A stretch of DNA of 64,000 nt. It comes from a bacterium. Lineage in GTDB: Bacteria; Patescibacteriota; Minisyncoccia; Minisyncoccales; GWA2-46-15. Location: positions 384,632 to 448,631 of the forward strand of contig JAUYAM010000002.1 of assembly GCA_030693425.1 (NCBI GenBank). Direction: 5' to 3'. The position numbers and the translations under genes were made by a program. Each line of letters begins with the position of its first letter. Positions within the stretch are counted from its first letter, which is position 1. Shown here piece by piece: positions 1 through 64,000 of this stretch. The notes beneath the pieces are model-generated. The model saw nothing but the letters and a program-made list of their open reading frames with translations, did not search any database and was not told the DNA's origin.

Positions 1-1
1 T

Positions 2-1051
2 GTTATCGCTTGGATTATCGGTACTTATTTCTTCCCCATATTCCCTGCCTACCCCTTTCTTCTCCCCAAGGGACCTAAAGGATCTGGTAAGACGCAATTT
101 CTCAACCTCCTGGAGCAACTTTGCTTTAATGCGATAAAGGCACGCCCAAGTTTACCCGCTCTTGGTGATACAGTTGATTCGCTTCGGGGGACCTATCTGA
201 TTGACCAGGCAGACTCTTTATGGCGGGAGAAAAACGAGGACCTTCTTGATATTCTTGCCGATTCATATAAGCGCAAGGGAGGCAAAAGAAGAATAATGAG
301 TCCCGACAAAAATAAGCGTGAGGTGTTGGAGTTTGAAACATATGGCCCGAAAGCCCTTGCGGCTATCCGGGAACTCCCAGAAGATTTACGAGACAGATTT
401 CTAACTATTCCTCTTATAAGAAGTGCTCAGAATTTTCCCGACCCGGATAATGAAGATGAGAATTGGAAAGAGATACGAGGCGGGATCTATAAGTTCCTTA
501 TTGAAAACCATCTATTAGCTTCCTCTACATGTTCAGTTTTAAAGACACAATACAAACTTAATCCAGAGGTGTTTGGTAGAACGCTGGAGTTATGGCTTCC
601 CCTAGAGACAATGCTGAAGTGCCTTGAGGCAGGAGAAGAAGAGGTAAAAGAGGCAAGGAGACGTTTTCTTTCGCAGTATCAATTTTCTGAATACGAACCA
701 TCAGAGTTTGAAAGAGAAGTAATAAAAGGGATTCTAAGTCGATTTCAAGATGGGGATACAGAAACAATACTTTCTCCAAAAAAAATTGGTGAGAATATGG
801 ACCCGGATGTTTTCCAATTTGGTGAACTCCCAATACGAAGAGCCGTAAAAGTAGGATGGGCTCTCAAGAATTTTAATCTCTTTTCGGAGAAGAGACCAAG
901 AACAAAAGAAGGGGTTCATTATCTTTTCGAGAAAAAAAGGGTTGAAAATATCTACAAGCGCTATTTTGCAGCAGAACCTACACTTCTTACACCAAGCGAG
1001 AAAAATAACTCAAATAGAGAGGAAGTGGAGGGTGTAGAAAATATAGTGTAA
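2..1051 (+). CDS. P-loop NTPase of the element (DUF3631/primase-helicase-associated type), 5' end cut by window edge
   Basis: Frame 2 is open from nt 2 with no stop. Walker A GPKGSGKT at 71-94; Walker B-like YLIDQAD. The ORF track only shows the part from Met at 296. Confidence 0.55.
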   Translation, partial: VIAWIIGTYFFPIFPAYPFLLPKGPKGSGKTQFLNLLEQLCFNAIKARPSLPALGDTVDSLRGTYLIDQADSLWREKNEDLLDILADSYKRKGGKRRIMSPDKNKREVLEFETYGPKALAAIRELPEDLRDRFLTIPLIRSAQNFPDPDNEDENWKEIRGGIYKFLIENHLLASSTCSVLKTQYKLNPEVFGRTLELWLPLETMLKCLEAGEEEVKEARRRFLSQYQFSEYEPSEFEREVIKGILSRFQDGDTETILSPKKIGENMDPDVFQFGELPIRRAVKVGWALKNFNLFSEKRPRTKEGVHYLFEKKRVENIYKRYFAAEPTLLTPSEKNNSNREEVEGVENIV

Positions 1052-1183
1052 GAGATTGGCAGTGTAGGATTTCTTACACCAGAAAACTCTTACACTCAAA
1101 ACCTACACTCCGTATTTAAACGGGAAAATAACGATAATGTAGAAGATGTAGTAGAGTTGTTTATAAACCAAGCCCTAAAGATC

Positions 1184-1852
1184 ATGTCCGAAATATCACA
1201 AAAACAATTAGAAGTTGGCAAGAAAAACTCAATACAAAATAAGTACACGCCTGAAGAGGCTAAGAACATGATCTTGAGTATGGCCCACGCGGAAGGAGAT
1301 TTGCATTATATGCTTCAAGAGTTAGGTAGTGATACTTTACCAAAGTTCCTTCACGGAAATGAAAAAGAGCAAAAAGAAGCAAGAGAAGTATTAAGTACAA
1401 AGGCCTTGGAGATAATGAGAGCGCTAGAGAATGATACTCACGTAGTTCTTATGGAGTCATTTAATCATGAATATCGGGGTTTGGCGAAAGAATTCAGCAC
1501 CAACTTAATAAAGGATTACAATTGCAATACGTACGCCGAAAAAGCACTGGCTGGAATTATTACCAATGCTTACATCAGAATTCTTGATAACTCACGGAGG
1601 TTAAATAATGATATAGGCGGTCCTGGCCTGCCGATCAATGACATCAAAACTAGGTATGTCGCCATGATAAGTAAGCAAATTGACCGAGCCAGCAGACAAT
1701 TTATTACAGCCTTAACAGTCCTTAATCAGATGAAGACCCCGCTTATTGAGGTAAACATTAAAGCCAAAACAGCATTCGTGTCTCAAAATCAGCAAGTCAA
1801 TCTGACTAATAATCAGGATATAAACCAAAATGAAAACGTTGAACCCAAATGA
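1184..1852 (+). CDS. Hypothetical protein of the integrated element
   Basis: Long ORF (track start 1157 is TTG; first ATG at 1184); no recognisable motif. Confidence 0.45.
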   Translation: MSEISQKQLEVGKKNSIQNKYTPEEAKNMILSMAHAEGDLHYMLQELGSDTLPKFLHGNEKEQKEAREVLSTKALEIMRALENDTHVVLMESFNHEYRGLAKEFSTNLIKDYNCNTYAEKALAGIITNAYIRILDNSRRLNNDIGGPGLPINDIKTRYVAMISKQIDRASRQFITALTVLNQMKTPLIEVNIKAKTAFVSQNQQVNLTNNQDINQNENVEPK

Positions 1853-2171
1853 TTTAGGAAAAAAATACTTGGTTGAAGAATGCCGGAGAATACGAATAGA
1901 AGATTTTTTGAAAGTCTATCGTAATAAATTGAAGGAGCTAATTTTGATTTCGGAATTAGAAATATCAGGAATAGAAACAGAATTAACTACTTCTAAAACT
2001 TGTTATAACGGCATTAGATTCTGGTTTAAGTGTCCTTTGTGCGGTAAACGATCGGGGGTTTTGCACGTTCATCCATTAACCAAGAATGTCGGGTGTCGAA
2101 AATGTTTGAATCTAGAATATAGAAAAAGAAGATATAAAGGAATGGTTGAAGGAAAATTGCTTGACTATTAG
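1830..2171 (+). CDS. Small zinc-ribbon protein (CxxC...CxxC), possible accessory factor of the recombinase
   Basis: CPLCGKRSG...VGCRKC four-cysteine motif; overlaps the upstream ORF end. Confidence 0.45.
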   Translation: MKTLNPNDLGKKYLVEECRRIRIEDFLKVYRNKLKELILISELEISGIETELTTSKTCYNGIRFWFKCPLCGKRSGVLHVHPLTKNVGCRKCLNLEYRKRRYKGMVEGKLLDY

Positions 2172-2191
2172 ATTTGGTTTATAATAAGGGT

Positions 2192-2313
2192 GTTGCCTAT
2201 ATTACAATGAAACCCGAAGTTTTTTATTGCTTCGTTGCCTTTAAGGGGCGGCTATTCTAATGAAGCAATCCTTCGGGAAAGTGTAATTAGGCAACGGTAG
2301 CCGTCCCTTTAAG
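2192..2313 (+). promoter_or_regulatory. Nested inverted repeats with pseudoknot potential immediately upstream of the serine recombinase start
   Basis: Stems 2192-2206/2282-2295 (14 bp, 1 bulge), 2213-2219/2271-2277 (7 bp), 2226-2233/2262-2269 (8 bp). Loop 2239-2254 is complementary to 2298-2313. Confidence 0.45.
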
Positions 2314-2318
2314 TTTTT

Positions 2319-3932
2319 ATGAAACAAGAAACCAACAAAATTAAATACTTTCTTTACGCCAGAAAGTCATCAGAGAGCGAAGATCGACAGGTGCAGTCCA
2401 TTGATGATCAGACAGACCGGCTAAAAAGATTAGCTCAAGATTTGGGTTTAAATATTAAGAAAATTTACATTGAGGCGAAGTCGGCAAAAAAACCAAACAA
2501 TCGTCCAATTTTTGATGAAATGATACAAAGGATTGAGAACGGCGAAGCCGAAGGTATTTTATGCTGGCAGATAAATCGCCTTTCTCGCAACCCTATTGAT
2601 AGCGGAAAACTTCAATGGCTGTTACAACAAGGCACATTAAAATCGCTTCAAACGATAGATAGACAATATCTTCCCGACGATAACGTTTTACTTTTTAGCG
2701 TAGAAAGCGGATCAGCAAATCAGTTTGTCTTGGATTTAAGCAAAAACACCAAACGAGGAATGTTGAGAAAATTGGAAAGTGGGTGGCAAACAGGAATAGC
2801 GCCGCTCGGCTATCTCAACGACAAGGAAAATAAAATTATCATCAAAGATCCGGAGCGTTTCAATCTTGTCCGCAAAATGTGGGACTTAATGCTTACCGGC
2901 AACTACACTGCTCCCAAAATTTTGGATATTGCCAACAATGATTGGGGTTTTAGGACAAGGAAGTTCAAACGGATCGGCGACTGTCCACTTTCACGAAGTG
3001 GGATTTATAAAATCTTTACGAGCTTATTTTATATCGGAATTATAGAAAATGCTGGGGTTCAATATGAAGGCAAGCACGATAAAATGATCACACTTGAAGA
3101 ATATGACCGAGTACAAATGCTTCTTGGCAGAAAGGGCAAACCAAGACCCAAACATCACGAGTTTGCTTTTACCGGTTCAATTCGTTGTGGCGTGTGCGGT
3201 TGTCTTTATACAGCCGAGACAAAGAAAAAGTTCATAAAAGAAACTGGTGAAATAAAAGAATACACCTATTATCATTGCACAAGGAAAACAACAAAAATTA
3301 AGTGCGATCAAAGAAAAAGTATTTCGGTTGATGATTTGGAGTTATCTATTGAGAAAGAAATAGAAAAATACACTATTTTGCCGGAATTTTTACAATGGGC
3401 GCTAGAAGGTTTGAACAAAAAAAATGACACCGAGATTGAAGACAGATCAAAGATTTATGAAATGCAACACAAAACCTTAACGGAAACACAAAAGGAGCTG
3501 GATGAGCTTACCAAAATGAGATACCGCCAGCTTATTGACGACGAAACTTTTATTAAAGAAAAAAACACACTTCAAAGTAGAATCTCCCAGCTTAAAGAAA
3601 ACTTGCGAGAAACAGAGACACGGGCCGATAAATGGTTGGAGCTTACTGAAAAAACTTTTAACTTTGCTACTTACGCCCGTAAAGCATTCATAACAGCCAA
3701 AGGAAAAGAAGGGTTAGAACTGAAGAAAGAAATCTTATTGGCATTAGGAAAAACGCCGATAATGAACGGCGGAAAGCTCCTTATTGAAGCAAATGAGTGG
3801 TTCGTACCTACTAATAATGATTATCCTGCGTTGGAAAAGGAATACATAGGGTTAGAACTGAACAAAATGCCCTTAAATAAAGCAAAAACAGAAGCTCTCG
3901 CCTCTGTTCGTGCACGTTGGCTCCGCAGGTAG
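2319..3932 (+). CDS. Large serine recombinase (resolvase domain + recombinase domain + zinc ribbon + coiled coil)
   Basis: N-terminal YARKSSESEDRQ..SIDDQ catalytic-Ser region, INRLSRN, CGVCG...YYHC zinc ribbon, C-terminal coiled-coil-like region; 537 aa. Confidence 0.9.
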   Translation: MKQETNKIKYFLYARKSSESEDRQVQSIDDQTDRLKRLAQDLGLNIKKIYIEAKSAKKPNNRPIFDEMIQRIENGEAEGILCWQINRLSRNPIDSGKLQWLLQQGTLKSLQTIDRQYLPDDNVLLFSVESGSANQFVLDLSKNTKRGMLRKLESGWQTGIAPLGYLNDKENKIIIKDPERFNLVRKMWDLMLTGNYTAPKILDIANNDWGFRTRKFKRIGDCPLSRSGIYKIFTSLFYIGIIENAGVQYEGKHDKMITLEEYDRVQMLLGRKGKPRPKHHEFAFTGSIRCGVCGCLYTAETKKKFIKETGEIKEYTYYHCTRKTTKIKCDQRKSISVDDLELSIEKEIEKYTILPEFLQWALEGLNKKNDTEIEDRSKIYEMQHKTLTETQKELDELTKMRYRQLIDDETFIKEKNTLQSRISQLKENLRETETRADKWLELTEKTFNFATYARKAFITAKGKEGLELKKEILLALGKTPIMNGGKLLIEANEWFVPTNNDYPALEKEYIGLELNKMPLNKAKTEALASVRARWLRR

Positions 3933-3992
3933 GATTCGAACCTACAACCCACTCCTTAACAGGGAGTCGCTCTACCGTTGAGCTACTGCGGA
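3918..3992 (-). tRNA. tRNA-Asn (anticodon GTT), CCA encoded
   Basis: Hand-folded cloverleaf: acceptor TCCGCAG/CTGCGGA, anticodon loop CTGTTAA, T-arm GTAGG-TTCGAAT-CCTAC. Confidence 0.9.
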
Positions 3993-4109
3993 ATGTTGTT
4001 AATTCTCAAAAGAACTTTCCATCTCTTTTATACAGTAATCCAAATCAGCGGTTTTGAAAAGCCCTGCTCAATACTAAATACCAGATACCAAATACTAAAT
4101 ACTTATAAA

Positions 4110-5312
4110 TCAGTAGCCTTTGAGCCTTTTTAAATTGCGGTGCTCCCGGATTCTTTCTAAGGATTTGGCTTCAATCTGGCGGATCCTCTCTCTGGTGACT
4201 CCAAATTCCTTGCCGATCTCTTCAAGCGTGTGATTGACCCCGTCTTTTAGGCCAAACCTCATCGCCAGGATCTTTTGCTCTCTCGGAGTCAGATCAACTA
4301 AAATGCTTTCCAGCCTTTCCCTTAATAAGGTTCTGGCCGCCATAATGTTGGGCGGGATTTCCTTTTGATCCTCGATGAACTCCGCCAAAATGCTGTCTTC
4401 ATCATCCTCGCCGACCGGAGTCTCCAGGGAAATCGTGTCCTGAGAAATCTTCATCAAATGATAGACTTTTCCCAAAGGAATGCCCATCTCGGCAGAAATC
4501 TCTTCTGCGATCGGCTCCCTGCCCAAGTCTTGAAGAAGCCTCTTTTTCGCCTTGGCGTACTTGGAAATAGTTTCGACCATGTGAACCGGAATCCTGATGG
4601 TTCTGGCCTGGTCGGCCAAGGCCCGGGTGATTGCCTGCCTGATCCACCAGGTGGCATAGGTCGAGAACTTATAGCCCTTTCTCCAGTCAAACTTCTCAAC
4701 TGCTCGGAATAACCCGAGATTGCCTTCCTGAATTAGATCGAGAAAAGTCAGATTCGGAGACCGGCCGATGTACTTTTTGGCGATGGAAACTACCAGCCTT
4801 AAATTAGCCTGGGCCAGCCTTTTTTTTGCTTCCTCGTCCCCTTTTTCGATCCTTTTGGCCAGTTCCTTTTCCTCGTCGGGAGTCAAGAAAGAAACTCTGC
4901 CGATCTCTTTCAGGTAAAGCTGGATCGGATCGGGCTTGGCCTCAAAAACCCTTTTTGTTTTGTCTTTGACTTTTCCCAGATCCAGAAACTCCTGGGATTC
5001 TTTCAAATCCAGGCCCTGGTCCTGAAGAGCCTGATAAAAAGCTTCCAGCCCCTTAACGTCCATTTCCACCCGGGGAAAGTAATGGAGGATCTCGTCATAA
5101 GTGACAAAGCCCCTTTCCTTGCCTTTGTTCAGAAGCTCGGAGACTTTCTCTTTGATAAAAACCTTGGCCGGCCGGCCGAGCCCGACCGCTTTTATTATTT
5201 TGGCCTTCCGCCTTTTTACCTTGGACAAGCGCTTTTTGGGCCCTTTCCTAGCTTTTTCAAAACGTTTTGGCTTTTTCTTGGCCATAATGGCCCGGCGATG
5301 TTTCTTTCTCAT
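4110..5312 (-). CDS. rpoD: RNA polymerase primary sigma factor (sigma-70 family)
   Basis: Region 2 [25 protein letters not shown] and region 4.2 [20 protein letters not shown]. Confidence 0.95.
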
Positions 5313-5322
5313 GTTTTGGGGT

Positions 5323-7083
5323 TTAAATCTCTGAAAGCTTTTTTGTTATTTGATGGAATTCCTTGACCAAAGAGCTGATTTTTTTGGCGTCTTTTTCGCT
5401 TTCGGCCGCCTTCAGCTCTTGGGAAAGCTTTTCCAGCTTTGATTTGATTTCCATGCTCTTAATCTCCCGCAAACAATCCTTAAAATCAATGCCCTGGTCC
5501 TTTTCGGAAATCTCCTCAAGCATCTCCGTCTTCAAAAAAAGATAATTCGCCTTATCCGAATCTTTTTGGTCGAGCTTTTTCATGGCCGCTTCATTATCCT
5601 CTGCTTCTTGGAAAACAGAGACGATCCTCCGGCAGTCTTCCGTCAAAAACTCAAGGTCCTCAACCGAAAGCTTGTCGCAGCTCTTCCGGCTCTTCATAAA
5701 AAGGGTGATCAGCCTCTCTTCGAGCAAGTCTCTCCTTGTCCTCTGGGGCAGGTTGATGATTTCTTCCGGCTCCAATCCCAGGACGTCTTCTTCGAGCCTT
5801 ACCTTGGCCATTTCCTCGGCCAAATCCTCTTCTCTGGCATTAATCTCTTTTGCCAGCCTCTGCAGCCAGAAAGTCTGCTCAATCTTATTGGGGATTTTCT
5901 TGATCACCGGCAGGATAATCCGGGAAATCTCTTTTTTGCCCTCGACCTTGCTCTTGTCGAACTTGGCTAAAGTGCTGTCAAAATAGAACTCAAGAATTGA
6001 TTTGGCTTCTTGAATCGCCTTTTCCCAGGCCTGAGGGATTTTAGCGATCAACTCGGCCGGATCTTTGCCTTCCGGCAGAACAATGACCTTAATATTGAAG
6101 CCTTGCGACAAAGCCAGGTCAATGCCCCTTTTGGTGGCCGAGTCGCCGGCGATGTCCATATCAAAAGAGATGTGAAGATTTTCAGTATATCTCCTCAAGA
6201 TCTTTAACTGCCAAGGGGTCAGGGCCGTGCCCGAAGAGGCCACGACATTGATAATTCCTGTCTGATGGGAAAGAATGGCGTCGGTGTAGCCCTCGACCAA
6301 GATGCAAAAGTCTTTCTTGCGAACCTCGACTTTGCCCTTGTCTAAGCCGTAAAGAGTGCGGCTCTTATCATAAAGCAGAGTGGCCGGAGTGTTGATGTAC
6401 TTGGCAATCTCCTTTTCGTCTTTCTTGGCAAAAACCCGGCCGCCAAAGCCGATCACCTGGGAATTAATGTCAAAAATGGGGAACATAATCCGGCCGCGAA
6501 AACGGTCGTAAAAACCGCCTGCATCTTTTTTGATCGCCAAACCCGCGTTTTCTATCTCTGGTTGTCCGTAACCGCGGCTGGCCAAAAAATCAATCAAACC
6601 CTGCCAGACATCAGGGCTGTAGCCCAAACGCCATTTCTTAATTGACTCTTCGGAAATGCTCCGGCCCAAAAGATATTTTCTCGCTTCAGCGCCAATGGTC
6701 TTGCCTTCTAATTGTTTTTCAAAAAACTGGCAGGCCAGTTCCAGAATCTCGTAAAGCCGGACTCTTGCCGTGGCCAATTCTTTTGACTCGGGATGAAATG
6801 GCTTTAATTCTACGCCCGCTTTTTGGGCAAGCAGACGCAAAGCGTCGCCGAATTCTATACCCTCTATTTTCATTACAAAATCAAAGATAGTGGTGCCAGA
6901 ACCGCATCCAAAACAATGCCAGATTTGACGGGCCGGAGAAACGAAAAACGACGGCGTTTTCTCGCTATGAAAAGGGCAGACCGCCCGCCAGTTCGCTCCT
7001 GTTTTTTGCAGCTTGATGTAGCTGGAAATCACCTCAACCACGTCCAGCCGCGATTTAATATCATCAATAGGAGAAGAAATCAT
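5323..7083 (-). CDS. dnaG: DNA primase
   Basis: CHC2 zinc finger [11 protein letters not shown]...HCFGCG; [16 protein letters not shown]...DMDIAGDSA. Confidence 0.95.
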
Positions 7084-7086
7084 TTT

Positions 7087-7569
7087 TTACAACTTATAAC
7101 CAAATTTTCTTAATAAGGATTTGCGGTTTTCTTTTTCTTCGTCGTTTTCCACGCCCAAAGGGGATCCACCGTCTATTACTCCCAAAATCCCATTTCCCTG
7201 CTCGGTTCTAGCCACTATTACTTCAACAGAATTAGCCGTGGCGCAAAAAATGCGGCAAATTTCCGAAACCTGCTTCAAACGGTTGAGAACGTTCACCGGA
7301 TAGACATTTTTAAGAAAAATCAAAAGTGAATGGCCGGCTCCCAGGTTTTTGGCGTTTTCCACCGCCAAATCAATCATTTCCTGGTCGGTGCCGGAAAAAC
7401 GGATTTTCCGGTCGCCCGACGACTCGCAAAAGGCCAATCCGAACTTGGCGCCGGGCACCGCCTCTGCCAAAGCCTCGTGAACATCCTCAACCGTCTTTAT
7501 AAAATGCGACTGGGCGAGGATAAAGTTAATTTCTGCCGGTTTTTTAATTTTGACAATTAGAGTTTCCAT
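7087..7569 (-). CDS. Adenosine-specific kinase-like protein (PF04008-type)
   Basis: About 160 aa; QSHFIKTVEDVHEAL..KFGLAFCESSG..GAGH..CATAN pattern recalled for this family. Confidence 0.5.
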   Translation of the reverse strand: METLIVKIKKPAEINFILAQSHFIKTVEDVHEALAEAVPGAKFGLAFCESSGDRKIRFSGTDQEMIDLAVENAKNLGAGHSLLIFLKNVYPVNVLNRLKQVSEICRIFCATANSVEVIVARTEQGNGILGVIDGGSPLGVENDEEKENRKSLLRKFGYKL

Positions 7570-7575
7570 AGTGCC

Positions 7576-8049
7576 TTAATTGTTATTCTTTAAAATTTCG
7601 TCAACTAATTTGATCTCGTCGGGAATGCCTTCAATTAAATCATAATCCTTTATTTTTTTATAAGCCACCCAGGCGTAATCCGCATTTTCGCTGTTAAGCG
7701 CCACTTCTCCGGACTTCCAAGGCGAGTAAAAACTTAAAGTTAGAACCGGAACCTTGTCGGGCCGGATAAACACCAAATCAAGCAAGTAATCAATCTTCCC
7801 CATTTCCACGCCGACTTCTTCCTTAACTTCGCGGCGCAAAGTGTTTTCTAAGGCGCGATACCAGATGCCGTTAGAAGTCGTGGGCGGAGTATGAATATAA
7901 TCATCTGCTTCCAATCCTCCCCCGGGCACGGTCCAGCGGTTAGGCCAAACTTTTTTCTCGGGCGAACGCTTAGTAATCAAAAACTTGCCGTCTTTATGAA
8001 TAATCGCGGTGACGACTACCCGATGAAGCTCAATATTCTGCGTTTCCAT
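7576..8049 (-). CDS. NUDIX hydrolase
   Basis: Nudix-box remnant LRREVKEEVGVE following GGGLE. Confidence 0.75.
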   Translation of the reverse strand: METQNIELHRVVVTAIIHKDGKFLITKRSPEKKVWPNRWTVPGGGLEADDYIHTPPTTSNGIWYRALENTLRREVKEEVGVEMGKIDYLLDLVFIRPDKVPVLTLSFYSPWKSGEVALNSENADYAWVAYKKIKDYDLIEGIPDEIKLVDEILKNNN

Positions 8050-8056
8050 AATATCT

Positions 8057-8533
8057 TTATGAGATAATTTTTTCCGCCGCTTGTTTTAATAATTCTTTAT
8101 CGTTCTCGTAAGCCAGGAGTTTTTGCGCCTCTCTGAAGCCAACCCACCTGGCTTCCTTGGTTTCCCAGCAAAAACCCTCGGCCAGGTCTTCAAGCCACTC
8201 CATCAGAAAATAGCTGACCGTTTTCTCAATCGTCTGGCCGGTTTCGTAATCTTTGAAAAAGAATTTGACTTCGGGCAGCGGCTTGACGATCTTTGCCCTG
8301 ACCCCGCCCTCCTCGGCGGTTTCCCTGAGAGCCGTTTCCTCTGGACTTTCGCCCTGTTCGGGCCAGCCTTTCGGAAAAGACCAGCCAAGGTTGCCTCGGT
8401 AGCCGCGGCTGCCTGTCGGCCGGCGAATCAGCCATAAAACCTCTCCCTCGGCTCGGCCTCGGGATGAAAGCTCGTCGCTTTCACTTCCTATCTTTTTATA
8501 TACGATGCCGCCAGCGGAAAATTCTCTCTTCAT
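8057..8533 (-). CDS. NUDIX hydrolase
   Basis: Canonical Nudix box GWPEQGESPEETALRETAEEGGV. Confidence 0.85.
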   Translation of the reverse strand: MKREFSAGGIVYKKIGSESDELSSRGRAEGEVLWLIRRPTGSRGYRGNLGWSFPKGWPEQGESPEETALRETAEEGGVRAKIVKPLPEVKFFFKDYETGQTIEKTVSYFLMEWLEDLAEGFCWETKEARWVGFREAQKLLAYENDKELLKQAAEKIIS

Positions 8534-9081
8534 GAATTCTCTTTATTTATCACCTCTTGCATCAGGTCGCCGTACTTTTTAGGCTCAATAAGGGCCCCTG
8601 GGGCAATCGAATTCAGCAAGCTCTGACATTCTTTTAAAGCCTCTGTTTTATCGTTATCTTCCCTGTCTGAATGCTCAATCTCAAGAAAAAGCCCAAGCCC
8701 GTCAACATCATCAAGGCAAATCTCAAAATCTTGATACCTATAAATCTCCCTTAGCTTGGAAACGACAAAGGCTTTTTTAAAATCAAGTTTTCCCAGGAAG
8801 TTTAAGCCGGCCTCCAGACTCGAAAGCGGAGAGCTGAATTCTAGGCCAGCCCCTGTCCGTCTGATCTCTTTGAATTCAACCGAAATCTTGTCGTTTCTTT
8901 CTCTGATGCGGGCAACAAAATGACCCTCGATGATTTTATGTTCTTCGTCTAAGTCTTTGGCTCTGCCGAAAATGTGATCGACCTGTTTTTCCGTTTTTAA
9001 AAGCTCTGCCTCCAGGCTTTTAAGCTGTCTTTTTACGGGTTCAAAATCTTGGACTTTGGCCCTTATCTCAACTTCAATCAT
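8530..9081 (-). CDS. CYTH-domain protein (class IV adenylate cyclase / triphosphatase type)
   Basis: N-terminal ExExK motif (MIEVEIRAK); size about 180 aa; 4-nt overlap with the downstream Nudix gene. Confidence 0.7.
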   Translation of the reverse strand: MIEVEIRAKVQDFEPVKRQLKSLEAELLKTEKQVDHIFGRAKDLDEEHKIIEGHFVARIRERNDKISVEFKEIRRTGAGLEFSSPLSSLEAGLNFLGKLDFKKAFVVSKLREIYRYQDFEICLDDVDGLGLFLEIEHSDREDNDKTEALKECQSLLNSIAPGALIEPKKYGDLMQEVINKENS

Positions 9082-9096
9082 AATTCCTATGGATAT

Positions 9097-10032
9097 TTAA
9101 GACTCCGAGGCAAGATTATAAATCAGGCCCCAGGCGATGTTAGCGTTGCTGGGAATAATATAGGAGCTGGGAAAATACTCGGCCATGGTGATGATATTGA
9201 GGAAAGCCTTATCAATGCCCCAGACATAACCTTTCTGAAAAGGAAACCTCTCTCCTCTTTCCCTGTAGTTCAAGGGGGTAATTTTTCTTATAAACTCTCC
9301 CAAGTATTTGGAATAAGTCAGATAAGGATGGGTTTTTGATTCCGGGTTTTCCTCCATCGGAATGCCCATCGCCTTCATTAAATCAATGATATTGGAAGAG
9401 CCGTAAATAAGCGGCAGGTCGCCAATGCCCCTGAGAGGCAAAAGCTGCTCAACTATATAGCAGCGCATTCTTTCAAGATCAGCTTTCGTGGTAAGGCTGG
9501 TTTCCTCGTGAGGATTAGTGGTGAAATTGTCGTGGAGGAATTGGGCTCCGGTTTGGATCAAATGTGCTTTTTTCAGTTCTTTCCTGTTGCCGACCAGAAT
9601 CTGGACCGAGCCGCCGCCCATGTCAACAATGGCATAATCTTTATCTGTCTCAAACCCGCTGATAACGCCCTTGAAAAACAATTTCGCTTCTTCGTCTTGA
9701 GAAATGTTCTCAACTTCAAATCCGGTTTCTTTTAAAATCCTGGCGATAATCTCTTCTTTATTTTTTGCCCGGCGCATCGCGTGAGTGGAGACGACCCTCA
9801 ATCCATCCACCTGATAATCCTTTAGCAACTGCTTGCAGTGAAGCAATTCCTGGATTGTTGCTTCAATATATTTTTCCTGAACCATGCCCTGATGCTCATC
9901 TAATCCCACGCCAAAACAAGTCAGCTCGTTGGAGAAATAAACCTGCCTGAAATCCCCGACGGCCGAAACCGAGGCAATCAGAAACTTTACCTTGAGCGTA
10001 CCAATGTCAATGACGGCGTAATTCTTTTTCAT
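9097..10032 (-). CDS. Ppx/GppA family phosphatase (exopolyphosphatase-like, ASKHA fold)
   Basis: Phosphate-1 AVIDIGTLKVK and phosphate-2 VDMGGGSVQ motifs. Confidence 0.8.
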   Translation of the reverse strand: MKKNYAVIDIGTLKVKFLIASVSAVGDFRQVYFSNELTCFGVGLDEHQGMVQEKYIEATIQELLHCKQLLKDYQVDGLRVVSTHAMRRAKNKEEIIARILKETGFEVENISQDEEAKLFFKGVISGFETDKDYAIVDMGGGSVQILVGNRKELKKAHLIQTGAQFLHDNFTTNPHEETSLTTKADLERMRCYIVEQLLPLRGIGDLPLIYGSSNIIDLMKAMGIPMEENPESKTHPYLTYSKYLGEFIRKITPLNYRERGERFPFQKGYVWGIDKAFLNIITMAEYFPSSYIIPSNANIAWGLIYNLASES

Positions 10033-10044
10033 GATTAAACCAGA

Positions 10045-10431
10045 TTAGGGAATGAGTTTTAAGCGCAGATTTTTAAAGTGTTTATCGAAACCGAAAACCG
10101 GTAAATCTAGTTTTTGAGCAAGGAAAATAACAGCCGCATCAACATAGTCAATTTGCCTCCCTATGTTTTTGTAGTGTTCCCATATCTGTTTTTCTTTTTC
10201 TTCATCAAAATGAACGATTTTGACAGCCTGAGAATTCCTTAGTTTATCAATAATCTTTATTGTCAGCTGCTTCCCCTCTCTGTGGTGCAATAAAGCAATC
10301 AATTCTTCAAGAACTGGATAGGGTAAAACTAAATAAGGCCGGCTATTCAAAAACTTCACCGCCAACTCGTGAAATTTATCTCGCTTCAAAACAAAAGCAT
10401 ACCAGCCGCTTGTATCTAAAACAGCTTCCAT
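10045..10431 (-). CDS. vapC: PIN-domain toxin (VapC-like)
   Basis: LDTSGW N-terminal acidic motif; about 128 aa; follows the RHH antitoxin with a 4-nt gap. Confidence 0.8.
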   Translation of the reverse strand: MEAVLDTSGWYAFVLKRDKFHELAVKFLNSRPYLVLPYPVLEELIALLHHREGKQLTIKIIDKLRNSQAVKIVHFDEEKEKQIWEHYKNIGRQIDYVDAAVIFLAQKLDLPVFGFDKHFKNLRLKLIP

Positions 10432-10435
10432 CTTG

Positions 10436-10711
10436 TTATTTTTTGTAGAGACGGCTAATATATTTGCTTATATTTTCTGACATATCCCGCGGGCCTCTCT
10501 TGATTATCCCCGCTAATCCCATCAAATCGTCCCAATCGTGCTTCTGGCTTTCCCTCTCGCTCATTGAAAAAACCTTCGCTCTTAAAGCGCCTCTGATGAC
10601 CGCTGCCATAGATAAACCTCTTTGCTTGGCAGTTTTTTTTAAGGCCGAATACATCTCTTCGGGCAAATAAATTTGCGTTCTCCTTGCGGAAATAGAATTA
10701 ACGTTTGCCAT
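10436..10711 (-). CDS. vapB: Ribbon-helix-helix antitoxin (VapB/CopG-like)
   Basis: RTQIYLPEEMYSALKKTAKQRGLSMAAVIRGAL RHH pattern. Confidence 0.75.
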   Translation of the reverse strand: MANVNSISARRTQIYLPEEMYSALKKTAKQRGLSMAAVIRGALRAKVFSMSERESQKHDWDDLMGLAGIIKRGPRDMSENISKYISRLYKK

Positions 10712-10717
10712 ACTTCC

Positions 10718-10746
10718 ACATTAATGTATATACAGTACTCTGTCAA
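10718..10746 (-). promoter_or_regulatory. Sigma-70-like promoter of vapBC; transcript predicted leaderless
   Basis: Minus strand TTGACA-17 nt-TAATGT; -10 ends 6 nt before the vapB ATG; palindrome TGTATATACA in the spacer. Confidence 0.55.
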
Positions 10747-10750
10747 CCCC

Positions 10751-10780
10751 ATGTACTGGTTCATGACATATGATACACTT
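10751..10780 (+). repeat. 30-nt box ATGTACTGGTTCATGACATATGATACACTT (copy 1 of 2)
   Basis: Identical 30-mer at 47070-47099. Confidence 0.85.
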
Positions 10781-10810
10781 AGCGCTTTAAAAAAGTCAGG
10801 CATAGGACGT

Positions 10811-10833
10811 GTGCTTAACCTGGTTAAGCAACT
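10811..10833. repeat. Palindrome GTGCTTAACC-T-GGTTAAGCAACT (GTTAAGCAACT box family)
   Basis: Same palindrome family at 47124-47148 and 47177-47201; half-site at 30024-30035. Confidence 0.8.
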
Positions 10834-10917
10834 AGTAAGAAAATGGAAAATAGTTAATAGAAAATAGAAATTTGAAATTAGTGACCATTTTCTAATATAA
10901 CCAATTTCTTGTAGTCC

Positions 10918-10936
10918 ATTGACGACTGTCGTCAAT
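10918..10936. repeat. Palindrome ATTGACGACTGTCGTCAAT (copy 1 of 2)
   Basis: TTGACGACTGTCGTCAA also at 21272-21288. Confidence 0.85.
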
Positions 10937-10953
10937 GAGAGCATAAGTCAATA

Positions 10954-11340
10954 TTAATTTCTTGCTGGGAAACCTCTAACAGTATCTCCCTTATCATCGT
11001 TAATGGCGTTCATGTCAATCAACAAAATATCTGTTAAGGCCCGCACCTCATGGTAAATATATGGGTCTATCTTAAACATGACTGGACTGGCACAGGTTTT
11101 CCTGAATTGTTCTCCGGTTTTCACATTCTTTAAGACAATCTGAAATTTACCGTCTATAATTACCATCGTTTCAGGATTTTTCATCCGGCTCTTACCCGTA
11201 TGAAAATGCCTACCGCTTACGCTTCCTTTTTTCCTTTTGGCCAAAAGTAACTTGGAAGAATTGCGGTTATCAAACTGAAAAGTCGATCCCCTGGCGTCTT
11301 TTTTAACCAGCTTTAGTTTGATTATTTCTACTCCTTCCAT
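10954..11340 (-). CDS. Cupin-fold protein (WxcM/FdtA-like)
   Basis: GRHFHTGKS...ETMVIIDGKF cupin-like motifs; 128 aa. Confidence 0.45.
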   Translation of the reverse strand: MEGVEIIKLKLVKKDARGSTFQFDNRNSSKLLLAKRKKGSVSGRHFHTGKSRMKNPETMVIIDGKFQIVLKNVKTGEQFRKTCASPVMFKIDPYIYHEVRALTDILLIDMNAINDDKGDTVRGFPARN

Positions 11341-11358
11341 AAATTAAAGATTTTAACA

Positions 11359-12138
11359 CTAAATCGGGTTAGGAATATCAATAAACTCGACCTTCAGGCG
11401 ATCTTTGAATCTCGCTTTAATCCTTCTGCCAAGCTCCTGGATTCCGAAAACCTCGGTGTTGTAGTGGCCGCAGACAAAATAATTAATGCCTGATTCTTTC
11501 ATTTTATGAGGAGAATCTTCGTGTGTTTCTCCACTGATAAAAAGCTCCACTCCTTGCTCCTCCATTGCCGCCACATTCTCAACATTCGGTTTAGCGCCGC
11601 CGGAAACAACGGCAATAGTTTTGATCGGTTTAGAATTAGCCAGAAACGCGGAAATCTCGTGATTAAAAATTTTAGCGCATTTGTTTTTAAGCGCGGCCGA
11701 AGATTGCGGTCTGGCAAATTTGGCGACGAAACCCCAACCCTCTCCCCAGAACTGACCGATAATTTTCGCCCCCAATCTTTTGATGATCGTGGCGTTATTG
11801 CCGATTTGCGGATGAGCATCCAAACAAAAATGAAAGCTGGCAATGGTTAAGTCGTTTTTGAAAATAAGCCGCAGCCTTTTCTGCGCCGAAAGCGAAAAGC
11901 GCGACTTGAAGACTCTCGGGTCAAAACCATGATGAAAAATGCAAAAATCTGCGCCGCGTTTCACCGCTTCTTTTAAGAACTCTTCGTTCAAGCTGGCGCC
12001 CAAGGCAACTCTGTTGACTTGCTCTTTGCCCAGAATCTGGACGCCGTTGGCGACTTCGTCAATCTTGGCCGCTTTTTCCAGCAGGCCCTTGCCAATGATT
12101 TGATAAATGAATTTTATTATTTCGTCGCGTTTGACCAT
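11359..12138 (-). CDS. Nif3-like dinuclear metal centre protein
   Basis: ADFCIFHHGF and CGHYNTE His motifs; about 260 aa. Confidence 0.8.
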   Translation of the reverse strand: MVKRDEIIKFIYQIIGKGLLEKAAKIDEVANGVQILGKEQVNRVALGASLNEEFLKEAVKRGADFCIFHHGFDPRVFKSRFSLSAQKRLRLIFKNDLTIASFHFCLDAHPQIGNNATIIKRLGAKIIGQFWGEGWGFVAKFARPQSSAALKNKCAKIFNHEISAFLANSKPIKTIAVVSGGAKPNVENVAAMEEQGVELFISGETHEDSPHKMKESGINYFVCGHYNTEVFGIQELGRRIKARFKDRLKVEFIDIPNPI

Positions 12139-12250
12139 CTTTTATGAGTTAATTTGCATAGTTTATAATACTCCGGATTTTCAACTTTGTCATATTTTTT
12201 CTCATAGAAAGTTTTGCGGATTTTTGCTAAAATGATCTATTCAACCGAAC

Positions 12251-12841
12251 ATGAAATACGTATTTTTCGACATCGATTTTACCCTTTTTGACTGCCGCAA
12301 GTTCGAAAGAATGGTTTTTGCAAAGCTTAAAAAAGATCTTTTTAGTTTTTCTCTTCGGGCGCTGAAAAAGGATTTGAAAGCTGCGCGGCATTTTATCACC
12401 ACCACGCCGGAAAAGATCGACGCCTCGCAGCTGACAGGTTCCTTTCTCGACCCCGCCTATTACCAAAAAGCTCTTTTCCCCGATGCTCTGCCGGCCCTGC
12501 AGGCTCTCAAAAATACGGCAAAGCTCGGCGCTTGGTCTGAAGCTAATCCCAAAAAACAGATGATAAAACTAAAGCTGTCCGGCCTGATAAACTTTTTTGA
12601 ACCCGAACTCCTTTACCTCTCGAGGCGGAAATTCAGGCTCGTAAAAAAGATCGTTGATTCCTGCGGCCTGGAAAACGTGATTTTTGTCGACAACAAGCCA
12701 AAACTGATCAAGAAGCTTTCTGGTCTTGGAATCCAATCGTTCCTGATAGACCGTTTTAACACACAACCGGCAAAGGTCCCGACCATAAGAACCCTTGCTT
12801 CCCTGCCGGACCTGCCTATCCTATTCTCGGAAAAGAAATGA
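12251..12841 (+). CDS. HAD-superfamily hydrolase
   Basis: Motif I FFDIDFTLFD. Confidence 0.7.
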   Translation: MKYVFFDIDFTLFDCRKFERMVFAKLKKDLFSFSLRALKKDLKAARHFITTTPEKIDASQLTGSFLDPAYYQKALFPDALPALQALKNTAKLGAWSEANPKKQMIKLKLSGLINFFEPELLYLSRRKFRLVKKIVDSCGLENVIFVDNKPKLIKKLSGLGIQSFLIDRFNTQPAKVPTIRTLASLPDLPILFSEKK

Positions 12842-13607
12842 CGTCTTTTGAAAACAGATAGTAGCCGGCCACGATCGCTCCGTAATGCAAAAAATAGTAG
12901 GCGGCGGCCAAAGAAAGAGTGGTTTTGCTTGATAAAAGGAGAATTCCGCAAGCCAGCCAGACGGAAAGACCGATTAAGCGCAGCCAGCGGCCAAGGCCGC
13001 TTTTTTTGTAATCTGGTTCTTCGTGGTCAACCTTGAGAGTCAGGCAGGAAAACAATCCCATCCAAATCATCAAAAGAATCGGCCAGAAATCAAGAATCCT
13101 GCCGCCGGCGAGAAAAAGGCCCAAGGCGAATTTGGCCGGATGGGTTATGCTGGTGACAAAATAGGCTAGAAACAAATTTATTCTTTTGAGAACCAGGGTG
13201 TGTAGGACGTTGGCGATCAGAAAGAAAAACCAAAACCACAGAGCCTGCCTCAAAAACAGCCAAGTCGCCAGAAAAGAGGCGGTAATGAGAAGGACAATCG
13301 CTGCCATGGCTGTCTTTTCCCCGATCAGACCGCGGGCAAAAACCCGGTCGTTTTTTAAACCATTTTTCTTGTCCTCCTCTGCATCGAAATAATTGTTAAA
13401 GCCGTACAAGCCGCAATAAAGAAGGAAAAAGAAAATCAGCCAGGCTTTTAGAAAAAGCAGGGTGTCGGGAAGGCCAAAATCTGCGCCTTTGACCACCAGC
13501 ATGCCAATCAAAACATGGACAAAGTTAAGCGCCCTATGGACGCGAAGAAACTTCAATAGATTTACGACTTTGACTGTAGAAAGGCTTTTCACTTTAAGTT
13601 GCGGCAA
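12816..13607 (-). CDS. UbiA-family prenyltransferase
   Basis: NNYFDAEEDKKN (NxxxDxxxD); multi-TM. Confidence 0.75.
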   Translation of the reverse strand: MPQLKVKSLSTVKVVNLLKFLRVHRALNFVHVLIGMLVVKGADFGLPDTLLFLKAWLIFFFLLYCGLYGFNNYFDAEEDKKNGLKNDRVFARGLIGEKTAMAAIVLLITASFLATWLFLRQALWFWFFFLIANVLHTLVLKRINLFLAYFVTSITHPAKFALGLFLAGGRILDFWPILLMIWMGLFSCLTLKVDHEEPDYKKSGLGRWLRLIGLSVWLACGILLLSSKTTLSLAAAYYFLHYGAIVAGYYLFSKDVISFPRIG

Positions 13608-14766
13608 GGAAATAATTCTTGAGCCGGGAAATCTGCCAGATCAAAACCGTGTTCAGAGTCAGAATAACGACGAAAATCAAGATCAAAGCGTTGCCTCCCA
13701 GAAAAATCCCGCCCATAATCGCCACCAAAGAAGCGCCTAAGATAGTGACAATATTATCCATGGCCACGCCCACGACCGCGTCTCCCAAACGGCCCTTAGG
13801 ATTAACGGAAAAATTATGGATGACAATCATTTCGCCCAAGCAACCGATGACGCCGGCTAAAACTCCGGCGATGACAAAAGGAATGCCGGTTATTTCACAA
13901 AAAACCTCAATCGCTCTGACCATACTCTCGGCCACAAATAGTATAGTCGCTCCCGCTGCCAATAAACTAGACCAAAGCGTGAAAGCTGACCTGTGCCGGT
14001 AATAATTTTCCTCCTCCTCACTTTTAGAATCTGTCCGCCTCTTGTTTTTGCGGAAACGATAAAGCACAAACACGGCCAGAGCGAAAACCGCAAAGCCGAC
14101 CGGCTTTATCAGCTGGTAAAGGTCGCCGGCAAAACCAGGGGGCGGATTTTTAATCTGGCCGAATAAAACCATGCTCATGGCCACGACCGCGGTCAAAAGA
14201 GTCAGGGCGTTGGAAACATCTATGGCAACGTCAAACTCGGCTAGACTCGGCTTTAAATGGTGTTGATTTATGGGCAAGACGCTTCCGCCTTTTTTGGAAA
14301 AAGGAAACATTAAAACCGCATTATTTTGGGCGTTGGCCAGATTCTGCCTGAAAATGCACCAGGCCGCGTGCCCGATGTTATAAATATTAGATCCAAAAGT
14401 GGTAGCCGCGGCAATGATGGCAAAATTGACCGCCCGGGCATAATCAGTGTTCTTGAGGCGCAGACTCACCAAAGCGGCGATCACGCCCAAGACCATGTCC
14501 GGGAAAGCGGTGCCGAACGACTGTAAGAGCCCGCCTGCCAGCTTGGTTTTTTCCGAAAGCACCTCGGTTGTCTCTTCAATGACTTTGGCCGTGCCCCTCA
14601 AAACAAAAGCGCTGCCCGCTCCCAAGATTATTATGACGGCGGCCAGCTTCACGAAAAAGTTGTCGTAAGCAAAAAATCCGACAAAGACAAATCTCAAAAC
14701 AAGGGCGGCCGCGGCCAAAGAAGTAATGTATAAAAATCTGTTAGTTTTCATCCTATTTCCTTTCAA
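13594..14766 (-). CDS. Polytopic membrane protein, cation/Ca2+ exchanger-like
   Basis: About 10 predicted TM segments; GTAFPDM alpha-repeat-like motif. Confidence 0.4.
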   Translation of the reverse strand: MKGNRMKTNRFLYITSLAAAALVLRFVFVGFFAYDNFFVKLAAVIIILGAGSAFVLRGTAKVIEETTEVLSEKTKLAGGLLQSFGTAFPDMVLGVIAALVSLRLKNTDYARAVNFAIIAAATTFGSNIYNIGHAAWCIFRQNLANAQNNAVLMFPFSKKGGSVLPINQHHLKPSLAEFDVAIDVSNALTLLTAVVAMSMVLFGQIKNPPPGFAGDLYQLIKPVGFAVFALAVFVLYRFRKNKRRTDSKSEEEENYYRHRSAFTLWSSLLAAGATILFVAESMVRAIEVFCEITGIPFVIAGVLAGVIGCLGEMIVIHNFSVNPKGRLGDAVVGVAMDNIVTILGASLVAIMGGIFLGGNALILIFVVILTLNTVLIWQISRLKNYFLAAT

Positions 14767-15676
14767 AATGCTCTTTTAAATATAGGGCTAAAACCTTCCT
14801 GAAAATCAATTTTTCAGTTATGGCAACGTTATTCTTAAACTCTACGCCGGAAACTGCTTTCAGTAAATCTCGGGTTTTCGCTTCCCCGCAGACAAAAATA
14901 TCAATTAATTTTTCCAAATCAATAATTACAAGGAAAATAAAATCTGTTTTCAATTTATTTTTAAGCTCTGCGAGCTTATCAATAATTTCTTGTTCACGAT
15001 CTCGCACCAAAACCTCCCCGTTAACAATCTCTAACTGGGCGATAACGACTTTTCTGCCGGCAAACTCAAATTGCTTCAAATCGTTTTCAATCGCCCGCCC
15101 CAGTTTTTCTCCGACCAAATCCGACTTCGCCAAAAATACCTCTTGGAGAAAACTTTTTGGAAAATCGCATTTCCCTTTCAGCCATTCAAAAATGTCTTTG
15201 TCTCGCTGGATAGCGTCGGGCGCCTGAAAATTAATAGTGTGATAAACGATTGCCGCAGAGAGTAATTTGGCCGCCTCGCTGGAAATCTCAACGCCGCTTT
15301 TGGCGATTTTTTCCGCGACCAACGTCGCCGAAGCGCCGATTGTCTCCACCAAAAACTTGGCGTTGGGAAAAGTGGTAAAATCATTAACTTGGCGATGATC
15401 AATTACCTCAATCACTTTCTGCGGATCGATGTTTTTATCCAACCGTTTCAAATCACTGACGTCAACCAAAACAATTTGCTCAAAATCGCCATAATTCTCC
15501 AAAGACGAAGGCAAATTAATTCCGAATTTTTGGGCAGCGAATTTCACTTCTGTCTGATACTCGCCGAAAAAGCCCGCTGTAGCGGGTTTTCCGGTTTTAT
15601 TCAAAAATTCGGCATAGGCAATCGCCGCAGAAAATCCGTCCAAATCGGGATTAATATAAGTGGTGACTAAAATCAT
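14753..15676 (-). CDS. DHH/DHHA2 family phosphoesterase (family II pyrophosphatase-like)
   Basis: NPDLDGFSAAIAY, VLVDVSD, IDHRQ motifs. Confidence 0.7.
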   Translation of the reverse strand: MILVTTYINPDLDGFSAAIAYAEFLNKTGKPATAGFFGEYQTEVKFAAQKFGINLPSSLENYGDFEQIVLVDVSDLKRLDKNIDPQKVIEVIDHRQVNDFTTFPNAKFLVETIGASATLVAEKIAKSGVEISSEAAKLLSAAIVYHTINFQAPDAIQRDKDIFEWLKGKCDFPKSFLQEVFLAKSDLVGEKLGRAIENDLKQFEFAGRKVVIAQLEIVNGEVLVRDREQEIIDKLAELKNKLKTDFIFLVIIDLEKLIDIFVCGEAKTRDLLKAVSGVEFKNNVAITEKLIFRKVLALYLKEHFERK

Positions 15677-15677
15677 T

Positions 15678-16223
15678 TTATTCTAAGTTATACTCCCAGC
15701 CGGGTTGCCGCGCCTTTCTTTTTCTCCAATCCTCGGTAAACGCCTGCTCCCAAGTCTTATTTTTTAACAAAACATCTAAGGCGAGCTGCGGGGCTTTGTG
15801 GGCGACAATGGCAATGGTCTTACCGTCATAATTTTCTTTCAGAAAATTGAGAAAATCAGCCAGCCGGCTTTTAACGTCTTCATAACTTTCGCCTGCGGGA
15901 AACTTTTCAACAATGCATTTCTCCTGCATCGGTTCGACAATCGTTGACGGTTTAGCATTATAATCGCCATAATTGCACTCTCGCAACCTTTTGTCTTGAA
16001 CAATCGGCGCCGTCCCCTCAAAAGTCAATCTTGCCGACTCAACCGCTCTTTTCAGATCAGAACAAAAGACAACATCAAAACGCCTATCTTTAATTTTATC
16101 TTTCAAATCAATCGATTGCCGAACTCCCAATTCGGAAAGCTCAACATCATACCAACCCGAAGAAATACCCTTTTCATTGTCCGTCGTCGTTCCATGAACG
16201 AAATAAATAAGCTTAACCGCCAT
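15678..16223 (-). CDS. Histidine phosphatase superfamily protein (RHG variant VHG)
   Basis: FVHGTTTDN, CSDLKRAVESA, VAHKAP motifs. Confidence 0.6.
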   Translation of the reverse strand: MAVKLIYFVHGTTTDNEKGISSGWYDVELSELGVRQSIDLKDKIKDRRFDVVFCSDLKRAVESARLTFEGTAPIVQDKRLRECNYGDYNAKPSTIVEPMQEKCIVEKFPAGESYEDVKSRLADFLNFLKENYDGKTIAIVAHKAPQLALDVLLKNKTWEQAFTEDWRKRKARQPGWEYNLE

Positions 16224-16800
16224 AAGTTTTACGAATTATTCTTTTATGATATACAGCGCCCGTGAGTAAAACACCAATTAAAAAAAGATAGATATTAAAA
16301 GCGTATTCCGAAAACATCCAATTTTTTACCGCTATCAAGCCGGTCAAAGCGCTGAAGGCGCTTGTCAAATAAATAAGGCCTGACTCTGTTTCCGGACGTT
16401 GCCAGGCTTTAATTAAAGTCGGCATCCCGGCGAAAGCATCGCTGACAATAGCAAAAACAATGGCGATATTTGGATTTTTGGTAATAGCCCATAAAACTAA
16501 AGCCAAAATTGAGAAAAGGCCGCAGATATAATCAAATATTTGAAGTTTCCAATAAGCGTTTGGGTTAACAAAAGAAACTAGAAATATTATTAAAGGAAAA
16601 AAACCGGCTGTGAAAACCGGCAAAATGGCCCAACCAACGCCGTCAGAAAGACCGGCGGCAAAAGCAATCAAAGGAGCGACGGCCCACATCAGCCAAGTGA
16701 TTCTATTCGGCTTTGTCCGGCCGGCCAAAGTTCCTTTTATATAGGCCAAAGCACCAAACAAAGTGGCGGCAGCGCCGACAAAAACTAGGTATTGAAACAT
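16213..16800 (-). CDS. Integral membrane protein, unknown function
   Basis: About 6 hydrophobic segments; no motif recognised. Confidence 0.5.
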   Translation of the reverse strand: MFQYLVFVGAAATLFGALAYIKGTLAGRTKPNRITWLMWAVAPLIAFAAGLSDGVGWAILPVFTAGFFPLIIFLVSFVNPNAYWKLQIFDYICGLFSILALVLWAITKNPNIAIVFAIVSDAFAGMPTLIKAWQRPETESGLIYLTSAFSALTGLIAVKNWMFSEYAFNIYLFLIGVLLTGAVYHKRIIRKTYGG

Positions 16801-16824
16801 ATTAGCCTGTGACTGCTAAAGATT

Positions 16825-18516
16825 TTAATCGCCAGACCCAATGGTCAAGGAATTGTTAGATTTAGACGCCTCAAGGATCTCGTTGTTGGGATCTAAAAGA
16901 AACTCGATCTTTTTTGGCGCGGCTGGAAAAGTCGTTCGGTAAAAAACAGTGGCTGTTTCGCCGGCTTTTAAGCCCGGTAATCTTCCGGAAACTTGAGATA
17001 TGTAATCTGCCAGCCAGTAATATTTAAACTCTTGGATAGAAGCCGGACCCCGATTAACAACCTTAGCAGCATAAACAACGCTGTCACCCGCCTTGAGGGA
17101 CGTTTTAGGATTTCTATCAATAGAAAGGACTTGCCAATCAAGAACCGGAACGGCAAAAGCAGAAACTGTCAAAGATTTCTCGGCGGCCAAACCGCCCCTT
17201 TCCGCCCTCGCCCAAAGTAAATACGTGCCCAAGACAGAATAATCGCAAATATCAGAAATTATTATTGAATCCTCGGACGCTTTGGGAAAAACCTTGTCCC
17301 AAATGCCGTCTGAAGCGCAATCGAGCTTGTAAGTGATCGGGCCAACGGTATTCCCGGAAACAACCAGGCTGACATCTGCTCCGTTTAAAGGAATCTGCCC
17401 TGCCAATCCCTCTTGCCAAGCCTGGCCGTCCAAAGCGGCTTTCAAATCTAGAAAAAGCGTCGGCAAGGGCAAAACCTCGACTTCAACCATGGCTTCGTCT
17501 GAACCGCCCAGGCCGGCGCAAGTCAGCTTGAATTTCTTTGAGCTGGTCAGATTTTTAATTATTTCAGATCCCGAAACCCCTTTGTCGCCGCTCCAATCTC
17601 CCGAAGCAAGACAGCTTGTTGAGTCGGCAGTATTCCAGGAAAGAGTGACAGAATTATTGTAGTTCACCGTAATCGGGCCCCTTGAGTCGTTCACTCTCAG
17701 GTTCAGGGCCGGAGAAAAGGAAACGCCAAACCTCCGTAAGGCATAATCGCCAGCCAGAGAGCCGTTTTCAGCCCTTAATCGCCAATGATAAATCATGTCT
17801 CCCGAGAGCAGGCCGGGCGAAACTTCATAAGAAAGCTGGTTTAATGGCAACAATACATTAATCAAGGGGCTGGAAAAATCACTGTTGTCGTCAAGCTGGA
17901 GGCGGTATCCTTTGTTGTCGGGACATCCCCGGCCCCAGGAAGAAGGCGGACCCCAGGCGAGATCAAAAGAAAGGGGTAGACTGATAGCATTGTCTGCGGG
18001 CAGAGAAAGCGAGGGCGCAGAAGGAGAAAGCAAAACGCAAGCTCCAGCTGGCAAAGCAGCGTTCTTTTTCAAAAGCTTATTGAGCTTTGCCAAAGTCAAA
18101 TCATCAACCACGCCGCTTCCCTTAGACAATCCTTGGAGAGTCAAAATCTCATCGGCATATTTTTGCTGGAAGGCTGCCACTCCCTGCCGGGTGCCTTGGC
18201 CAAAATAGCCAGTGACAAAGCATTTTTTGCAGAAAAACCCTTCCTCTTTTAAAATAAGCTGCAGATTAACAATTTCTTGGCCGTAGTCGCCGATTTTTAA
18301 ACCGCCGGTAAAAACAAAATCAGGCGGAATCCCGCTTCTGCCATTCTGCCTGGCAATCTTAACTTGAGCATCAACAATCTGTTTCTTTAAAAGCGCGAGT
18401 TGTTTCTCGAAATCTTCGGTATCTGTAGCCAAAGCCTGGCCAGCTGCGCCCAAAAAAAGAGTTGAAAGAATAATAACGATTAAGCTGATTTGTTTTGCGG
18501 AAAGTTTATGAACCAT
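16825..18516 (-). CDS. Secreted protein: signal peptide, coiled coil, peptidoglycan-binding-like domain, Ig/CARDB-like C-terminus
   Basis: Start moved to MVHKLSAKQISLIVIIL (signal peptide) behind TATAAT. PG_binding_1-like GQEIVNLQLILKEEGFF..TGYFGQGT..AFQQKY. Confidence 0.75.
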   Translation of the reverse strand: MVHKLSAKQISLIVIILSTLFLGAAGQALATDTEDFEKQLALLKKQIVDAQVKIARQNGRSGIPPDFVFTGGLKIGDYGQEIVNLQLILKEEGFFCKKCFVTGYFGQGTRQGVAAFQQKYADEILTLQGLSKGSGVVDDLTLAKLNKLLKKNAALPAGACVLLSPSAPSLSLPADNAISLPLSFDLAWGPPSSWGRGCPDNKGYRLQLDDNSDFSSPLINVLLPLNQLSYEVSPGLLSGDMIYHWRLRAENGSLAGDYALRRFGVSFSPALNLRVNDSRGPITVNYNNSVTLSWNTADSTSCLASGDWSGDKGVSGSEIIKNLTSSKKFKLTCAGLGGSDEAMVEVEVLPLPTLFLDLKAALDGQAWQEGLAGQIPLNGADVSLVVSGNTVGPITYKLDCASDGIWDKVFPKASEDSIIISDICDYSVLGTYLLWARAERGGLAAEKSLTVSAFAVPVLDWQVLSIDRNPKTSLKAGDSVVYAAKVVNRGPASIQEFKYYWLADYISQVSGRLPGLKAGETATVFYRTTFPAAPKKIEFLLDPNNEILEASKSNNSLTIGSGD

Positions 18517-18562
18517 TGTTTGATTATAGCAGAACAAAAGACTGAGGCAAAAACAACAGATC

Positions 18563-18586
18563 AAAAAAATCGCCTTTCTGGCGATC
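18563..18586 (-). terminator. Junction module copy 1 (CGCC-AGAAA-GGCG hairpin + T-run)
   Basis: Minus strand GATCGCCAGAAAGGCGATTTTTTTGA; family also at 20313-20355, 24066-24131, 28151-28214, 37512-37557. Confidence 0.6.
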
Positions 18587-18609
18587 TTGATAACTAAAAA
18601 CGCTGGTTT

Positions 18610-19227
18610 TTACAGTTTTATTTGACCGATCGCTTTTTTGAAAAACTCTTCCATTTTCGCCTTGCCGATTTTCTCTCCCAAAAAGATAATCTCCGTGTCT
18701 TTGATATCTTTCAAATAAACCAGCTGTTCCAAAAACAATCTTGGCTCGAATTCTCTTCCATACTTTTTTTGACAGATATCAATTAACTTCGGCAATGTTA
18801 AATGTTTTCCCTTTAGGATAAAATAGAGGTCAACATAGTCTTTCTTCGTTGCTCTTCTTCCTAAAACGTATGCTTTGATAGCAGCGATCTCTTGCACAGA
18901 AAACAATTTTACGCCGTTATGCTCTTTCAGTTTGAAAATGATAGGAAAGGAATATTTGACAAAAGTTAAGTGAATACCGTTAAGAACCGCCGTCAACTGC
19001 TCCGGGTTGTTAACTATAATTTCCCTTTTATAATCTTTAAACGCTTTCTCTACTTCTTGAAGTAATCCTGGCGGTATTTTCTTATCGGAAAAAAAATCAA
19101 AATCTATTGAAAGGCGATGGCCAATTTGCAAAGCCAAAGCAGTGCCACCGGCAAGACAATATTCAGGAAAGTTCTTTAATCTCTCAAAGATTCTTTTTTG
19201 CTCTGATGTAATCGCTTCGAGATGCAT
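18610..19227 (-). CDS. Nucleotidyltransferase AbiEii/AbiGii-like toxin family protein
   Basis: GGTALALQIGHRLSIDFDFF motif typical of the family. Confidence 0.7.
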   Translation of the reverse strand: MHLEAITSEQKRIFERLKNFPEYCLAGGTALALQIGHRLSIDFDFFSDKKIPPGLLQEVEKAFKDYKREIIVNNPEQLTAVLNGIHLTFVKYSFPIIFKLKEHNGVKLFSVQEIAAIKAYVLGRRATKKDYVDLYFILKGKHLTLPKLIDICQKKYGREFEPRLFLEQLVYLKDIKDTEIIFLGEKIGKAKMEEFFKKAIGQIKL

Positions 19228-19504
19228 ATCTTAACTTATTAATTTTCAAAAGCAATTTTATCAATTTTAAAACCCGCGGCATAAAAGCGCTTTCGGGAAT
19301 CTCTTGGACAATTTCTTTAACCGTCTCCTTGCCATAATGCCTAACTAACCATTGCCAATGGCGCCAGCCGCCGTAATTAACAACCTGCAAAATAATCTCT
19401 TTTTTGTATTCCTCGAGGTCAATGACGCCGGGGTCCTGAATCCACCAAAAAAAGCGGCGAAAATCGGGTAAAGGTTTATTTTGTTCTGAAAATACCTTAG
19501 TCAT
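19184..19504 (-). CDS. Small protein overlapping the AbiEii-like gene by 44 nt (candidate cognate antitoxin)
   Basis: Position and overlap only; no motif recognised. Confidence 0.4.
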   Translation of the reverse strand: MTKVFSEQNKPLPDFRRFFWWIQDPGVIDLEEYKKEIILQVVNYGGWRHWQWLVRHYGKETVKEIVQEIPESAFMPRVLKLIKLLLKINKLRYASRSDYIRAKKNL

Positions 19505-19580
19505 ATTTATATTTTAACATAAAATTAGCGAAACGACAACTTCAAAACCGCTGCTCTGGCGGCTTTTGAACGCACTTCCC

Positions 19581-20315
19581 TCAAGTTATTTCAATCTCTC
19601 TGAAAACTGTTTTCATAGAAACGTTCTCCCTCGGGGCAGAAATATCTTTCTGGGGAATCAAGAATACTTTCCTGATTAAATTAACAATTTGGTGGATATC
19701 TTCAAGTTTTTGCTCCAACTCCAGACCTTTCGCAGAAAAGTTCACAGGCAGGTTTAAGTCAACGGGAATATCTTTGTCAATGTGTATTTTCTTGTTCGGG
19801 TCTATATTCAGCATGTCTTTTAAAGGAATTTCCATATCTATCTTGAAATTATCATCAATGGGAATATCCAAGCTGACCGGCACTTTTACAGATACGGGGA
19901 TATCCATATCCAAGGAAAAAGGAACTTCAATCGGATAAATGCCGTAAAAAGGAACATTTATGTTTACAGTAACTTTTTGGTCCCCTTTTACGGGAACTTT
20001 GGTATTTACCTCAAATTCTTTTTCAATATGAAAGGTTTTGTTTATAGGAACATACTGATCTATTTTAACCGTCTGGGGCAGAATTTCATTCAAATCAATA
20101 ATGTCTTTTAAAAACATATCCAGTTTAATGGGTATGATTTGGTTAATAGCAATGTTTGCTGAAATTCCGGGGTCAATTAAAGAAGATATTTGTTTGTCTA
20201 TTGAGTCGCAAATAAAAGAAACCTGGCGCCTGACATAGAAAAATCCGCCTCCTATTACCAATAGAACCACTATGCCAATAATAACGGATAATAATGACAG
20301 TGATTTTAAGTTCAT
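19581..20315 (-). CDS. N-terminally anchored repeat protein (DIPV/PV-rich), intact paralog
   Basis: One TM then repeated ..VPV..DIPV.. units; close paralog at 30056-30691. Confidence 0.65.
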   Translation of the reverse strand: MNLKSLSLLSVIIGIVVLLVIGGGFFYVRRQVSFICDSIDKQISSLIDPGISANIAINQIIPIKLDMFLKDIIDLNEILPQTVKIDQYVPINKTFHIEKEFEVNTKVPVKGDQKVTVNINVPFYGIYPIEVPFSLDMDIPVSVKVPVSLDIPIDDNFKIDMEIPLKDMLNIDPNKKIHIDKDIPVDLNLPVNFSAKGLELEQKLEDIHQIVNLIRKVFLIPQKDISAPRENVSMKTVFREIEIT

Positions 20316-20355
20316 ATAGATTATTCTATCAAAAACTCGTTTTTCCGGCGACTTT
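20313..20355 (-). promoter_or_regulatory. Junction module copy 2 (degenerate) with leaderless -10
   Basis: Minus strand GAAAGTCGCCGGAAAAACGAGTTTTTGATAGAATAATCTAT-ATG. Confidence 0.5.
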
Positions 20356-20439
20356 CAATCATAGGCGTTTGTGCTAGGCTAAGCCTCGCACAACATACAT
20401 ACATACCATCTATCATCCAATTTTTACAATACCATATTT

Positions 20440-20483
20440 AAAAATAAAGAGGCCTCTCGGGAACCGAAATTCCTAAGAGGCCT
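20440..20483 (-). terminator. Intrinsic terminator after the 182-aa ORF
   Basis: Stem AGGCCTCT/AGAGGCCT (20476-20483 / 20450-20457) followed by CTTTATTTTT on the minus strand. Confidence 0.65.
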
Positions 20484-20501
20484 ACGATCGAGAGGGTCAA
20501 A

Positions 20502-21050
20502 CTACTTGCGCTGACGCACCAGCCGGCCACGGGAATCCCAGTCGCACCCAAGCAAGAAGAAGTTCAGATCACACATCCCGCCGCGCCAACAGAGGTAAGG
20601 CACGTAGAGGTTGTCATCTGGGTGGCGCCAAACCGTTCCGGCAAAGATGAGACAGAACTTCTGCCATTCTGCCGGAATCTCATTGTGATGTTCCAACAGA
20701 TACTCGGCATGACGCTGGCCGAGATTAGCGCCAAGCTCTTTGGCACGCCTGCGTACCTCCTCGCTGGAGATATACTTCTCGTTCTTTCCCAGAAAAGAGA
20801 CGAGTTCCAAGTTGGCGATGGCAATAGGCCAAGGCAATTGTGCATTCTCGATGACATCCCATCCACTCTTGGCCAGATCGCGAGAGAAAGCAGGAGTGCC
20901 ACCGAAACAACCCTCGATAGCCTTTTGTAGATGGAGCTTAAGCTCCTCCGGGTCGAATGGATAACCATTCGGTTGCCGGAGCTGACGCTTAATCTCCAAC
21001 AGTTGGCCATCTAATCCATAATACTGACCGCCTGTGACAATTGTTGCCAT
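20502..21050 (-). CDS. Hypothetical protein, compositionally foreign (GC-rich, strong SD)
   Basis: Visibly GC-richer than its AT-rich flanks; GGAAGGAGG Shine-Dalgarno, unlike neighbouring leaderless genes. Confidence 0.65.
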   Translation of the reverse strand: MATIVTGGQYYGLDGQLLEIKRQLRQPNGYPFDPEELKLHLQKAIEGCFGGTPAFSRDLAKSGWDVIENAQLPWPIAIANLELVSFLGKNEKYISSEEVRRRAKELGANLGQRHAEYLLEHHNEIPAEWQKFCLIFAGTVWRHPDDNLYVPYLCWRGGMCDLNFFLLGCDWDSRGRLVRQRK

Positions 21051-21215
21051 GACGATCCTCCTTCCGTTCTTGCTGGCTTTAAAATTTAAGAGGTTTCCTC
21101 ACCAGCAAATACTATTTATAATAGACACTAAAATATTAAATCTGTCAATAGTAATATTAATATAGAACAACCGAGGCCTCTCGGTTTCTTGCATTTCAAG
21201 ACACGGAAGTGGCTC

Positions 21216-21260
21216 ATAAAAAATGTTGACTGCGGGCTGACTCGGTCTAGAACCTGCCCC
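21216..21260 (-). repeat. tRNA-trailer-like motif copy R6 with tRNA-3'-half-like extension
   Basis: Minus strand GGTTCTAGACCGAGTCAGCCCGCAGTCAACATTTTTTAT. Confidence 0.8.
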
Positions 21261-21271
21261 AATGTCTGTCG

Positions 21272-21288
21272 TTGACGACTGTCGTCAA
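21272..21288. repeat. Palindrome TTGACGACTGTCGTCAA (copy 2), inside a 35-nt insertion (21265-21299)
   Basis: The insertion is absent from the paralogous sequence at 29964-30020. Confidence 0.8.
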
Positions 21289-21395
21289 TTGTTATTATAG
21301 CGTATTTTAAGAGGTTTTTGGGCCTTGGCCAGTGTCTCGTTTGAGGTGTCTCGGTCCTCCTCCGCCAAGGCTTCGGAAGGATAAATCGGGGCGTT

Positions 21396-21441
21396 TATTC
21401 GAGAAATGAGTCACGGAAAAAGGTATTTTAGCGTGTCTCAT
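21396..21441 (-). repeat. ATGAGACAC hairpin family, copy A1 (overlaps mltG stop codon)
   Basis: Minus strand ATGAGACAC-N18-GTGACTCAT. Confidence 0.7.
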
Positions 21442-22400
21442 TTTAAGTATTCTTCGATGTTTTGCAGGTGCTCTTCGTAAGTTTTGGCAAGATGAATTTG
21501 TCCCTCGCTATCGTGCAAATAATAGAGATATTCGCTATCTTCCGAGTTGATCACCGCATTAATTGCCGCCAATCCCGGGTTGCAGATGGGCGAGGGCGGC
21601 CGTCCCTTGTGGATATAGGTATTATACGGCGAATCAAACTTATAATCCTCCGGTTTTATGGCCGGCCACCAATTTTCCGGATCTCCTAACGCATATTGCA
21701 CGGTTGCGTCTATTTGGAATGGCATGTCTTTTAGCCACCTGTTCCAGATTACTCCGGCGATAATCGGCATCTCCTCATCGTTGGCGGCTTCTCTCTGCAC
21801 TAACGAAGCTAAAACTATCAAAGTGTCGTTTCTTATATCTTTTTCTGCAGCTTTTTTAAAGAGATCGGCAGTCTTTTCATTGAATTGGCTTTCCATTCTC
21901 TTTGCGACATCCCCGCCTGTAAAATCCAAATCCAGAAGATAAGTATCCGGAAAACTGTAGCCCTCGCGAATATTCAAAAGAAATTCGGCTTTTGCCGTAT
22001 TGCTCCAGTTAAGCTTCTCCTGCAATTTTTCTGCGATTTCCGCCGCTCTTAATCCTTCGGGTATCGCTACCCATTTCTGATACGGATGGTTGATCAATAC
22101 CTCTGCCAACTGCCAAGCGTTCATGGCTTTGGAAACTATGTATCCGCCCGGCTCTATTTTTCCTTGCCACTCCTTTTTTCTTAGTACGTAATTAAATGCC
22201 CACTCGCTTCTGATATAGCCCTGGCTTTTAAGTTTCGGGGTAAGATCTGCTTCGGCGGTGGTTAGATTAATAACGATTCTTTCTTTCTCCGTTGTTTTTT
22301 GCGGCGCCGCAAACTGCCTTTGATAGACGAAAAAGGCGACACCGGATGCCGCCGCAATTATCGTTACAGCGATGGTTGCAATTATTTTATTTCTGCCCAT
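21438..22400 (-). CDS. mltG: Endolytic murein transglycosylase MltG (YceG-like)
   Basis: N-terminal TM; LASLVQREA and PPSPICNPG motifs. Confidence 0.85.
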   Translation of the reverse strand: MGRNKIIATIAVTIIAAASGVAFFVYQRQFAAPQKTTEKERIVINLTTAEADLTPKLKSQGYIRSEWAFNYVLRKKEWQGKIEPGGYIVSKAMNAWQLAEVLINHPYQKWVAIPEGLRAAEIAEKLQEKLNWSNTAKAEFLLNIREGYSFPDTYLLDLDFTGGDVAKRMESQFNEKTADLFKKAAEKDIRNDTLIVLASLVQREAANDEEMPIIAGVIWNRWLKDMPFQIDATVQYALGDPENWWPAIKPEDYKFDSPYNTYIHKGRPPSPICNPGLAAINAVINSEDSEYLYYLHDSEGQIHLAKTYEEHLQNIEEYLK

Positions 22401-22437
22401 GAAGAAATTAATCTGTTTTTCTTGATTTTAGCGCAAA

Positions 22438-22482
22438 ATGAGACAAATGAGACACGGAAGCGGGGTTTTGGTAGTGTCTCAT
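22438..22482 (-). repeat. ATGAGACAC hairpin family, copy A2
   Basis: Minus strand ATGAGACAC-N18-GTGTCTCAT-TTGTCTCATTTTGCGCTAAAAT. Confidence 0.8.
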
Positions 22483-22484
22483 TA

Positions 22485-23666
22485 TCACACAAGACTGTGC
22501 TTTTGAGCAAACTTATCTATCCTATCAAAAGCCTCGTGAATTAACTTGGCATCTGCGGCAAAGGACATCCGCAAATGGTTTTTGCCGGCCGGCCCCATGC
22601 TATCTCCGGGAATTGTAATCACCTTGGCTTCATCAACCAGCCTCTTGGCAAAATCAAGAGCTGGCATATCAAAACCGACTATTCTTGGGAAAGCATAATA
22701 TGCTCCATCGGGCCAGGAAAATGCAAACAGTTTGGGCAATCTTTCTAATCTCTCACAAATTGCCTGTCTTGATTCGGTAAACTTCGTTTTGAAATAACTG
22801 ATTGCTTCTTCGCCACGAGGATCAGATAGAGCGGCGATGGAGGCGACGATGGAAGGCGTTGATGGACTAATGCTGAAATAGGTATGGACGTCGTTGATCT
22901 TTGAGATAATCTCGGCGTTGGCATAAACATAGCCGATTCTCCAGCCGGTCATGGCAAACTCTTTGGAAAAGCTCTTGCAGACAATGAGGTTGTTTCTCAA
23001 TTCCGGAATCTGCAGCGGGCTGAATAATTCTTTGCCATAAGTTAAAAAGTCGTAGGCCTCGTCGAGAACAAGGATTAAATTGTTCTTCAAAATAATGTCT
23101 GACAACCTCCTAATTTCTGCCTCACTCAAAACCGTTCCGGTCGGGTTATTTGGATTGGTCAGAATGACCATTCTTGTCTTTGGGGTGATCGCTTTTTCCA
23201 GTCTTCCTAAATCGATGGACCAATTATTATTCTCGTCGTAGGAAACAAAGACCGGTTTGGCTTGGGCCAAACGAATCTGCGAAAGATGAAGAGGATAACT
23301 CGGATCAAAGTAAATAACTTCATCGTCTTTTTCCAAAAAAGCCATGATGGCTGAAAACAGTCCTCCGATTCCGCCCACGGTGAGATAAGTTTCTTCCAGT
23401 TTTGGCGCAAAACCATGTTTTCTCTCAACCTTTTTAATTATCAGTGTTTTCAATTCGTTTTCAATCTTAGGCAAAGAGTATTGGCCGATTGTCGGATCAG
23501 ACTTTGATCTCACGTGAAGATAATCATAAATAAACTGGGGTGTCGGAAAAAGCGGCGTCCCCTGGCCGAGAGAAATAACATCCGGATATTTTGCCGCATA
23601 TCGCATCATTGCGCCGATACCGGCATTGGGCACATTTTGCACTCGCTGAGTGAATTTATAGTCCAT
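22485..23666 (-). CDS. Class I/II PLP-dependent aminotransferase
   Basis: NPNNPTG and SFSKEFAMTGWRIGY (PLP lysine) motifs. Confidence 0.9.
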   Translation of the reverse strand: MDYKFTQRVQNVPNAGIGAMMRYAAKYPDVISLGQGTPLFPTPQFIYDYLHVRSKSDPTIGQYSLPKIENELKTLIIKKVERKHGFAPKLEETYLTVGGIGGLFSAIMAFLEKDDEVIYFDPSYPLHLSQIRLAQAKPVFVSYDENNNWSIDLGRLEKAITPKTRMVILTNPNNPTGTVLSEAEIRRLSDIILKNNLILVLDEAYDFLTYGKELFSPLQIPELRNNLIVCKSFSKEFAMTGWRIGYVYANAEIISKINDVHTYFSISPSTPSIVASIAALSDPRGEEAISYFKTKFTESRQAICERLERLPKLFAFSWPDGAYYAFPRIVGFDMPALDFAKRLVDEAKVITIPGDSMGPAGKNHLRMSFAADAKLIHEAFDRIDKFAQKHSLV

Positions 23667-23684
23667 GTTTAATTTTATAATATC

Positions 23685-24068
23685 TTAACCTTCTAAAACC
23701 GACTTTAGCTTCTCCAAGATTGCGATTTCAAATGGTTCTTCAATTTCCCCCTTATCAACCCATTCATAGTATTCAAGCTCTGTTATTGCATCATCTATTG
23801 TCTTATACGTATACCTTGCGTGATAGTTTCCATCTCTTGATGTCAATTCAAACATTTCGTTTTCCTTAAAACCAGTCATAACACATTCTGACCATTTACC
23901 GCTTCTGTTTTGATTTCTGTAAATAGTCCCCACTTTAACCGGCCACTCATTAGTTTCCTCCTTAACAAAAGAGTCTATCCAGAGCGGAGTATTGGCTGGA
24001 TTAAGCGGAAAGGCGAATGCTTCTTGAATCGGTTTTTTGATTTGAATAGCAAGCTTGTTCTCTTTCAT
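23685..24068 (-). CDS. SRPBCC/START-like small protein
   Basis: About 127 aa; pattern of a helix-grip fold family; weak. Confidence 0.4.
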
Positions 24069-24131
24069 ATTTATTCACTTTATCAAAAAAGCCTGCCTAC
24101 CGGTAGGCAGGCGCCTTTCTGGCGACTTTTT
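24066..24131 (-). terminator. Junction module copy 3: GCCTGCC palindrome terminator + leaderless -10
   Basis: Minus strand AAAGTCGCCAGAAAGGCGC-CTGCCTACCGGTAGGCAGGC-TTTTTTGATAAAGTGAATAAAT-ATG; 11-bp perfect stem at 24091-24112. Confidence 0.7.
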
Positions 24132-24223
24132 AAAATCAATACATCTCGGTCTCTCACGTTTCGAGGCGCCGAAAGCGACTCATAGCGAGTAGAATACTTG
24201 ATATGTCGGGTGTTCCGCCCGCT

Positions 24224-24315
24224 ATAAAAAACGCTGATGGCGCCATGTACCACGTGGGGTACACGGCAGCCATGAACCCTACGTGGTTCATGGCGGGCTG
24301 ACTCGGTCTAGAACC
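24224..24315 (-). repeat. tRNA-trailer-like motif copy R5, split by a 51-nt double-hairpin insertion
   Basis: GGTTCTAGACCGAGTCAGCCCG (24315-24294), insertion 24243-24293 (stem CCATGAACC/GGTTCATGG), then CCATCAGCGTTTTTTAT. Confidence 0.7.
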
Positions 24316-27300
24316 GATTCTCAGATAGATATTCTTTCCATTCTCGGATTTTTTCGACAAGTCTTAAAGCGAAGGTGGAGACATTTGACGTCAAACTCTT
24401 TATCGCCTTAAATTCGCTCTCGCCACTAGCTGGCGGAGGGGCTACCGGTAACGGAAGTGGAGGCGGCAGAAAGCCGGTTCTTTGTTCGTCGTGATGTATA
24501 GTGGGCCAGAACATCGTGTCGGGATTGTACGCAGCAGACAAATCCCAAACATACAAAGAACCTCTTATCTTTATGTCATTTTTTACGGTGTCAAAATCCC
24601 AGTCGGAACTGGCAATCAACTCCACTTTCTTATCTTTGTCAACGTCGGCAATGGTCGCTGACGCCTCGGCCCATTCCTCAATCCCTAAAGGAGTGCCTCT
24701 CATCAATTGAAAATCCGTATCGCGCCAGGCGTATAAACCTCCCCCGCCACCAGAAAACCATTCTCCGGCTGTAGCCAAAATATCCGATTTTCCGTTCCCG
24801 CTGACGTCACCCATGATTGTCGAACGCCAATTGCCAAAAGAAGTTGCCTGGGGCGAACCGGAAAAAAGCTTACCGTCGTGATGAAAAAGATATGTCATAT
24901 ATTTACTTTCCCCGTGCTCGTAACGGCTGATGCCGATTTCCAAGTCGTTGTCGCCGTCAAGGTCTCCAAGAGAAGGCGAACCAATGAAATTAAATCCCTT
25001 CATTTGCGGCCAGCCAGGCAAAAGGTTCCCGGTTTTGTCAAAGACATAGACTCCGCCAGAATCCGGAGATTCATCATAATAACCCCGCGCCGAAGCAATC
25101 ACTATCTCGCTTAAGCCGTCCCCGTTTAAATCGCTGACTGACGGGCCAGAGTTTATTATGAGGCCGTGGATAGTAACGGGCCAGCCCGACAGCAAGGTGC
25201 CGTCTCGGTTAAATATCCTGATCTCGCTATTGTTGAGACTATTTTTAGGATCAGCTACTACTATTTCCAAATCCGGGTCATCGTCAAAATTCCCCACTGC
25301 CGGACCCGGTCCGCCGACATAGTCATAATAATTCTTATCCGGCAAAAGCCACTGAGCGATAATCTTTCCATTGTAATCAAGTACTGTCATTTTTCTCCCG
25401 CGCCCTTCATCGGGCTTAATAACTATTTCTTGCAGGCCATCGCCATTTAAATCAGCTGTTAGCATATAAAATCTGCTGACTCTGGACATTGCCAAGGATA
25501 TGGGTTGCTGCAATGGTTGACCATTAGATCCAAGAATATAAAGCCAAGGAGAATCATATTCTCCATTATTCACAAGAATAACAATTTCCTTCGCGCCGTC
25601 GTTATTAATATCTCCTATAAGAGGGTTCTCCGCTGTAAAGCCCCCACTAGCGCCCACAACGCTGAATCCGAATGACCAAAGAAGAGCTCCGTCGTACTTA
25701 TAGACATATATCTTGGGCGGATTTCCGTTTTTTAGAACTACTATTTCCTGGAAACCGTCGCCGTTAATGTCGCTGACCGCCGGTTCCAAAAAACCTCCCC
25801 AGTAATAACAATTACCCCCGCACTGTTCTTCTGGCACTTCCTCCCAGTTCACTCTTTTAGGCCAGCCTTTTTTCAACATTTTATCTAAGTAAACTCGTAA
25901 CACTTCCTCTTCGGCACCGCCGCTATAACTCAAAACAGCCTTGAGGGAATATCCGCCGGTCGGCAAACTCGTGGTATTCCAAACTTGGCCCGCAATCCGA
26001 GTCCAGACGGAAGCACCCGGCTTTAAATAGCTCCAGGATAAAGAATAGGCTTCGCTGAGATACACTTGTGCCTTAAGCTTAATTGAATCCCCGCTCCTTA
26101 TCACATCGGAACTGAGAGGAAAGAGAATATCCCACTTATTAACCTCAAAATAGCCGTAATCAAGGAAACTTTGGCCAGATTTGTCTTTGGCCGCCAGTTT
26201 TAAAATATATTTTCCGTCGGGAATTAAGTTAAGATTAAGCACATAGGATATCTTGAAATTAGGGGGAATCGGCGCGGTTGCCAAAACAATGAATTTTGAC
26301 GGATCGTAAGGGACAAGAGGAGCGTAGGAAATAGTGTAATTTTGAAGGTTTCCACCCTTGGCAAGGCCGCTGATGTTAATCGTGCCCCTCTTTTTGGTGG
26401 AAATAGGATTCAGTTTGACAATCGGCGGATATTTAGATTGAACCGCCTTTAGAACGTCGATTCTGCCCAGTCCTTGTTCGACGGGATGCAACAAAATATC
26501 TAAAGCAGTATTTCTCAAGGCATATTTTATATACAAAGGTTTCCAGGTAGGATGTTTCTGTTTTATCAGAGCCGCGGCGCCGGCAACGTGCGGAGTGGCC
26601 ATTGAAGTGCCGCTGATGGCAATATGTTTAGAATCCAGGCACTCTGCTTCTGGCAACCAGTCGTCCCACTGGGCAGCGCAGATATCAACTCCGGGCGCGA
26701 CAATATCTGGCTTCATAATAGATTTATTTTCCCAAAATACCGGCCCTTGAGAACTAAAATAAGAGGTGCCGTCTTGCTTGTCTGCGGCGCCGACAGTAAT
26801 GGCTTGCTTGGCTGTGCCAGGAGAACCAATAGTCGCAAAACCGCCGCTATTGCCCGCTGCCACGGCTGCTACTACTCCGGCGCCTACTGCATTGTCCACT
26901 GCCCGGGAAAGAGGATCATCAGGATTTCCTTCGGAAGCGCCCAAGCTAAGATTAATGACGTCTAAATGGTCTGACAAATTTCCGTCTTGATTCGGGTCCA
27001 TTGCCATTTCTATGCCCGCAATAACCCAGTCAAAATAGCCCGAGCCAAACTCGTCAAGAACTTTGTAAGCGTAAAGATTGGCGTCAGGCGCCACTCCTTT
27101 TAAGGCGCCTTTGCCAGCGGCAATGGCAGCCACGTGAGTGCCGTGCCCCATGTCGTCCATGGGATCTGCGTCATTATTGACAAAGTCATAGCCGCCAAGA
27201 ACCTTGCATCTTGCCCCCAAGCAGCCCCCCAATTCCCTGTTGGCATAGTCAACGCCGGTGTCAATGATGCCGATTGTTACCCCTTGGCCAGTGATTGAAC

Positions 27301-28054
27301 GCCCTTGTTGGTCTTTAAGTTTCCAAACCTTGTCAGCTTTGATCAAGGGCACGGAATCATATAAAAAAGCTTTGACTTTGTAGTTGGGGGAAACCTTATA
27401 ACCCTTGTTTTCTATTTTTTTTACCTCTTCGCCTGAAAGCTGGTCAACGCTCACGCCGTTGATGGCAACAGCAAATTTGTTCTTGACGCTGGCTTTGGGC
27501 GCCAAGAACTTAATCACGGACTCTGCCTGAATCTGCTCTTTTTTAATGAGGGCTGACTGGACAGAAAGCAAAGCTCTGGTGTTTTTGTCTTCCGATCCGA
27601 TGATATCGTTTATCTGCTTTTGCAAGGACTCCTTTTCTTTTTCAGTGACAGCTCTGTCCAAAGACTCTTCAAGGGAAAAAGTTTTCAGCCCTACGGCCTC
27701 TTCCCGCTCTGCCTTGACGGCTGCCAAGGGCTTTTCCTTAAACTCAATGATGTAACCCTTAAATTCCTCTACTTGTATTTCATATTTTTCCGACAGGTCT
27801 TTGGACAAAAACAACTCGTCGCCCAAAACCATGTCTGGCTGGCCATAACCCAGTAATGTTTTTTGGCCGTCAGGGCCTTTTAAAAAGATCCGCGATACTT
27901 CTTCTTGACTAACGCCAGAAGAAGCAGCCTCGTCTTGACTCAAGGCAAAAAATTCTTTGCCGTCTCTGATAAACCCGGAAGCCGACGGAACAAAACCGGA
28001 AAGCAAGAGGAAAACCAGGGAGGCAAAAGCAATAGACTTTTTGAGGTTTGTCAT
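24308..28054 (-). CDS. Giant secreted subtilase (S8) fused to FG-GAP/VCBS-type beta-propeller repeats
   Basis: Signal peptide; catalytic IIDTGVDY / HGTHVAAIAAG / GTSMATPHVAGAAAL; at least 8 repeats of D.NGDG..EIV type. Confidence 0.9.
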   Translation of the reverse strand: MTNLKKSIAFASLVFLLLSGFVPSASGFIRDGKEFFALSQDEAASSGVSQEEVSRIFLKGPDGQKTLLGYGQPDMVLGDELFLSKDLSEKYEIQVEEFKGYIIEFKEKPLAAVKAEREEAVGLKTFSLEESLDRAVTEKEKESLQKQINDIIGSEDKNTRALLSVQSALIKKEQIQAESVIKFLAPKASVKNKFAVAINGVSVDQLSGEEVKKIENKGYKVSPNYKVKAFLYDSVPLIKADKVWKLKDQQGRSITGQGVTIGIIDTGVDYANRELGGCLGARCKVLGGYDFVNNDADPMDDMGHGTHVAAIAAGKGALKGVAPDANLYAYKVLDEFGSGYFDWVIAGIEMAMDPNQDGNLSDHLDVINLSLGASEGNPDDPLSRAVDNAVGAGVVAAVAAGNSGGFATIGSPGTAKQAITVGAADKQDGTSYFSSQGPVFWENKSIMKPDIVAPGVDICAAQWDDWLPEAECLDSKHIAISGTSMATPHVAGAAALIKQKHPTWKPLYIKYALRNTALDILLHPVEQGLGRIDVLKAVQSKYPPIVKLNPISTKKRGTINISGLAKGGNLQNYTISYAPLVPYDPSKFIVLATAPIPPNFKISYVLNLNLIPDGKYILKLAAKDKSGQSFLDYGYFEVNKWDILFPLSSDVIRSGDSIKLKAQVYLSEAYSLSWSYLKPGASVWTRIAGQVWNTTSLPTGGYSLKAVLSYSGGAEEEVLRVYLDKMLKKGWPKRVNWEEVPEEQCGGNCYYWGGFLEPAVSDINGDGFQEIVVLKNGNPPKIYVYKYDGALLWSFGFSVVGASGGFTAENPLIGDINNDGAKEIVILVNNGEYDSPWLYILGSNGQPLQQPISLAMSRVSRFYMLTADLNGDGLQEIVIKPDEGRGRKMTVLDYNGKIIAQWLLPDKNYYDYVGGPGPAVGNFDDDPDLEIVVADPKNSLNNSEIRIFNRDGTLLSGWPVTIHGLIINSGPSVSDLNGDGLSEIVIASARGYYDESPDSGGVYVFDKTGNLLPGWPQMKGFNFIGSPSLGDLDGDNDLEIGISRYEHGESKYMTYLFHHDGKLFSGSPQATSFGNWRSTIMGDVSGNGKSDILATAGEWFSGGGGGLYAWRDTDFQLMRGTPLGIEEWAEASATIADVDKDKKVELIASSDWDFDTVKNDIKIRGSLYVWDLSAAYNPDTMFWPTIHHDEQRTGFLPPPLPLPVAPPPASGESEFKAIKSLTSNVSTFALRLVEKIREWKEYLSENRF

Positions 28055-28150
28055 GTTTTTAAAAGGTTAATTTGTATTTACGGAGCGAAAACGCAGTTTT
28101 CTGCCCTTAGTTTATCTTAACCAATAGTACAAAAAATACAAGAAAAAACC

Positions 28151-28214
28151 AAAAAAGCCTGCCTACCGCCTGCCTGCCGGCAGGCAGGGTAGGCAGGCGC
28201 CTTTCTGGCGACTT
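28151..28214 (-). terminator. Junction module copy 4 with expanded GCCTGCC palindrome
   Basis: About 21-bp stem at 28157-28198 (GCCTGCCTACCGCCTGCCTGCC/GGCAGGCAGG-GTAGGCAGGC), flanked by GCGCCTTTCTGGCGAC and a T-run on the minus strand. Confidence 0.7.
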
Positions 28215-28325
28215 TAGAAACTTTTTCATCTCTCGATCCTTCAATAAATTCAGGTCTTCGGCTCAGGCTCGAAGAGATGGTGAACCATTCGGCCCCGAGC
28301 TCATGGCCGAGGGGCTCGCCGAACC

Positions 28326-28367
28326 ATAAAAAATGTTGGCTGCGGTGCGTATTTGAAAAAATCCGAA
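28326..28367 (-). repeat. tRNA-trailer-like motif copy R4 fused to TTTTCAAATACGCACCGC box
   Basis: Minus strand TTCGGATTTTTTCAAATACGCACCGCAGCCAACATTTTTTAT; the box recurs at 32496-32520 and 35131-35152. Confidence 0.75.
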
Positions 28368-28440
28368 TCCTTTTTTCTATAGCTTTGCTAAATCAGTTCT
28401 TTAATTAACTTTTCCTTGATTTCCGCCCCGAGAGCATAAC

Positions 28441-29544
28441 TCACCTAGACATCATTTTTAATCCGTATTCCAGAACGGACTGGATATCGGGATTAAGAAC
28501 GTCCGGCTCATAAATCTCAAGATACTTGATAACTTTCCCTTTTTCGTTCGGTTTCAACCCCTTGTCTATTGATAGTTTCAAGGCCCTGGCTGGAGAATCC
28601 GGGTTTCCCATCTTCTCAGGATTCCTAGTGGCCGACGTTGACATCTGAAAGCCGGTAACGATCTGGCCGCTATGGCTCCTGACTATGTCGTAGCCGGCAC
28701 CGTCATCATCTTTGCCGGCGTTTAAGCCGCTGGTCTGTAGAGAAAACTGGCGGGGATAGTTAAGGCCTAAATTAATGACTTGTTCACGGGTCTTTGAACG
28801 CTCCTGGTTATCAATCTCGCCCTTTTCATTGATCGGCAAGCCCGGATAAAGGGCTAAGGAAAAATGCTGGTTTGGGAATATTTCTGCGTATTGGCTAAAA
28901 ACCTGTTCCCAGGCGCTGATGTATTTTGAAGGCCGATAGCCATGAAGCAGCCACTTTTGAAGATCTTCCTCGGCGTTGGGAAGGGACATTTCAGCTGAAA
29001 CCGAAGTCGGGCCGGCAACGGCGATGGCAACGAATTCTTGCTTTTCGCCGTAACGCCGGCTCACCTCCGCCAGGAAGCTGAACCAGCGGTCAAGATAAGT
29101 CTTGTCCCAAGGCATGGGCAATTTTTCATATTTGCCAGCGCCTTGACCGTACTTCCTATAGAATTTGTCATTTTCTGTTCCTCGTAAAGCCCATTCAGGG
29201 GTTTCGAACCCGGGAATAAGGATGAAACGGACCGATTTTCCATTAGCAGCCGCTTTCTCAAAAACCGTATCAAGCTTTTCCCAATTAAAGCTATTATCAA
29301 TCAGCTCAATCTCTTTCCATCCAACCCTAAAGCTCAAACCGGAAATAAAAGGATTGCTATAAGTTTTATCGTCAAAGACGTCGGTCTCTTTAACAGCGAA
29401 GATGCCGCTAAACTCTGGTTTAGGGCCTGCCGGAGAGGAAGAGGGAAAGTCACTGGTTGCGGGCAGAACCGGCAAATAGTTTCTGATCACCAAACCAATG
29501 ACGACAATAACCAATATCGCCAAGGTTATTAATAACGGCTTCAT
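28441..29544 (-). CDS. Membrane-anchored extracytoplasmic protein, TIM-barrel glycosidase-like (weak)
   Basis: Start moved to MKPLLITLAILVIVV (TM); WKEIE..FNWEKLD..FETPEWA pattern. Confidence 0.4.
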   Translation of the reverse strand: MKPLLITLAILVIVVIGLVIRNYLPVLPATSDFPSSSPAGPKPEFSGIFAVKETDVFDDKTYSNPFISGLSFRVGWKEIELIDNSFNWEKLDTVFEKAAANGKSVRFILIPGFETPEWALRGTENDKFYRKYGQGAGKYEKLPMPWDKTYLDRWFSFLAEVSRRYGEKQEFVAIAVAGPTSVSAEMSLPNAEEDLQKWLLHGYRPSKYISAWEQVFSQYAEIFPNQHFSLALYPGLPINEKGEIDNQERSKTREQVINLGLNYPRQFSLQTSGLNAGKDDDGAGYDIVRSHSGQIVTGFQMSTSATRNPEKMGNPDSPARALKLSIDKGLKPNEKGKVIKYLEIYEPDVLNPDIQSVLEYGLKMMSR

Positions 29545-29566
29545 GAAAAAAGCGTTTGTAGTCACT

Positions 29567-29911
29567 TTATTCTTCGCACTCGCTTTCGCAGGCAAAAAGC
29601 TCTATGGGATCTTCGCTAAAATCCTTCCAGCAATTTTCGAAGCAGGATTTGCAGCTGCTGAATTCGGCGGTCTCAACCAGCTGGCATTCTCCGGCCACAA
29701 CCCGGCAGCTGGCGTATTGGCGACAAATATCGCCAGGAGCATATTCAAAGGTGCAAAATTCCGGGGCTTTCGGACCGCAACTTATCTCTAATCCATGGCA
29801 GTTTTCTATGACGCACTGCGAGCTTTTATGGTCCTTCGACAGATTTGAATAAATCAGCGACCAGATGCTGACAACGGCTAATATGCCGACTGCCAAAAGA
29901 CCGTAAAACAA
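29567..29911 (-). CDS. Small N-terminally anchored cysteine-rich protein (14 Cys)
   Basis: TM then CVIENCHGLEISCGP..CTFE..CRQYASC..CQL..CKSCFENC..CESEC. Confidence 0.55.
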   Translation of the reverse strand: MFYGLLAVGILAVVSIWSLIYSNLSKDHKSSQCVIENCHGLEISCGPKAPEFCTFEYAPGDICRQYASCRVVAGECQLVETAEFSSCKSCFENCWKDFSEDPIELFACESECEE

Positions 29912-29963
29912 CTTTTTATTTTTAATTATATTTTATGTCTTTAATTTTTTAATGATATTTCTT

Positions 29964-30009
29964 TGGGCTGGCTCGACTCAAAGCCTGCCCCAATGGCGTA
30001 TTTTAAAGG
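29964..30009 (-). repeat. Degenerate relative of the R6 tRNA-3'-half-like sequence
   Basis: Minus strand CCCTTTAAAATACGCCATTGGGGCAGGCTTTGAGTCGAGCCAGCCC aligns with 21233-21316 except for the 35-nt insertion. Confidence 0.6.
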
Positions 30010-30055
30010 GTTTTTCGCCTTTTTAGTTAAGCAACTAATATCCCGAAGCAGAAAT

Positions 30056-30691
30056 TTATTTTTGAGGGATTAAAAATATCTTCCTGACCAAATTAACGAT
30101 GCGTTGGATATCTCCAAGTTTTTGCTCCAACCCCAGACCTTTGGCAGAAAAATTCACCGGCACGCTTAAGTCAACAGGAATGTCTTTGTCAATGCGTATT
30201 TTTTTGTCCGGGTCTATATTGAGCATGTCTTTTAAGGGAATTTCCATATCTACCTTAAAATTGTCGTTGATAGGAATATCCAAGCTGACCGGCACTTTTA
30301 CAGATACGGGGATATCCATATCCAAGGAAAAAGGAACTTCAATCGGATAAATGCCGTAAAAAGGAACATTTATGTTTACAGTAACTTTTTGATCCCCTTT
30401 TACGGGAACTCTGGTATTTACCTCAAATTCTTTTTCAATGTGGAAAGTTTTATTTATGGGGACATACTGGTCTATTTTGACTGTCTGGGGCAGAATTTCA
30501 TTCAAATCAATGATGTCTTTCAAAAACATATCCAGCTTAATGGGCATGGTTTGGTTTATGGCAATGTTGGCTGAAATCCCGGGGTCAATCAAAGAGGATA
30601 TTTGCTTATCCATTGAGTCGCAGATAAGAGAAACTTGGCGCCTGACATAGAAAAATCCGCCTCCTATCGCCAGCAAAACAACTGCGGCCAT
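30056..30691 (-). pseudogene. Decaying paralog of 19581-20315 (start codon ATG>ATA, premature TAA)
   Basis: Nucleotide alignment by eye: ATAAACTCAAAATCA vs ATGAACTTAAAATCA at the 5' end. AAATAAATTTCTGC vs AAAGATATTTCTGC at the 3' end. A 211-aa ORF from an internal Met remains. Confidence 0.55.
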
Positions 30692-30855
30692 AATCGCGGC
30701 CGATAATGGTAATGATTTTGAGTTTATGGAATTGGAATTATTTGATAACTATCTTCAGTATATCATATTGTCCAAAAAGGACTTTCTTTTTGTTTAATAC
30801 CGGGCGTTATAAAAAAGGTACCTGACCCCTTTTACCTTCCTTCGGGTGGAAAAAC

Positions 30856-31623
30856 TCAAATTTTATTGTGCACAAGAATCAAAGTATTTCCGACAACCAC
30901 AAAATAATTATGTGGAAACGATGTTTGGAGATTATAAACGCTTAAAGGAATCGATATATTTGTCTTTTCTAAATTATATATTTTAACATCATTCTCGCCA
31001 TATCCAACCATTTTCTCGCCTAAGTTTAATTCTCTAACTCGTTTCCAAGTTAAAGATCCGTCTATATTTCTTACGGCGATAGGATGTTCGGAGGTAACGC
31101 CCAATACATCGTTAATCAAATAATAATCACTTGTCATTCTTGCTCGGTATTTTTGCACCGTGGATATGACGTACTTATCATCTTTATAGTCATAGCCTAT
31201 TATCTTATCACCAACTTTTAGATTTTCGATTGATTGGACACCGTTGGGTGTCAGCACTTTTGTTTCTTCGACAAAACTTCCTCCAGATGGAAAGGAATAC
31301 CACATGACTGTAGCATATGAGTAGAAAATTATGCCCACAATGAAAAGTGCGGATAAGATAAGACTAAATATTCTAAATTTAAACTTATATTCTTGAGTAA
31401 TAAATTTCGAAGCTAAAAAACCCACCCAAAAGGCGATTGGGAACCAAATAATTGCGAGCAAAATAAAGCCTTGAATCTCTGTTATCCATATCCCGTAATA
31501 TTGTCGGATTGAAGTCGTCAGGAAGTATAACAAGTCGAACAAGAAAAAAGTTAAAACCGTTGTTAGTATTGATGTTCCAACAACAACAAGGGGGTTCTTA
31601 AGATTTGTGGTTATATTTTTCAT
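30856..31623 (-). CDS. Four-TM membrane protein with C-terminal Hint (intein-like) domain
   Basis: Block B VTSEHPI; VYNLQTSFPHNYFVV; terminal LILVHN-KI; N-terminal KVLTPNGVQSIENLKVGDKI without the usual Cys. Confidence 0.75.
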   Translation of the reverse strand: MKNITTNLKNPLVVVGTSILTTVLTFFLFDLLYFLTTSIRQYYGIWITEIQGFILLAIIWFPIAFWVGFLASKFITQEYKFKFRIFSLILSALFIVGIIFYSYATVMWYSFPSGGSFVEETKVLTPNGVQSIENLKVGDKIIGYDYKDDKYVISTVQKYRARMTSDYYLINDVLGVTSEHPIAVRNIDGSLTWKRVRELNLGEKMVGYGENDVKIYNLEKTNISIPLSVYNLQTSFPHNYFVVVGNTLILVHNKI

Positions 31624-31717
31624 AATTTTAGTTCGATTAATTTATTAATATTATTCTAACAATTCTTCAATTGAAACGCCGAGAGCTTTGATAATTTTGA
31701 GGTAAGTCGGTCTCTCG

Positions 31718-31762
31718 ATAAAAAATGCTGACTGCGGGGATAATCTCCGGTACTTTGAACCG
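31718..31762 (-). repeat. tRNA-trailer-like motif copy R3 with T-arm-like hairpin
   Basis: Minus strand CGGTTCAAAGTACCGGAGATTATCCCCGCAGTCAGCATTTTTTAT. Confidence 0.8.
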
Positions 31763-31868
31763 AAAAAATGACTCAAATTTCAAGGATGTTGATAAGAGTA
31801 TATACGAATTAAGGGCTATGTTCAAACAACGTCCTGAATGGTTTGAAATTAATATTAACCCCGAGAGT

Positions 31869-32483
31869 TTAACATACGCTTTTTAACTCAAGTAAAGAAA
31901 TAATTTTTGGTGTGTAATTATATTTGTTTTCTCTATCAATTAATATTGCTTCAAAACCTACTCCCTTGGCTCCCATAATGTCTTGGTCTAAAGAATCTCC
32001 AATCATAAGCACTTTGCTTGGCTTTACTTGCATGCCGCGTACTGCCAGTTGAAAAATTTTAGGGTCGGGCTTCATAAACCCTGCTTCGAAGGAGAAAATT
32101 TCTCTATCGAAATAATGTCTTAAATCCAACCTTCTCACCTGCTCTCTTGTTATTGGTGGGGAATTGGTTATCAAGACTAATTTTTTGCCTTTTTCTTTTA
32201 AGTAGCCTAAGACATCTTTTGTCTCTGGATACAGTTTAGAGCTAGAGTTGATAAGCCAGTCCTTGATAGATGTTAGCTCTTCTTCTGTTGTAAATATTTC
32301 CTTATCTACACGTACGAGAAATTTATCCAAAGAGGAATCTTCGGTATGCCACCGGACAAAAAGTTCTTTTAGTTTTTTGAATCGTTCTGATCCGAGCTTT
32401 TCTTCTAAACGTTTTCCAACGTTCTCTATGTCTTCAAGAAAAGCAATCGTATTCCAGAGATCAAATAATATAACTTTATACAT
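31869..32483 (-). CDS. HAD-superfamily hydrolase
   Basis: Start moved to MYKVILFDLWNT (motif I); ITNSP and GDSLDQD motifs; the track's 56-aa N-terminal extension runs through the GC-rich non-coding island. Confidence 0.8.
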   Translation of the reverse strand: MYKVILFDLWNTIAFLEDIENVGKRLEEKLGSERFKKLKELFVRWHTEDSSLDKFLVRVDKEIFTTEEELTSIKDWLINSSSKLYPETKDVLGYLKEKGKKLVLITNSPPITREQVRRLDLRHYFDREIFSFEAGFMKPDPKIFQLAVRGMQVKPSKVLMIGDSLDQDIMGAKGVGFEAILIDRENKYNYTPKIISLLELKSVC

Positions 32484-32495
32484 ACATATTTTGGG

Positions 32496-32870
32496 GCGGT
32501 GTGTATTTGAAAATATCCGAACCGAACTGGCTGGGCCCCGCCTGCGTTGACTCGGCCTTCGTAGCCACTCTCGCCTCGCCAGAGCCTTCGGCGGAGCGCG
32601 GGTCGGCGAAGGAGGCAACTTCGGCGGGCAGGTCGGCGGGCGGCCCCGCAACTATCTCGCTTCGCTCGAAGTGCGGGGTAAAAATTCCCCCTAGCCCCCT
32701 GGAGTTTACCCCGCATAATCCCGAAGGGATTTGTGCGGGACCCGCCTCGCCTTGCCTGCCCGACCGAAGCAGTGCGTAGGCGGGAAGCGGAAGCGGAAAG
32801 AACGATTTCAAGTTTTTCGTTCCGCTTTTAGCGGAACTCCGAGCTTTGCTCGGTTTGGCGGCAAATTTCC
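32496..32870 (-). ncRNA. GC-rich hairpin-dense island Y (candidate structured RNA; function unknown)
   Basis: Visibly GC-rich vs flanks. 11-bp perfect stem 32672-32682/32705-32715; hairpins ATCCC-GAA-GGGAT, CCGAGC-TTT-GCTCGG, CCGC-TTTTA-GCGG; several CCCCGC/GCGGGG segments. Strand assignment tentative. Confidence 0.3.
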
Positions 32871-32875
32871 TATCT

Positions 32876-33007
32876 TTTATCTGCTATTAAAATAACAAAT
32901 TTACAATTTAATGTATATGGAGGATTTGCTGCTTCAAAATCCTCTATAACTTCTGATTCATACATTTGTGCTTGATAATTTCGAAAAAGGTTTTTTAGAA
33001 CCCTTTT
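32876..33007 (-). repeat. Perfect 132-bp duplicate of the methyltransferase gene 3' end (copy without the rest of the gene)
   Basis: Identical by eye to 35313-35444. Confidence 0.9.
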
Positions 33008-33010
33008 GTG

Positions 33011-33032
33011 GACGGGGGACGTTTCACTTTTA
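33011..33032. repeat. REP-like element, orientation a (GACGGGGGACGTTTCACTTTT)
   Basis: Reverse complement matches AAAAG(A/T)GAAACGTCCCC at 33738-33790. Confidence 0.75.
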
Positions 33033-33041
33033 AACAGAGTT

Positions 33042-33692
33042 TTAGTCATTTTTAATGTGTTGGCTTAATTTCCTTTCTATCTTTCTTTTCTCCATATATT
33101 TTTGACTATTGCTTCCCCATATCTCCTCACTATATGTTTTTTTAATTATCTGAGAGATAGTTAGTTTTTGATAGTTTATCTGCCTTTCTTTCTTGTCTTT
33201 TCCTAATCCTTGATAAAAGGAATCATCTGTTAAAAGTTCGTTTTCTTTTCCTTGGGCATAATAACCATAGCTTGAATAAGGATATTCTTGAGGTTTTTTT
33301 GTGATATTGGCTCTTACTGGATTTAATTCAATATATTTTCCACATTGAATAAAATATTCATCTTTTCCTACTGGCTTGTTTTTAAATCTGTTTTGCCAAA
33401 AGTGTCCTGTCCAGCCATACTTTTTCCTAAAATAATGATAATAGGAAAGATTTAGTTTTTTCATTAAAACAGAAAAATCTGTAGATTTATTGGTTTGGAT
33501 TAGAAGATGGACGTGATTTGGCATTAAACAATAATGATAAAGATCAAAAGGATGTTCTTTTTTATATTTTTTAATCAAGTTTAGAAAATACAAATAATCT
33601 TCTTTTTCTCTAAAGATTACATTTTTATTGTTTCCTCTTGTTATTATATGATAGCAAGATTGAAATAAAAGAAAACGAGGTAGCCTTGGCAT
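33042..33692 (-). CDS. REP-associated tyrosine transposase (RAYT; IS200/Y1 transposase-like)
   Basis: CYHIITRGNN...; HUH motif MPNHVHLLI; about 216 aa; flanked by inverted REP-like sequences. Confidence 0.85.
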   Translation of the reverse strand: MPRLPRFLLFQSCYHIITRGNNKNVIFREKEDYLYFLNLIKKYKKEHPFDLYHYCLMPNHVHLLIQTNKSTDFSVLMKKLNLSYYHYFRKKYGWTGHFWQNRFKNKPVGKDEYFIQCGKYIELNPVRANITKKPQEYPYSSYGYYAQGKENELLTDDSFYQGLGKDKKERQINYQKLTISQIIKKTYSEEIWGSNSQKYMEKRKIERKLSQHIKND

Positions 33693-33737
33693 TGTTTAAT
33701 TCTAACATGGATTAACTAAAATGACTAACTTCTTATT

Positions 33738-33802
33738 CAAAAGAGAAACGTCCCCTTTTAACGCCAAAAGAGAAACGTCCCCTTTTAACGTCCCCTTTTA
33801 AC
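33738..33802. repeat. Tandem REP-like repeats, orientation b (2.5 x about 26 nt)
   Basis: CAAAAGAGAAACGTCCCCTTTTAACG twice, then TCCCCTTTTAAC. Confidence 0.85.
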
Positions 33803-33870
33803 TTTTAACCTTCGGGTGAGGGGTTGACCATGGAGAATAGATTAAATATTTGATGAGTCTCGGCCTCTCG

Positions 33871-33889
33871 ATAAAAAATGCTGACTATG
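33871..33889 (-). repeat. tRNA-trailer-like motif copy R2 (5' part diverged)
   Basis: Minus strand CATAGTCAGCATTTTTTATCGAGAGGCCGA. Confidence 0.7.
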
Positions 33890-33924
33890 AAACGTACAAA
33901 TTGCTACGCAATTTTACGTTCCAG

Positions 33925-33973
33925 CCACGTTGAACGTAAGATTTTGCAAAGCAAAATCGACGTTCTTACGTGG
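33925..33973. repeat. 49-nt imperfect palindrome rich in ACGT boxes (REP-related cluster)
   Basis: CCACGT-TGAACGTAAGATTTTGC-AAA-GCAAAATCGACGTTCTTACGTGG. Confidence 0.65.
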
Positions 33974-34025
33974 CGGAGAACTATTTACAGTGTTATAACC
34001 TATTTTACGTTGAGAACTGTGTGTA

Positions 34026-35090
34026 TTAATCGGTGATCCAATATATATCTACAGGACTATTTTGTTTATAATTATAGTTACTTAAGATTCTTGCCCTGTT
34101 TCCCGTAGCCATATCAAGCAATTCAACCGTAATTCGGTACGGACCTCCACAATCTATATCCCATGGCAGACAACTCGTATCTCCTAATAAGAGATATTTA
34201 CCATCTGGAGATGCTGCAAGCGCATCGATACCAAATTTTTGTTTCTTCGGATATGTTTGTATTATTTCCTTTTTGTTTATGTTATAAATTCGAATCACAT
34301 CCCGTCCTGATTGAGTATTCCAATTTGGAATATAGATATACGCAATTGTTTCGCTATTAAGCACCTGGAATCTATCTACATAGTCTAATCCTTGCAATCG
34401 AAGAATTTCTTTTGAAGAAACATTCAACTTATACAAAAATCCGTAAATTCTAATAAGCACATTGTTTTCATCAAGCCAATCTAAAACACTTCTGTGTTTC
34501 CAATGATAGAAAGAAAAATCATCACACTCGCTCTTAGGACGACCACCGATTTTACAAATTTCCTGAATGTTGGATGCGAGATCTACGTGAGTTGTAGTGT
34601 CATCGTGCGTGTTAATAACCTCTATGTTTTGTTGGGATAAAAGTGCAATCTGTTCTCCATTTTTAGAAAAACTTATGACATAGCCGGGAACATTTTTTTG
34701 AGTATCTTCATACCTTAAAAGAAATGTCTTACTGATGTTGCCTTGCGAGTCGCTTACAATGAGTTTCGGATCTGGCAATACACCCTTATAGCCCAAGACT
34801 TTTCTGTCTGCAGTCACTATAGCCTGATGCTGACCATCTCTGGAAAATATTCGTTCGGATACGACAAACCTATTCTCATCTATTGTTGGTTGTGTTAATG
34901 CGCTCTTGATAACTGACTGTTTAGCGATATCCAGCCATCCATCTATAAGATAAATCTTGGAATTTATGCCAGTATTGAACTGTCTGATTGTGTGCTGTTG
35001 CAGTATTTTATTACCAATGGAAAAAAATGTTACGATCAGAATAACTATCAATGCATACCGTAGAGTTTTTGAGGTCAATGCAGTTTTCAC
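34026..35090 (-). CDS. N-terminally anchored beta-propeller-like protein (TolB/PD40-like, weak)
   Basis: GTG start behind TATAAT; TM; SPDGKYLLLGD-type repeat. Confidence 0.45.
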   Translation of the reverse strand: MKTALTSKTLRYALIVILIVTFFSIGNKILQQHTIRQFNTGINSKIYLIDGWLDIAKQSVIKSALTQPTIDENRFVVSERIFSRDGQHQAIVTADRKVLGYKGVLPDPKLIVSDSQGNISKTFLLRYEDTQKNVPGYVISFSKNGEQIALLSQQNIEVINTHDDTTTHVDLASNIQEICKIGGRPKSECDDFSFYHWKHRSVLDWLDENNVLIRIYGFLYKLNVSSKEILRLQGLDYVDRFQVLNSETIAYIYIPNWNTQSGRDVIRIYNINKKEIIQTYPKKQKFGIDALAASPDGKYLLLGDTSCLPWDIDCGGPYRITVELLDMATGNRARILSNYNYKQNSPVDIYWITD

Positions 35091-35130
35091 GCCATTAAAT
35101 CATACCATATTATAGAATAGCGATCAAAGT

Positions 35131-35305
35131 GTGGTGTGCGTTCGAAAAAATCTTTACCCTGTACTTCTACTTCGGGGGACGATTTTCCACCTTCACTAAA
35201 GTTTCGGCGGACAGGCAAGTCTTTCCCTGCCCCGTACCGAATTCATTCTGGTGCGGGGTTTGCTTTGCCCTCCGTAGTTTTTACAAAGGATGGGGCGGCA
35301 AATTC
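35131..35305 (-). ncRNA. GC-rich island X, shorter relative of island Y (candidate structured RNA)
   Basis: Shares both ends with Y (GTGTG..TTCGAAAAAATC and GGCGGCAAATT). 9-bp stem CCCCGTACC/GGTGCGGGG; contains REP-like CGGGGGACGATTTTCCAC. Confidence 0.3.
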
Positions 35306-35306
35306 T

Positions 35307-35987
35307 TTATTCTTTATCTGCTATTAAAATAACAAATTTACAATTTAATGTATATGGAGGATTTGCTGCTTCAAAATCCTCTATAACTTCTGATTCATAC
35401 ATTTGTGCTTGATAATTTCGAAAAAGGTTTTTTAGAACCCTTTTTGCATCATTTAAAGTATAAAGGGGTTCTTTGCCAAATATAATTAATTTTCCATTTA
35501 GAGAAGTTCTTTTTATGTCTGTTGCAAAATCAATTATTACTCTTCCGTTTGGTTTAAGAATCCTATCAATTTCAAAAATTATTTGTCGTAAAACTTCTTT
35601 TGGAAAAAGATGTAAGGTACCCGTGCAAAAAATGCCATCAAATAGACCGTCTTCGAATGGAAATTTCTTGGTCATATCGAAAGCTTTCGTATTTAATTTT
35701 TTCCTATATTCCTTTGGAGTATTGTGCCACAATTTACTAAGGGCACTTTCATCAATATCGGTAACGACAACAAAATCGGCTTTTTTTAATAGATTCAAAT
35801 TATAGCGACCATCGCCAGCGGCGAGATTTAACCATTTGCCATGAATTTCAATCTTCCCCAAGAGTTCCATGGTATCTTTATCGCCAGTTCCCCAAATTGA
35901 AGTTTTAGCCGTTTCAAAATAATTAACTCCTTCGGTAAAGATATACTTATCTTCTTTTGGCTTATGGGGTCTTATTATTTTTTCCAT
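35307..35987 (-). CDS. Class I SAM-dependent methyltransferase
   Basis: Motif I WLNLAAGDGRY; post-I VVTDID. Confidence 0.8.
   Translation of the reverse strand: MEKIIRPHKPKEDKYIFTEGVNYFETAKTSIWGTGDKDTMELLGKIEIHGKWLNLAAGDGRYNLNLLKKADFVVVTDIDESALSKLWHNTPKEYRKKLNTKAFDMTKKFPFEDGLFDGIFCTGTLHLFPKEVLRQIIFEIDRILKPNGRVIIDFATDIKRTSLNGKLIIFGKEPLYTLNDAKRVLKNLFRNYQAQMYESEVIEDFEAANPPYTLNCKFVILIADKE
35313..35444 (-). repeat. 132-bp segment (3' end of the methyltransferase CDS) duplicated perfectly at 32876-33007
   Basis: Direct repeats bracket the RAYT/beta-propeller segment. Confidence 0.9.
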
Positions 35988-36009
35988 AAAGGTTTTTTAC
36001 AGAGGTTTT

Positions 36010-36063
36010 TACAGAGGTCAGACCTCTGTAAATTTTCAATTGTGGGAGGTCGGACCTCCCACA
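36010..36063. repeat. Two adjacent perfect hairpins sharing a GAGGTC-N-GACCTC core
   Basis: TACAGAGGTCAGACCTCTGTA (36010-36030) and TGTGGGAGGTCGGACCTCCCACA (36041-36063). Confidence 0.8.
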
Positions 36064-36086
36064 TTTTTATCTCGGTCGGGACTATT

Positions 36087-36132
36087 TTAAGCAAAAATGA
36101 GACAAATGAGACACAGAAACAGGATTTTTGGT
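36087..36132 (-). repeat. ATGAGACAC hairpin family, copy A3
   Basis: Minus strand ATGAGACAT-N18-GTGTCTCAT-TTGTCTCATTTTTGCTTAAAAT; close match to A2. Confidence 0.8.
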
Positions 36133-36186
36133 AATGTCTCATCATCTCGAAACAAGTTGCGCCGTGCTAAACCTCACATATATGGT

Positions 36187-36987
36187 TTAGCCCTCAATCA
36201 ATAAAGCCATTACCTTCTTCAAAACCTTTTTGAATTTTAAGGTATGCATCCAACGAGTAGGCGGTACGCCTACTAAAAGTATTGTGTTCGTATAATTAGC
36301 GAATAATTTTCCTTGCAAGGCCCTTTTTAAATTATATGGCCTATTGTCCTTCTCCAATAGCCCGTTGTACGCATCTTTCTGGAACGCGATAATACTTCCT
36401 TTTTGTTTGATAAATCGTTCTATGACTTTTCGCACCCGTTGTCTCTCTGCGCTGGCTAATTGGTCAAATGCTTTTTTGCCGAACAAACGCCGCAGCCCCA
36501 TGACCCCTGACCATTTTGGATCGCTGGCAGGACTAGGAAACGTAAAAAATACTTCCATCCCCACAACAAAAAGAGAGTCGTATTTTAGATTGAAAAAATT
36601 AGATTTGAATAAATCATTATCATCGCCTCCCCGTGGAGATATATTAATAATTCCAAGTTCCCTCATGACTTTCCAGAACCGATGTTCTCTGCCATTTCCC
36701 TCGAAAGCAAAATATATATCGGCCAATACGCTATGAGGAGCGGGATTGCCGAATAAAAATAAGATTTTGGGTTTATGGTCAGATAATTTTGGAATCCACG
36801 ATTTGTGCAAATAAACCAGTTTGTCTTGTTTCCTTTCTATAACTTTTCCCAAAAAGCGATCTGCCTTAAAAAACTCGTTATAACGATTCCAGAATTTCTT
36901 CAAGTCATCTTTTTGGTATATCTGCGACAAATCAATCTCGCATACAAATTGCCCCCTAGAAGTGTTTTTATAACGAAAAAAGTTCAT
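36187..36987 (-). CDS. Hypothetical protein, uracil-DNA-glycosylase-superfamily-like (weak)
   Basis: LFLFGNPAPHS (motif A-like) and FTFPSPAS (HPSP-like motif B with F for H). Confidence 0.35.
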   Translation of the reverse strand: MNFFRYKNTSRGQFVCEIDLSQIYQKDDLKKFWNRYNEFFKADRFLGKVIERKQDKLVYLHKSWIPKLSDHKPKILFLFGNPAPHSVLADIYFAFEGNGREHRFWKVMRELGIINISPRGGDDNDLFKSNFFNLKYDSLFVVGMEVFFTFPSPASDPKWSGVMGLRRLFGKKAFDQLASAERQRVRKVIERFIKQKGSIIAFQKDAYNGLLEKDNRPYNLKRALQGKLFANYTNTILLVGVPPTRWMHTLKFKKVLKKVMALLIEG

Positions 36988-37034
36988 GAAAAAATCTCAT
37001 CTAGATCGATTTTAAACTTTTCTGAAGACAGCTC

Positions 37035-37514
37035 TCAGAAAGTTTTTATTCCTTCCATTCTCTCGCCCAGCGTTCTATCGGGAATATATACCAGCGCATC
37101 CACGCCTTTGATTTCGATCATTTCGTAATCCTTTTTAAGTATTAACGTAAAATTACCGCTACTCCGCAAGTATTTTTCTTTAAACTGCTGGTAATCCTTG
37201 ATTTTAAAATCCGGGGCGCCCCTTTGCGGCCTCGTTGCGTCTGGTTTCCTGATTTTTATCAGCGATAAAATTCCCGCTGGCGTTTTTATCGGTTCCTTCA
37301 ATAGAAATGTTCTGCCTGTCCTAATAGTCTCTTTATCCACTTCCTCGCCTATGCTCTCAGCGGCAAGCTCCAAATCCTTGTACTCGTTTTCGTCTTTGGA
37401 AAAGATTGCGACGTAATCAATAACCGCTTCCTTTTCATCGGTATTGTTCTTAATAGCAGACAAACCCTGTTCAACTAAATAACACACAATTTTTTCTAAT
37501 TCGCTTTTGTTCAT
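37035..37514 (-). CDS. Hypothetical protein
   Basis: 159-aa ORF directly behind junction module copy 5; no motif recognised. Confidence 0.5.
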   Translation of the reverse strand: MNKSELEKIVCYLVEQGLSAIKNNTDEKEAVIDYVAIFSKDENEYKDLELAAESIGEEVDKETIRTGRTFLLKEPIKTPAGILSLIKIRKPDATRPQRGAPDFKIKDYQQFKEKYLRSSGNFTLILKKDYEMIEIKGVDALVYIPDRTLGERMEGIKTF

Positions 37515-37557
37515 ATATTCATTTTATCAAAAAAGCGCCTTTCTGGCGACTTTAAAA
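37512..37557 (-). promoter_or_regulatory. Junction module copy 5 (terminator hairpin + extended -10, leaderless)
   Basis: Minus strand AAAGTCGCCAGAAAGGCGCTTTTTTGATAAAATGAATAT-ATG. Confidence 0.65.
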
Positions 37558-37670
37558 TTATAGCACCTGCTAAAAGAAGGCAGCGTATCAGACAAACGCG
37601 AATTACTGGCGAATTTACGGAGTAGGTTGAATTACAAGGATAAAAAAATTACCCTGATTGAGGAATAAGG

Positions 37671-37708
37671 AAAACAGAAAGAGCGATATAAATCGCTCTT
37701 TCTGTTTT
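37671..37708 (-). terminator. Strong intrinsic (bidirectional-looking) terminator
   Basis: ACAGAAAGAGCGAT-loop-ATCGCTCTTTCTGT, flanked by an A-run and a T-run. Confidence 0.8.
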
Positions 37709-37765
37709 AATCTTTTATCAAAGCAGTCGGGTCGCCACTCGCTCACGGCTAATCAGACCGCGCCG

Positions 37766-37785
37766 ATAAAAAAATGTTGTCTGCG
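37766..37785 (-). repeat. tRNA-trailer-like motif copy R1
   Basis: Minus strand CAGGTTCGCAGACAACATTTTTTTATCGGCG, starting 18 nt after the S8 peptidase stop. Confidence 0.8.
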
Positions 37786-37802
37786 AACCTGGTAACGGTT
37801 AG

Positions 37803-39146
37803 TTAGGGAGTTGGATAAAGGAGGGCGTTATAAACATTAATTCGGCCGTAACCAAAGTAGTTATCTTGGCCCAGAGTTCCTAAATCACTGGCCGTGGCTT
37901 CAATAATATTTCTTACCGCATTTTTATCGCGAGTAGCATCTTGAGCGAAAAGCAATCCAGCCAAACCAGCAACTTGAGGAGCAGCCATCGAAGTGCCTGA
38001 ACCAACATCATAATGGCGAGCACGACCATTTACGGTTCCAATATAGAATTTATAGCTGGGGAAGGTAGAAAAAATATTCTCTCCAGGAGCCGCCACATCT
38101 ACTTGAGGACCTACGCTGCTAAAGCTGGCGATATCATCCTTATAATTAGTAGCCGAAACTGCGATGACGTTTTCATAGGCAGCAGGATAGATCACTGCGC
38201 CGCCATTGTTATTTCCAGCGGCGGCGACTATCAGTACTCCTTTCCCCCAAGCATAATTGACTGCATCTCTTATAGTCTGAGAATCACCGCTACCTAAACT
38301 TAAATTGATTACTTTAGCCCCGTTATCTACCGCATATCTAATTCCCTTGGCTTCATCGGAGGTAAAACCTATTCCCGAATCGCTTAAAACTTTAACCACC
38401 ATAATTTTGATATTATCGGGAAAAGCAACTCCAGCTATCCCTTTGCCATTATTAGTAACGGCAGCGGCAATTCCTGAAACATGAGTGCCATGGCCGTATC
38501 CGTCGTGAGGCTTATTATTTCTTTTAGCAAAATTCCAACCCCAAGTATCATCAATAAAACCATTCCCATCGTCATCTTTTTTATTGCCGGCAATTTCAAG
38601 TTCATTTATCCAGATTTTACTTTTTAAATCTAGGTGAGTTTCATCAATGCCTGAATCAACAATGGCAATAACTGTAGTAGCCCAATTATAGTTAGAAAAT
38701 TCACTCCAAGCTTCATCCCAATCAACATCAGCATCATTAGTACCAGCTCCTATTAATTTACTTGAATTAATTGGTGAATCTGGATTTCCTGAACCCTTAT
38801 AAATCGTTTGAGCAATATTATTTAATGCCCACTGATTAGTATAAGCAGTGTCATTTGAACCTAAAGGATAAACGTAATAATCTGGTTCAACATAGACCAC
38901 ATCGGGTCTTGTTTGATATTCTTTAACTTTCTCCATAACCTTTCCTTCAGGTACCGCAATCACTCTGAAAGGTTCTTTGTCTGCCTTAAATTTAACAATC
39001 ACTCTATCTGGAGCATACTTAGCTTGGTTATCGTTATTCGCTTTGCCGGTTGAAAAATCAGAAAACGCCATTATGTTAACAGTAAGAACCAAGCTGATTA
39101 TTATTACCAGTGAGAATAATGTGATAAAAAGTTTTTTCCTAATCAT
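37803..39146 (-). CDS. Secreted S8 subtilisin-family serine peptidase
   Basis: Signal/TM; AIVDSGID, HGTHVSGIAAA, GTSMAAPQVAGLAGLL. Confidence 0.9.
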   Translation of the reverse strand: MIRKKLFITLFSLVIIISLVLTVNIMAFSDFSTGKANNDNQAKYAPDRVIVKFKADKEPFRVIAVPEGKVMEKVKEYQTRPDVVYVEPDYYVYPLGSNDTAYTNQWALNNIAQTIYKGSGNPDSPINSSKLIGAGTNDADVDWDEAWSEFSNYNWATTVIAIVDSGIDETHLDLKSKIWINELEIAGNKKDDDGNGFIDDTWGWNFAKRNNKPHDGYGHGTHVSGIAAAVTNNGKGIAGVAFPDNIKIMVVKVLSDSGIGFTSDEAKGIRYAVDNGAKVINLSLGSGDSQTIRDAVNYAWGKGVLIVAAAGNNNGGAVIYPAAYENVIAVSATNYKDDIASFSSVGPQVDVAAPGENIFSTFPSYKFYIGTVNGRARHYDVGSGTSMAAPQVAGLAGLLFAQDATRDKNAVRNIIEATASDLGTLGQDNYFGYGRINVYNALLYPTP

Positions 39147-39324
39147 ATTTAATTAAAGAGTTAAATTTTAAATTTTTCGACATTTTGGTTTACCTATTTT
39201 AAAGATAAATCAATCTATGCCGACTGTCAAGCCAAAATAAAAACTCGTCTATGCGCTGTCTGTCCCGAACAAAATTCGAACCACTCGGGTCGCTGACCAC
39301 TCGCGATCACTCGGGTCATGCCGA

Positions 39325-39344
39325 TAAAAAGTTGTCAATGCGGA
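39325..39344 (-). repeat. tRNA-trailer motif copy R0 (the actual 3' trailer of tRNA-Ser)
   Basis: Minus strand ..CCTTCCG-CATTGACAACTTTTTATCGGC. Confidence 0.8.
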
Positions 39345-39425
39345 AGGGGTGGGATTCGAACCCACGGACCCCGTGAGGAGCATGGTTCTCCAAACCATTC
39401 CATTTGACCGCTCTGGCACCCTTCC
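39341..39425 (-). tRNA. tRNA-Ser (anticodon GGA), long variable arm, CCA not encoded
   Basis: Acceptor GGAAGGG/CCCTTCC, anticodon stem ATGGT/ACCAT with loop TTGGAGA, T-arm GTGGG-TTCGAAT-CCCAC. Confidence 0.9.
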
Positions 39426-39430
39426 TAGAT

Positions 39431-39874
39431 TTAAACTTCTTCTTTTGTTTCCTTTTTTATAATCAACCAATGGTACAGGTAAAGCGGCAGGCCAACCAAG
39501 ATCATCGCCAAAGACTGAGAAATCTCTCTTTGCCTTTGCTGGGCTAAATAATCAAATTTGCTTTCTTGCTCCTGCCAGTTTTTATAGTCTTTCAGCCAAT
39601 CGGCAATCTCTTGTTTTTGCTCCAAAGTCAGATCGCATTTATCCTGGCATTTTTCAATTGTCGAAACCAAATTTTCTTCTGTCATTGTCTTGCCATCAGG
39701 TAAGAAAGAAATCACCGGCGGCTTGAGATTATAGTTTAATTCCTGGTCTGCCTTGGTAAAAATAAAAGCTTTTAAGGCAAGGTTTGTCAGCTTTACCGCG
39801 CCTATGGTTATTAATACCAAACCGATTAGGGCAAAAAGATAAAGATAAATTGTTCGGATTAAAGGTTGTTTCAT
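39431..39874 (-). CDS. Membrane protein, unknown function
   Basis: Two terminal TM segments flanking a soluble region; no motif recognised. Confidence 0.5.
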   Translation of the reverse strand: MKQPLIRTIYLYLFALIGLVLITIGAVKLTNLALKAFIFTKADQELNYNLKPPVISFLPDGKTMTEENLVSTIEKCQDKCDLTLEQKQEIADWLKDYKNWQEQESKFDYLAQQRQREISQSLAMILVGLPLYLYHWLIIKKETKEEV

Positions 39875-39876
39875 AT

Positions 39877-40773
39877 TTAAACGCTCATCTGACTCAAGGC
39901 TCTGATTCTTTCCTCGATTGGCGGGTGCGTAGAAAACAATTTCACCAGCCAGCTTGTTGTCTGTTTGCCGCGAAACGGACTGGCAATAAAAAGATGGGCG
40001 GTTGAGTCGCTGGCAACCCGCAAAGGCGACTGATCCCGGCTGATCTTTTCCAAAGCGCTGGCAAGACCTTCGGGATAACGGGTGAGCAAAACTCCGGAGG
40101 CGTCGGCCAAAAACTCCCTTTTTCTGGAAATCGCCAACTGAATCAAGGCGGCGGCAATCGGAGCGAGAATGACGGCGACAAAACCAATTAGCGCCAAGAT
40201 GCCGCCAGCACGGTTGTTGTTATCCCTCTTCCCGCCGCCAAAACGACCTATTCTGAAAAACATATTTGCCAGCATAGAAATAATGCCGACCAAAATCACG
40301 GTCACGGTCATCACCAAAGAATCGCGGTTGCCAATATGCGACAACTCGTGCGCTAGGACGCCCTCTAATTCCGGTTTATCCAACTTTTCCAAAAGTCCCC
40401 TAGTAACCACTATTGCCGCGTGTTTAGGATCTCTGCCCGTGGCAAAAGCATTGGGCTGGCTTTCTTCAAGCAGATAAAACTTGGGAAGAGGTAGGCCGGA
40501 AGCAATAGTCAGGTTTTCCAGTATATGGTACAGCTCCGGGTTTTCCTGATGGCTGACTGGCTTTGCCCGAGTTATGGCCAGAATAATTTTGTCAGAATAC
40601 CAGTAGCTCAAAATACTCTGCAAAACACTAAACCCCACCGCAAAATACAAGATGCTTTGATTGCCGTAATAATAGCTGAAAAACCAGCCCAGAGCGATTA
40701 TTAGAACCAAAAACGATCCCAGCAGAATCCAGGTTTTGCGGACATTCGCGCCGGCAAAAGTATAAGTAGTCAT
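39877..40773 (-). CDS. htpX: M48 zinc metalloprotease HtpX
   Basis: HELSHIGNRD HExxH motif; 4 TM; STHPPIEERI C-terminal motif. Confidence 0.9.
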   Translation of the reverse strand: MTTYTFAGANVRKTWILLGSFLVLIIALGWFFSYYYGNQSILYFAVGFSVLQSILSYWYSDKIILAITRAKPVSHQENPELYHILENLTIASGLPLPKFYLLEESQPNAFATGRDPKHAAIVVTRGLLEKLDKPELEGVLAHELSHIGNRDSLVMTVTVILVGIISMLANMFFRIGRFGGGKRDNNNRAGGILALIGFVAVILAPIAAALIQLAISRKREFLADASGVLLTRYPEGLASALEKISRDQSPLRVASDSTAHLFIASPFRGKQTTSWLVKLFSTHPPIEERIRALSQMSV

Positions 40774-40779
40774 ACGACT

Positions 40780-41334
40780 TTAAAACTTGACGCTGACTGG
40801 CTGTTTTTCGGCCTCAGAAGCGGTTTCAAAGAACTCGGGAGCCTTGAAACCGAAAGCTCCAGCGACCAAATTACTCGGGAATGTCTGGACGGCAATACTC
40901 ATGTCCCGAATATTGGCGTTGTAAAACCTCCTCGAAGCCTGGATTTTGTCTTCGGTGTCGGTTAATTCGCTCTGAAGCTTGGTAAAACTTTCAACCGCTC
41001 TTAATTGCGGATAGTTTTCTGCCACGGCAAACAAAGATTTTAAGGTCTGGGAAAGCATGTTTTCGGCTTCAGCGTGCTCTTTCATGGTCTTGGCTCCCAT
41101 GGCTGCGGTCCTGGCCTGGGTGACTTTTTCAAAGACTCCGGATTCGTGGGCGGCGTATCCTTTGACCGTTTCCACTAAATTGGGAATCAGGTCATACCTT
41201 CTTTTTAGCTGGACTTCGATGTCAGACCAGGCTTCTTTGACTCTCTGCCTCAAAACGACCAATTTGTTGTAGGCGAAAACCAGCCAGATTACCAGAACGG
41301 CTAAAACTAACAAAGCGATTTGTAAAGGAAACAT
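40780..41334 (-). CDS. lemA: LemA family protein
   Basis: N-terminal TM; RRYDLIPNLVETVKGYA..E and AENYPQLRA motifs. Confidence 0.85.
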   Translation of the reverse strand: MFPLQIALLVLAVLVIWLVFAYNKLVVLRQRVKEAWSDIEVQLKRRYDLIPNLVETVKGYAAHESGVFEKVTQARTAAMGAKTMKEHAEAENMLSQTLKSLFAVAENYPQLRAVESFTKLQSELTDTEDKIQASRRFYNANIRDMSIAVQTFPSNLVAGAFGFKAPEFFETASEAEKQPVSVKF

Positions 41335-41428
41335 ATTTAAAAGTTTAAGTTGTTAATGCTAAAGAGTCGACTTTTCTCTTTCATCTTACCAGAAAAAACC
41401 GGCTTGGCAACTGAAAGTCGCTGAAAAT

Positions 41429-41461
41429 GAAGACGGAGGAGACCCGGTCTCCTCCGTCTTC
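41429..41461 (-). terminator. Intrinsic terminator after groEL
   Basis: 16-bp arms GAAGACGGAGGAGACC/GGTCTCCTCCGTCTTC followed by ATTTTC on the minus strand. Confidence 0.8.
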
Positions 41462-41506
41462 CGGTTATCAGTTATAGGTTATTGGTTATCGGTTATTGGT
41501 CGGTCA

Positions 41507-43144
<1,638 letters not shown>

Positions 43145-43186
43145 TTAGAAATTAGAATAATTAGGTTAATTAGAAATTTCGCGATT

Positions 43187-43477
43187 TTATTCTATTATCG
43201 CCAGTATGTCCTCCTCTTTGGCGATGAGATATTCCTTCCCTTCAATCTTAAATTCATTGGGGCCGTATTTGGTGAACAAAACCTTGTCGCCGACTTTGAC
43301 GTGAAGGGGAATGACCTTGCCTGAAGCGACAGTCCGGCCCGGGCCGACGGCAATAATTTTGCCTTGTTCCGGCCTTTCTTTTTCGGCAGACTCGGGCAAA
43401 ATGATCCCGGCCTTGGTTTTCTCCTCATAAGGAAGAGGTTCGATTAAAACGCGGTCTGACAATGGCTTGATAGTCAT
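43187..43477 (-). CDS. groS: Co-chaperonin GroES
   Basis: IKPLSDRVLIE..AGIILPES..G.V.AVGPG pattern; 96 aa. Confidence 0.95.
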   Translation of the reverse strand: MTIKPLSDRVLIEPLPYEEKTKAGIILPESAEKERPEQGKIIAVGPGRTVASGKVIPLHVKVGDKVLFTKYGPNEFKIEGKEYLIAKEEDILAIIE

Positions 43478-43506
43478 AGTAATTAAGTGGTTAAGTGAAT
43501 AAGTGA

Positions 43507-43533
43507 TTAGCAGTTAATGGTTTTGATTGCTAA
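43507..43533 (-). promoter_or_regulatory. Degenerate CIRCE-like inverted repeat at the groESL transcription start
   Basis: TTAGCAGTT-N9-GATTGCTAA vs consensus TTAGCACTC-N9-GAGTGCTAA; TATAAT (minus) at 43541-43546. Confidence 0.5.
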
Positions 43534-43645
43534 TTTCATCATTATAGATTCTATGGAAGGAAAAAGAACGTGTCAAGGGGTTGACAAAAATAGGAATGAA
43601 TGCTTTAAATTGGTTAAACCCAAACCACCAGAAAGGATGGTAAAA

Positions 43646-43882
43646 ATGAGACAAGCTACCGTGATCAAAATAAAAAACGTAAAGTACATTGCTGGCCTCG
43701 ATGAAGCCGTGCGATCCCTCGGGCTAGTACTGGTAGCCGATGAAACGCACCAGAAAACATTCTTCATCACGGAGGACGGCCGATGGCCGGTCCTGCGCCC
43801 AGAGTTTCACGAGGCCCTCCGCAGAATTGAAGGCGTCACCAAGGTCGAAACGACCAAGGTGATAATCGCAATTGCTCATTAG
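43646..43882 (+). CDS. Small hypothetical protein, GC-rich, with its own promoter and SD
   Basis: TTGACA (43581-43586)-17 nt-TTTAAA, AAAGGA SD 8 nt before the ATG; the only plus-strand ORF in this block. Confidence 0.4.
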   Translation: MRQATVIKIKNVKYIAGLDEAVRSLGLVLVADETHQKTFFITEDGRWPVLRPEFHEALRRIEGVTKVETTKVIIAIAH

Positions 43883-43995
43883 ACAGAACACAACGTCGAA
43901 AACTTGCCTCGGCCAAAGACCAGTAAGGTCAACGGCCAGAGGCGAGTTTTATTATATCCCGCCGAATACCCTGCGTTCTTAGCGCAGGGTCGGTT

Positions 43996-46851
43996 TCATT
44001 TTCCAAGAACGTTTTTTAAATACTCTCCGGTATAGCTCCTTTTGCTTTTGATAATCTCTAAGGGCGTTCCTTCGGCTACTATATATCCTCCCTCGTCTCC
44101 TCCTTCTGGTCCTAAATCTATCACATAATCTGCATTTTTCACTACGTCTAATTCATGTTCTATACAAATCACGGTATTGCCTCGATTAACCAATTCTTTT
44201 AAAACATATAAGAGTTTTTTGATGTCATCGGGGTGGAGACCGGTAGTTGGTTCATCTAAAATATATAGGCTCTTGCCGGTAGCTTTTTTGGAAAGTTCAG
44301 CTGCTAATTTTACCCGCTGGGCCTCTCCGCCAGAAAGAGAAACTGCCGGCTGGCCCAATTCAATATAGCCCAAACCGACATTATTCAGGGTCTTCAGCTT
44401 CTGAACCAATGCCGGAATGTTCTTGAAAAAGCCTAGGGCTTCCTCGATTGTCATTTCCAAGACTTGAGCGATGTTCTTGCCGCGAGCCTCGCCGGCAGGA
44501 ATATATTCTACCGCCAGGGTTTCCTGATTAAACCTTTTACCCTTACATTCCTGGCATTCCTGATAAACGTCCGGCAAAAAGTACATCTCGATTTTGATCT
44601 CGCCTTGGCCTTCGCAAGCCTCGCACCTCCCCCCTTTGACGTTAAAGCTGAACCTGCCCGGCCGATAACCCTTTATTCTGGCTTCTCTAGTTTTGGAAAA
44701 AAGATCCCTGATATGGGAAAAGGCTCCGCTATAGGTTGCCGGATTGGATCTGGGAGTCCGGCCTATCGGCGACTGGTCAACCAGAACCACTTTATCGAGA
44801 TGCTCCAATCCCAAAATTATCTGGTGCTTCCCCGGTTCTTCCTTGGCTCGGTAAAACTTTTTCATCAAAGCTTTAGCTAAAATATCGTTCATCAAAGAGC
44901 TTTTCCCAGAACCAGAAACGCCAGTAATGCAAACAAATCTCCCTAAAGGAATTTTCACATCAATGCTTTTCAGGTTGTGCTCTTTTGCACCTTTTATCAC
45001 CAAATTTTTTTGTTCTTGTTTAACTTGTTTAACCCCTGAGGTTAAACATTTTGAAATCTCAACTGTTTTCCTGCCAGCCAAATAGTCCCCGGTTAAGGTT
45101 TTGCTTTTTAAAAGCTGTTTTGGCGTGCCCGAAAAAACAACCTTACCGCCGTGCTTGCCGGCTCCAGGGCCAATATCAATTATCCAATCTGCTGCCTCAA
45201 TTGCTTGTTTGCTGTGCTCTACTATTATGATAGTGTTTCCTAAATCCCTTAATTTTTTCAGGGCCCGGATAAGTCTTTGCTGGTCTCTGACGTGCAAGCC
45301 AACCGAAGGCTCGTCAAGAATGTAGAGAACGCCTGTCAGCTGGCTGCCCAGCTGGGTTGCCAATCTTATCCTCTGCTCTTCTCCCCCGGCCAGGGTAGAA
45401 GCCTTTCTGGACAAAGACAGATAATCAAGGCCAACGTCAATGAGAAACTGGAGTCTGTTCAAGATTTCTTTTAAAATCGGCTGGGAAACTTTTTTCTGCC
45501 GCAAAGTCAACGATTTCTTTAAAAGAAGGTTTTCAAAAAGCTTCCGGCAGTCGGCAATGCTCATGTCCACGGCCTTGTCAATTGAAAGGCCCGAAACCGT
45601 GACAGCCAGAGCTTCTGGTTTCAGTCTTTTTTCCTGACATTCTTCGCAAAGCCTTTCCGCCATATACTGTCCGATTTCAGCTCGAGCGTAGTCTGAATCG
45701 GTCTGATGATACCTTCTCTCCAGCCAAGGAATAACTCCTTCCATGTTCTTGTCTCCGTAAAGAATGCTCTTGACTGCCTCTTTTGAGAGTTCTTTCACGG
45801 GTATATCTAAAGGAACTTTGTGCTTTTCCGAGAGATTTTGAAGCCGCCGCCAGAAAAACCCCTGCCTGCCGGTTTTATGTGAAGCGTGGGCCCAGGGAAA
45901 AATCGCCCCTTCTCCCAGAGTCAGATTTGGATTAGGAATGACCAGTTTCGGATCTACCTCAAGCCTTTCCCCCAAACCCTGGCAAGCCGGACAGGCGCCG
46001 TAAGGAGAATTGAAGGAGAAAAGACGAGGCTCGATTTCAGGCAACGATACTCCGCATTCCTCGCAGGCAAAGTGCTCGCTGAAAATCAGGTCCTCATTTT
46101 CGGATTTTGCACTTTGCGGTTTGCGCTTTACGCTAACAATCGCTACCCCTTTTCCGAGCTTTAAGGCCGTTTCCAAAGAATCCACCAGCCTGGATTTGTC
46201 TAAACTTTTGTCAATCACCAATCTGTCAACAACAACTTCAATGTCATGCTTTCTTTTCCCGTCAAGGGCTTTTCCCAAAGCTTCTTCGATCCTGTAAACA
46301 ATGCCGTCAATCCTGACCCTGACAAAACCGGCTCTTTTAATTTCTTCCAAAACGCCTGAGTGCTCGCCTTTTTTGCTCCTGATGACCGGCCCCAAAATCA
46401 TGATCTCTGTTCTTTTAGGCAGCCGGTAAACTTGTAAAGCTATCTGGTCAATCGTCTGCCTGCCTACTTTTTTGCCGCACTTTGGGCAATGAGGCTCTCC
46501 GGCTCTGGCGAATAAAAGCCTCAAATAATCATATATCTCGGTGATGGTGCCGACAGTAGATCTCGGGTTATGGCTTGCTTTTCTCTGGTCAATAGCAATA
46601 GCCGGGGAAATCCCTTCAATCTTGTCAACGTCGGGCTTTTGCAAAACACCCAAAAACTGTCTGGCATAGGCAGACAGAGATTCTAAATACCTTCTTTGCC
46701 CCTCGGCGTAAAGAGTGTCGAAAGCCAGAGAGCTTTTTCCGGAGCCGGAAAGTCCGGTAATGACCACCAATTTATTCTTGGGAATATCAACGTCAATATT
46801 CTGCAAGTTATGCACCCTCGCCCCGCGAATTTTAATGAAGTTTTCCGGCAT
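43996..46851 (-). CDS. uvrA: Excinuclease ABC subunit A
   Basis: Two ABC modules ([14 protein letters not shown].., [10 protein letters not shown]..), zinc fingers CPKCGK and CEACEGQG. Confidence 0.97.
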
Positions 46852-46872
46852 TTATTGATGAGTTTAAGTCAA

Positions 46873-47022
46873 GCCCCGTAGGAAATGGGATATTTTCCGT
46901 ACTCAGATTGATTGCCTGACGATTCCAGATAACCAGGCTTAGAAATGAAGAAAGGGTTTTTGAAGAGAAAATATCCCGCTCATTCTGTTGACCACGAAAA
47001 CCCCTATGATTTCCTACGGGGC
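46873..47022 (-). ncRNA. Structured 5' leader of uvrA (long-range helices; candidate cis-regulatory RNA)
   Basis: Perfect 14-bp pairing 46873-46886/47009-47022 and perfect 11-bp pairing 46887-46897/46967-46977; lies between a consensus promoter and the uvrA ATG. Confidence 0.45.
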
Positions 47023-47036
47023 AAGGCAATAGGCGC

Positions 47037-47065
47037 ATTATACCTTAATTTTAAAAGCTTTTCAA
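47037..47065 (-). promoter_or_regulatory. Near-consensus sigma-70 promoter directed toward uvrA
   Basis: Minus strand TTGAAA-17 nt-TATAAT. Confidence 0.65.
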
Positions 47066-47069
47066 TATT

Positions 47070-47099
47070 ATGTACTGGTTCATGACATATGATACACTT
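47070..47099 (+). repeat. 30-nt box ATGTACTGGTTCATGACATATGATACACTT (copy 2 of 2)
   Basis: Identical to 10751-10780. Confidence 0.85.
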
Positions 47100-47123
47100 T
47101 GGCGATCCGAGCTGTTACCTGGT

Positions 47124-47226
47124 AGTTGCTTAACCCGGCTAAGCAACTCCAAGTAAACCAACAGTAGTTGCTTAATAGTTGCTTAACCCGGTTAAGCAAC
47201 TCTAGGCAACTCCGGTCAAGTAACTC
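47124..47226. repeat. Array of AGTTGCTTAAC / GTTAAGCAACT boxes (two palindromes plus extra half-sites)
   Basis: 47124-47148 (one mismatch), 47166-47176 half-site, perfect 24/25-nt palindrome at 47177-47201, degenerate boxes at 47205-47213 and 47218-47226. Confidence 0.8.
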
Positions 47227-47263
47227 AAATGATAAACAGAGTTGAAAATGATGCGAAATTGAT

Positions 47264-47289
47264 CTTGTGCGAAGCCCGGCTTCGCACAA
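47264..47289. repeat. Perfect hairpin TTGTGCGAAGC-CCG-GCTTCGCACAA
   Basis: 11-bp stem; related hairpin TTGTGC.AGGC/GCCT.GCACAA at 20369-20393. Confidence 0.7.
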
Positions 47290-47332
47290 ACACTCGGCGG
47301 CGCTTACCTTAAGTGATATAATTGATTAAGAA

Positions 47333-48331
47333 ATGACTCGGCTAACTTTTGCCAAAATCTTCGCTTTTCTTGTTTGCTTAACCCTGATTTTAATTGGAAT
47401 GTTTTTTGTTTTAAAACCGGCTGTTTTTGATTTCCGGGCATCAACAACTCCCGCGCCGGAGCCGGAAAAACCGATTATCCTTTTATTCGCCGGTGACATC
47501 ATGCTCGACCGAGGCGTGGAATACATGGTCGGAAAATACGGAGAAAACGATTTTTCTTTCCCTTTTCTGAAAATTTCAGAAAGAACCAGGCAAGCCGATC
47601 TGGCTATTGCCAACCTTGAAAGCCAAATTTCAGACAAAGGCGAAAAACAAGGCTCTATTTATTCTTTCCGGGCAGAGCCTGGAGCCATTGAAGGGTTAAA
47701 GCTGTCCGGCTTTGACATTTTGTCTCTGGCCAACAACCACAGTTTTGACTACGGTAAAGAGGCTCTTCAAGACAGCCTGAACCGACTGATTGACGTCGGG
47801 ATTTCTCCGCTCGGGGCTGGAACCGAAAGCCAGGCTTTTTCCCCGACAATCAAAACAGTCGATAAAACCAAATTTGCCTTTTTTGCCTACGCAGACGAAA
47901 GCCCGTCTTCTTGGAAAGCCAAAGGTGAGAGCTTTGGTATCGCCTCAATCTCAAAAGAAAATCTCGAAAGGATAAAACAAGATATCAAGCTGGCAAAAGA
48001 ATTGGCAGACCTGGTCATTGTCTCTTTCCACTGGGGAGAAGAATATGCCAAAGAGCCCAGCCAGCATCAAAAGGATCTGGCAAAAACAGTCATTGACGCC
48101 GGAGCAGACCTGGTTGTCGGCTCCCACCCTCACGTCATCCAAAGCTCGGAAACATACAATGGCCGTTATATCTTTTACAGTTTAGGGAATTTTGTCTTTG
48201 ACCAGGGTTTTTCTGAAGAAACTCTTGAAGGAGAAATTCTCGAAGTCACTATCCAGGACAAAAAGATTAAAAAAGTCTCCCCAACTAAGATAAAGATTAA
48301 TGAGTTTTTCCAGCCGGAAATTGCGCTATAG
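47333..48331 (+). CDS. CapA/PgsA-family metallophosphatase-like protein (poly-gamma-glutamate synthesis type)
   Basis: FAGDIMLDRG, NLESQI, LANNHSFDYG, GSHPHV motifs; extended -10 TGATATAAT upstream. Confidence 0.8.
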   Translation: MTRLTFAKIFAFLVCLTLILIGMFFVLKPAVFDFRASTTPAPEPEKPIILLFAGDIMLDRGVEYMVGKYGENDFSFPFLKISERTRQADLAIANLESQISDKGEKQGSIYSFRAEPGAIEGLKLSGFDILSLANNHSFDYGKEALQDSLNRLIDVGISPLGAGTESQAFSPTIKTVDKTKFAFFAYADESPSSWKAKGESFGIASISKENLERIKQDIKLAKELADLVIVSFHWGEEYAKEPSQHQKDLAKTVIDAGADLVVGSHPHVIQSSETYNGRYIFYSLGNFVFDQGFSEETLEGEILEVTIQDKKIKKVSPTKIKINEFFQPEIAL

Positions 48332-48380
48332 CAAGCAGTATGCTCGATATATCGAATCCTATTCGCTATAATATAAGAAT

Positions 48381-50735
48381 ATGAAAAAACCGCTTAAAAT
48401 CATCCTCTTGGCAGCCTTAATCTCTCTTGTTTTTGCCGGCGGCCTGCCTTGGGCTCAAGCTGAATATCCGGAAAATATCAAAAGGCTTTTGGAGCAGATA
48501 ATTGACTTAAAAGCCCAGATTGCCAGGCTCCAGGTCCAGCTCATCCAGCTTCAGGGAAAAATCCCTTCTTACGAGAACGTGCCGGCCGGCTTTGCTTTTA
48601 GCAAAGATTTGAAATCCCAAGACTACAGCGATGAAGTCAAGCACCTCCAGACAATCCTTAAAAAAGAAGGTTTTTTCTGCCAGAAATGTCAGACCACCGG
48701 CTATTTCGGCTACTGGACCGAAACAGCGGTCAAGGCTTTTCAGGAAAAATACGCTTCAGAAATCCTGAACCTCACCGGCCAGGCAAAAGGATCGGGCATA
48801 GTCGACAAAGCCACCCAGGCAAAGCTAAATTCGCTTTTAGTTTCAACGGCAAAAAACCCTTTGACTCCTTCGCCTAGCCCATCTCCCTCGCCTTCTCCCA
48901 GCCCTTCGGTTTCGCCATCGCCGTCAGCGTCGCCTTCTCCCAGCCCGTCATTGTCGCCGTCGCCCTCGCCAACTGTCTTTAACTTTGATTTATCTGTCAG
49001 TCCGCCCTCATACTCTGCCAGCCAGGGAACACAGACAACAACCAATGTTTATGCGGTTTCCAACACCGGCCACAGCTATCCGGTTTCTTTTTCCGTCACC
49101 GGTTTGCCGAACAATGTCACCTCTTCTTTCTCTTCAATCAGCTGCTACTTGAATTGTTCCTCGGTTTTATCGATTTCCACCTCTTCTTCAACGCCAGCCG
49201 GCGCTTATCCTATTTCTATTATTGGAACCGCCAATAACTTAACGAGAAGTGCCGTTTTTTCTTTAACCGTCACCACCGCTATTTCCGCTCCCCAGGCAAC
49301 GACCAACGAAGCAAGCAGCGTCCAGATCAGCCAGGCTCAGTTAAACGGGAACATTGTTTCTTTTGGGGGAACTAGCCCGGCTTGGATCTGGTTCGAATGG
49401 GGGCCAACGATCGCTTACGGCAATGCCACCGTCTGGAAAGAGATAACGAGTCCGGCCTCTTTTTCTGAAACAATTGCTAACCTGATTCCCGGCACCACCT
49501 ACCATTTTAGGGCGGCAATCCGCACTACTGCCGGCGGCACTGCCTACGGCCAAAAGCAGACTTTCAGCACCCTGCCCGCTCCCGCCATTGATCTGAAGGC
49601 AAACAGTTCTGACGGCCCGATCACCATTTCCTACAACGCTAGCGCCAATCTTTCCTGGGCTTCAACCGGTGTTACCAGCTGCACTGCCTCGGGCGGCTGG
49701 TCGGGAACTAAAGCAATTCAAGGGTCAGAAAACACCGGCGCCCTAACCAACTCAAAAACATACACCCTCACCTGCTCTTCTACTGCCGGTCAGGCGTCGG
49801 ACTCGGTCACTATCAATGTTCTACCCCAACCCACCCCGGTCAGCCCAAAAGTCTATCTTTTGATTTTTAACCCCGTCATTGAATCTGAGGGGAATAAAAA
49901 GCTGACTGTTTTTAAGGGTTGGAACGACCCTGACCAATTAAGCCAACAGTATATCCAGGACGTCAAACAAGCTTCTGCCAATCTTGCCAACTACCAGATT
50001 TCCGAAAGGCTGGAAGCAGATGCCATTTTCCGCCTCAAAGACGGCTATCAGTATACCGACGAGTCTTATCTTCAGTGCCTGAACAACAACTCTACTTGCC
50101 ATACTCCTTGGGAAGTTGACTACAATTTAATTCTCAGTACTTATAACATCTGTGAAAAACTGAACAGCGGCCTTATTGACGAACTCTGGCTTTTCGGCGG
50201 ACCGTGGTTCGGATACTACGAGTCTAGATTAGCCGGACCAGGAGCTTTTTGGTACAACTCCCCGCCCCTGACCGGCACTACCTGCAATAAGCTCCTGCCG
50301 ATTATGGGCTTTAATTACGAAAGAGGAGTGTCGGAAATGCTCGAGGACCTCGGCCACCGAACAGAATCAACAATGTGGCACGTCTACGGCTCGTGGAATA
50401 ACACCCTGTCTGACCACGCCTGGAATATTTATACTCATTACGATAAAACTACGCCGGGCCAGGCTCGCTGCGGCAACGTCCATTACGCCCCGAATAGCCA
50501 ATCGGATTACGATTGGAGCAATGCCGGTTATGTCGATTCTTACTGCGGCGACTGGTATAATTACCCCAACTTGATTGGCGCAAGGCAAAACATTAATTGC
50601 TCGGCTTGGAACTGCGATTCTCGCAGTTACCACAAGTGGTGGCTAAGCCACCTGCCCCGCGCCTCCGGAACCAGCTCGGGCAAGCTCAACAACTGGTGGA
50701 AATATATCGCCGATTACAATAATATTTCTCAATAG
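48381..50735 (+). CDS. Secreted surface protein: signal peptide, coiled coil, PG-binding-like domain, SP-rich linker, Ig/Fn-like domains, unknown C-terminal domain
   Basis: LKAQIARLQVQLIQLQ coiled coil; DEVKHLQTILKKEGFF..TGYFGYWT..AFQEKY. Confidence 0.8.
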   Translation: MKKPLKIILLAALISLVFAGGLPWAQAEYPENIKRLLEQIIDLKAQIARLQVQLIQLQGKIPSYENVPAGFAFSKDLKSQDYSDEVKHLQTILKKEGFFCQKCQTTGYFGYWTETAVKAFQEKYASEILNLTGQAKGSGIVDKATQAKLNSLLVSTAKNPLTPSPSPSPSPSPSPSVSPSPSASPSPSPSLSPSPSPTVFNFDLSVSPPSYSASQGTQTTTNVYAVSNTGHSYPVSFSVTGLPNNVTSSFSSISCYLNCSSVLSISTSSSTPAGAYPISIIGTANNLTRSAVFSLTVTTAISAPQATTNEASSVQISQAQLNGNIVSFGGTSPAWIWFEWGPTIAYGNATVWKEITSPASFSETIANLIPGTTYHFRAAIRTTAGGTAYGQKQTFSTLPAPAIDLKANSSDGPITISYNASANLSWASTGVTSCTASGGWSGTKAIQGSENTGALTNSKTYTLTCSSTAGQASDSVTINVLPQPTPVSPKVYLLIFNPVIESEGNKKLTVFKGWNDPDQLSQQYIQDVKQASANLANYQISERLEADAIFRLKDGYQYTDESYLQCLNNNSTCHTPWEVDYNLILSTYNICEKLNSGLIDELWLFGGPWFGYYESRLAGPGAFWYNSPPLTGTTCNKLLPIMGFNYERGVSEMLEDLGHRTESTMWHVYGSWNNTLSDHAWNIYTHYDKTTPGQARCGNVHYAPNSQSDYDWSNAGYVDSYCGDWYNYPNLIGARQNINCSAWNCDSRSYHKWWLSHLPRASGTSSGKLNNWWKYIADYNNISQ
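48866..48972 (+). repeat. Coding low-complexity Ser-Pro repeat (linker)
   Basis: Translates to PSPSPSPSPSPSPSVSPSPSASPSPSPSLSPSPSP. Confidence 0.9.
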
Positions 50736-50825
50736 CCAAAACCTTCTCCTTAATACCCGTAATTGACATTATTGGCCGGGGGGGTATATTGAGGGCAGAA
50801 GAGCATAATAAATTAAGCTTAAAAT

Positions 50826-53800
50826 ATGGCAAAACGAATCTCAAAAATCGTTTTTATCCTAATAATCTCGGGGGTTTTTAGTTTAGCTGTAAGCCCCTCT
50901 TTGGCACGGGCAATTACAAGCCAAGAGATTTTAGATCAAATAGCACAACTTCAAGCCCAAATTGTTGCTTTGCAGCAGCAATTACAGCAATTGCCAGGCA
51001 CAACTGCGGTTTGGTGCCACGATTTTAATACTAATTTAAAATATGGTGATGCTGGCGGTACGGAAGTTGATGCTCTTCATGTTGCTCTGGAAAAACAAGG
51101 GTTCGACATCAATGAAGACGAATTTGCCAATAACGTATTTGGCGAATACACCGCTTCAGCTGTGGTTGGCTTTCAGGTAAAATACTCTTCAGAAATATTG
51201 ACGCCTTTGGGGTTGAAATACGGCACTGGCTTTGTCGGCAAGGCAACCAGAGAAAAACTGAACAAGCTTTATGGCTGTATTCTCCCGCCAACAACGAGAC
51301 CTTTATATCAAGTGGAGGTATTTAATGAGATGGGAGATTGGAGTAAGACATTGACGCGCGGCACAAAATACACTTTTGTCGGGAAAATCTCTAATGGGAA
51401 GCCGAATTCGCAGATACTCTTTTACCTTCAAAGACCAGACGGGACAATGGAATATAATGGTTTATTTGACTGGCCGCCGGGCTGTTCGGTTGGAGAAGGT
51501 TGCGGTGGTTCACGATTTTCTACTGACGCCAACGGCAACTTCAAGCAAACTATCACGGAAGTTATCCCAAACAACACTCAAACCGGCACCTGGATTTCCT
51601 GGGTGACCGTCGCGGGAAGTATGTCTAATAGGCTATATCATTCTGTAGTTGCTACCGCCGGTCCTTCTATTACCATTCTCTCTCCCAACGGCGGGGAGAA
51701 TTGGGTGATAGGCAAAACCTACTCAATCGTTTGGGAATCGTCAGGTCTAACACCCTCTGATAAAATTTTAATCTCTGCCGTAAGTTCTACGGGGTGGGAA
51801 GGCCACATTGCCTACAATATCCCAGGCAACTTAGGGTTATATTATTGGGCGATTCCGTCTAATTTTGCAGCCGGTTCCTACAAAATTAAACTTGATGCCT
51901 GTAAGCCCACTGGAGAATGCTATTCTGATTTGAGCGATAATTATTTCAGCATTGTTTCAACAGCTACAGGTTCTCTCTACCTTTCTACTTCTCCTGATAC
52001 GCCGCCTGCGCAGAAGATTATAAAAGGAGTCAGCACCACTTTGTTAAAAGCAAAATTCACTGCCAGCAACGTTGAGGATATAAGAATCAATGGTTTTGAT
52101 ATTTATCCGTTTCTGGCGTCAGAGAGTCGCCCAGTGCCGGTCGGGGATGTCGTCAAGTTCAAACTTTACGACGGCGCAGTCCAAATCGGCCTTCCTTGGT
52201 ATTCGCCAAACTCGTCTGGATATGTTGCGGTTACTAATCTCAATTGGGTTATTTCTAAGAATGCGTCAAAAATACTGACGGTCAAAGCCGAAGCATCTTT
52301 AAACAGCACTACCACCGCTTTTAAGCTAGTGATAAATAGCGAAGCTTTGTCTGCCACCGGCCTAAGCTCCAACTCCGCTGTTCAAAAAAGTGGCAGCGCT
52401 GTTGGAAGCGTGATGACTATTATCGGAAATGAAGCAAGTATTACCGTTCTCTCCCCCAACGGCGGAGAGAAATGGATAAAAGGAACGACACAGGCGATCA
52501 AGTGGCAGGACAACACGCCAATTTCGTTATGCGCAACTGGAGCTGGAGCGTCTTGCGTGTCTCCCGCGCCAAAATACTATGACATTAAGTTATTCACCTA
52601 CTATCCGCCGTGCACCGAGACTATTTGCCCCATGAATGTGGTTGCGCCGTCGTATACGATTGCAAAGAGCGTATCCGGTTCTTTATATAGCTGGCCGGTG
52701 GGCAAGGTTTTGGACACAAACAATACTGCTCCCGACGGCTCATACACCATTCAGGTTTGTCAAATCAATTCTACAATCTGCGACTCAAGCAATAGCTACT
52801 TCAAGATTGTAAGCACGGGTGCAAATAATCCCCCTGTTATCAGCGGAATCCCTGCCATACCCTCAGATATCAAAGTCGGCCAATCCGTCTCGTTCAGTTG
52901 GAGCGCGACCGATGCTGATGGCGACAATCTTTCCTGGTCAGTCTCGTGGGGAGACGGAACCGGAATAGCAGAAGTATGCGTGTTGCCCAATCCGCAAAAC
53001 AAACAAGGCTGGACTTTCAAAGCGTCTCATGCCTGGGCAAACGCGGGAACATACACGGTGAAGGCAACAGTAAATGACTGCCGAGGCGGAAGCGCTAATC
53101 ACACGTTCAATGTAACTGTGGGAAGTAATGTTCAGCCTTTCGTTACTGTTATCTCACCAAACGGCGGGGAAACTTTTATAAAAGGGGTGTCTTACACCAT
53201 TAAATGGTCATCAAGCGGTTTTGCTTCAGGCGCCTGGGCCCAGATTCAGCTTCGAAAAGCTGAAAGTCCAGATCAAATAGTAAAAGTTATTGTCACTTCT
53301 ATGCCGATGTCGGCCGGGAGTTATGATTGGACAATTCCTTCTGATGTTCCTGACGGCAAGTATCTTATTTGGATGACTGGCCCAGCGCCGTCTCTGATAG
53401 ACTTCAGCGACGCGCCGTTCAGCATTGTTTCTTCTCCCACTCCTTCCATCACCGTTCTTTCTCCCAACGGAGGGGAACAGTGGAGAGTGGGAAATACCTA
53501 TTCAATCATTTGGGAATCGTCGGGCCTAACACCTTCTGATAATATTTTAATTTCTGCCGTAAGTTCTGCAGGGCAAGAATTCCACATTGCTTATAATATC
53601 GCGGGTAATTTAGGATTATATTATTGGGCGATCCCGTCTAATTTCACAGCCGGTTCCTACAAAATTAAAGTTGAGGGCTGTAAATCTGCTGGGGCGTGCT
53701 ATTCTGATTTGAGCGACAATTATTTCAGCATTACTGCGGCAATAGCCAAGCCTTCCATCACCGTCCTTTCCCCCAATGGCGGGGAGGAATTCAACATCGG

Positions 53801-55013
53801 ATCGCCGATGACAATCAAGTGGCAAAATATTAATTACCGTAACAGCGTTGTTAATATTTTCCTTTACAGAAGCAATAAAATTCCTGGCGACCTGGACTAC
53901 AATTACGTGGCGCAGATCGGAAACTTGGGCCAGCCGAACGACGGCATGGAAACATGGATTATCCCTTCATCAATCCCTCCCAGCGATAACTACTTTATAA
54001 GGGTCAATCTAGACGTCCAAGATCCCCAGACCGGATTTGATATGGTTGACGACAGCAACGCCCCCTTTAGCATTGTTTCTTCTATCGCCTGTACTGATTC
54101 AGACGGCGGAGAAAACTATTACACAAGAGCAAAAGCTACCGGTCTATATGCTAGTTCAGTCCAAACTGGTTGGATTTTTGGCGAGGATCCCAACAAAGCC
54201 AGTTCCCGGCGCGATGAAACGTTAAACTACAGCATATACTACGATCATTGCTTTGACAGCGCGACGTCAAACCAACTAAACGAAGGGTATTGCAACGCGG
54301 ATGGGAAATTAGCCTCCTCCGGTTATCAATGCCCTTTTGGTTGCCAGGACGGCGTTTGCAAACAAGCGGTTAAGTTTCCCGATCTCGCGGCGCCAGCCGG
54401 TCTGACCGTTACGCCCGACCGCCGCTTGGTGAATCAAGAAATCCTTATCACTTTCAAGATGATAAATCAGGGTGAAGCCACAGCTTCGCCGGCAGTGTAC
54501 ATGTATACTAAACAGGCGGACGGATTCAGCAGCATCCATCAATCTAATACCTGCACCAATTCAACCGTCTTACAACCGGGAGAAGGATGTTTGGCGGCAT
54601 ATGTTTTTAAATTCCCGACTCCCGGCATGAAACAAATAGAGGTTAAGCTGGATCCCTCAAATCAATTAAAGGAACCCAATGAAAATAATAACGTCTTCGG
54701 CATAGGTTTTGAGGTAGTAGAAAGCCCGGTGTTTTCCAATCTTTCTGCCGACCTTTCTTCTGATAAAGCATCTTTCAATTTCAGTTTCTCGGAAACATCA
54801 AGCCTATACCGAATTGATATGTCAATACTGCCGGATATGTCCTGGGGCACCTACCTAGACTTTACCTGGGGCGAAAAATCCCCTCTTACTCACGATAGCC
54901 CCCAAGCGCGCTGGGACCAATATCGCTGCGGCCAAACGCTTTACTGGAGAGTTTACAGCTCCGGTAGAGGCGACCAAAGCCCGATTCAAAAAGCGATTGT
55001 CAATTGCCTATAA
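50826..55013 (+). CDS. Giant secreted surface protein (1395 aa): coiled coil, PG-binding-like domain, multiple SPNGGE-type Ig-like repeats, PKD-like domain, CARDB-like C-terminus
   Basis: Signal peptide; QLQAQIVALQQQLQQL; at least 5 repeats starting I(T/S)(V/I)LSPNGGE; PKD-like WSATDADGDNLSWSVSWGDG. Confidence 0.85.
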   Translation: MAKRISKIVFILIISGVFSLAVSPSLARAITSQEILDQIAQLQAQIVALQQQLQQLPGTTAVWCHDFNTNLKYGDAGGTEVDALHVALEKQGFDINEDEFANNVFGEYTASAVVGFQVKYSSEILTPLGLKYGTGFVGKATREKLNKLYGCILPPTTRPLYQVEVFNEMGDWSKTLTRGTKYTFVGKISNGKPNSQILFYLQRPDGTMEYNGLFDWPPGCSVGEGCGGSRFSTDANGNFKQTITEVIPNNTQTGTWISWVTVAGSMSNRLYHSVVATAGPSITILSPNGGENWVIGKTYSIVWESSGLTPSDKILISAVSSTGWEGHIAYNIPGNLGLYYWAIPSNFAAGSYKIKLDACKPTGECYSDLSDNYFSIVSTATGSLYLSTSPDTPPAQKIIKGVSTTLLKAKFTASNVEDIRINGFDIYPFLASESRPVPVGDVVKFKLYDGAVQIGLPWYSPNSSGYVAVTNLNWVISKNASKILTVKAEASLNSTTTAFKLVINSEALSATGLSSNSAVQKSGSAVGSVMTIIGNEASITVLSPNGGEKWIKGTTQAIKWQDNTPISLCATGAGASCVSPAPKYYDIKLFTYYPPCTETICPMNVVAPSYTIAKSVSGSLYSWPVGKVLDTNNTAPDGSYTIQVCQINSTICDSSNSYFKIVSTGANNPPVISGIPAIPSDIKVGQSVSFSWSATDADGDNLSWSVSWGDGTGIAEVCVLPNPQNKQGWTFKASHAWANAGTYTVKATVNDCRGGSANHTFNVTVGSNVQPFVTVISPNGGETFIKGVSYTIKWSSSGFASGAWAQIQLRKAESPDQIVKVIVTSMPMSAGSYDWTIPSDVPDGKYLIWMTGPAPSLIDFSDAPFSIVSSPTPSITVLSPNGGEQWRVGNTYSIIWESSGLTPSDNILISAVSSAGQEFHIAYNIAGNLGLYYWAIPSNFTAGSYKIKVEGCKSAGACYSDLSDNYFSITAAIAKPSITVLSPNGGEEFNIGSPMTIKWQNINYRNSVVNIFLYRSNKIPGDLDYNYVAQIGNLGQPNDGMETWIIPSSIPPSDNYFIRVNLDVQDPQTGFDMVDDSNAPFSIVSSIACTDSDGGENYYTRAKATGLYASSVQTGWIFGEDPNKASSRRDETLNYSIYYDHCFDSATSNQLNEGYCNADGKLASSGYQCPFGCQDGVCKQAVKFPDLAAPAGLTVTPDRRLVNQEILITFKMINQGEATASPAVYMYTKQADGFSSIHQSNTCTNSTVLQPGEGCLAAYVFKFPTPGMKQIEVKLDPSNQLKEPNENNNVFGIGFEVVESPVFSNLSADLSSDKASFNFSFSETSSLYRIDMSILPDMSWGTYLDFTWGEKSPLTHDSPQARWDQYRCGQTLYWRVYSSGRGDQSPIQKAIVNCL

Positions 55014-55071
55014 GGCGCGGGTTAAAAACATCCTGGGAAAAGGTAAAACCTAAAGCTGAAATGGGTTTAAA

Positions 55072-56358
55072 ATGACAAGATTTCTTTTCCTTAAACCCGC
55101 GAGAATAAAAACCTTGCCAAAAAGCTCTGGCGTTTATCAATTCCGCTCAAGCGAGAACGAAATTTTATACATCGGCAAGGCCGTCAACCTCAAAAGAAGA
55201 GTCCGCGACCACTTCCGCAAAGCCAATCTCAAAGACAAGCTCTTGGCCGATCTGACAGAAAAGGTCGGCTACTTTCAAACTGGCTCGGAAATCGAAGCTT
55301 TGATTTTGGAGGCAAATTTGATCAAAAGATATTTGCCGAAATACAACGTCATGTGGCGCGACGGCAAAAACTATCTTTATGTCGGCTTTGCCAAAGAAGA
55401 ACTGCCAAGAATTTTTATAACGCACCAGCCAGACGCGACCGCCAGCAAGCTCAAAACTCAAAACGCAAAGCGCAAAGCCACAGCTCAAAACTTAAAACTT
55501 ATTGGACCATTTATAGACGGTAAATCTCTCAAAATCGCCCTACGACTTTTGCGCCGGGTTTTTCCCTATTATGTCTCCGGAAAACACGCTTCAAAGCCTT
55601 GCCAAGGCTGCCTTATCGGGCTCTGCCCGGGGCCGAATCCTGATGTCAGAGAATACCGCAAGAATATCAGAAACCTGGCCGCAGTCCTTAAGGGAAAAGG
55701 AGCCAAGATCCTTAAGGACTTAAAAAAAGGGATGGTTGAGGCGGCCGAAATCCAAAACTTTGAAAAAGCGGCCAGGATCAGGGATCAAATTATGGCCTTG
55801 GAAACGATCTTTGCTCATAGTAAAACCCTCGCCGCTCCACAACCAGACGCCTCAAAGATCCTTCAGAAAATCTTAAAATCTAAAAAACCTATCTCCAAGA
55901 TCGAAGCCTACGATATCTCCAATATCCAGGGCCAGGAAGCAACCGGTTCGATGGTCAGCTTTGCCGACGGAAAACCAGACAAAAGTTTTTACCGAAGATT
56001 TAAGATAAAGATTTCCGGAGGGCCAAACGACGTTGCCATGATCAAAGAGGTCTTGAAAAGAAGGCTGAATCATCCCGAGTGGCCTTATCCAGATTTAATC
56101 TTAATCGACGGCGGAAAACCCCAGCTCAACGCGGCGATAGCTTCTAAATCAGAAATCCTGAATGCCAAAGACATTAGAATAATTGCATTAGCCAAGAGGA
56201 AAAACGAACTCTTTATTGAGGGCCGGAAATCAGTCCTTCTGCTCAAAAGCCTACCCAGGCCGATTTTCAATCTGGTCTTGCAGTTAAGAGACGAAGCCCA
56301 CCGCTTTGCCCGAAACTACCACTTGAAATTGAGGCGAAAGAAATTCTTGAGTATTTAA
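55072..56358 (+). CDS. uvrC: Excinuclease ABC subunit C, short form without C-terminal (HhH)2
   Basis: GIY-YIG GVYQFRSSENEILYIGKA; UVR motif FEKAARIRDQIMALE; endonuclease region IEAYDISN..ILIDGGKPQ; only 428 aa. Confidence 0.85.
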   Translation: MTRFLFLKPARIKTLPKSSGVYQFRSSENEILYIGKAVNLKRRVRDHFRKANLKDKLLADLTEKVGYFQTGSEIEALILEANLIKRYLPKYNVMWRDGKNYLYVGFAKEELPRIFITHQPDATASKLKTQNAKRKATAQNLKLIGPFIDGKSLKIALRLLRRVFPYYVSGKHASKPCQGCLIGLCPGPNPDVREYRKNIRNLAAVLKGKGAKILKDLKKGMVEAAEIQNFEKAARIRDQIMALETIFAHSKTLAAPQPDASKILQKILKSKKPISKIEAYDISNIQGQEATGSMVSFADGKPDKSFYRRFKIKISGGPNDVAMIKEVLKRRLNHPEWPYPDLILIDGGKPQLNAAIASKSEILNAKDIRIIALAKRKNELFIEGRKSVLLLKSLPRPIFNLVLQLRDEAHRFARNYHLKLRRKKFLSI

Positions 56359-56395
56359 CATTGACCGCCGACTATTTTCTTGCTATTATTAAGCA

Positions 56396-56743
56396 ATGTG
56401 GAACCTAATTTTGAGAGTAGCCGGATCCACTGCCGGCATCTGGTTAGCCGACAGATATATTAACGGAGTTCAGGTTTCAGGCGACTGGAAAACTCTTTTG
56501 ATTATTGGCGCCGTCCTGGGCGCGGTCAATTTCTTTTTAAAGCCTTTACTGAATGCTATCGCCCTGCCCCTGAAAATATTGACCCTCGGCCTTTTTAGCC
56601 TGATAATCAATATGGTTCTGGTCTGGCTGGTTGACATCGCCTTCACCGAACTGGTCATTACCGGCCTGATTCCTCTTTTTTGGACAACAGCCATTGTCTG
56701 GCTGGTGAACTACGTCTTGCAAAAGTGGCTGCCCGGGGAGTGA
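56396..56743 (+). CDS. Phage-holin-4/DUF360 family small membrane protein
   Basis: 115 aa, 3-4 TM; LGAVNFFLKPLL..LTLGLFSL pattern. Confidence 0.6.
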   Translation: MWNLILRVAGSTAGIWLADRYINGVQVSGDWKTLLIIGAVLGAVNFFLKPLLNAIALPLKILTLGLFSLIINMVLVWLVDIAFTELVITGLIPLFWTTAIVWLVNYVLQKWLPGE

Positions 56744-56777
56744 AAACTCGAATGGTCGCTGCGATTTCGCCGCGCGA

Positions 56778-56817
56778 CCCGTCCCGCTGGAAGCGGGACG
56801 GGATCAAAGATTTTTTC
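56778..56817 (+). terminator. Intrinsic terminator
   Basis: CCCGTCCCGC-TGGAA-GCGGGACGGG then ..GATTTTTT. Confidence 0.7.
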
Positions 56818-56854
56818 GAGTTTCTACTACCCAGTGCCGGACAAATAAAATCTC

Positions 56855-57106
56855 ATGGATCTCTCAAACATCCTCGGATTAATTTCCCAACTTAAACCTT
56901 ATCTGCCGGCGGCGCAGATTGTCGTCGCCCTGCTTTTGATTATCCTGATCCTGCTTCAGCCAAGAGGGGAAGCTTTGGGATCTGCTTTCGGCCAGAGCTT
57001 TGCCACTGTTGGAAAATTGCGGGGAGCTTCAAAAAGCATATTTTGGTTCACTATTGTTCTCGGCGTCATTTTCATCCTGCTCGCCTTGCTAAATCTTGTC
57101 GTTTAA
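56855..57106 (+). CDS. secG: Preprotein translocase subunit SecG
   Basis: 83 aa, two TM; LLQPRGEALGSAFG motif. Confidence 0.7.
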   Translation: MDLSNILGLISQLKPYLPAAQIVVALLLIILILLQPRGEALGSAFGQSFATVGKLRGASKSIFWFTIVLGVIFILLALLNLVV

Positions 57107-59133
57107 TGTCTCTCCTACTTTCCTCTGCGAAAGGGAGATTAAAAAGGTTTCTCGAAAATCTTCCTTCTAGGAGGCAATGCCAAAAGTTTTTTGAAGTCTT
57201 GAGCAAAGAGGAAAAAAAATATTTTCTGGCTTTTTTGGTTTTGTTTGCAGCCTCTCTAGTTTTCTTGTCTCTTGATTTTTACTTTAAGGGCACCGAAATC
57301 AAGCCCGCTTTCGGCGGCACTTTTTCCGAAGGGGTCTTAGGCCAGCCGAGGTTCATCAACCCGATCCTGGCGGCAGTCAATGACGTTGATCGCGACCTGA
57401 CAGAACTGGTTTTTGCCGGACTGATGAAATATTCTTCCCAAGGAGAAATAGTTCCCGACTTGGTTGAAACTTATGAAATAAGGGAGAACGATAAAATCTG
57501 GGATCTGACTTTGAAAAAAGATTTAGTTTTCCAGGACGGCTCCTCTCTGACCGCAGACGACGTCATTTTCACCATCAAAACCATCCAAAACCCTGACTAC
57601 AAAAGCCCTTTGAGGGCGAACTGGCTGGGCATTGAAGTGGAAAGGATTTCCGACTTAAGAATCCGCTTCAAGCTGAAAAACAGCTACCCTGCTTTCCTGG
57701 AAACCCTGACTCTAAAAATCATGCCGAAAAAGGTCTGGGAAGGGATTTCTCCGGATAACTTCCCTTTGGCGATCTTCAATCTAAAACCAGTCGGTTCCGG
57801 GCCATACCGGGTCGCCGAAATTCTCCAGGAAAAGAGCGAAACCGGCCGGATCAAATCATTAGCTCTAGACGTCAATCCCAAATATTACGGCAAAATCCCG
57901 AATATTAAAGAGATTATTTTTGTTTTCTTTGAGGAGGAAAAAGACTTGGCGAAAGCGGCCAAAAGCAAAGAAATCCAGGCTTTCATCCTTCCTTCTCTGA
58001 AAGACAAGGACCTTCTGGAGAAAAAAGGGTTTTTAAGCCATGCTTTCAGCCTGCCGAGATACTTTGCTGTTTTCTTTAATCAGAAGAGCTTCCCGCCCCT
58101 CGCAGACAAAAACATCAGGACGGCCCTGAATTACGCCACCAACAAAAGAGAGATAATCAATGAAGTTTTGTTCGGCAACGGCCGGATTACCGATTCGCCC
58201 CTTCTGCCAGCTCTTTTCAATTTTGCCGAACCGAAGACCATTTTCAAGTTCAGCCTCAAGAAAGCCAACGACATCCTGGACAAAACCGGTTTCAAATTGG
58301 ATCCTCAAACCCAGATCCGCCAGAAAACAGTCGACAGAAAACCCTCTTTCCAGTTCAAAAGCAACCTTTCCAAGGGATCTCAGGGCGTCGAAGTCAAAGA
58401 GCTCCAAAAATGCCTGGCCCGGGACTCTGAAGTTTACCCTGAAGGAGAAGTTACCGGCGTCTTTGGCGACAAAACCAAGCAGGCTGTCATCAAGTTCCAG
58501 GAAAAATACCGTCAGGAGGTTCTTGCCCCTTCCAATCTTGAAAACGGCAACGGTGAAGTCGGCTTGGTGACGCGGAAAAAGCTGAATGACTGGTGTTTCG
58601 GCCCGAGCCAGGAAACTCTCCAGCTGAAATTCTCTTTGCTGACCGTTGACGACCCGACTCTTCTGAAAGCTGCGGAAATTCTTAAAAACCAATGGGCCAA
58701 AGCCGGAATCAGCCTGGATATAAAAAGCTTCAGTTTTTCCCAGCTGAGTTCCGAATTCTTGAAATCAAGGAATTATAACAGCCTTTTGTTCGGCGAGGTC
58801 CTCGGGCTGACTCTTGACCTTTTCCCTTTTTGGCATTCTTCCCAGGAAAAAGACCCCGGTTTGAACCTTGCCCTTTACAAAAACCAGGGCGCTGACAAAC
58901 TTCTCGAGCAGGCCCGCCAGACTTTTGACGAAGATTTGAGAAAACAAAAACTGGAAGAATTCCAGGAAATCCTGCTCAAAGACGCGCCCGCCGTCTTCCT
59001 TTACCAGCCGGATTTTCTTTACATAGCTTTGCCAAAAATCAACGGAATCAAAGCAGGCATAATCGCCGATCCCTCAAAAAGGTTTGTCGACGTTGAAAAT
59101 TGGCATATAAAGATAAAAAGGGCATGGAAATGA
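57106..59133 (+). CDS. ABC transporter family-5 substrate-binding protein (peptide/nickel type) with an inserted PG-binding-like domain
   Basis: Start moved to the ATG overlapping the secG stop (TAATG); FQDGSSLTADDVIFT; insertion at 58375-58593 resembles the PG_binding_1-like module. Confidence 0.8.
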   Translation: MSLLLSSAKGRLKRFLENLPSRRQCQKFFEVLSKEEKKYFLAFLVLFAASLVFLSLDFYFKGTEIKPAFGGTFSEGVLGQPRFINPILAAVNDVDRDLTELVFAGLMKYSSQGEIVPDLVETYEIRENDKIWDLTLKKDLVFQDGSSLTADDVIFTIKTIQNPDYKSPLRANWLGIEVERISDLRIRFKLKNSYPAFLETLTLKIMPKKVWEGISPDNFPLAIFNLKPVGSGPYRVAEILQEKSETGRIKSLALDVNPKYYGKIPNIKEIIFVFFEEEKDLAKAAKSKEIQAFILPSLKDKDLLEKKGFLSHAFSLPRYFAVFFNQKSFPPLADKNIRTALNYATNKREIINEVLFGNGRITDSPLLPALFNFAEPKTIFKFSLKKANDILDKTGFKLDPQTQIRQKTVDRKPSFQFKSNLSKGSQGVEVKELQKCLARDSEVYPEGEVTGVFGDKTKQAVIKFQEKYRQEVLAPSNLENGNGEVGLVTRKKLNDWCFGPSQETLQLKFSLLTVDDPTLLKAAEILKNQWAKAGISLDIKSFSFSQLSSEFLKSRNYNSLLFGEVLGLTLDLFPFWHSSQEKDPGLNLALYKNQGADKLLEQARQTFDEDLRKQKLEEFQEILLKDAPAVFLYQPDFLYIALPKINGIKAGIIADPSKRFVDVENWHIKIKRAWK

Positions 59134-59705
59134 AGACAAAATCAAGGGAAATCCGCCTGGTCAAAGATCTTAAAGATATTCTTTTTGACAAAGACTGGGC
59201 CAAATCGGCCAAAGATTTCAAAGTCTATCAGGTCAGCCGAGGAATGAAATACAGAAAAGACGGTTTGAGATACGACCAAACCGTTATTTTCCCAAAGCTC
59301 TTGGGGAAGGAATATCCGAAAACCAAAGGCCACGAGCATCCCAAAGAATACGTAGAACTGATCGAAGTTCTGCAGGGGCAAGCAATCTTTCTTCTCCAAA
59401 ACGATCAAGGAAATAAGGTCAAAGACGCCTATTTTATCAGGGCCAAAAAGGGCCAGGCCATAATCTCGCCCAGGGGTTATTCCCATACCACTATTAATAC
59501 CTCGGGAAAGATTTTGAAAATCGGCACCTGGATTGAAGACGTTTCCGAAAGCGACTACCATAATATCAAAAGGCTCAAGGGCTTTTGCTACTATTGCACT
59601 CTCTCCGGCTGGAAAAAGAACAAAAACTACAAAAGAGTTCCCAAGCTAAAAGAGAAAAAGCCTTTGAAATCATTTCCCAAAAACCTTGATTTTCTAAACT
59701 GTTAA
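59124..59705 (+). CDS. Cupin-type glucose-6-phosphate isomerase-like protein
   Basis: TKGHEHPKEYVELIEVLQGQAIFLLQ cupin metal motif; about 190 aa. Confidence 0.55.
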   Translation: MEMKTKSREIRLVKDLKDILFDKDWAKSAKDFKVYQVSRGMKYRKDGLRYDQTVIFPKLLGKEYPKTKGHEHPKEYVELIEVLQGQAIFLLQNDQGNKVKDAYFIRAKKGQAIISPRGYSHTTINTSGKILKIGTWIEDVSESDYHNIKRLKGFCYYCTLSGWKKNKNYKRVPKLKEKKPLKSFPKNLDFLNC

Positions 59706-59771
59706 ACGCGGGCATGGCGAAACTTAGCAGACCCCGAAGGACATTCGTGACTACGGGGCAAGTGCGTAGTT

Positions 59772-59854
59772 CGCCCAGGTGGTGAAACCGGAAGACACGC
59801 TAGCTTCAGGAGCTAGTGCCTAAAAAGCATGCGGGTTCGAATCCCGCCCTGGGC
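59772..59854 (+). tRNA. tRNA-Leu (anticodon CAG), long variable arm, CCA not encoded
   Basis: Acceptor GCCCAGG/CCTGGGC, anticodon stem CTAGC/GCTAG with loop TTCAGGA, T-arm GCGGG-TTCGAAT-CCCGC. Confidence 0.9.
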
Positions 59855-59984
59855 ACAAAAAATCTAGAGGCCTGCCCCGTAGCTCTGCCGAAGGTAGAGA
59901 TTTGGGGCTTCCTTCTCGCCCACTTTACTAACTCTAATCTATTGTTTTCGTTATAATAAGTTTTAATTAAGACAGTTTAACGTT

Positions 59985-61697
59985 ATGGAAAAACATTATT
60001 ACACGCGCCAGACATCGCCCGCCTCTAGAGAGCAAGCTCTGCGCCTCATTCCTTTAGGGGGATTGGGCGAAGTCGGCAGAAATATGATGCTCCTGGAATA
60101 CGGAGAAAAGATCTTAATCATTGATATGGGATTGAGGTTCCCCGAAGAAACCATGCCCGGGGTCGACTACATCATTCCCAATATCGAGTACCTCAAAGAC
60201 AAAACCAAGAACGTTGTCGGCGCGGTCTTTACCCACGGCCACTACGATCACATCGGCGCCGTCCCCTATCTGGTCAGGGTCATCAACCCCCGCCTGCCGC
60301 TCTTTGCCAGTCCATTGACCAAAGGCATTATCATCAAAAGGCAGGGAGAGTTTCCTGACAGCCAAAAGCTGGACATTACCGAAGTCAGAGACGGCTCAAG
60401 AATTGTTTTGGGCCCCTTTAAGATTGAATTCGTGATGATGAATCATAACATTCCTGACAGCCTGGCGATTTTTATCTCAACCCCCGTCGGCAATCTCTTT
60501 TACACCTCTGACTTCAAGTTCGATTCCGACCCCATCTACGCCAAGCCGACCAGCTTCAAAAGGCTCAGGGAAATCGGCTCAAGGAGGATTCTCCTTCTGC
60601 TTTCAGACTCTACCGGCGCTGAAGAACCGGGCCATTCACTTTCGGAAAAAGAGATCTTCAAAAACCTAGAAGAAATCTTCAAAATGGCCAAGGGCAGAAT
60701 TATTGCCGCCACCTTTGCCTCTTTGATCAACCGGCTCCAGCAGCTGATCACTATTTCAGAAAAATACGGAAGAAAAGTCATTATCGAGGGTTACTCAATG
60801 AGGACCAATTTAGAGATCGCCAAAGCCCTGGGATACATCAAGACGAAAAAGGGCACCGTTATAAAAGCCAAAGACGTTGACAGTTACCCTGACGACAAAA
60901 TCACCATTCTTTGCACCGGCAGCCAGGGAGAAGGATCGGCGGTCTTAATGAGGATTGCTAATAAAGAGCATAAGTCCCTGAGAATCAAGAAAGGAGACGG
61001 AGTTATTTTTTCTTCTTCAACAGTGCCAGGCAACGAACGCCAGGTCCAGAACCTCAAGGACGAATTCTTCCGCCAGGGAGCTAAAGTTTTCCACTACGGC
61101 ATGATGGACATCCACGCCGGCGGCCATGCCCAGCAGGAAGAGCTCAAAGAAATGATCAGAATTATGAACCCAAGATTCTTTTTGCCGATTCACGGCCAAG
61201 TCTCAATGCTGGTTTCCCACTTGGAACTGGCCAGAGAAATGGGTATTGCAGAAAAGAATTCCTTGATGGCCGAAACCGGCAAAGTGATCGGCCTGACTTC
61301 GCGGGAAATCTGGCTCGAGAAAAAAGAAGTGCCTTCTGACTACATCATGGTCGACGGCCTGGGGATAGGAGACGTCGGCGAAGTGGTTTTGAGGGACCGG
61401 CAGGTTCTGGCCAAAGACGGCATGTTTGTCATCATCGCCACCATCGACAGGAAAACCGGCCAGGTCCAAGGCTCTCCCGACATCATCTCCAGAGGCTTTG
61501 TCTACCTAAGAGAATCAAAAGAGCTTTTAAGAGACACCAGGAAAAAGGTTATCGGCATTATCAACAGGACGGCCGGATCCGGAGGAGCGGTCAACTGGAC
61601 CTACGTCAAAGAAGAAATCAAGAACAAAGTTGGCGACTTTTTGTACCAGCAGACCCAGAGAAGGCCGATGATTTTGCCAGTCGTGATTGAAGTTTAA
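59985..61697 (+). CDS. rnj: Ribonuclease J (metallo-beta-lactamase/beta-CASP)
   Basis: FTHGHYDHIGAVPYL; DFKFD; HASGH-like AGGHAQQEE; 570 aa. Confidence 0.9.
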   Translation: MEKHYYTRQTSPASREQALRLIPLGGLGEVGRNMMLLEYGEKILIIDMGLRFPEETMPGVDYIIPNIEYLKDKTKNVVGAVFTHGHYDHIGAVPYLVRVINPRLPLFASPLTKGIIIKRQGEFPDSQKLDITEVRDGSRIVLGPFKIEFVMMNHNIPDSLAIFISTPVGNLFYTSDFKFDSDPIYAKPTSFKRLREIGSRRILLLLSDSTGAEEPGHSLSEKEIFKNLEEIFKMAKGRIIAATFASLINRLQQLITISEKYGRKVIIEGYSMRTNLEIAKALGYIKTKKGTVIKAKDVDSYPDDKITILCTGSQGEGSAVLMRIANKEHKSLRIKKGDGVIFSSSTVPGNERQVQNLKDEFFRQGAKVFHYGMMDIHAGGHAQQEELKEMIRIMNPRFFLPIHGQVSMLVSHLELAREMGIAEKNSLMAETGKVIGLTSREIWLEKKEVPSDYIMVDGLGIGDVGEVVLRDRQVLAKDGMFVIIATIDRKTGQVQGSPDIISRGFVYLRESKELLRDTRKKVIGIINRTAGSGGAVNWTYVKEEIKNKVGDFLYQQTQRRPMILPVVIEV

Positions 61698-61730
61698 CTC
61701 CAATTTTTCTCGTTGTTTTTCGTCGAACAC

Positions 61731-61780
61731 TTGACAGCCTATTGTCTTTGCTATATCATACTAGTATACTAGTGTCTAGT
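61731..61780 (+). promoter_or_regulatory. Promoter plus TrpR-type CTAG operator of the trpR-like gene
   Basis: TTGACA-17 nt-TATCAT, followed immediately by the perfect palindrome ACTAGTATACTAGT (61760-61773) and a third CTAG at 61777. Confidence 0.6.
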
Positions 61781-61802
61781 AATATAACGATAAAACAGGA
61801 TT

Positions 61803-62054
61803 ATGAACTGGACTTATGTCGATGAATTAATAGAATGCCTACTTCGCCTCAAAACGCGAAAAGACACAAAAGATTTCTTGATGGGCATTTTGACGCCCAA
61901 AGAGCTGCAAGAAATTCCTACTCGATTACAGATTGTCAAAATGCTCAAACGCCGTATCCCCCAATACCAGATTGCCGAAAAATTAAAAGTAGGCGTAGGC
62001 ACTATCACTCGGGGATCAAACGAGATAAAAAAAGGAAGGTTTAAACAAATATGA
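61803..62054 (+). CDS. TrpR-like / YerC-YecD family DNA-binding protein
   Basis: 83 aa; LTPKELQEIPTRLQIVKML..PQYQIAEKLKVGVGTITRGSNE HTH pattern of the Trp_repressor family. Confidence 0.75.
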   Translation: MNWTYVDELIECLLRLKTRKDTKDFLMGILTPKELQEIPTRLQIVKMLKRRIPQYQIAEKLKVGVGTITRGSNEIKKGRFKQI

Positions 62055-62128
62055 AGTATTTAATAATACGAATAACAAACAATTGGTCTTGGGCCCTACC
62101 CTTTTCGGCAAGGCCAAGTTTTGATTAA
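62051..62128 (+). CDS. 25-codon mini-ORF MKYLIIRITNNWSWALPFSARPSFD (candidate Trp-codon leader peptide, or peptide precursor)
   Basis: ATGA overlap with the trpR-like stop. Trp codons at 62084-62086 and 62090-62092 lie inside the first of three mutually exclusive helices. Confidence 0.3.
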   Translation: MKYLIIRITNNWSWALPFSARPSFD

Positions 62129-62147
62129 GTAATATACTGGTTTTCAA

Positions 62148-62178
62148 ACCGCCTTGGTCTTGCCAAGACGGTTTTTTG
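62148..62178 (+). terminator. Intrinsic terminator / attenuator between the trpR-like gene and the radical SAM gene
   Basis: ACCGCCTTGG-TCTTG-CCAAGACGGT (9 bp + 1 mismatch) followed by TTTTTTG. Confidence 0.7.
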
Positions 62179-62247
62179 TTTGAAAAAAGACAACGAGGTG
62201 GTCGCTGTCTTTCACAGACAAAAAGCACATTAGAAAAGGAGTCAAAA

Positions 62248-63417
62248 ATGAACAGTAAAGGTTTTTACGGCGGCAATCCTTTCCGAGAACATGGCCAAGG
62301 TAAATTTCAAAGCTTTGCTCTGGAAATTGCGGCCGGCTGCAATTTACAATGCGGTAATTGCTACCGCCGACCGCACCCGAAAAGGATGGGATTGATGCCC
62401 AACGAATTCGTCGAAAGAATGATCGGCGAAGCTAAAGAGGCCGGCTTTGCCGAAATCGTTCTCATCGGTGGCGAGCCCACGCTCCATCCGTCTCTGCCAA
62501 AGTTCGTCAATTGGGTTCTCGAGCAAGGGCTAACGCCCATTGTTTGCACCAACGGTTGGCGCCTGGCAGATAAGCATTACTGCGAACAAATAGCCCTGCC
62601 TAATACCACAATTGTTCTGCACGGTTTGGTGCCGCTACCAGAACAAGGAATGGACCGGCATGTAGGCATATCGGGTTACACCGAAAAACTCCGAGCCGCT
62701 TACAAAAACCTGGATACTTTGCGCTCAAAGGGAATCACCATTGTTGCTGAAGCCGTGGTTATCAAACCTTTTCTCCCTTACCTGCTCCGGTTTCACCAGT
62801 GGTGCCGCCAAAACGACTATATCCCTTTCATTGAGCTGAATCGCCGCGGCAACGACGGTCGGCCAAATGACCTTTCCGCCTCGCCGGAAAAAGTCGCCTC
62901 TCTTTTCCAGCAACTCCAGAAATGGGACGAAAAGCACGCACCAGAACTGACCGACAAAATCCTCACGCCGCCGGCCTACGGCACCAAATGCACAATGACC
63001 ATCACGGGATTACACGTCAAAAATTTCGGTAATGACGATTATTCGGGAGTATACTCGTGCTGCGCCCAGACGGTCAGGCATGGCGACCTGCGACAACAAT
63101 CACTAGCCGAAATCTTGGCCAATCAGGGAATGGAGGTTTTCAAGAACCAAGACGAATGGATTGTCGGCCCTTGTCGCAGTTGTCAGTATTATTCGGTCTG
63201 CCGCGGCGGCTGCCGGGGAGAAGCGACTCTGACCTTTGGTTGCCCTCGCGCCTCTTGCCCAAGCTGCTGGCACATTCCCGCTGAGATTCGCCGTGACCCA
63301 TACAGAATGACACCCCGTGAGTATCCGCCGATGTCTGGTCCAGGGTCAGCGATCGCCCAATGTGATAACTGCCCGCTCCAGGGCAATTCCGGCTGCGGCC
63401 TGCTCAAGAAAAGATGA
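62248..63417 (+). CDS. Radical SAM enzyme with SPASM/twitch-type C-terminal Cys clusters
   Basis: Start moved to MNSKG behind AAAGGAG; CNLQCGNCY (CX3CX2C); CRSCQYYSVCRGGCRGE; extra CPSC and CDNC..GC motifs. Confidence 0.85.
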   Translation: MNSKGFYGGNPFREHGQGKFQSFALEIAAGCNLQCGNCYRRPHPKRMGLMPNEFVERMIGEAKEAGFAEIVLIGGEPTLHPSLPKFVNWVLEQGLTPIVCTNGWRLADKHYCEQIALPNTTIVLHGLVPLPEQGMDRHVGISGYTEKLRAAYKNLDTLRSKGITIVAEAVVIKPFLPYLLRFHQWCRQNDYIPFIELNRRGNDGRPNDLSASPEKVASLFQQLQKWDEKHAPELTDKILTPPAYGTKCTMTITGLHVKNFGNDDYSGVYSCCAQTVRHGDLRQQSLAEILANQGMEVFKNQDEWIVGPCRSCQYYSVCRGGCRGEATLTFGCPRASCPSCWHIPAEIRRDPYRMTPREYPPMSGPGSAIAQCDNCPLQGNSGCGLLKKR

Positions 63418-63421
63418 AAAA

Positions 63422-63452
63422 GCAGGAGCAAGAAACCACCGCTTGCTCCTGC
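63422..63452 (+). terminator. Intrinsic terminator after the radical SAM gene
   Basis: GCAGGAGCAAG-loop-CTTGCTCCTGC followed by CTTATTTCC. Confidence 0.6.
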
Positions 63453-63493
63453 CTTATTTCCTGGTCCCGATTAAAAATTAAATTCAGAAAGAC

Positions 63494-64000
63494 ATGAAAA
63501 CAACAATTATGCAATTTAAGAAAGCGCTGAAAATCGGAAGCGAGATCTTGGGCGTGTTTGTGCAAAAAACGGCGCCCGCTAAAACCAAACATTATCGCGA
63601 TACAGCCTGCACGGCTTTAGCCCGAGCCTTTTTGAACAGAAAAACAACTTTCTTTGGTTTAAAGAATCATCCTCAACTCTGCCCGGGAGCAGACTATTTT
63701 TTCGGGATGGCGGGAATAAAAACCGAAGAGATCGCAAAAGTATATGTTAAAAAAGAACGGGTGTTTAAAAACAAAAATATCTGTAAAAAGTTTCTCGCAG
63801 CCATTCCGCAACCGCCATTCTTCCTGAAAAAAGGGGTTATTGTCATCAAACCGCTCCAGACAAGGGATAAGCCGGCAATCGTCGTTCTTTTGATTAATCC
63901 CGGCCAAGCCAGTCGCATTCTCGGTCTTTTGAATTTTGACCAATACAACCCGCTGGAAATCCTACCAAACCAGCCGAGCTGCATCTCTCTGTTTGCGCCG
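63494..64000 (+). CDS. DUF169-family protein, 3' end beyond window
   Basis: My own translation gives an ORF open to the window edge (not in the track): MKTTIMQFKKAL..ACTALARAF..CPGADYFFGM..LINPGQASRILG. Confidence 0.55.
   Translation, partial: MKTTIMQFKKALKIGSEILGVFVQKTAPAKTKHYRDTACTALARAFLNRKTTFFGLKNHPQLCPGADYFFGMAGIKTEEIAKVYVKKERVFKNKNICKKFLAAIPQPPFFLKKGVIVIKPLQTRDKPAIVVLLINPGQASRILGLLNFDQYNPLEILPNQPSCISLFAP

Follow-up and report, generated by a model that had tools for sequence, protein, structure and literature searches.

Repeated block at gene junctions

A short repeated block stands at gene junctions of the window, i.e., the whole 64-kb stretch of DNA that was analysed. It is lineage-specific and, judging from its sequence, most likely combines a terminator with a leaderless promoter. 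The repeat itself is real. Its core, the 19-mer AAAGTCGCCAGAAAGGCGC, occurs exactly three times (24111-24129, 28197-28215, and 37535-37553, all on the minus strand) and is accompanied by one close variant and one degenerate copy, and these minus-strand copies range over 18.5-37.6 kb. A 16-mer search allowing up to three mismatches returned six matches against 0.45 expected, a number reached in 0 of 100 shuffles. A profile of the core plus T-run found four copies with E<1e-5 (37556, 18591, 28219, and 24132) and a marginal one (20357, E=0.03), with no match beyond these five over the 64 kb and all of them on the gene strand. The preliminary description had placed a uniform junction of about 45 nt, reaching to the ATG, before five genes. 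Five copies were indeed found, but their preservation is unequal, since the copy at 18570 is a variant and the one at 20337 has lost its hairpin. The full junction through to the ATG is present in only two copies and, in degenerate form, at 20315, and not before the genes starting at 28054 and 18516. The 3' half of the module, TTTTTTGATAAARTGAATA, occurs only twice (24072-24090 and 37516-37534); at 20315, the corresponding stretch is a related TTTTTGATAGAAT-N7-ATG. The conserved unit is not the whole ~45-nt module but only the core and T-run to about TTTTTTGAT, and the -10 boxes and starts vary. This block, A(A)AGTCGCC-AGAAA-GGCGC-T5-6-G, is about 25 nt long with sharp edges, and 45-65 nt long where a GCCTGCC-type palindrome is inserted.

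In junction copy C (37512-37553, minus strand), the core (37535-37553) is followed by the T-run (37529-37534) and by TGATAAAAT (37521-37529), 6 nt from the ATG (37512-37514) of a 159-aa ORF without a family match; here, TCGCCA-17-TAAAAT scored as a promoter. A degenerate tandem core, which the preliminary description lacked, lies 63 nt upstream (37598-37616, minus strand; AAATTCGCCAGTAATTCGC, then GTTTGTCTGATACG), with four mismatches and the hairpin lost. Junction copy A (24066-24129, minus strand) includes the core (24111-24129), the 22-nt palindrome GCCTGCCTACCGGTAGGCAGGC (24091-24112), the T-run (24085-24090), and the promoter TGATAAAGT (24077-24085), 8 nt from the ATG (24066-24068) of a 127-aa ORF, downstream of which come an aminotransferase and then YceG. 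Copy B (28151-28215, minus strand) combines the core (28197-28215) with an expanded palindrome of about 42 nt (28157-28198) and a T-run (28151-28156). Unrelated sequence separates this T-run, which starts 102 nt ahead of the ATG (28054), from the gene, and therefore there is no leaderless junction at copy B; the gene behind it encodes a 1248-aa S8 peptidase with FG-GAP repeats. The variant copy (18563-18588, minus strand) consists of AAGATCGCCAGAAAGGCGA (18570-18588) and T7, and a C-to-A change makes its T.C mismatch a T-A pair, which gives a 6-bp perfect stem. It is 46 nt away from the ATG at 18516, and a separate promoter, TGCTATAAT-N6-ATG (18523-18531), lies 32 nt past its T-run before the CARDB gene (16825-18516). 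The degenerate copy AAAGTCGCCGGAAAAACGAG (20313-20355, minus strand) has the core AAAGTCGCCGGAAAAACGA (20337-20355), in which the hairpin is lost, T5, and TGATAGAAT (20323-20331), 7 nt from the ATG (20313-20315) of a 244-aa ORF; copy 5578 in the related locus L030 shares a homologous upstream flank with it. A diverged core-like hairpin, AAAAGCCGCCAGAGCAGCGGTTTTGA (19545-19570, minus strand), also absent from the earlier description, precedes the DUF6922/AbiEii genes with TGTTAAAAT-N6-ATG at 19504; in the related locus L035, this gene pair has a near-canonical core ahead of it.

Variable island next to tRNA-Ser(GGA)

Every module copy in the window falls within a variable island of 22.5 kb (~16826-39339, minus strand), which lies immediately 3' of its anchor, tRNA-Ser(GGA) (39340-39425, minus strand). 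The island genes encode two S8 peptidases, a methyltransferase, a RAYT-type transposase, a HAD hydrolase, a Hint-domain protein, an AbiEii toxin pair, a CARDB protein, an aminotransferase, YceG, and several products without a family match. The related locus L049 is collinear with the window to 39340 and then again from 16206; the island is missing there, and the orthologous neighbour gene comes 23 nt after the tRNA. No integrase or recombinase for the junctions was found in the island, and no integrase adjoins it.

The block is restricted to one small clade of the Parcubacteria type (CPR), and among its members the flanks are reassorted. The upstream family CGAGAGACCGAGAGG is joined to the aminotransferase in L003, to the 127-aa gene in the window, and to a flavin reductase in L035. 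The aminotransferase is preceded by one flank in L003 and by another in L030, the flank GCGAGGCTTAGCC... has two different downstream genes (L030, window 20355), and the downstream promoter GATTTGCGCTCTTGACA has two different upstream flanks (L030, L021). Moreover, an AAA_14/DUF4143 gene in L030 is bracketed by 45-nt perfect direct copies. Junction identity between genomes was 91-94% and that of the adjacent aminotransferase DNA 84%; this cross-genome conservation is partly a retrieval effect because the related loci were collected by an exact 18-mer search. The palindrome variant is genome-specific, which is consistent with homogenisation within a genome. In 18 kb of core genome from a close relative, the block occurs only once. 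The earlier association of the module with accessory genes was borne out, in that the block marks the boundaries of accessory genes rearranged between relatives.

We hypothesize, with somewhat better than even confidence, that the block is a lineage-restricted cassette-junction repeat in which an insulating terminator would be fused to a leaderless promoter. It would stand at the 5' edge of gene cassettes within the tRNA-linked island, and cassettes recombining at these junctions would spread the block and keep it uniform. The -10 box and start codon would be brought by each downstream gene, and the shared unit would be only the hairpin with its T-run. Integron cassette arrays (attC) and tRNA-linked islands with att repeats are similar in having unrelated accessory genes in one direction with short structured repeats between them, a fixed chromosomal anchor (the tRNA 3' end), and content that varies among relatives. 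Unlike integrons, the island has neither RYYYAAC/GTTRRRY cores nor IntI or another integrase, and integron cassettes are mostly promoterless, whereas the cassettes here carry their own predicted promoters.

A second junction repeat, D5 (consensus CCGCAGTCAACATTTTTTATCG), occurs at 21215-21235 (minus strand), 28325-28345, 31717-31737, 33870-33890, and 37766-37786, with a degenerate copy at ~24222-24240 and a copy in the tRNA-Ser flank at ~39318-39339. Its sequence is similar to the final bases of tRNA-Ser together with the 3' flank. The block often comes after D5, and in most cases the core forms the distal end of a longer mosaic with the order pseudo-tRNA 3' end, CAACATTTTTTATCG repeat, CGAGAGACCGAGAGG motif, and core. 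It is possible, at clearly lower probability than cassette spreading, that the modules are att-type scars, left as passive by-products of serial integration by tRNA-Ser-targeting elements that copy the tRNA 3' end together with the terminator of its flank. D5 aligns with the tRNA-Ser 3' flank in three genomes, the island abuts the tRNA exactly, and the order of D5 and then core is kept at junctions A, B, and C. In L018, tRNA-Ser(CGA) is directly followed by CAA(G/C)ACAATTTTTTATCG and then the core. In addition, several D5 copies have GGTTC...CCGCA remnants reminiscent of a T-arm and acceptor stem, and one such remnant (24291-24321) includes CCA. However, the pseudo-tRNA fragment was not called as a tRNA by ARAGORN and its loop, TTCTAGA, is atypical; the tRNA-Ser(GGA) flank of the window is itself without the core; and no integrase lies in the island or at its borders. 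In the copies at 18588 and 20355 and in those of L021 and L030, the 5' edge is sharp and lies at AAAG, and the sequence ahead of it is unrelated and contains no D5. The scar explanation overlaps with the cassette-junction one, and the two are not mutually exclusive.

Hairpin stability and termination

The terminator-like anatomy seen earlier holds, as a GC hairpin stands directly against the T-run in every intact copy, formed by the core stem or, where present, by the inserted palindrome. Hairpin and U-tract would form an intrinsic terminator that shields the downstream gene from read-through. The bare core stem has only four G-C pairs, and at copy C it folds at -8.4 kcal/mol (z=-1.95; 12 of 200 shuffles fold equally well or better), and the bare core is predicted to be a weak terminator. 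The palindrome-bearing copies fold at -22 and -47 kcal/mol, the latter value being that of copy B (z=-6.2). The 18570 variant folds at -12 kcal/mol (z=-3.7) and the 19545-19570 homologue, in which T.C is changed to C-G, at -10.9 kcal/mol (z=-2.8), and the changes in both keep the hairpin structure; the 20337-20355 copy folds at -3.5 kcal/mol (z=+0.1). Both palindromes are as first described, that of copy A being perfect, but they do not represent an internal duplication of the module, as they belong to a separate GCCTGCC-type repeat that is also found inside other intergenic repeats of relatives.

On the other hand, the suggestion that the hairpin is the main terminator of the upstream gene did not hold. 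The gene at 37803-39146 is already served by a much stronger terminator with a stem of 17 bp (37671-37708), ~130 nt upstream of the copy C hairpin, and a stronger terminator likewise lies upstream of the second L030 copy, while the L003 copy has no co-directional gene upstream to terminate. With its A-run, GC-rich stem, and immediate T-run, the block is like intrinsic (Rho-independent) terminators, including the bidirectional A-tract/hairpin/T-tract types, and another GC palindrome can take the place of its stem or strengthen it with the layout unchanged. Ordinary terminators, however, are not conserved base for base across unrelated loci or genomes, as the block is, and the block usually lies downstream of a stronger terminator, directly on a promoter. 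A plain terminator fails to account for such conservation of the AGAAA loop, the T.C mismatch, and the AAAG lead; to explain it, the block must have spread recently or undergone gene conversion, or else have a partner that recognises its sequence.

Promoter geometry and leaderless starts

As had been proposed, the T-run leads directly into an extended -10 box close to the ATG (6-8 nt away in three copies of the window and in six of relatives), and no Shine-Dalgarno site is present at the junctions. In nine distinct copies from the window and relatives, the start of the T-run precedes the ATG by 20-22 nt, and the junction ends in TGnTAnnnT-N6-8-ATG; the distance is 20 nt in six core-bearing copies, 21-22 nt in two more, and again 20 nt at the diverged core-like hairpin near 19563. 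The genes behind these junctions are unrelated (159-aa, 127-aa, 244-aa, and 78-aa ORFs, aminotransferase, APH kinase, and flavin reductase). Transcripts would begin with the start codon or right beside it, so the mRNA would be leaderless. The promoter type is not, as assumed before, a property of the module, because TGnTAnnnT at 5-9 nt from the ATG is general both in the window (8 of 15 cases, P=1.7e-5) and in relatives (11 of 27 cases, P=2e-5), and it appears to be genuine for the organism. Shine-Dalgarno-like motifs were at background (6 of 57 genes vs 9.6%).

Extended -10 promoters drive leaderless mRNAs in Actinobacteria, Deinococcus-Thermus, and archaea. The junctions share with them TGn-TAnnnT at 6-8 nt from the ATG, the lack of a Shine-Dalgarno site, and a predicted transcription start at the A of the ATG. 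They differ in that the host is of the Parcubacteria-type CPR and that a hairpin element, with its T-tract, supplies the sequence before TG. The literature searched yielded no account of leaderless or Shine-Dalgarno-independent initiation in this lineage.

Alternatively, the 19-mer could be an operator or protein-binding site (dyad AAAGTCGCC / GGCGCTTTT around AGAAA) through which one regulator controls several island genes, with the hairpin incidental. The conservation including loop and mismatch, which exceeds what a terminator requires, fits this, as does the presence of the block in L003, where nothing needs terminating; in palindrome-free copies, the dyad centre is ~28 nt before the ATG, fixed relative to the -10 box, and TCGCCA is at the -35 position with 17-nt spacing. 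Nevertheless, an operator is unlikely, as palindrome insertions of 20 and 40 nt displace the site from the promoter in four copies, yet it is intact, the copies at 18588 and 28215 do not adjoin the promoter, and in diverged copies it is the pairing that is kept and not the sequence. The downstream genes are also functionally unrelated, and no candidate regulator was identified.

Comparison with mobile and extragenic repeats

Slightly less probable still is that the core and palindrome are REP- or MITE-like mobile hairpins moved as ssDNA by an HUH (Y1) transposase, such as the product of the island RAYT-type gene (33042-33692; NF047646, 80.4 bits vs a cutoff of 80). The units are sharply bounded, GTAG occurs within the palindrome, GCCTGCC palindromes are inserted in several different repeats of relatives, and the D5-CGAG junction has received further small GC-rich hairpins. 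However, the inverted repeat on either side of the RAYT-type gene is a different one, GGGGACGTTTC... (33015-33052 and 33718-33755), copies are few (five in the 64 kb, every one of them within the island, and a single one in the 18 kb of the relative), all copies are oriented like the downstream gene, and there are neither target-site duplications nor terminal inverted repeats beyond A/T runs. Like enterobacterial REP and BIME, the block is a short extragenic palindrome in variable mosaics at gene ends, sometimes terminator-like, with a RAYT-type gene nearby; unlike them, it has few copies, is confined to the island, and lacks the 5' GTAG-plus-stem architecture.

It is very improbable that the block terminates a small non-coding RNA gene of the upstream intergenic region. 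In favour of this reading are a TGATATGAT box ~125 nt upstream of the T-run in the divergent intergenic region of L003 and the ~60 nt upstream of the core that L003 and copy B have in common. Against it are the upstream sequence, which is completely different between most copies, the unremarkable structure of the L003 segment (z=-1.35), and Rfam matches that were only spurious and sub-threshold. The cassette-junction repeat can finally be compared with the Correia repeat-enclosed elements of Neisseria, which are interspersed in the genome as small sources of promoters and terminators. These are MITEs of 100-155 bp with 26-bp terminal inverted repeats, TA duplications, and hundreds of copies, features of which none was seen in the block. 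Common to both is a short repeated intergenic element with terminator and promoter activity, in the block a predicted one, on the adjoining gene.

Copies of the Repeat in the Window

The window has three exact occurrences of the 16-mer GTCGCCAGAAAGGCGC (24111-24126, 28197-28212, and 37535-37550), each on the minus strand, and one with two mismatches (18570-18585). With up to three mismatches, six matches were found against 0.45 expected, and none of the shuffles reached six. Extended by its AAA lead, the 16-mer gives a 19-mer (AAAGTCGCCAGAAAGGCGC) that is identical in all three exact copies. A profile of the core and its T-run, built from 12 copies, recovered the sites at 37556, 18591, 28219, and 24132 with E < 1e-5 and the site at 20357 marginally (E = 0.03), all on the gene strand, and matched nowhere else in the 64 kb. 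The shuffles and the exact identities of 19-45 nt rule out chance or a generic consensus as the source of the repeat. The preliminary description proposed one 45-nt module in front of five genes, and all five sites were indeed recovered by the profile. However, they are not five copies of one module, since TTTTTTGATAAARTGAATA is present only twice in the window (24072-24090 and 37516-37534), the copy before the gene start at 20315 is hairpin-less, and those before 28054 and 18516 have no direct junction. At 20315, the core is degenerate and the hairpin is lost (-3.5 kcal/mol, z = +0.1), and the arrangement T5-GATAGAAT-N7-ATG is kept. At 28054, the start of the T-run lies 102 nt from the ATG, and at 18516 the block is followed by unrelated sequence and then by a separate TGCTATAAT-N6-ATG promoter. 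Both palindromes were found as first described, one of 22 nt and perfect (24091-24112), the other of about 42 nt (28157-28198). Two further relatives of the block are a decayed tandem copy at 37598-37616 and a diverged hairpin, AAAAGCCGCCAGAGCAGCGGTTTTGA, at about 19545-19570.

Anatomy of the Block and Its Relation to Termination

In an alignment of 15 distinct copies from the window and from the related contigs L003, L018, L021, L030, and L035, the common unit runs from a sharp start at A(A)AG to T5-6-G(A/G). The palindrome-free copies contain a 4-bp CGCC/GGCG stem with an AGAAA loop, which directly abuts the T-run; the four G-C pairs and an A-U extension give the bare core a folding energy of -8.4 kcal/mol. 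In the palindrome-bearing copies, it is the palindrome itself that abuts the T-run, with energies from -21 to -47 kcal/mol. A GC-rich stem-loop with a loop of 3-8 nt followed by at least five T, as in an intrinsic terminator, is found in the copies at 37553, 24129, 28215, and 18588; in the copy at 20355 the stem is lost and this anatomy is therefore missing. The hairpin and T-run are, by prediction, terminator anatomy. Pairing is kept or improved in two diverged copies: at 18570-18588 a T.C mismatch has become T-A within a 6-bp stem of -12 kcal/mol, and in the hairpin at about 19545-19570, which precedes the DUF6922/AbiEii pair, it has become C-G (-10.9 kcal/mol). Although each is a single event, these changes favour a structural role of the block. 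In L035, a near-canonical core precedes the DUF6922/AbiEii pair as well.

The hairpin was initially regarded as the terminator of the upstream gene. The predicted anatomy agrees with a terminator, but in most cases not with that of the upstream gene. The S8 peptidase gene upstream of the copy at 37553 is already followed by a 17-bp terminator (37671-37708) ahead of the block, in L030 a CCCCTCGG...CGGGG-TTTT hairpin belonging to the AAA_14 gene precedes the block by about 60 nt, and in L003 and L055-L058 the block lies in a divergent intergenic region where there is no co-directional upstream gene to terminate. The block is placed like a 5' edge of the downstream unit rather than a 3' end of the upstream one. 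Its predicted function resembles that of an intrinsic terminator joined to a leaderless promoter of the extended -10 type. A known RNA family or small RNA was rejected on the basis that no Rfam match reached threshold and that the upstream segment in L003 is not significantly structured. In the Rfam 15 scan only tRNAs reached the gathering score, the copy at 28215 matching STnc400 with 31.9 bits vs. a gathering score of 80.

Promoter Geometry and Translation Initiation

The first T of the T-run lies 20 nt from the ATG in six core-bearing copies and 21-22 nt in two others, and the diverged core-like hairpin near 19563 likewise shows 20 nt. The run shares its final T with the extended -10 element TGnTAnnnT, and 6-8 nt separate the hexamer from the ATG. 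Unrelated genes follow the copies (159-aa, 127-aa, 244-aa, and 78-aa ORFs, an aminotransferase, an APH-type kinase, and a flavin reductase), and the -10 boxes vary between TAAAAT, TAAAGT, TAGAAT, TAAGAT, TAGGAT, and TAGCAT. A leaderless promoter, with 5-9 nt between hexamer and ATG and no Shine-Dalgarno (SD) sequence, is predicted at 37514, 24068, and 20315, where the spacing is 6, 8, and 7 nt, respectively. The leaderless-type junction suggested earlier for all five genes is supported for these three, in which the T-run passes into the extended -10, but it fails at 28054, and the promoter at 18516 is separate from the block.

This geometry is not peculiar to the module, and leaderless-type promoters had also been noted elsewhere in the window. 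A survey of ATG-start genes in the window (n = 57) and in ten related loci (n = 130) gave 15 and 27 TGnTAnnnT boxes, respectively, within 60 nt upstream, of which 8 (P = 1.7e-5) and 11 (P = 2e-5) had a distance to the ATG of 5-9 nt. Six genes of the window (10.5%) and 17 of the related loci (13%) have an SD-like tetramer between -18 and -4, and the background of such tetramers in the window is 9.6%, so that upstream SD-like motifs occur at background frequency. In a looser scan, the distance to the start of the long ORF downstream was 6-8 nt for 9 of 23 extended -10 boxes. From the peak of boxes 6-9 nt from the ATG and the background level of SD motifs, both in the window and in the related loci L030, L035, and L044-L055, the organism in general appears to use SD-independent and frequently leaderless initiation. 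In this Parcubacteria-type clade, translation would then start largely without SD, with about half of the extended -10 boxes upstream of genes at a spacing that predicts leaderless mRNAs. The literature searched contained no relevant account of leaderless or SD-less initiation, or of such repeats, in CPR bacteria. A classic GGAGG SD, present in few genes of the window, precedes the ORF at 20502-21050 (182 aa, no family match), which was described at first as GC-rich; the ORF also has a long leader and a TTGACA-type promoter region and may be a recent foreign acquisition.

Island at tRNA-Ser

The window encodes, among others, rpoD, dnaG, groEL, uvrA, uvrC, RNase J, DUF5671, CARDB, and PG_binding proteins, the closest homologues of which are annotated as Patescibacteria, Parcubacteria, Nealsonbacteria, or Staskawiczbacteria. 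It belongs to a 453-kb MAG contig, and its genes between 4 and 47 kb are on the minus strand. A tRNA-Ser(GGA) at 39340-39425 was identified by ARAGORN and by an E-value scan of a sub-region (52.8 bits); the Rfam gathering-threshold scan of the whole window missed it. The related locus L049, whose M48 peptidase is 83% identical to that of the window, is collinear through SBP_bac_5, uvrA, groEL, LemA, M48, and DUF5671 up to the last base of the tRNA-Ser (window 39340). In L049 the neighbouring 202-aa gene follows 23 nt past the tRNA, and collinearity is resumed at window position 16206, with His_Phos_1. It follows that the window carries a 22.5-kb island (about 16826-39339) at the 3' end of the tRNA, which is absent from the collinear locus of the relative, and every copy of the module is inside it. 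The island encodes two S8 peptidases, a methyltransferase, a RAYT-type Y1 transposase, a HAD hydrolase, a Hint-domain protein, the DUF6922/AbiEii pair, a CARDB protein, an aminotransferase, YceG, and several ORFs without a family match. Between 16.8 and 39.3 kb no integrase was found, and the distal edge (about 16826) lacks a copy of the tRNA-Ser 3' end; internally, there are pseudo-tRNA fragments and copies of D5, a second junction repeat. From the definition of an integrative island, only the location at a tRNA applies. Phage or plasmid origin was rejected, as viral contigs contain no match to the core or to D5, and the nine unknown island ORFs have no PHROG family.

A second segment, at about 7077-15669, is not collinear with L049 either. 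In the window it contains DHH, a 385-aa ORF, UbiA, NIF3, Ppx, and others, whereas in L049 His_Phos_1 and dnaG are separated by a PhdYeFM antitoxin pair only; in another relative (L054), the 385-aa ORF is located between M48 and tRNA-Ser. At 2319-3992 (L049 16229-17979), a large serine recombinase of 537 aa with Resolvase, Recombinase, and Zn_ribbon_recom domains adjoins tRNA-Asn(GTT), its end overlapping the tRNA, and the arrangement is kept in L049. It may represent a separate integrated element.

Distribution and Flank Reassortment

An exact 18-mer of the block had 13 matches among 185,579 species genomes. Twelve of these were in GC-rich sequence of unrelated phyla without flank similarity, and by estimate their number looks like that expected by chance. 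The only true copy was in the Patescibacteria MAG JAHJMO01, which rules out a widespread element. In metagenomes, 12 of the 29 loci with the exact 18-mer were true copies, all on CPR contigs. No copy was found within ±10 kb in relatives with an aminotransferase of at most 84% identity, and a close relative has one copy in 18 kb of mostly core genes. The element is low-copy, confined to one clade, and tied to variable DNA. In the closest MAGs (L003, L055-L058), the gene divergent from the module encodes a 257-aa protein with a faint LAGLIDADG_3 match beside tRNA-Ser(GCT), and restriction-modification genes come next in L055. Here, upstream of the aminotransferase, the module seems to lie in a further variable neighbourhood, possibly associated with a homing endonuclease.

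Left and right flanks of the block occur in free combination across genomes. The upstream motif CGAGAGACCGAGAGG is joined to the aminotransferase in L003, to the 127-aa gene in the window (24129), and to flavin reductase in L035, and the downstream aminotransferase in turn follows either CGAGAGACCGAGAGG (L003) or an unrelated flank (L030). Similarly, the upstream flank GCGAGGCTTAGCCTGGCACAAA... precedes the AAA_14 gene in L030 or the 244-aa gene in the window (20355), and the TTGACA-type promoter region of the AAA_14 gene lies downstream of this flank in L030 or of another one in L021 (position 527). In L030, the AAA_14/DUF4143 gene is placed between 45-nt perfect direct copies of core, palindrome, and T6G; no AAA_14 homologue is present in the window, where the 127-aa ORF is found instead between the block and the aminotransferase. 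Window and L030 share 91-94% identity at the junction vs. 84% in the adjacent aminotransferase DNA, and the palindrome variant is genome-specific, the window having a CCGG centre, and L030 and L035 an ACCGAC loop. Together, these features indicate recombination at or within the block and within-genome homogenisation of its copies, as judged from sequence comparison, and both homologous and site-specific modes would fit.

Mosaic Junctions and Comparison with Known Systems

The island contains six to seven copies of the D5 repeat (consensus CCGCAGTCAACATTTTTTATCG), which aligns with the last bases of tRNA-Ser and its 3' flank in three genomes. Some D5 copies are preceded by a pseudo-tRNA 3' end, GGTTCTAGACCGAGTCAGCCCGC, at 21234-21264, 24295-24325, and 29965-29995 in the window and at about 3297-3319 in L018. 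It resembles a tRNA T-arm and acceptor 3' strand, often with AAAACCTCTTAAAATACGC before it, and ARAGORN called no tRNA at these copies; the one at 24291-24321 has a subsequent CCA and extends over the stop codon of the gene for the 1248-aa peptidase. The order of pseudo-tRNA/D5, CGAGAG motif, and core is found at the window junctions at 24129 and 28215, immediately after tRNA-Ser(CGA) in L018, and in L035; at 37553, D5 and core are present in this order and the CGAGAG motif is missing. Comparing the copy at 28215 with a junction of L021 (L021b) shows that the junctions contain inserted small GC-rich hairpins. The palindromes had been interpreted as an internal duplication of the module, but in L030 GCCTGCC-type palindromes lie within another repeat, and in L035 they stand by themselves; they thus represent an independent repeat.

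The block resembles REP/BIME and Correia-type repeats and cassette-array junctions in its distribution and mosaic nature, but it fails the defining features of REP/RAYT, attC, MITE, and Rfam families. A MITE of the Correia type was rejected, as the 15-copy alignment shows only A-run/T-run symmetry and no duplicated flanks. The same applies to integron attC sites, for which the junction sequences examined contain no RYYYAAC/GTTRRRY cores and no IntI was found; no tyrosine recombinase was found among the window proteins scanned. A REP/RAYT link would imply abundant REPs with 5' GT[AG]G flanking their own transposase. The Y1 transposase at 33042-33692 (minus strand, 216 aa) matches the NCBIfam REP-associated tyrosine transposase with 80.4 bits vs. 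a cutoff of 80, and has 38-nt inverted repeats on both sides (33015-33052 and 33718-33755). However, these are of the GGGGACGTTTC... type and not the core or palindrome, and the block has only five copies in 64 kb. Upstream of the gene, AAAGGGGACGTTTC is present as two exact tandem copies and one copy with two mismatches; elsewhere in the window, the repeat has a single 2-mismatch match (54055-54068). We rate the block as an interspersed junction repeat with predicted terminator and promoter function.

The mosaic order of pseudo-tRNA/D5, CGAGAG motif where present, and core suggests that the junctions may descend from att-like tRNA-flank sequence multiplied by serial insertions, a reading made less certain by the lack of an integrase and by the copies that carry the bare block only. 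It is also conceivable, but in our opinion unlikely, that the mosaic junctions are recombination sites of a tRNA-Ser-anchored, integron-like cassette-capture platform in this Parcubacteria lineage, from which cassettes gain an insulating terminator and a leaderless promoter, with the 19-mer as crossover or recognition site. Such a platform would lack an integrase in cis. Its junctions would be composed of the pseudo-tRNA 3' end and the CAACATTTTTTATCG repeat together with the conserved hairpin/T-run block, and each cassette would arrive with, or be inserted behind, the insulating terminator fused to the leaderless promoter. A crossover at the 19-mer would explain both its base-for-base conservation and the flank reassortment. 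Since almost all CPR/Patescibacteria are uncultured, with poorly described expression signals and routes of gene acquisition, a compact and sharply bounded element that marks the boundaries of accessory-gene exchange in a tRNA-linked island is of interest under either outcome. If the block is a recombination site beyond being a terminator, it would offer small genomes a new route for gene capture with immediate expression. If it is a terminator only, it would be a well-documented case of extreme compaction of intergenic signals, which could help CPR genome annotation and the design of expression cassettes for the few tractable members.

Additional Repeats

The 244-aa (19581-20315) and 211-aa (30056-30691) ORFs of the island are partial paralogues, sharing a 300-nt direct repeat (19636-19935 and 30048-30347, 88% identical). 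A 151-nt repeat at 32857-33007 and 35294-35444 (97% identical), with no Rfam match, has related copies in L030 (8800-8960 and 10350-10500); it starts with GAATTTGCCGCC, followed by GC-rich hairpins and then GAAAAACTTG...GGAAAATCGTCC, and in L030 this family carries a GCCTGCC-type palindrome in the hairpin position. Outside the island, DNA-level tandem repeats of about 300 nt at 51648-53824 lie inside the 1395-aa ORF at 50826-55013 and indicate a putative repetitive surface-type protein. Finally, a 45-nt repeat (GAGACA...TGTCTCATTTGTCTCATTTT) is present at 22425-22469 and 36084-36128, ahead of yceG and the methyltransferase gene; it includes GAGACA/TGTCTC as an inverted pair and is a possible regulatory site.

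Follow-up and report, generated by a model that had tools for sequence, protein, structure and literature searches.

A tRNA-Ser-anchored island in a Patescibacteria genome, probably built by serial insertion of modules with a conserved left end

Introduction

What is the significance of a short sequence that begins directly behind a tRNA gene and recurs, always on one strand, through the genes that follow? An earlier note described such copies behind tRNA-Ser(GGA) in a patescibacterial genome and offered three readings: scars of serial site-specific insertions, an RNA processing or punctuation signal, and a cassette boundary. The source genome is visible as a 64 kb stretch of DNA, hereafter the window (Table 1). 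Evidence from other genomes supports the first and third readings, and the array is probably a tRNA-Ser-anchored island that arose by serial, orientation-specific insertions and whose modules share the motif, here called box 1, as their conserved left end.

Table 1. Features of the tRNA-Ser-anchored array in the window
Feature	Position	Strand	Basis
Whole variable island, tRNA-Ser to first conserved backbone genes	16801-39339	-	synteny; GC
tRNA-Ser(GGA), island anchor	39340-39425	-	ARAGORN; Rfam 52.8 bits; sequence
Divergent box 1/box 2 variant CATTGACAACTTTTTATCGGCATGACCCGAGTG, abutting discriminator	39308-39340	-	sequence
Box 1 copy CGCAGACAACATTTTTTTATCGG	37763-37785	-	nhmmer E 0.16
151-nt direct repeat, copy A	35294-35444	-	repeat search 97%
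REPIN-like double hairpin, directly 5' of 33889 copy	33890-33971	-	
Box 1 + box 2 copy TAGTCAGCATTTTTTATCGAG AGGCCGAGACTCATC	33852-33889	-	nhmmer E 6e-6
RAYT-type Y1 (IS200-like) transposase gene	33042-33692	-	Pfam Y1_Tnp 2.4e-18
151-nt direct repeat, copy B	32857-33007	-	repeat search 97%; L045 alignment
F1 element, ending ...GGTTCGGATATTTTCAAATACACACCG	32498-32870	-	nhmmer 1.7e-9 and 1.4e-6
Best box 1 + box 2 copy, CCG CAGTCAGCATTTTTTATCGAG AGACCGACTTACCTC	31699-31737	-	nhmmer E 7e-10
Weak partial E2 CCTTTAAAATACGCC ATTGGGGCAGGCTTTGAGTCGAGCCAGCCC, behind 211-aa gene, no box 1 next	29964-30022	-	
F1-type 3' end GGATTCGGATTTTTTCAAATACGCACCG joined to box 1 CAGCCAACATTTTTTAT	28326-28374	-	nhmmer
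E2 3' end GGTTCTAGACCGAGTCAGCCCG	24294-24321	-	nhmmer E 3e-5
51-nt REPIN (inverted REP doublet), exactly at CCG|box 1 junction	24243-24293	-	
Degenerate box 1 copy CGCCATCAGCGTTTTTTAT	24224-24242	-	3/15 mismatches; context
Full E2 behind MltG: GACCGAGACACCTCAAACGAGACAC ... CTTAAAATACGCT, 36-nt hairpin insert, GGTTCTAGACCGAGTCAGCCCG	21236-21357	-	
Distal box 1 copy CCGCAGTCAACATTTTTTAT	21216-21235	-	consensus search; nhmmer E 6e-6

Results

Box 1 repeats along one strand of the array

Box 1 is a 21-base motif, CAGTCAACATTTTTTATCGAG, paired with a second sequence, box 2 (GACCGAGAnnCCTC). Consensus and profile searches bear out its repetition after tRNA-Ser: the array contains seven copies, five significant and two degenerate, every one on the minus strand and within 21.2-39.3 kb. 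A 22-mer consensus with up to three mismatches matches 21214-21235, 28324-28345 and 31716-31737, all on the minus strand, where shuffled sequences are expected to yield 0. An nhmmer profile of ~76 copies, including the window's own at 33887 and 31734, finds five copies, again all on the minus strand, at 31739-31711 (E 7e-10), 21236-21216 (6e-6), 33886-33865 (6e-6), 28347-28326 (1e-4) and 37785-37769 (0.16). The remaining ~46 kb of the window contains no box 1 copy, and none lies behind its tRNA-Asn or tRNA-Leu.

As first described, the copies lie shortly after stop codons, at distances of 18 (S8 peptidase, the 37785 copy), 137, 132 (HAD, the 31737 copy), 96, 66 and 203 nt (MltG). An intrinsic terminator hairpin follows the 37785 copy by ~70 nt, and a canonical TTGACA..TATTAT promoter comes after the distal copy, which occupies the same position as the sole box 1 of the relative L041. 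The degenerate copy at 24242-24224 stands in the expected context, behind a 51-nt insertion. Box 1 is not palindromic (fold z -1.2), has no hairpin ahead of its T-run and matches no Rfam family; by our inspection neither it nor the E2 end (below) has dyad symmetry of the att-site kind.

Derivation of the motif from the tRNA-Ser trailer does not hold; the trailer that follows the discriminator G (position 39341), CATTGACAACTTTTTATCGG, is the most divergent of all copies. It is tied to the box 1 family through an intermediate, CAGTCAGCATTTTTTATCGGCATGACCCGA, in L100, where the ATCGGCATGACCCGA variant, as at 39308-39340, stands behind a tRNA-Ser.

Defined elements ending in CCG precede box 1

The sequences just upstream of box 1 had been taken for decayed tRNA halves. 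They do share the pattern GTTC.A..CC...CCG, but the Rfam tRNA model, searched over 20.5-40 kb at E<=5, finds only the real tRNA, and most are instead defined elements ending in CCG: E2, F1 and REPIN hairpins. E2 is 87-97 nt long with the 3' end GTTCTAGACCGAGACACACCG. Its overall similarity to tRNAs is not significant, this pattern being all they have in common, and a search for conserved secondary structure among 12 E2 sequences predicts 0 pairs. The full E2 behind MltG scores 1.7e-8 and 6e-5 with nhmmer. The 1248-aa subtilase/FG-GAP gene ends in a TAG stop within the E2 3' end at 24294-24321, and this stop does lie, as claimed, inside the tRNA-like sequence, within GTTCTAGACC. The segment 29964-30009, previously listed as a degenerate relative of the motif, belongs to a weak copy of E2, the element that precedes the motif elsewhere; it is found by repeat search (77%) and pattern match and falls below threshold with the E2 profile. 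GC content changes there from about 36% to about 45%.

The F1 element at 32498-32870 is GC-rich (61%) and strongly structured (fold z -4.0), and on its 3' side CCCCAAAAT and the HAD gene stand in place of box 1. F1 pieces are 91-98% identical in L100, L042 and L055. At 28326-28374 an F1-type end (E 1.3e-3) is joined to box 1 (E 1e-4), with a 93% match to L028. The insertion at the 24242 copy is 51 nt, as reported, and folds as one long hairpin (-17.2 kcal/mol, z -5.7); this REPIN has the layout hp1-CTG-hp2-CG, as in L076. The hairpin at 33890-33971 (DNA fold -24.7 kcal/mol, z -6.5) is of a type that also lies between tRNA and box 1 in L018 and L038.

Pfam screening of the array genes agrees that no integrase or recombinase is present, only the RAYT, which lies ~195 nt downstream of the 33889 copy; no RAYT gene was found in any other fetched box 1 locus. 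The 151-nt direct repeat comprises a duplicated methyltransferase 3' end and the start of F1. The 2286 nt between its copies (beta-propeller gene, REPIN, box 1, RAYT) are an insertion relative to L045, which keeps an uninterrupted methyltransferase-F1 arrangement at 86% DNA identity on an otherwise unmatched contig. The edges of this segment are the duplication and not the motif, which counts against motif-bounded insertion.

Box 1 is widespread and patchy in CPR genomes

Box 1 is not private to this array or genome: about 100 CPR/Patescibacteria loci contain an exact copy, with 19 of 24 genome matches and 81 metagenome matches of CPR origin. Loci L001-L105 were collected by exact motif match and therefore carry an ascertainment bias. 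There the motif immediately follows the discriminator G of either tRNA-Ser or tRNA-Trp, or else another conserved element with a ...CCG end (E2, F1). Among 61 unique contexts, CCG lies immediately 5' of box 1 in 49 and an intact tRNA directly 5' in 29 (Trp 14, Ser 13, Met 1, Asp 1). The distribution is patchy: 0 of 49 tRNAs of other specificities in these loci carry box 1, most bystander tRNA-Ser genes lack it, and no genome was found with more than one exact copy, the tRNA concerned differing between species. Neither box 1 nor E2 is present in IMG/VR, and an E2-box 1 query had no match in phage and plasmid collections. No gene family recurs beside box 1, the largest neighbour cluster covering 9 of about 95 loci.

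Occupied and empty sites share one junction

Relatives differ by insertions that range from 35 nt to 4.5 kb and start precisely at the G|box 1 junction. L057 differs from L099/L101, with flanks 98% identical, by a 1.64-kb element between tRNA-Ser(tga) G73 and box 1; L052 differs from L098/L075 by a 4.54-kb insert, with E2 at its end, between tRNA-Trp G73 and box 1. In both of these complete inserts with an empty-site comparator, the first, tRNA-proximal gene is of GIY-YIG type (MUG113/T5orf172 with a homing-endonuclease repeat in L057; GIY-YIG, 77 aa, in L052). Smaller inserts at the same junction are REPINs and 100-200-nt elements with 12-20-nt duplications of the tRNA 3' end, and insertions part box 1 from essential tRNAs in several genomes. 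The only recombinase found close to box 1 is the large serine recombinase of the L064/L110 prophage. Its crossover appears to lie beyond box 1-3, with the recombinase acting elsewhere, because L008 shares box 1-3 without the prophage.

The motif and its partner also bracket varied cargo, as a cassette boundary would. Box 1 is followed by E2 on the same strand, 0.1-4.3 kb away, in 13 loci, with cargo ranging from nothing to 4.3 kb; in 8 of the 13 it consists of one or two unrelated forward ORFs (HIT, methyltransferase, pilin-like and others), and cargo-free units of 96-142 nt occur in L024, L025 and L104. Pilin-like cargo proteins are 33% identical while box 1 is identical. Every E2 copy lies on the box 1 strand, and CCA follows 5 of the 11 copies that have no box 1 next. 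Most tRNA|box 1 loci have no E2 downstream within the sequence examined, and would thus be solo left ends.

The island is absent from orthologous loci

The conserved backbone reads GroEL-LemA-M48-DUF5671-tRNA-Ser ... HisPhos ... DnaG-RpoD. Its upstream part, to tRNA-Ser, is kept in L041 and L116-L121, and the first backbone genes beyond the island (195 aa / HisPhos) lie at 15678-16800. The span from tRNA-Ser to backbone is 22.5 kb in the window versus 24 nt in L116 and about 2 kb in L041. When M48 homologues, and not the motif, were used to locate orthologous tRNA-Ser(GGA) loci, the whole array proved to be missing there, and box 1 was absent in 3 of 3 lineages (L116-118, L119, L120/121). The tRNA-proximal 9.4 kb has 35-39% GC versus 45-46% in the backbone. 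The distal modules have backbone-like GC and housekeeping genes (aminotransferase, MltG) and may be stretches of native DNA caught between ends that were inserted; MltG in relatives has other neighbours, with neither box 1 nor E2 adjoining. L106, an independent assembly of the same organism, ends at 39315, 25 nt past the tRNA.

Discussion

Proposed serial insertion at a tRNA 3' end

We propose that the 18-kb array makes up most of a 22.5-kb genomic island whose anchor is the 3' end of tRNA-Ser(GGA). Modules would insert repeatedly, in fixed orientation, between the discriminator base G73 and whatever comes next, so that newer modules would displace older ones away from the tRNA. Box 1 and box 2 would form the conserved left end of one widespread CPR/Patescibacteria module family, and the right ends would be conserved elements with a tRNA-3'-like ...CCG: E2, F1 and duplicated tRNA 3' fragments. 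Since the right ends finish in ...CCG, each module would regenerate a '...CCG|' target, giving tandem junctions that read '...CCG|CAGTCAAC...'. Box 1 and E2 are likely end sites that a trans-acting protein recognises for recombination or transposition. Of the proteins encoded in the vicinity, GIY-YIG homing-type nucleases, the RAYT Y1 transposase and large serine recombinases are candidates for this enzyme; recombination through the short homology of the common ends may also be involved.

In a rival account, box 1/2, E2 and F1 would serve no dedicated recombinase and would instead be portable homology arms, short conserved sequences common to different genomes, through which RecA-type recombination swaps or adds cassettes after DNA uptake, much as in the minimal mobile elements of Neisseria. 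The missing recombinase, ends conserved far better than cargo, and the methyltransferase-F1 end common to otherwise unrelated modules would all fit, as would the 151-nt duplication flanking one array insertion, which is expected of a single crossover through homology. However, an arm of 21-40 nt is barely long enough for efficient homologous recombination, and the left junction is fixed to a single base after the tRNA in several tRNA species, a base that REPINs use as well, which points to a site-specific cut. How box 1 first abutted five different tRNAs would also go unexplained, and we consider this account unlikely. A little less likely still is that box 1-3 is a native trailer of tRNA-Ser/Trp, for instance a small RNA derived from the trailer or a protein-binding site, which merely adjoins an integration hot spot at the tRNA, with extra copies made by integrating elements that copy their target. 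Box 1 does lie between tRNA and intrinsic terminators and is therefore transcribed; in the L057/L099 and L052/L098 pairs it was already present as the distal flank, the left end of the L057 element is related to box 1/2, and box 1-3 is common to L008 and L110, without and with the prophage respectively. Yet absence at all three unbiased orthologous loci and most bystander tRNA-Ser genes, and single exact copies at different tRNAs by species, speak against a host trailer. Vertical descent does not readily account for a 20/20 match across orders where the flanks have about 70% identity, there is no conserved structure or Rfam family, and the box 1 ... E2 units, cargo-free ones included, are left unexplained.

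The second reading of the earlier note, that a tRNA-like 3' structure plus box 1 forms an RNase Z/RNase P signal cutting a polycistronic transcript, fits copies on the gene strand, past stop codons and behind a tRNA-3'-like CCG, and the CCA often found 3' of E2. It now seems highly improbable: a covariance model does not recognise the upstream segments as tRNA-like, E2 and box 1 have no conserved structure, the modules own separate terminators and promoters, and the other ~45 genes of the window lack the signal. Moreover, the motif is missing from the three orthologous tRNA-Ser(GGA) genes and parted from essential tRNAs by insertions in several genomes, and such DNA-level junction insertions would have no explanation. 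Least credible of all is a generic terminator or promoter, or an assembly artefact joining strain variants at a repeat. The T-run within the motif, the break of the independent assembly at the tRNA, and the closest M48 homologues, mostly on short contigs, could be so read, but no hairpin precedes the T-run, and canonical terminators and TTGACA/TATAAT promoters stand separately downstream. The same protein sequences are also recorded on a 453-kb NCBI contig, and the architecture is seen again in many independent assemblies.

Relation to known systems

Serial insertion at a tRNA remains our preferred reading, and its closest parallels are tycheposons and other tandem genomic islands at tRNA genes. 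In these, successive integrations at one tRNA site push older elements deeper into the island, about 40 nt of partial tRNA recur at the boundaries, and a gene for a tyrosine or large serine recombinase is present in most elements (10.1101/2020.12.28.424599). Common to both are the tRNA 3'-end anchor, scattered degenerate remnants, cargo modules without an integrase, and content that varies strongly between close relatives (Hackl et al., 10.1101/2020.12.28.424599). Unlike in tycheposons, the repeated boundary here is a 21-40-mer of non-tRNA sequence, which begins after the tRNA, with tRNA identity limited to CCG; the array has no integrase, and E2 gives the modules a second, defined element at their right end.

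REP/REPIN-RAYT systems resemble the array in its RAYT gene, strand-specific orientation and two REPIN-like hairpin doublets exactly at CCG|box 1, as in other genomes; however, box 1 is neither palindromic nor clustered around the RAYT, and other box 1 loci lack one. The resemblance to IS200/IS605 would be one of logic only: insertion on the 3' side of a short target that is not duplicated, fixed orientation, and asymmetric ends, of which the right finishes target-like (CCG). Unlike those elements, the modules have no TnpA/TnpB, and neither box 1 nor E2 has conserved subterminal hairpins. The seg genes of phage T4 exemplify free-standing GIY-YIG homing endonuclease genes that lie next to tRNA genes, and the L057 and L052 elements likewise begin at the tRNA with a GIY-YIG-type gene. 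The window array has no such gene, and homing does not predict defined left and right ends or tandem stacking.

Integron cassettes (attI/attC, IntI) are likewise co-oriented, mostly single-ORF, of unrelated functions and equipped with a 60-140-nt 3' site, and they stack at one platform, each boundary being marked by a short conserved sequence. Unlike integrons, the platform here is a tRNA 3' end with no IntI-type tyrosine recombinase beside it, and E2, unlike attC, is not an imperfect palindrome, has no conserved fold and is built of blocks that are direct rather than inverted repeats. The tRNA-Ser-anchored array could conceivably represent an integron-like cassette system in CPR bacteria.

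Distribution of box 1 in the window and in other genomes

The motif that follows tRNA-Ser(GGA) recurs in the window on a single strand. The consensus proposed in the earlier note finds three sites at up to three mismatches and none in shuffled sequence. A profile of the 21-nt motif (box 1), built from ~76 copies of which two come from the window itself, finds five copies, which are confined to the minus strand at 21.2–37.8 kb; the reported recurrence is real. Two further copies are degenerate, one at 24242–24224 and the other in the trailer of tRNA-Ser itself, and they are supported by their context and by intermediates in other genomes. The other ~46 kb of the window hold no copy, and none follows tRNA-Asn or tRNA-Leu. 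The distances between motif copies and stop codons given in the earlier note are correct, and the 51-nt insertion at 24243–24293 and the TAG stop inside GTTCTAGACC are present as it described them.

Copies of the motif extend beyond this array, and exact ones occur in other genomes and metagenomes. Searching one genome per species for CCGCAGYCARCATTTTTTAT yields 24 loci, 19 of them in MAGs of candidate-phyla-radiation (CPR) bacteria, at one copy each, and a metagenome scan in which the upstream bases were left free yields 81 loci. The source organism of the window is itself a CPR/Patescibacteria bacterium, as indicated by its gene content and by the names attached to homologues. Box 1 reads CAGTCAACATTTTTTATCGAG and is followed by a second conserved sequence, box 2 (GACCGAGAnnCCTC); an A-rich stretch and an intrinsic terminator often come next, 54–90 nt downstream. 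The three bases 5' of box 1 are CCG in 49 of 61 unique contexts, and in 29 of the 61 they consist of an intact tRNA's two final acceptor bases plus its discriminator G (14 cases of tRNA-Trp, 13 of tRNA-Ser, one each of tRNA-Met and tRNA-Asp). At tRNAs of other specificities in the same loci box 1 is never found (0 of 49), and the tRNAs that bear it do not encode CCA. A literature search found the box 1 sequence in no paper and brought up no pertinent work on integrons or tRNA islands of CPR bacteria.

Loci L001–L105 were selected by exact motif match and are therefore biased toward motif presence; of the source genome, the analysis covered the 64 kb of the window. Orthologous tRNA-Ser(GGA) loci were also reached through homologues of the neighbouring M48 peptidase, with motif presence playing no role, and box 1 is absent from all three lineages sampled in this way (L116–118, L119 and L120/121). 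The discriminator G is followed by CCACGAATT in L116–118, with the next gene 24 nt on, whereas L120/121 have a 190-nt insert that carries a duplication of 17 nt of the tRNA. In the loci selected by motif, box 1 is likewise missing from most bystander tRNA-Ser genes. Box 1 is a perfect 20-mer across orders, sits at different tRNAs, never exceeds one copy per genome, and is missing from close relatives; in combination, these properties agree better with DNA that spreads horizontally than with a functional trailer passed on by descent.

Elements preceding box 1

Besides intact tRNAs, four recurring elements precede box 1, and all of them end in CCG: duplicated tRNA 3' ends, REPIN-like doublets, and two conserved elements, F1 and E2. 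The duplicated ends are 12–20 nt long, at a distance of 40–210 nt or 2.9 kb from the genuine tRNA (L002, L021, L013, L041, L103 and L020). The REPIN-like doublets share the layout hp1-CTG-hp2-CG and are found in L018, L038 and L076 and twice in the window, as the 51-nt insertion and as an 82-nt insertion at 33890–33971; these two inserts adjoin box 1 (fold z −5.7 and −6.5, respectively) and are elements separate from it.

F1 is a GC-rich structured element with the 3' end GGTTCGGATATTTTCAAATACACACCG. The window copy starts AATTTGCCGCC ... GAAAAACTTGAAATCG, has 61% GC compared with ~45% for the genome, is strongly structured (RNA fold z −4.0), and has no match in Rfam. Pieces that are 91–98% identical occur in L100, L042 and L055, contigs that match the window nowhere else. 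F1 may represent a structured RNA or form one end of a mobile element.

E2 spans 87–97 nt and has two conserved blocks, GACCGAGACACCTC ... GTTCTAGACCGAGACACACCG, which are direct repeats. RNAalifold predicts 0 pairs from 12 copies, which rejects E2 as a structured RNA. A decayed tRNA-Ser is also rejected, as E2 aligned globally with every tRNA type reaches z ~1, with Ser, Trp and Leu ranking at the top non-significantly, and no tRNA covariance model matches. Inspection reveals no dyad symmetry between the end of E2 and box 1, and neither sequence was found in viral, phage and plasmid collections. The heptamer GAGACAC/GTGTCTC, on which the direct repeats of E2 and box 2 are centred, is also repeated in the 3' flank of MltG, both in the window (21330–21440) and in a relative with neither E2 nor box 1 (L107, 10963–11090). 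Part of E2 may therefore be derived from, or mimic, a native binding-site array.

Occupied and empty junctions

Comparisons of occupied and empty sites reveal insertions at the junction directly after G73, the discriminator base. Box 1 directly follows tRNA-Ser(tga) in L099 and L101, and in L057, with flanks 98% identical, a 1.64-kb element lies exactly between the two; it opens with CCA plus a homing-type gene (MUG113/T5orf172), and F1 forms its other end. Similarly, box 1 directly follows tRNA-Trp in L098 and L075, and L052 carries 4.54 kb between them, beginning with a 77-aa GIY-YIG gene and ending in E2. GIY-YIG-type genes head both of these inserts, the complete ones that have an empty-site comparator. 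At the same position the relative L041 carries a 107-nt insert and a 17-nt tRNA duplication.

Small nuclease genes of the GIY-YIG/T5orf172 type adjoin CPR tRNAs at L052 580–813, L057 2342–3121, L089 1377–1685 and L113 2985–3164. A 2.9-kb insert in L020 (2802–5698) separates tRNA-Ser(cga) from a displaced 20-nt 3' fragment and box 1; it encodes a 342-aa reverse transcriptase (RVT_1) and no integrase, and an MNT/HEPN toxin-antitoxin pair and two E2 left halves come after it.

Box 1 is followed by E2 on the same strand in 13 loci. The spacing is 96–142 nt, free of cargo, in three of them, 0.58–1.3 kb in nine, and 4.3 kb in one; eight of the nine intermediate units hold one or two forward ORFs of unrelated families, and the ninth (L009) lacks any ORF that reaches 50 aa. 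All genuine E2 copies lie on the box 1 strand. In 5 of 11 cases in which no box 1 follows, E2 is directly succeeded by CCA, the outcome expected if the unit inserted between G73 and an encoded CCA. The E2–box 1 joints, in L015, L052, L071 and L087 and at window positions 21236 and 24294, then correspond to tandem units.

The modular island in the window

The window, L116, L120 and L041 share a conserved backbone, UvrA-GroES/EL-LemA-M48-DUF5671-tRNA-Ser ... HisPhos ... Ppx ... DnaG-RpoD-tRNA-Asn. The distance from tRNA-Ser to the 195-aa and HisPhos genes is 22.5 kb in the window, compared with 24 nt in L116 and ~2 kb in L041, and in L120 only the 190-nt insert separates the orthologous tRNA-Ser(GGA) from the backbone genes. 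In L041 the tRNA is succeeded by a small insert, box 1, a single gene, one half of an E2 and AbiE, which makes the most distal box 1 of the window (21235) the positional equivalent of the sole L041 copy. The 18 kb singled out in the earlier note are exactly the stretch from the tRNA to this copy, and they divide into the modules listed in the table.

Features of the island and of other loci in the window (minus sign, minus strand; plus sign, plus strand)
Feature	Position	Left boundary	Content	Right boundary
tRNA-Ser(GGA)	39340–39425 (−)
Module 1 (tRNA-proximal)		variant box 1	S8 peptidase	box 1 (37785)
Module 2		box 1 (37785)	159 aa, 266 aa, methyltransferase; split by module 3	F1 (32870–32498), then CCCC
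Module 3, within module 2		151-nt direct repeat (35294–35444)	2.3-kb insertion: beta-propeller, REPIN joined to box 1 (33889), RAYT	151-nt direct repeat (32857–33007)
Module 4		F1 joined to CCCC	HAD	...CCCCG joined to box 1 (31737)
Module 5		box 1 (31737)	PT-HINT, 211 aa	weak E2 (about 29964)
Module 6		weak E2	GH-like	F1-type end joined to box 1 (28345)
Module 7		box 1 (28345)	subtilase/FG-GAP	E2 end, REPIN, degenerate box 1 (24242)
Module 8		degenerate box 1 (24242)	127 aa, aminotransferase, MltG	E2 joined to box 1 (21235)
F1	32498–32870 (−)
RAYT gene	33042–33692
Pretoxin-HINT gene	30856–31623		255 aa
Paralogous genes	30056–30691, 19581–20315		211 and 244 aa
Hairpins GTCGCCAGAAAGGCGC	18571–18601, 24102–24134, 28188–28220, 37526–37558 (−)
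REP-like doublet	47114–47209		GTTGCTTAACCCGGTTAAGCAAC, twice
Large serine recombinase gene	2319–3932 (+)		537 aa
tRNA-Asn	3918–3992 (−)

The proximal 9.4 kb have 35–39% GC compared with 45–46% in the backbone, and the distal modules are backbone-like. MltG has other neighbours in two relatives (81–83% identity), with neither box 1 nor E2. The methyltransferase–F1 end recurs with 86% DNA identity in L045, a contig that matches the window nowhere else, and is uninterrupted there. In the window it is split by the 2286 nt of module 3 between repeats that are 97% identical, and this segment resembles what a single crossover between homologous sequences would insert. In L106 (Logan SRR13727538), which was assembled independently from the same organism, the sequence is identical up to 25 nt past tRNA-Ser and ends there (39315). 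Because of this stop, and because the closest M48 homologues are mostly on short contigs, population heterogeneity or repeats at the tRNA-Ser junction are suggested.

Other features were observed in and around the island. The two paralogous genes encode products that are 90% identical and share a 300-nt DNA repeat (88%); one lies within the array, the other just past its distal end. The pretoxin-HINT protein, in the low-GC part of the island, has no recognisable toxin domain after the HINT domain and may be a polymorphic-toxin fragment or cassette. The small GTCGCCAGAAAGGCGC hairpins lie ~7–135 nt upstream of the start codons at 18564, 24068, 28054 and 37514, and related sequences in other loci are terminator hairpins followed by T-runs. 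The REP-like doublet occupies the gap between uvrA and PGA_cap, where gene orientation flips.

Candidate enzymes and alternative readings

The earlier note saw no integrase in the array, and a Pfam search of all ORFs of at least 100 aa at 16.8–40.8 kb bears this out, identifying Y1_Tnp only, and neither a tyrosine nor a serine recombinase. When 644 neighbouring ORFs from ~95 loci are clustered all against all, they yield no dominant family beside box 1, which rejects a recurrent neighbouring recombinase. The RAYT gene of the array is found in none of ~120 other loci, which speaks against it as a general partner of box 1; it may account for the REPINs in the window. The only large serine recombinase in the window converges on tRNA-Asn, its last codons overlapping the tRNA 3' end, and the region 1–3917, with 38.8% GC, is probably a second integrated element, at tRNA-Asn. 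Recombinases converge on a tRNA 3' end also in L116 (16240–17979), L013 (tRNA-Ala) and L028 (tRNA-Ser).

In L064, L093 and L110 a large serine recombinase gene ends ~60 nt from box 1. Box 1 is probably not the P' half-site of the L064/L110 enzyme, since L008 shares a longer run starting with box 1 (box 1–3) and lacks the recombinase, and homologues at 70% identity use other integration sites, without box 1. Given the shared run in L008, the crossover of the L064/L110 prophage probably lies beyond box 1. The 445-aa family of L064 homologues (L110–L115) is ~70% identical across several CPR classes, with more than 8000 matches at E ≤ 1e-40; recombinases of the L064 type edge prophage-like regions with ParB-methylase and terminase genes, at sites that differ between genomes.

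Three readings were offered in the earlier note, namely serial insertions, cassette boundaries and RNA punctuation. A terminator was taken to need a GC-rich hairpin directly before a T-run, and a promoter −35 and −10 hexamers at 17-bp spacing. The hairpin is missing 5' of the T-run, and real terminators come after box 1 as separate structures; at least 17 of 73 loci have one that ends 54–90 nt downstream, and inspection by eye reveals further ones. The reverse strand contains TTGACT and an A-tract, but a consistent −10 in no context; canonical promoters lie elsewhere, and the TTGACA promoters present are separate from box 1. Box 1 was accordingly rejected both as a terminator and as a promoter. 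Boxes 1 and 2 together are not palindromic (fold z −1.24). Rfam covariance models, applied to the window and 24 loci in gathering mode and in E-value mode, score genuine tRNAs only, which rejects a tRNA pseudogene or a known family of RNAs. RNA punctuation is unlikely; serial insertions and cassette boundaries are supported. Site-specific cutting next to a tRNA-like end is suggested because the junctions are precise to a single base in five tRNA species, because orientation is fixed, and because right ends regenerate ...CCG. The modules would then have been inserted by cutting next to such an end, by an agent that we infer from this anatomy. Recombination through shared ends is a serious rival for how the array was built, and the 151-nt duplication around the 2286-nt insertion indicates that it occurs here.

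Relation to known systems

Like tRNA-targeting islands, the island in the window starts at a tRNA 3' position, varies in presence and absence between relatives from that point, and has deviant GC in its proximal modules. However, the usual integrase was not found inside it, and the direct repeat of the tRNA 3' end at the distal boundary is absent, with CCG alone being shared; tRNA duplications of 12–20 nt are present in L002, L021, L041, L013, L103, L020 and L120. The eight small box 1 ... E2 units with ORFs resemble integrons in their co-oriented cassettes of unrelated function, although no IntI lies next to the platform in the window array and no neighbour family recurs in ~95 loci. Moreover, attC is an imperfect inverted repeat hairpin, whereas E2 has direct-repeat blocks and no predicted pairs. 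REP/REPIN-RAYT repeats are palindromic or inverted doublets, and boxes 1 and 2 are neither. Among known concepts, tandem tRNA-anchored islands of the tycheposon type (Hackl et al., bioRxiv 10.1101/2020.12.28.424599) come nearest, and the present array differs from them in its boundary repeat outside the tRNA, its defined right-end element and its lack of an integrase.

We tentatively propose, as a rather unlikely reading, a CPR cassette system that is integron-like but mechanistically distinct. Its platform would be the 3' end of tRNA-Ser and tRNA-Trp, directly after G73, its left end box 1/2 (21–40 nt), and its right end E2, ending in a tRNA mimic; the cassettes would be mobilised by an enzyme acting in trans and spread horizontally across orders, and the window would hold the largest array so far.

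CPR bacteria have tiny genomes, from which, to our knowledge, few classical mobile elements have been reported. A conserved, searchable boundary pair offers a direct handle on their flexible gene pool; it would mark cassette entry at one base of tRNA-Ser and tRNA-Trp genes and provide a target for finding the enzyme. The insertion reading would also explain why assemblies of these organisms break at tRNA-Ser. If the ends prove to be where a new recombination system acts, one of them mimicking a tRNA, they would define a new class beside integrons and tycheposons.

Follow-up and report, generated by a model that had tools for sequence, protein, structure and literature searches.

The window, meaning the whole 64,000-nucleotide stretch of DNA analysed here, contains a GC-rich island, Y, on its minus strand between a methyltransferase gene fragment and a HAD gene. 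Over positions 32496-32870 (375 nt) Y has a GC content of 61.6%, with 200-nt peaks of 65%, as against 35% in the HAD gene, 28% on the other side (32871-33700) and a mean of 44% over the window; by windowed GC it is the top island of all 64 kb. The first-pass annotation was right to set this island apart from its flanks of 28-35% GC, but the genome as a whole is not markedly AT-rich, and low GC (37-39%) is a local feature of 28.4-39.3 kb. Its placement of a shorter relative, X, after the intact methyltransferase gene (35307-35987, minus strand), and of Y after a duplicate of the 3' end of that gene, was correct. In this duplicate, 132 of 151 nt are 100% identical. Y begins 0-5 nt past the stop codon of the methyltransferase fragment, and the HAD start codon lies 11 nt beyond the end of the homology, CACCGCC(A), that Y shares with its family. 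The features of this region are listed below, where LSR denotes a large serine recombinase gene.

32495..32870, minus strand: Y, full element
32854..32870, minus strand: left terminus part a (GGAAATTTGCCGCCAAA), homologous to LSR gene nt 88-104
32819..32853, minus strand: module A, two small perfect hairpins (CCGAGC-AAA-GCTCGG and GTTCCGC-TAAAA-GCGGAAC)
32800..32818, minus strand: left terminus part b (GAAAAACTTGAAATCGTTC), homologous to LSR gene nt 105-120
32754..32799, minus strand: link (TTTCCGCTTCCGCTTC) and module B (CCGCCTACGCACTGCTTCGGTCGGGCAGGC), the latter the inverted partner of module D
32628..32753, minus strand: core, ~125 nt (CM match 32628-32752, 155 bits)
32618-32634 plus 32527-32550 (span 32527..32634), minus strand: module D, also in loci L013, L014 and L035
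32551-32617, minus strand: module E, 67 nt, nested in and splitting module D; found in Y only, among fetched loci
32495..32526, minus strand: right-terminal box TTCGGTTCGGATATTTTCAAATACACACCGCC, where family homology stops
32857..33007, minus strand: methyltransferase 3'-end duplicate with left terminus part a (partner 35294-35444)
35131..35307, minus strand: X, core-less degenerate member of the family
28326..28367, minus strand: solo box and tRNA-Ser trailer motif (AGCCAACATTTTTTATGG), 24/26 matches to the Y box
31707..31737, minus strand: further trailer motif copy (CCCCGC followed by AGTCAGCATTTTTTATCGAGAGACCGA), downstream of the HAD gene
33849..34025, minus strand: partial box (34010-34025), ACGT-rich repeat insert and trailer motif AGTCAGCATTTTTTATCGAGAGG (33860-33890)
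39295..39425, minus strand: tRNA-Ser(GGA) and trailer ATTGACAACTTTTTATCGGCATGACCCGAG

The hairpins initially noticed in Y (ATCCC-GAA-GGGAT, CCGAGC-TTT-GCTCGG and CCGC-TTTTA-GCGG) are all present, along with the CCCCGC/GCGGGG repeats, and the 11-bp helix between 32672-32682 and 32705-32715 pairs perfectly. A perfect hairpin stem of that length occurs in just 4 of 2000 shuffles of Y, and the MFE of Y relative to shuffles corresponds to z = -5.0 on the plus strand and -3.95 on the minus strand. All six reading frames had been described as open, but only one is stop-free and the others carry 1-4 stops. This open frame of 111 aa, together with its matches to 29 database "proteins", is what favours Y being protein-coding, a decayed gene from a GC-rich donor or an assembly artefact, a set of explanations to which almost no credence can be given. 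The 29 matches represent the same DNA in one reading frame and are hypothetical ORFs without a Pfam domain, bar an HTH that is fused and unrelated; the stretch conserved among them corresponds to the DNA core, and module insertions make their flanks variable. A Pfam search of all long ORFs across Y likewise gave no match. Independent Logan contigs reproduce the Y sequence at 100% identity, including the Y-HAD junction. Reads of this organism are contained in SRR13727538. The Logan contig L001 breaks within the methyltransferase duplicate, and the exact methyltransferase protein of the window was not found in public assemblies. The notion of a decayed gene fragment holds only at the edges of Y, where a serine recombinase gene fragment forms the left terminus and the right one imitates the 3' end of a tRNA-Ser, but not for the GC-rich interior.

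Relatives of Y were found with its translation as bait, followed by a DNA-pattern scan, and amount to ~50 related loci in CPR metagenomes and MAGs. Exact core 20-mers are present in 42 true metagenome loci and in 8 GTDB genomes with Parcubacteria, Portnoybacteria, Uhrbacteria and Saccharibacteria titles (two more are labelled Gammaproteobacteria); a Shapirobacteria copy was also obtained separately. Read along the minus strand of the window, the common scaffold is composed of a 33-nt left end, a link, the core and a right box of 27-32 nt ending in CACCGCC(A), which resembles the tRNA-Ser 3' end and at which the flanking DNA switches. Nested GC-rich palindromic modules occupy fixed hot spots between the two ends. 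The termini and core recur in 22-49 loci and the Y modules A, B and D in 3-5 loci each, with module E recurring in none; module A, inserted at the hot spot between GCCGCCAAA and GAAAAACTTG, is also found in L027, L033, L040, L047 and L050. Identical small palindromes sit at different hot spots in different copies, and in L005 the box itself is interrupted by a 20-nt palindrome. Both minimal and core-less copies occur. At ~375 nt, Y is the longest copy, the other complete ones spanning 212-303 nt, and it is long, GC-rich and hairpin-dense because it carries four palindromic modules in addition to the core. The earlier suggestion of a modular family of non-coding inserts, with conserved ends and swapped interiors, thus finds ample support in these loci, and X is indeed a relative of Y within it.

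The core is near-invariant across CPR lineages, and a CM built from 24 family copies locates a single core in the window, within Y. Of its three helices, P1 spans 15 bp and has two bulges, P2 is the hairpin AAUCCC-UUC-GGGAUU, and P3, the 11-bp helix, is extended by P3b; a 23-nt conserved strand, CACUUCGAGCGAAGCGAGAUAGU, is modelled as unpaired. X retains left terminus part a, what is left of AAATCGTCC, a hairpin module formed by CCCCGCACCAGA..TCGGTACGGGG, and a weak box. Of the termini that X and Y had been said to share, the GGCGGCAAATT end is real, but the X box matches at only 18/26 positions. This GGCGGCAAATT end lies inside the methyltransferase duplication, yet it is also the family-wide left terminus at unrelated loci.

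The copies are non-coding and lie in unrelated contexts, as is typical of dispersed repeats. No conserved neighbour gene family was found around them, as the 127 neighbouring ORFs match 128 Pfam families, none in more than 4 ORFs; 68% of these ORFs share the orientation of the element. In eight of the 20 elements with a recognisable left terminus, a stop codon in the same orientation precedes the element by 0-5 nt. Several of the contigs relied on here terminate or change flanks within the element, and L024 looks chimeric; therefore, some of the different contexts may be assembly artefacts. The family appears to be undescribed, with no match in Rfam and nothing relevant in full-text literature searches. 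Its closest counterparts in form include BOX (the pneumococcal boxA-boxB(n)-boxC), BIME/REP, the enterobacterial ERIC, the Correia elements of Neisseria and the Rickettsia palindromic elements, which are also non-coding, intergenic and dispersed, often located just past stop codons, strongly structured by prediction, built of conserved end modules around a variable internal set, and a source of spurious small ORFs from gene callers. Unlike these repeats, the ends of the present element are a recombinase gene segment and a tRNA-Ser 3'-end mimic, its complete units are physically linked to a serine recombinase, and its core is near-identical across phylum-level CPR lineages with few copies seen per genome.

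Given these helices, the 125-nt core could itself be a functional structured RNA from the minus strand of the window, a reading that is unlikely but deserves weight. The element would then be conserved because the RNA works, perhaps as a leader or regulator of the recombinase mRNA, or by protecting or helping to process intergenic transcripts, and the HAD gene leader would contain Y as an expressed copy. Consistent with this, 97.7% of cells in the 36 pairs of P1, P2, P3 and P3b are paired, compared with 42-58% when the partners are slid, one pair has a compensatory change, indels and variation fall in the P2 and P3b loops, and the neighbouring ORFs are mostly (68%) co-oriented. One-sided stem changes comprise ~12 G-U on the strand matching the flanking genes and 3-4 A-C, and this bias, with variation mostly in loops, would fit selection on an RNA and so counts against a mobile relic. 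The core also maintains ~64% GC even in hosts for which the MAG names imply a GC content of about 39-57%. The gene after the box begins just 7-22 nt past it in Y, L048 and L029 and is therefore probably transcribed through the element.

A novel structured RNA, as first proposed for Y, is nevertheless not supported in that form. Rfam 15, which includes RNase P, tmRNA, SRP, 6S, ribozymes, HEARO and ROOL, gave no genuine match at the gathering score or even at E<=10, the best matches within Y (E 1-3) being miRNA or lncRNA noise, and a scan of 10 related loci returned tRNAs only. By consensus scan, neither a promoter-like nor a terminator-like site, such as would delimit a discrete transcript, lies inside Y. 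The fold of the minimal element is no better than that of shuffles (z = -1.2). The helices are conserved, but covariation is essentially nil and uninformative, a G-C to A-U exchange being the one pair in the core changed on both sides, because the copies are ~90-95% identical. Moreover, many copies lack either the whole core or the inner half of it (L015, X, L058:1215, L047:3675 and L032:9976), and in L011 and L053 a whole tRNA-Gly takes the place of P2. Finally, the element is conserved far above its neighbouring genes: where it precedes an ACT-domain gene at three orthologous sites, it is 99-100% identical over ~120 nt, loops included, and the gene only 68-76%. Near-identity of the element alongside a difference of 24-32% in the flanking genes points to recent spread by transfer rather than to long-term purifying selection. 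Other RNA identities were dismissed. GGUAAACUCCA and AGAUAG appeared RNase P-like by eye, but Rfam did not bear out a resemblance to RNase P or tmRNA. A tRNA-like folding of the core and a split tRNA at L011 were also considered, but ARAGORN finds only the nested tRNA-Gly. A long-range P2 pairing from RNAalifold, under which all variants would lie at stem positions, was dropped for the local hairpin.

The ends of the scaffold lead instead to a recombinase. The 33-nt left end is identical to codons 29-40 of the LSR gene (nt 88-120; L040 and L013), the most codon-identical stretch of two LSR genes that are 56% identical as proteins, and the link that follows it resembles LSR nt 121-137. In six loci (L027, L032, L040, L045, L050 and L052) the core and box precede the LSR start codon by 130 nt, on the same strand as the gene, an arrangement that the RNA reading can also claim. 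The complete unit runs in the order core, box, inverted repeat of 87-113 nt (87 nt in L032, 113 nt in L013), LSR gene and the repeat again. One repeat starts exactly at the end of the box, and in L032 the other abuts the CCA end of the tRNA. In related loci, the recombinase gene, whose product has Resolvase, Recombinase and Zn-ribbon domains, occupies the end of the element and adjoins the 3' end of a tRNA, and the unit, at least 98.8% identical between loci, abuts tRNA-Ser(UGA), tRNA-Ser(GGA) and tRNA-Ser(GCU). An att-like CCGC(C)AGTCAGCATTTTTTATCG comes after both tRNA-Ser and the box, followed by one of two distal-flank classes that together bracket a 4.7-kb restriction-modification islet in L003.

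The window repeats this arrangement in part. Its tRNA-Ser(GGA) end has the same core-plus-flank organisation as the tRNA-Ser(UGA) end of the L003 islet and is therefore a candidate attL for the low-GC 28.3-39.3 kb region. At the far side, the 26-nt box of Y (32496-32521) recurs at 28342-28367 with 24/26 matches (chance expectation 0.07), where it is joined to the tRNA-Ser trailer motif; both this third box and its fusion had been recognised at the outset. On sequence grounds this junction (28326..28367) looks like one of attR type, and GC-rich hairpins are inserted immediately past it (28150-28325). The unit at 33849..34025 lies directly 3' of a 354-aa gene, and the trailer copy at 31707..31737, when translated, reads as the C-terminal half of an XRE-type HTH. 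Within a low-GC stretch of 11 kb downstream of tRNA-Ser(GGA), Y, X and the three additional box/trailer junctions all point the same way, and this array is best read as tandemly accreted islets.

In these respects the family resembles tRNA-targeting islands and LSR elements (phiC31/Bxb1-type integrases, TnpX/TndX, SCCmec Ccr), in which the recombinase gene lies at the element end abutting a tRNA 3' end, an att-like core is repeated at the tRNA and the distal end of the islet (as in L003 and the window), and accretion occurs in tandem downstream of a single targeted tRNA family. Known LSR sites, however, are 40-50 bp and unstructured, and here the gene is flanked by a GC-rich module of 125 nt, predicted to fold, and an inverted repeat of 87-113 nt. 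Also unlike known LSR elements, the element duplicates an inner stretch of its own recombinase gene, and solo copies are scattered far from tRNAs. As with MITEs, the element is short, structured and non-autonomous, has spread horizontally and resembles part of an autonomous element, but it does not correspond to the recombinase unit with a simple internal deletion and its ends are not mutual inverted repeats: the left (AAGAATTTGCCGCC) and right (ACACCGCC) ends have a direct CCGCC in common, and no consistent target-site duplication was seen in the flanks of the copies.

Several observations count against Y as a relic of such an LSR element. The left boundary falls at LSR nt 85 for no evident reason, no family-type LSR lies within 28 kb of Y, most solo copies adjoin ordinary housekeeping genes rather than tRNAs, and neither a target-site duplication nor an empty site nor a circular junction was found. 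The sole LSR of the window (2319-3932) is 35% identical, is without the 33-nt stretch and has no inverted repeats around its gene.

A different use of the same recombinase, though rather improbable, would make the elements the recombination sites of an integron-like gene-cassette system. Each cassette would consist of a gene and its structured, attC-like 3' element, inserted or excised at CCGCC(A) beside tRNA-Ser. Same-orientation arrays of alternating genes and elements (L047, L058, L049, L013 and the window) are in keeping with this, as are the stop-codon adjacency of the left termini, the genes or small ORFs inserted at hot spots inside the element (L032:6096-6403 and L013:3114-3446), and the HAD gene of the window, which fits exactly between the Y box end and a trailer-motif copy. 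Additionally, all four combinations of tRNA or box with either trailer type were seen, and the LSR gene carries CCGCCAAAGAA twice, with recurrent breakpoints at nt 120 and nt 137. Most arrays, however, are without an adjacent recombinase and their neighbours are chiefly housekeeping genes, circular junctions and empty sites were likewise not seen, and short metagenome contigs that break within the repeat account for many of the junction variants. Cassette order varies among L027, L032, L033 and L040, which may be assembly chimerism, and stop-codon adjacency is also expected of ordinary intergenic repeats such as REP or BOX. Serine recombinases are also not known to act on folded sites like these.

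The likeness to integron attC lies in a structured element directly 3' of cassette genes, arrays in one orientation, and conserved termini around an imperfectly palindromic middle of variable length. Unlike an integron, the putative cassettes would be mobilised by a serine recombinase, without an IntI-type tyrosine recombinase, attI or R''/R' core sites. No tyrosine integrase occurs among the recurrent neighbour families, and no RYYYAAC/GTTRRRY pair was found in the element, although GTT often follows CCGCCA. By this analogy, CPR bacteria might run a serine-recombinase cassette system at tRNA-Ser genes, with Y-type elements as folded attC-like sites and the core as a functional folded RNA or ssDNA needed for recombination or its control, but in this full form the proposal is speculative and improbable.

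A transposase gene also adjoins Y, an IS200-like (RAYT) Y1_Tnp tyrosine transposase 170 nt away (33042-33692) bounded by its own inverted repeats, and the modules of Y are short GC-rich palindromes such as a RAYT might mobilise in a REP/BIME-type cluster. This origin is very improbable and was rejected: the RAYT flanking repeats (GGGGACGTTTC(A/T)CTTTT) have no counterpart within Y, Y1_Tnp is absent from the recurrent family neighbours, and the scaffold ends come from LSR and tRNA-Ser sequences. A diversity-generating retroelement (TR/VR) was discarded on the 132-nt duplicates, which are 100% identical, and the lack of a reverse transcriptase. Phage origin was also set aside, as the core 20-mer gave one chance match in viral contigs and the left terminus none.

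Together, these observations favour an end or relic of a mobile element over a stand-alone RNA gene as the identity of Y. On balance, Y is probably a solo, LSR-less copy of a modular non-coding element from a tRNA-Ser-targeting LSR integrative family. The complete unit of this family sits against the CCA end of tRNA-Ser genes and would be moved by the LSR, and small GC-rich palindromic modules have been inserted, sometimes one within another, at a few hot spots of the scaffold. The hairpins may act as folded DNA or RNA during movement, and Y itself would now be a passive relic, transcribed through along with its neighbours.

The genomes of CPR/Patescibacteria are tiny, and little of their mobile DNA has been charted. 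In the family described here, integration sites at tRNA-Ser and nested palindromic modules rich in GC occur together with a large serine recombinase, three features that are not often combined. Between MAGs titled Parcubacteria, Saccharibacteria and Shapirobacteria (Microgenomates), one of the modules hardly differs, and it is therefore a marker of recent gene flow between those lineages. The element also presents a practical hazard, as it breaks and chimerises metagenome assemblies and gives rise to false "hypothetical proteins" in sequence databases. Should the recombinase act on the sites of the element, the family would represent a new, compact integration system specific for tRNA-Ser, possibly with cassette capture.

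The island Y (window 32496-32870) is 61.6% GC, with 200-nt peaks of 65%, and is flanked by a HAD-hydrolase gene of 35% GC on one side and a 28% GC stretch on the other; it is strikingly GC-rich, as the first-pass annotation held, and is the strongest GC island within the 64-kb window. The AT-rich genome described there is found locally, at about 28.4-39.3 kb (37-39% GC), but not overall, the whole window being 44% GC. The perfect 11-bp helix and small hairpins it described in Y are all found in the sequence; perfect stems as long as 11 bp arose in 4 of 2000 shuffles of Y, and the minimum free energy was better than shuffled on both strands (z = -5.0 and -3.95). The statement that all six frames are open proved wrong, as one frame is stop-free and the remaining frames carry 1-4 stops each. 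An Rfam search of Y gave no match, and ORFs across it contained no Pfam domain.

Because metagenome gene callers all translate open GC-rich DNA, the 111-aa ORF of Y was taken as bait, and returned 29 "proteins" of 50-60% identity covering more than 90% of the query. Their near-invariant centre, GEAGPAQIPSGLCGVNSRGLGGIFTPHFERSEIVAGPPAEP, is the DNA of the core, a three-helix module of about 125 nt, read in one frame, and their shared end, FRSDIFKQTPP, is the box, the right-terminal 27-32 nt of the element, likewise read in one frame. With ORF matches of this kind and no Pfam domain, a protein-coding reading of Y was rejected. Family loci were collected from the contigs behind these matches and by exact 20-mer scans. 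The element was found in eight GTDB genomes (titles Parcubacteria, Portnoybacteria, Uhrbacteria and Saccharibacteria; plus two labelled Gammaproteobacteria, L012 and L015, MAGs that carry this CPR element and are probably misbinned), with a further copy in one Shapirobacteria MAG and 42 true metagenome loci; a scan of viral contigs gave nothing relevant. The proposed modular family holds up well, its members sharing termini and varying in their interiors across CPR genomes and metagenomes.

The genes around Y lie on the minus strand throughout, in the order methyltransferase, X (the shorter relative of Y), 354-aa gene, Y1 transposase, methyltransferase 3'-end duplicate, Y and HAD.

35307-35987, minus, methyltransferase gene
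34026-35090, minus, 354-aa gene, between X and the Y1 transposase gene
33042-33692, minus, IS200-like Y1 (RAYT-type) transposase gene
31869-32483, minus, HAD gene, after Y

Two Logan contigs from SRR13727538 reproduce the window sequence at 100%, for which an artefact reading of Y was rejected. One Logan contig from that run spans the HAD gene to the middle of Y and crosses from one into the other at 100% identity, which rules out misassembly at this junction. The Y1 transposase gene region (33015-33802) has its own flanking inverted repeats, GGGGACGTTTC(A/T)CTTTT; three tandem copies of AACGTCCCCTTTTAAC lie beside the transposase at 33747-33802, and the duplicated methyltransferase copy is truncated by the transposase gene. 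A RAYT/REP reading of Y was rejected.

Complete copies of the element span 212-374 nt, Y being the longest. On the element strand (window minus), the scaffold starts with (T)AAAGAATTTGCCGCCAAA and GAAAAACTTGAAATCGTC; the link, CTTTCCGC..AAGGCGAGGCG, comes after this left terminus, followed by the core, with CCGCCCGCCGAGCC.. directly after it, and lastly by the box, TTCGGATATTTTCAAA(CAGA/TACA)CACCGCC(A), at whose end, CACCGCC(A), homology among copies ceases. Copies without the core are common, X among them, and in a minimal copy (L048:1327) the left terminus is joined straight to the box. The hot spots at which small GC-rich palindromes sit are few and fixed: after GCCGCCAAA, ATCGTC and GGTTC and, within the box, after TTCG. 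One palindrome can be found at differing hot spots in different copies. The 26-nt box that the first-pass annotation regarded as shared is matched at 24 of 26 positions by the copy at 28342, but at only 18 of 26 by that of X. Y itself is parsed as follows.

32495-32526, box
32527-32550 and 32618-32634, module D, interrupted by module E
32551-32617, module E, in Y only
32635-32753, core
32754-32783, module B
32784-32799, link
32800-32818, left terminus part b
32819-32853, module A
32854-32870, left terminus part a

Module D is the inverted counterpart of module B, which makes the entire Y one long, irregular hairpin that encloses the core. Elsewhere, a GC-rich hairpin cluster (window 28150-28325) adjoins a solo box and includes a near-perfect 40-nt palindrome, CCTGCCTACCGCCTGCCTGCCGGCAGGCAGGGTAGGCAGG, whose 20-nt centre is the palindrome that splits the box in locus L005.

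In several solo copies the box is followed by AGTCAGCATTTTTTATCG, which in metagenomic locus L003 forms the tRNA-Ser(UGA) trailer and which closely resembles the tRNA-Ser(GGA) trailer in the window. Past the shared trailer core, tRNA-side copies go on as GCATGACCCGA and box-side copies as AGAGACCGA, a split of flanks as classically seen at attL and attR. Such a pair encloses, in L003, a 4.7-kb restriction-modification islet with the element at its end. A second trailer type, GTTRGGAAATGAAGTCATTGGCTCG, follows tRNA-Ser(GCU) and likewise several boxes. The window presents this series:

39340-39425, minus, tRNA-Ser(GGA), then its trailer
35131-35307, minus, X, downstream of tRNA-Ser(GGA)
34025-33849, minus, partial box and trailer motif
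32495-32870, minus, Y
31737-31707, minus, trailer motif
28367-28326, minus, box and trailer motif, the last junction

Beyond the last junction, GC returns to 45-55%. The region would comprise three tandem islets accreted at tRNA-Ser, and Y would be the end module, devoid of a recombinase, of the second of them. Between the Y box and the trailer copy at 31737-31707 there now lies the HAD gene. The methyltransferase duplicate beside Y (132 nt, 100% identical) terminates exactly at the left-terminus GCCGCC, which fits either homologous or site-specific recombination. Three unrelated loci (window 33890-34010, L061:270-345 and L005:1564-1640) carry, inserted between a box or tRNA end and a trailer motif, some 75-120 nt of iteron- or operator-like sequence in which ACGTAA/TTACGT repeats abound. 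A short ORF at window 31651-31776 (minus), starting inside the tRNA-trailer motif, translates into what looks like half of an XRE-type HTH, the C-terminal one (QSAFFIERPTYLKIIKALGVSIEELLE); database ORF P0029 is a complete HTH with a core-less element fused upstream. In the low-GC stretch, 30856-31623 (minus) encodes a membrane protein of 255 aa whose C-terminal domain is pretoxin-HINT, typical island cargo.

The left terminus is shared with a large serine recombinase (LSR) gene encoding 520 aa: its 33 nt are the same as nt 88-120 there (codons 29-40, EFAAKEKLEIV). The element link resembles nt 121-137 of the LSR gene, and in database ORF P0017 a recombinase N-terminus continues directly into the element. 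With 10 of 12 codons identical, the nt 88-120 segment is the most codon-identical stretch of two LSRs of 56% protein identity. In six loci (L027, L032, L040, L045, L050, L052) core and box precede the LSR gene on its own strand, 130 nt before the start codon. The LSR gene stands between inverted repeats (87 nt in L032, 113 nt in L013; 96% complementary), one copy of which begins precisely at the box end, ..ACCGCCA/GTCGG..; the other adjoins the CCA end of an antisense tRNA-Ser in L032, and the recombinase ORF of L013 extends over the 3' end of a tRNA-Ser(UGA) that is antisense to it. The core-box-LSR unit, whose copies share at least 98.8% identity, meets tRNA-Ser(UGA), tRNA-Ser(GGA) and tRNA-Ser(GCU) in separate contigs, in each case at the junction ..CCGAC/TGGCGGAG... 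The part common to these loci starts with the link, which adjoins the core on its left, and core and box therefore travel with the recombinase.

The compact unit of about 1.75 kb (L032:789-2482, L013:5594-7316), with its recombinase gene between 87-113 nt inverted repeats, has one repeat overlapping the gene's own 3' coding end. Upstream of it lie pieces of the recombinase gene in reverse complement (nt 138-157 and about 1335-1364), a sequence arrangement that suggests past inversions at fixed breakpoints. The window's own serine recombinase ORF (537 aa, plus strand, within 2319-3992) reaches into an antisense tRNA-Asn (3918-3992), covering 15 nt of its 3' end, a gene-abuts-tRNA layout shared with the tRNA-Ser units of other loci. 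The ORF lacks both flanking inverted repeats and the 33-nt left-terminus sequence.

Alignment of 24 of the 31 distinct core sequences gave a mean column identity of 90%, although invariance in the 3' part is partly ascertainment, the scan pattern having fixed 20 nt there. From self-complementarity, the predicted helices of the core are P1 (15 bp, broken by two bulges), P2 (6 bp and a triloop) and P3, the 11-bp helix noted in Y, which with its extension P3b makes 15 bp; a conserved 23-nt strand links P3 back to P1. A core covariance model found one copy in the window (32628-32752, minus, 155 bits). Across the 24 sequences 97.7% of cells are paired, against 42-58% for slid partners, and substitutions and indels cluster in the P2 and P3b loops. 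Both CCCCGCA and TGCGGGG are present in two copies, which would also allow a fold of two adjacent hairpins, of which L015 retains only the second; the sole pair changed on both sides (G-C to A-U, L026 and L042) favours the nested fold. In a Uhrbacteria core variant (L011:4590-4830 and L053), a whole tRNA-Gly(GCC) gene on a long stem replaces P2, preceded by sequence like the 5' three-quarters of another tRNA-Gly. In core-less L058:1300-1345, L047:3790-3830 and L020:6022-6117, the same outer stem, GGCGGGCGGAA..TTCCGCCCGCC, encloses two G-runs; their loop, GGGGGG-TGT-GGGGGGAA, resembles the P3b loop, AGGGGG-CUA-GGGGGAAUU, conserving a twin G-tract motif.

It is unlikely that the core gives a functional RNA. 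One-sided stem changes lean toward G-U on the element strand (about 12, against 3-4 A-C, by the author's count), which hints weakly at selection on an element-strand transcript or at strand-specific mutation bias. Three orthologous loci (L008, L017, L051) carry the element upstream of an ACT-domain gene; between them, some 120 nt of the element, with its loops, are 99-100% identical, and the adjacent gene only 68-76%. Neutral vertical descent cannot account for this identity, and long-term purifying selection rarely yields 100% at such divergence; horizontal spread in recent times, or homogenisation, explains it most simply. Solo copies have diverse neighbours, chiefly housekeeping genes (127 ORFs, 128 Pfam families, none in more than four ORFs), and the element is therefore a dispersed repeat beyond islands too. 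Contigs frequently stop or change flanks inside it, which is a mark of a repeat and calls for caution in reading the variety of junctions; L024, in whose core the L010 left flank gives way to the L003 right flank, is a probable assembly chimera.

The element fits none of the Rfam families. It differs from MITEs in having no terminal inverted repeats or target-site duplication, and from attC sites and integrons in having no IntI and no core sites; an integron-like cassette role is quite improbable. The closest likeness is to the modular intergenic repeats BOX, BIME and ERIC, here at the end of a tRNA-targeting recombinase element. Y is, at slightly better than even confidence, a solo derivative of an LSR-type integrative element that targets tRNA-Ser, bearing nested GC-rich palindromic insertions, and its similarity across CPR bacteria would come from recent transfer.
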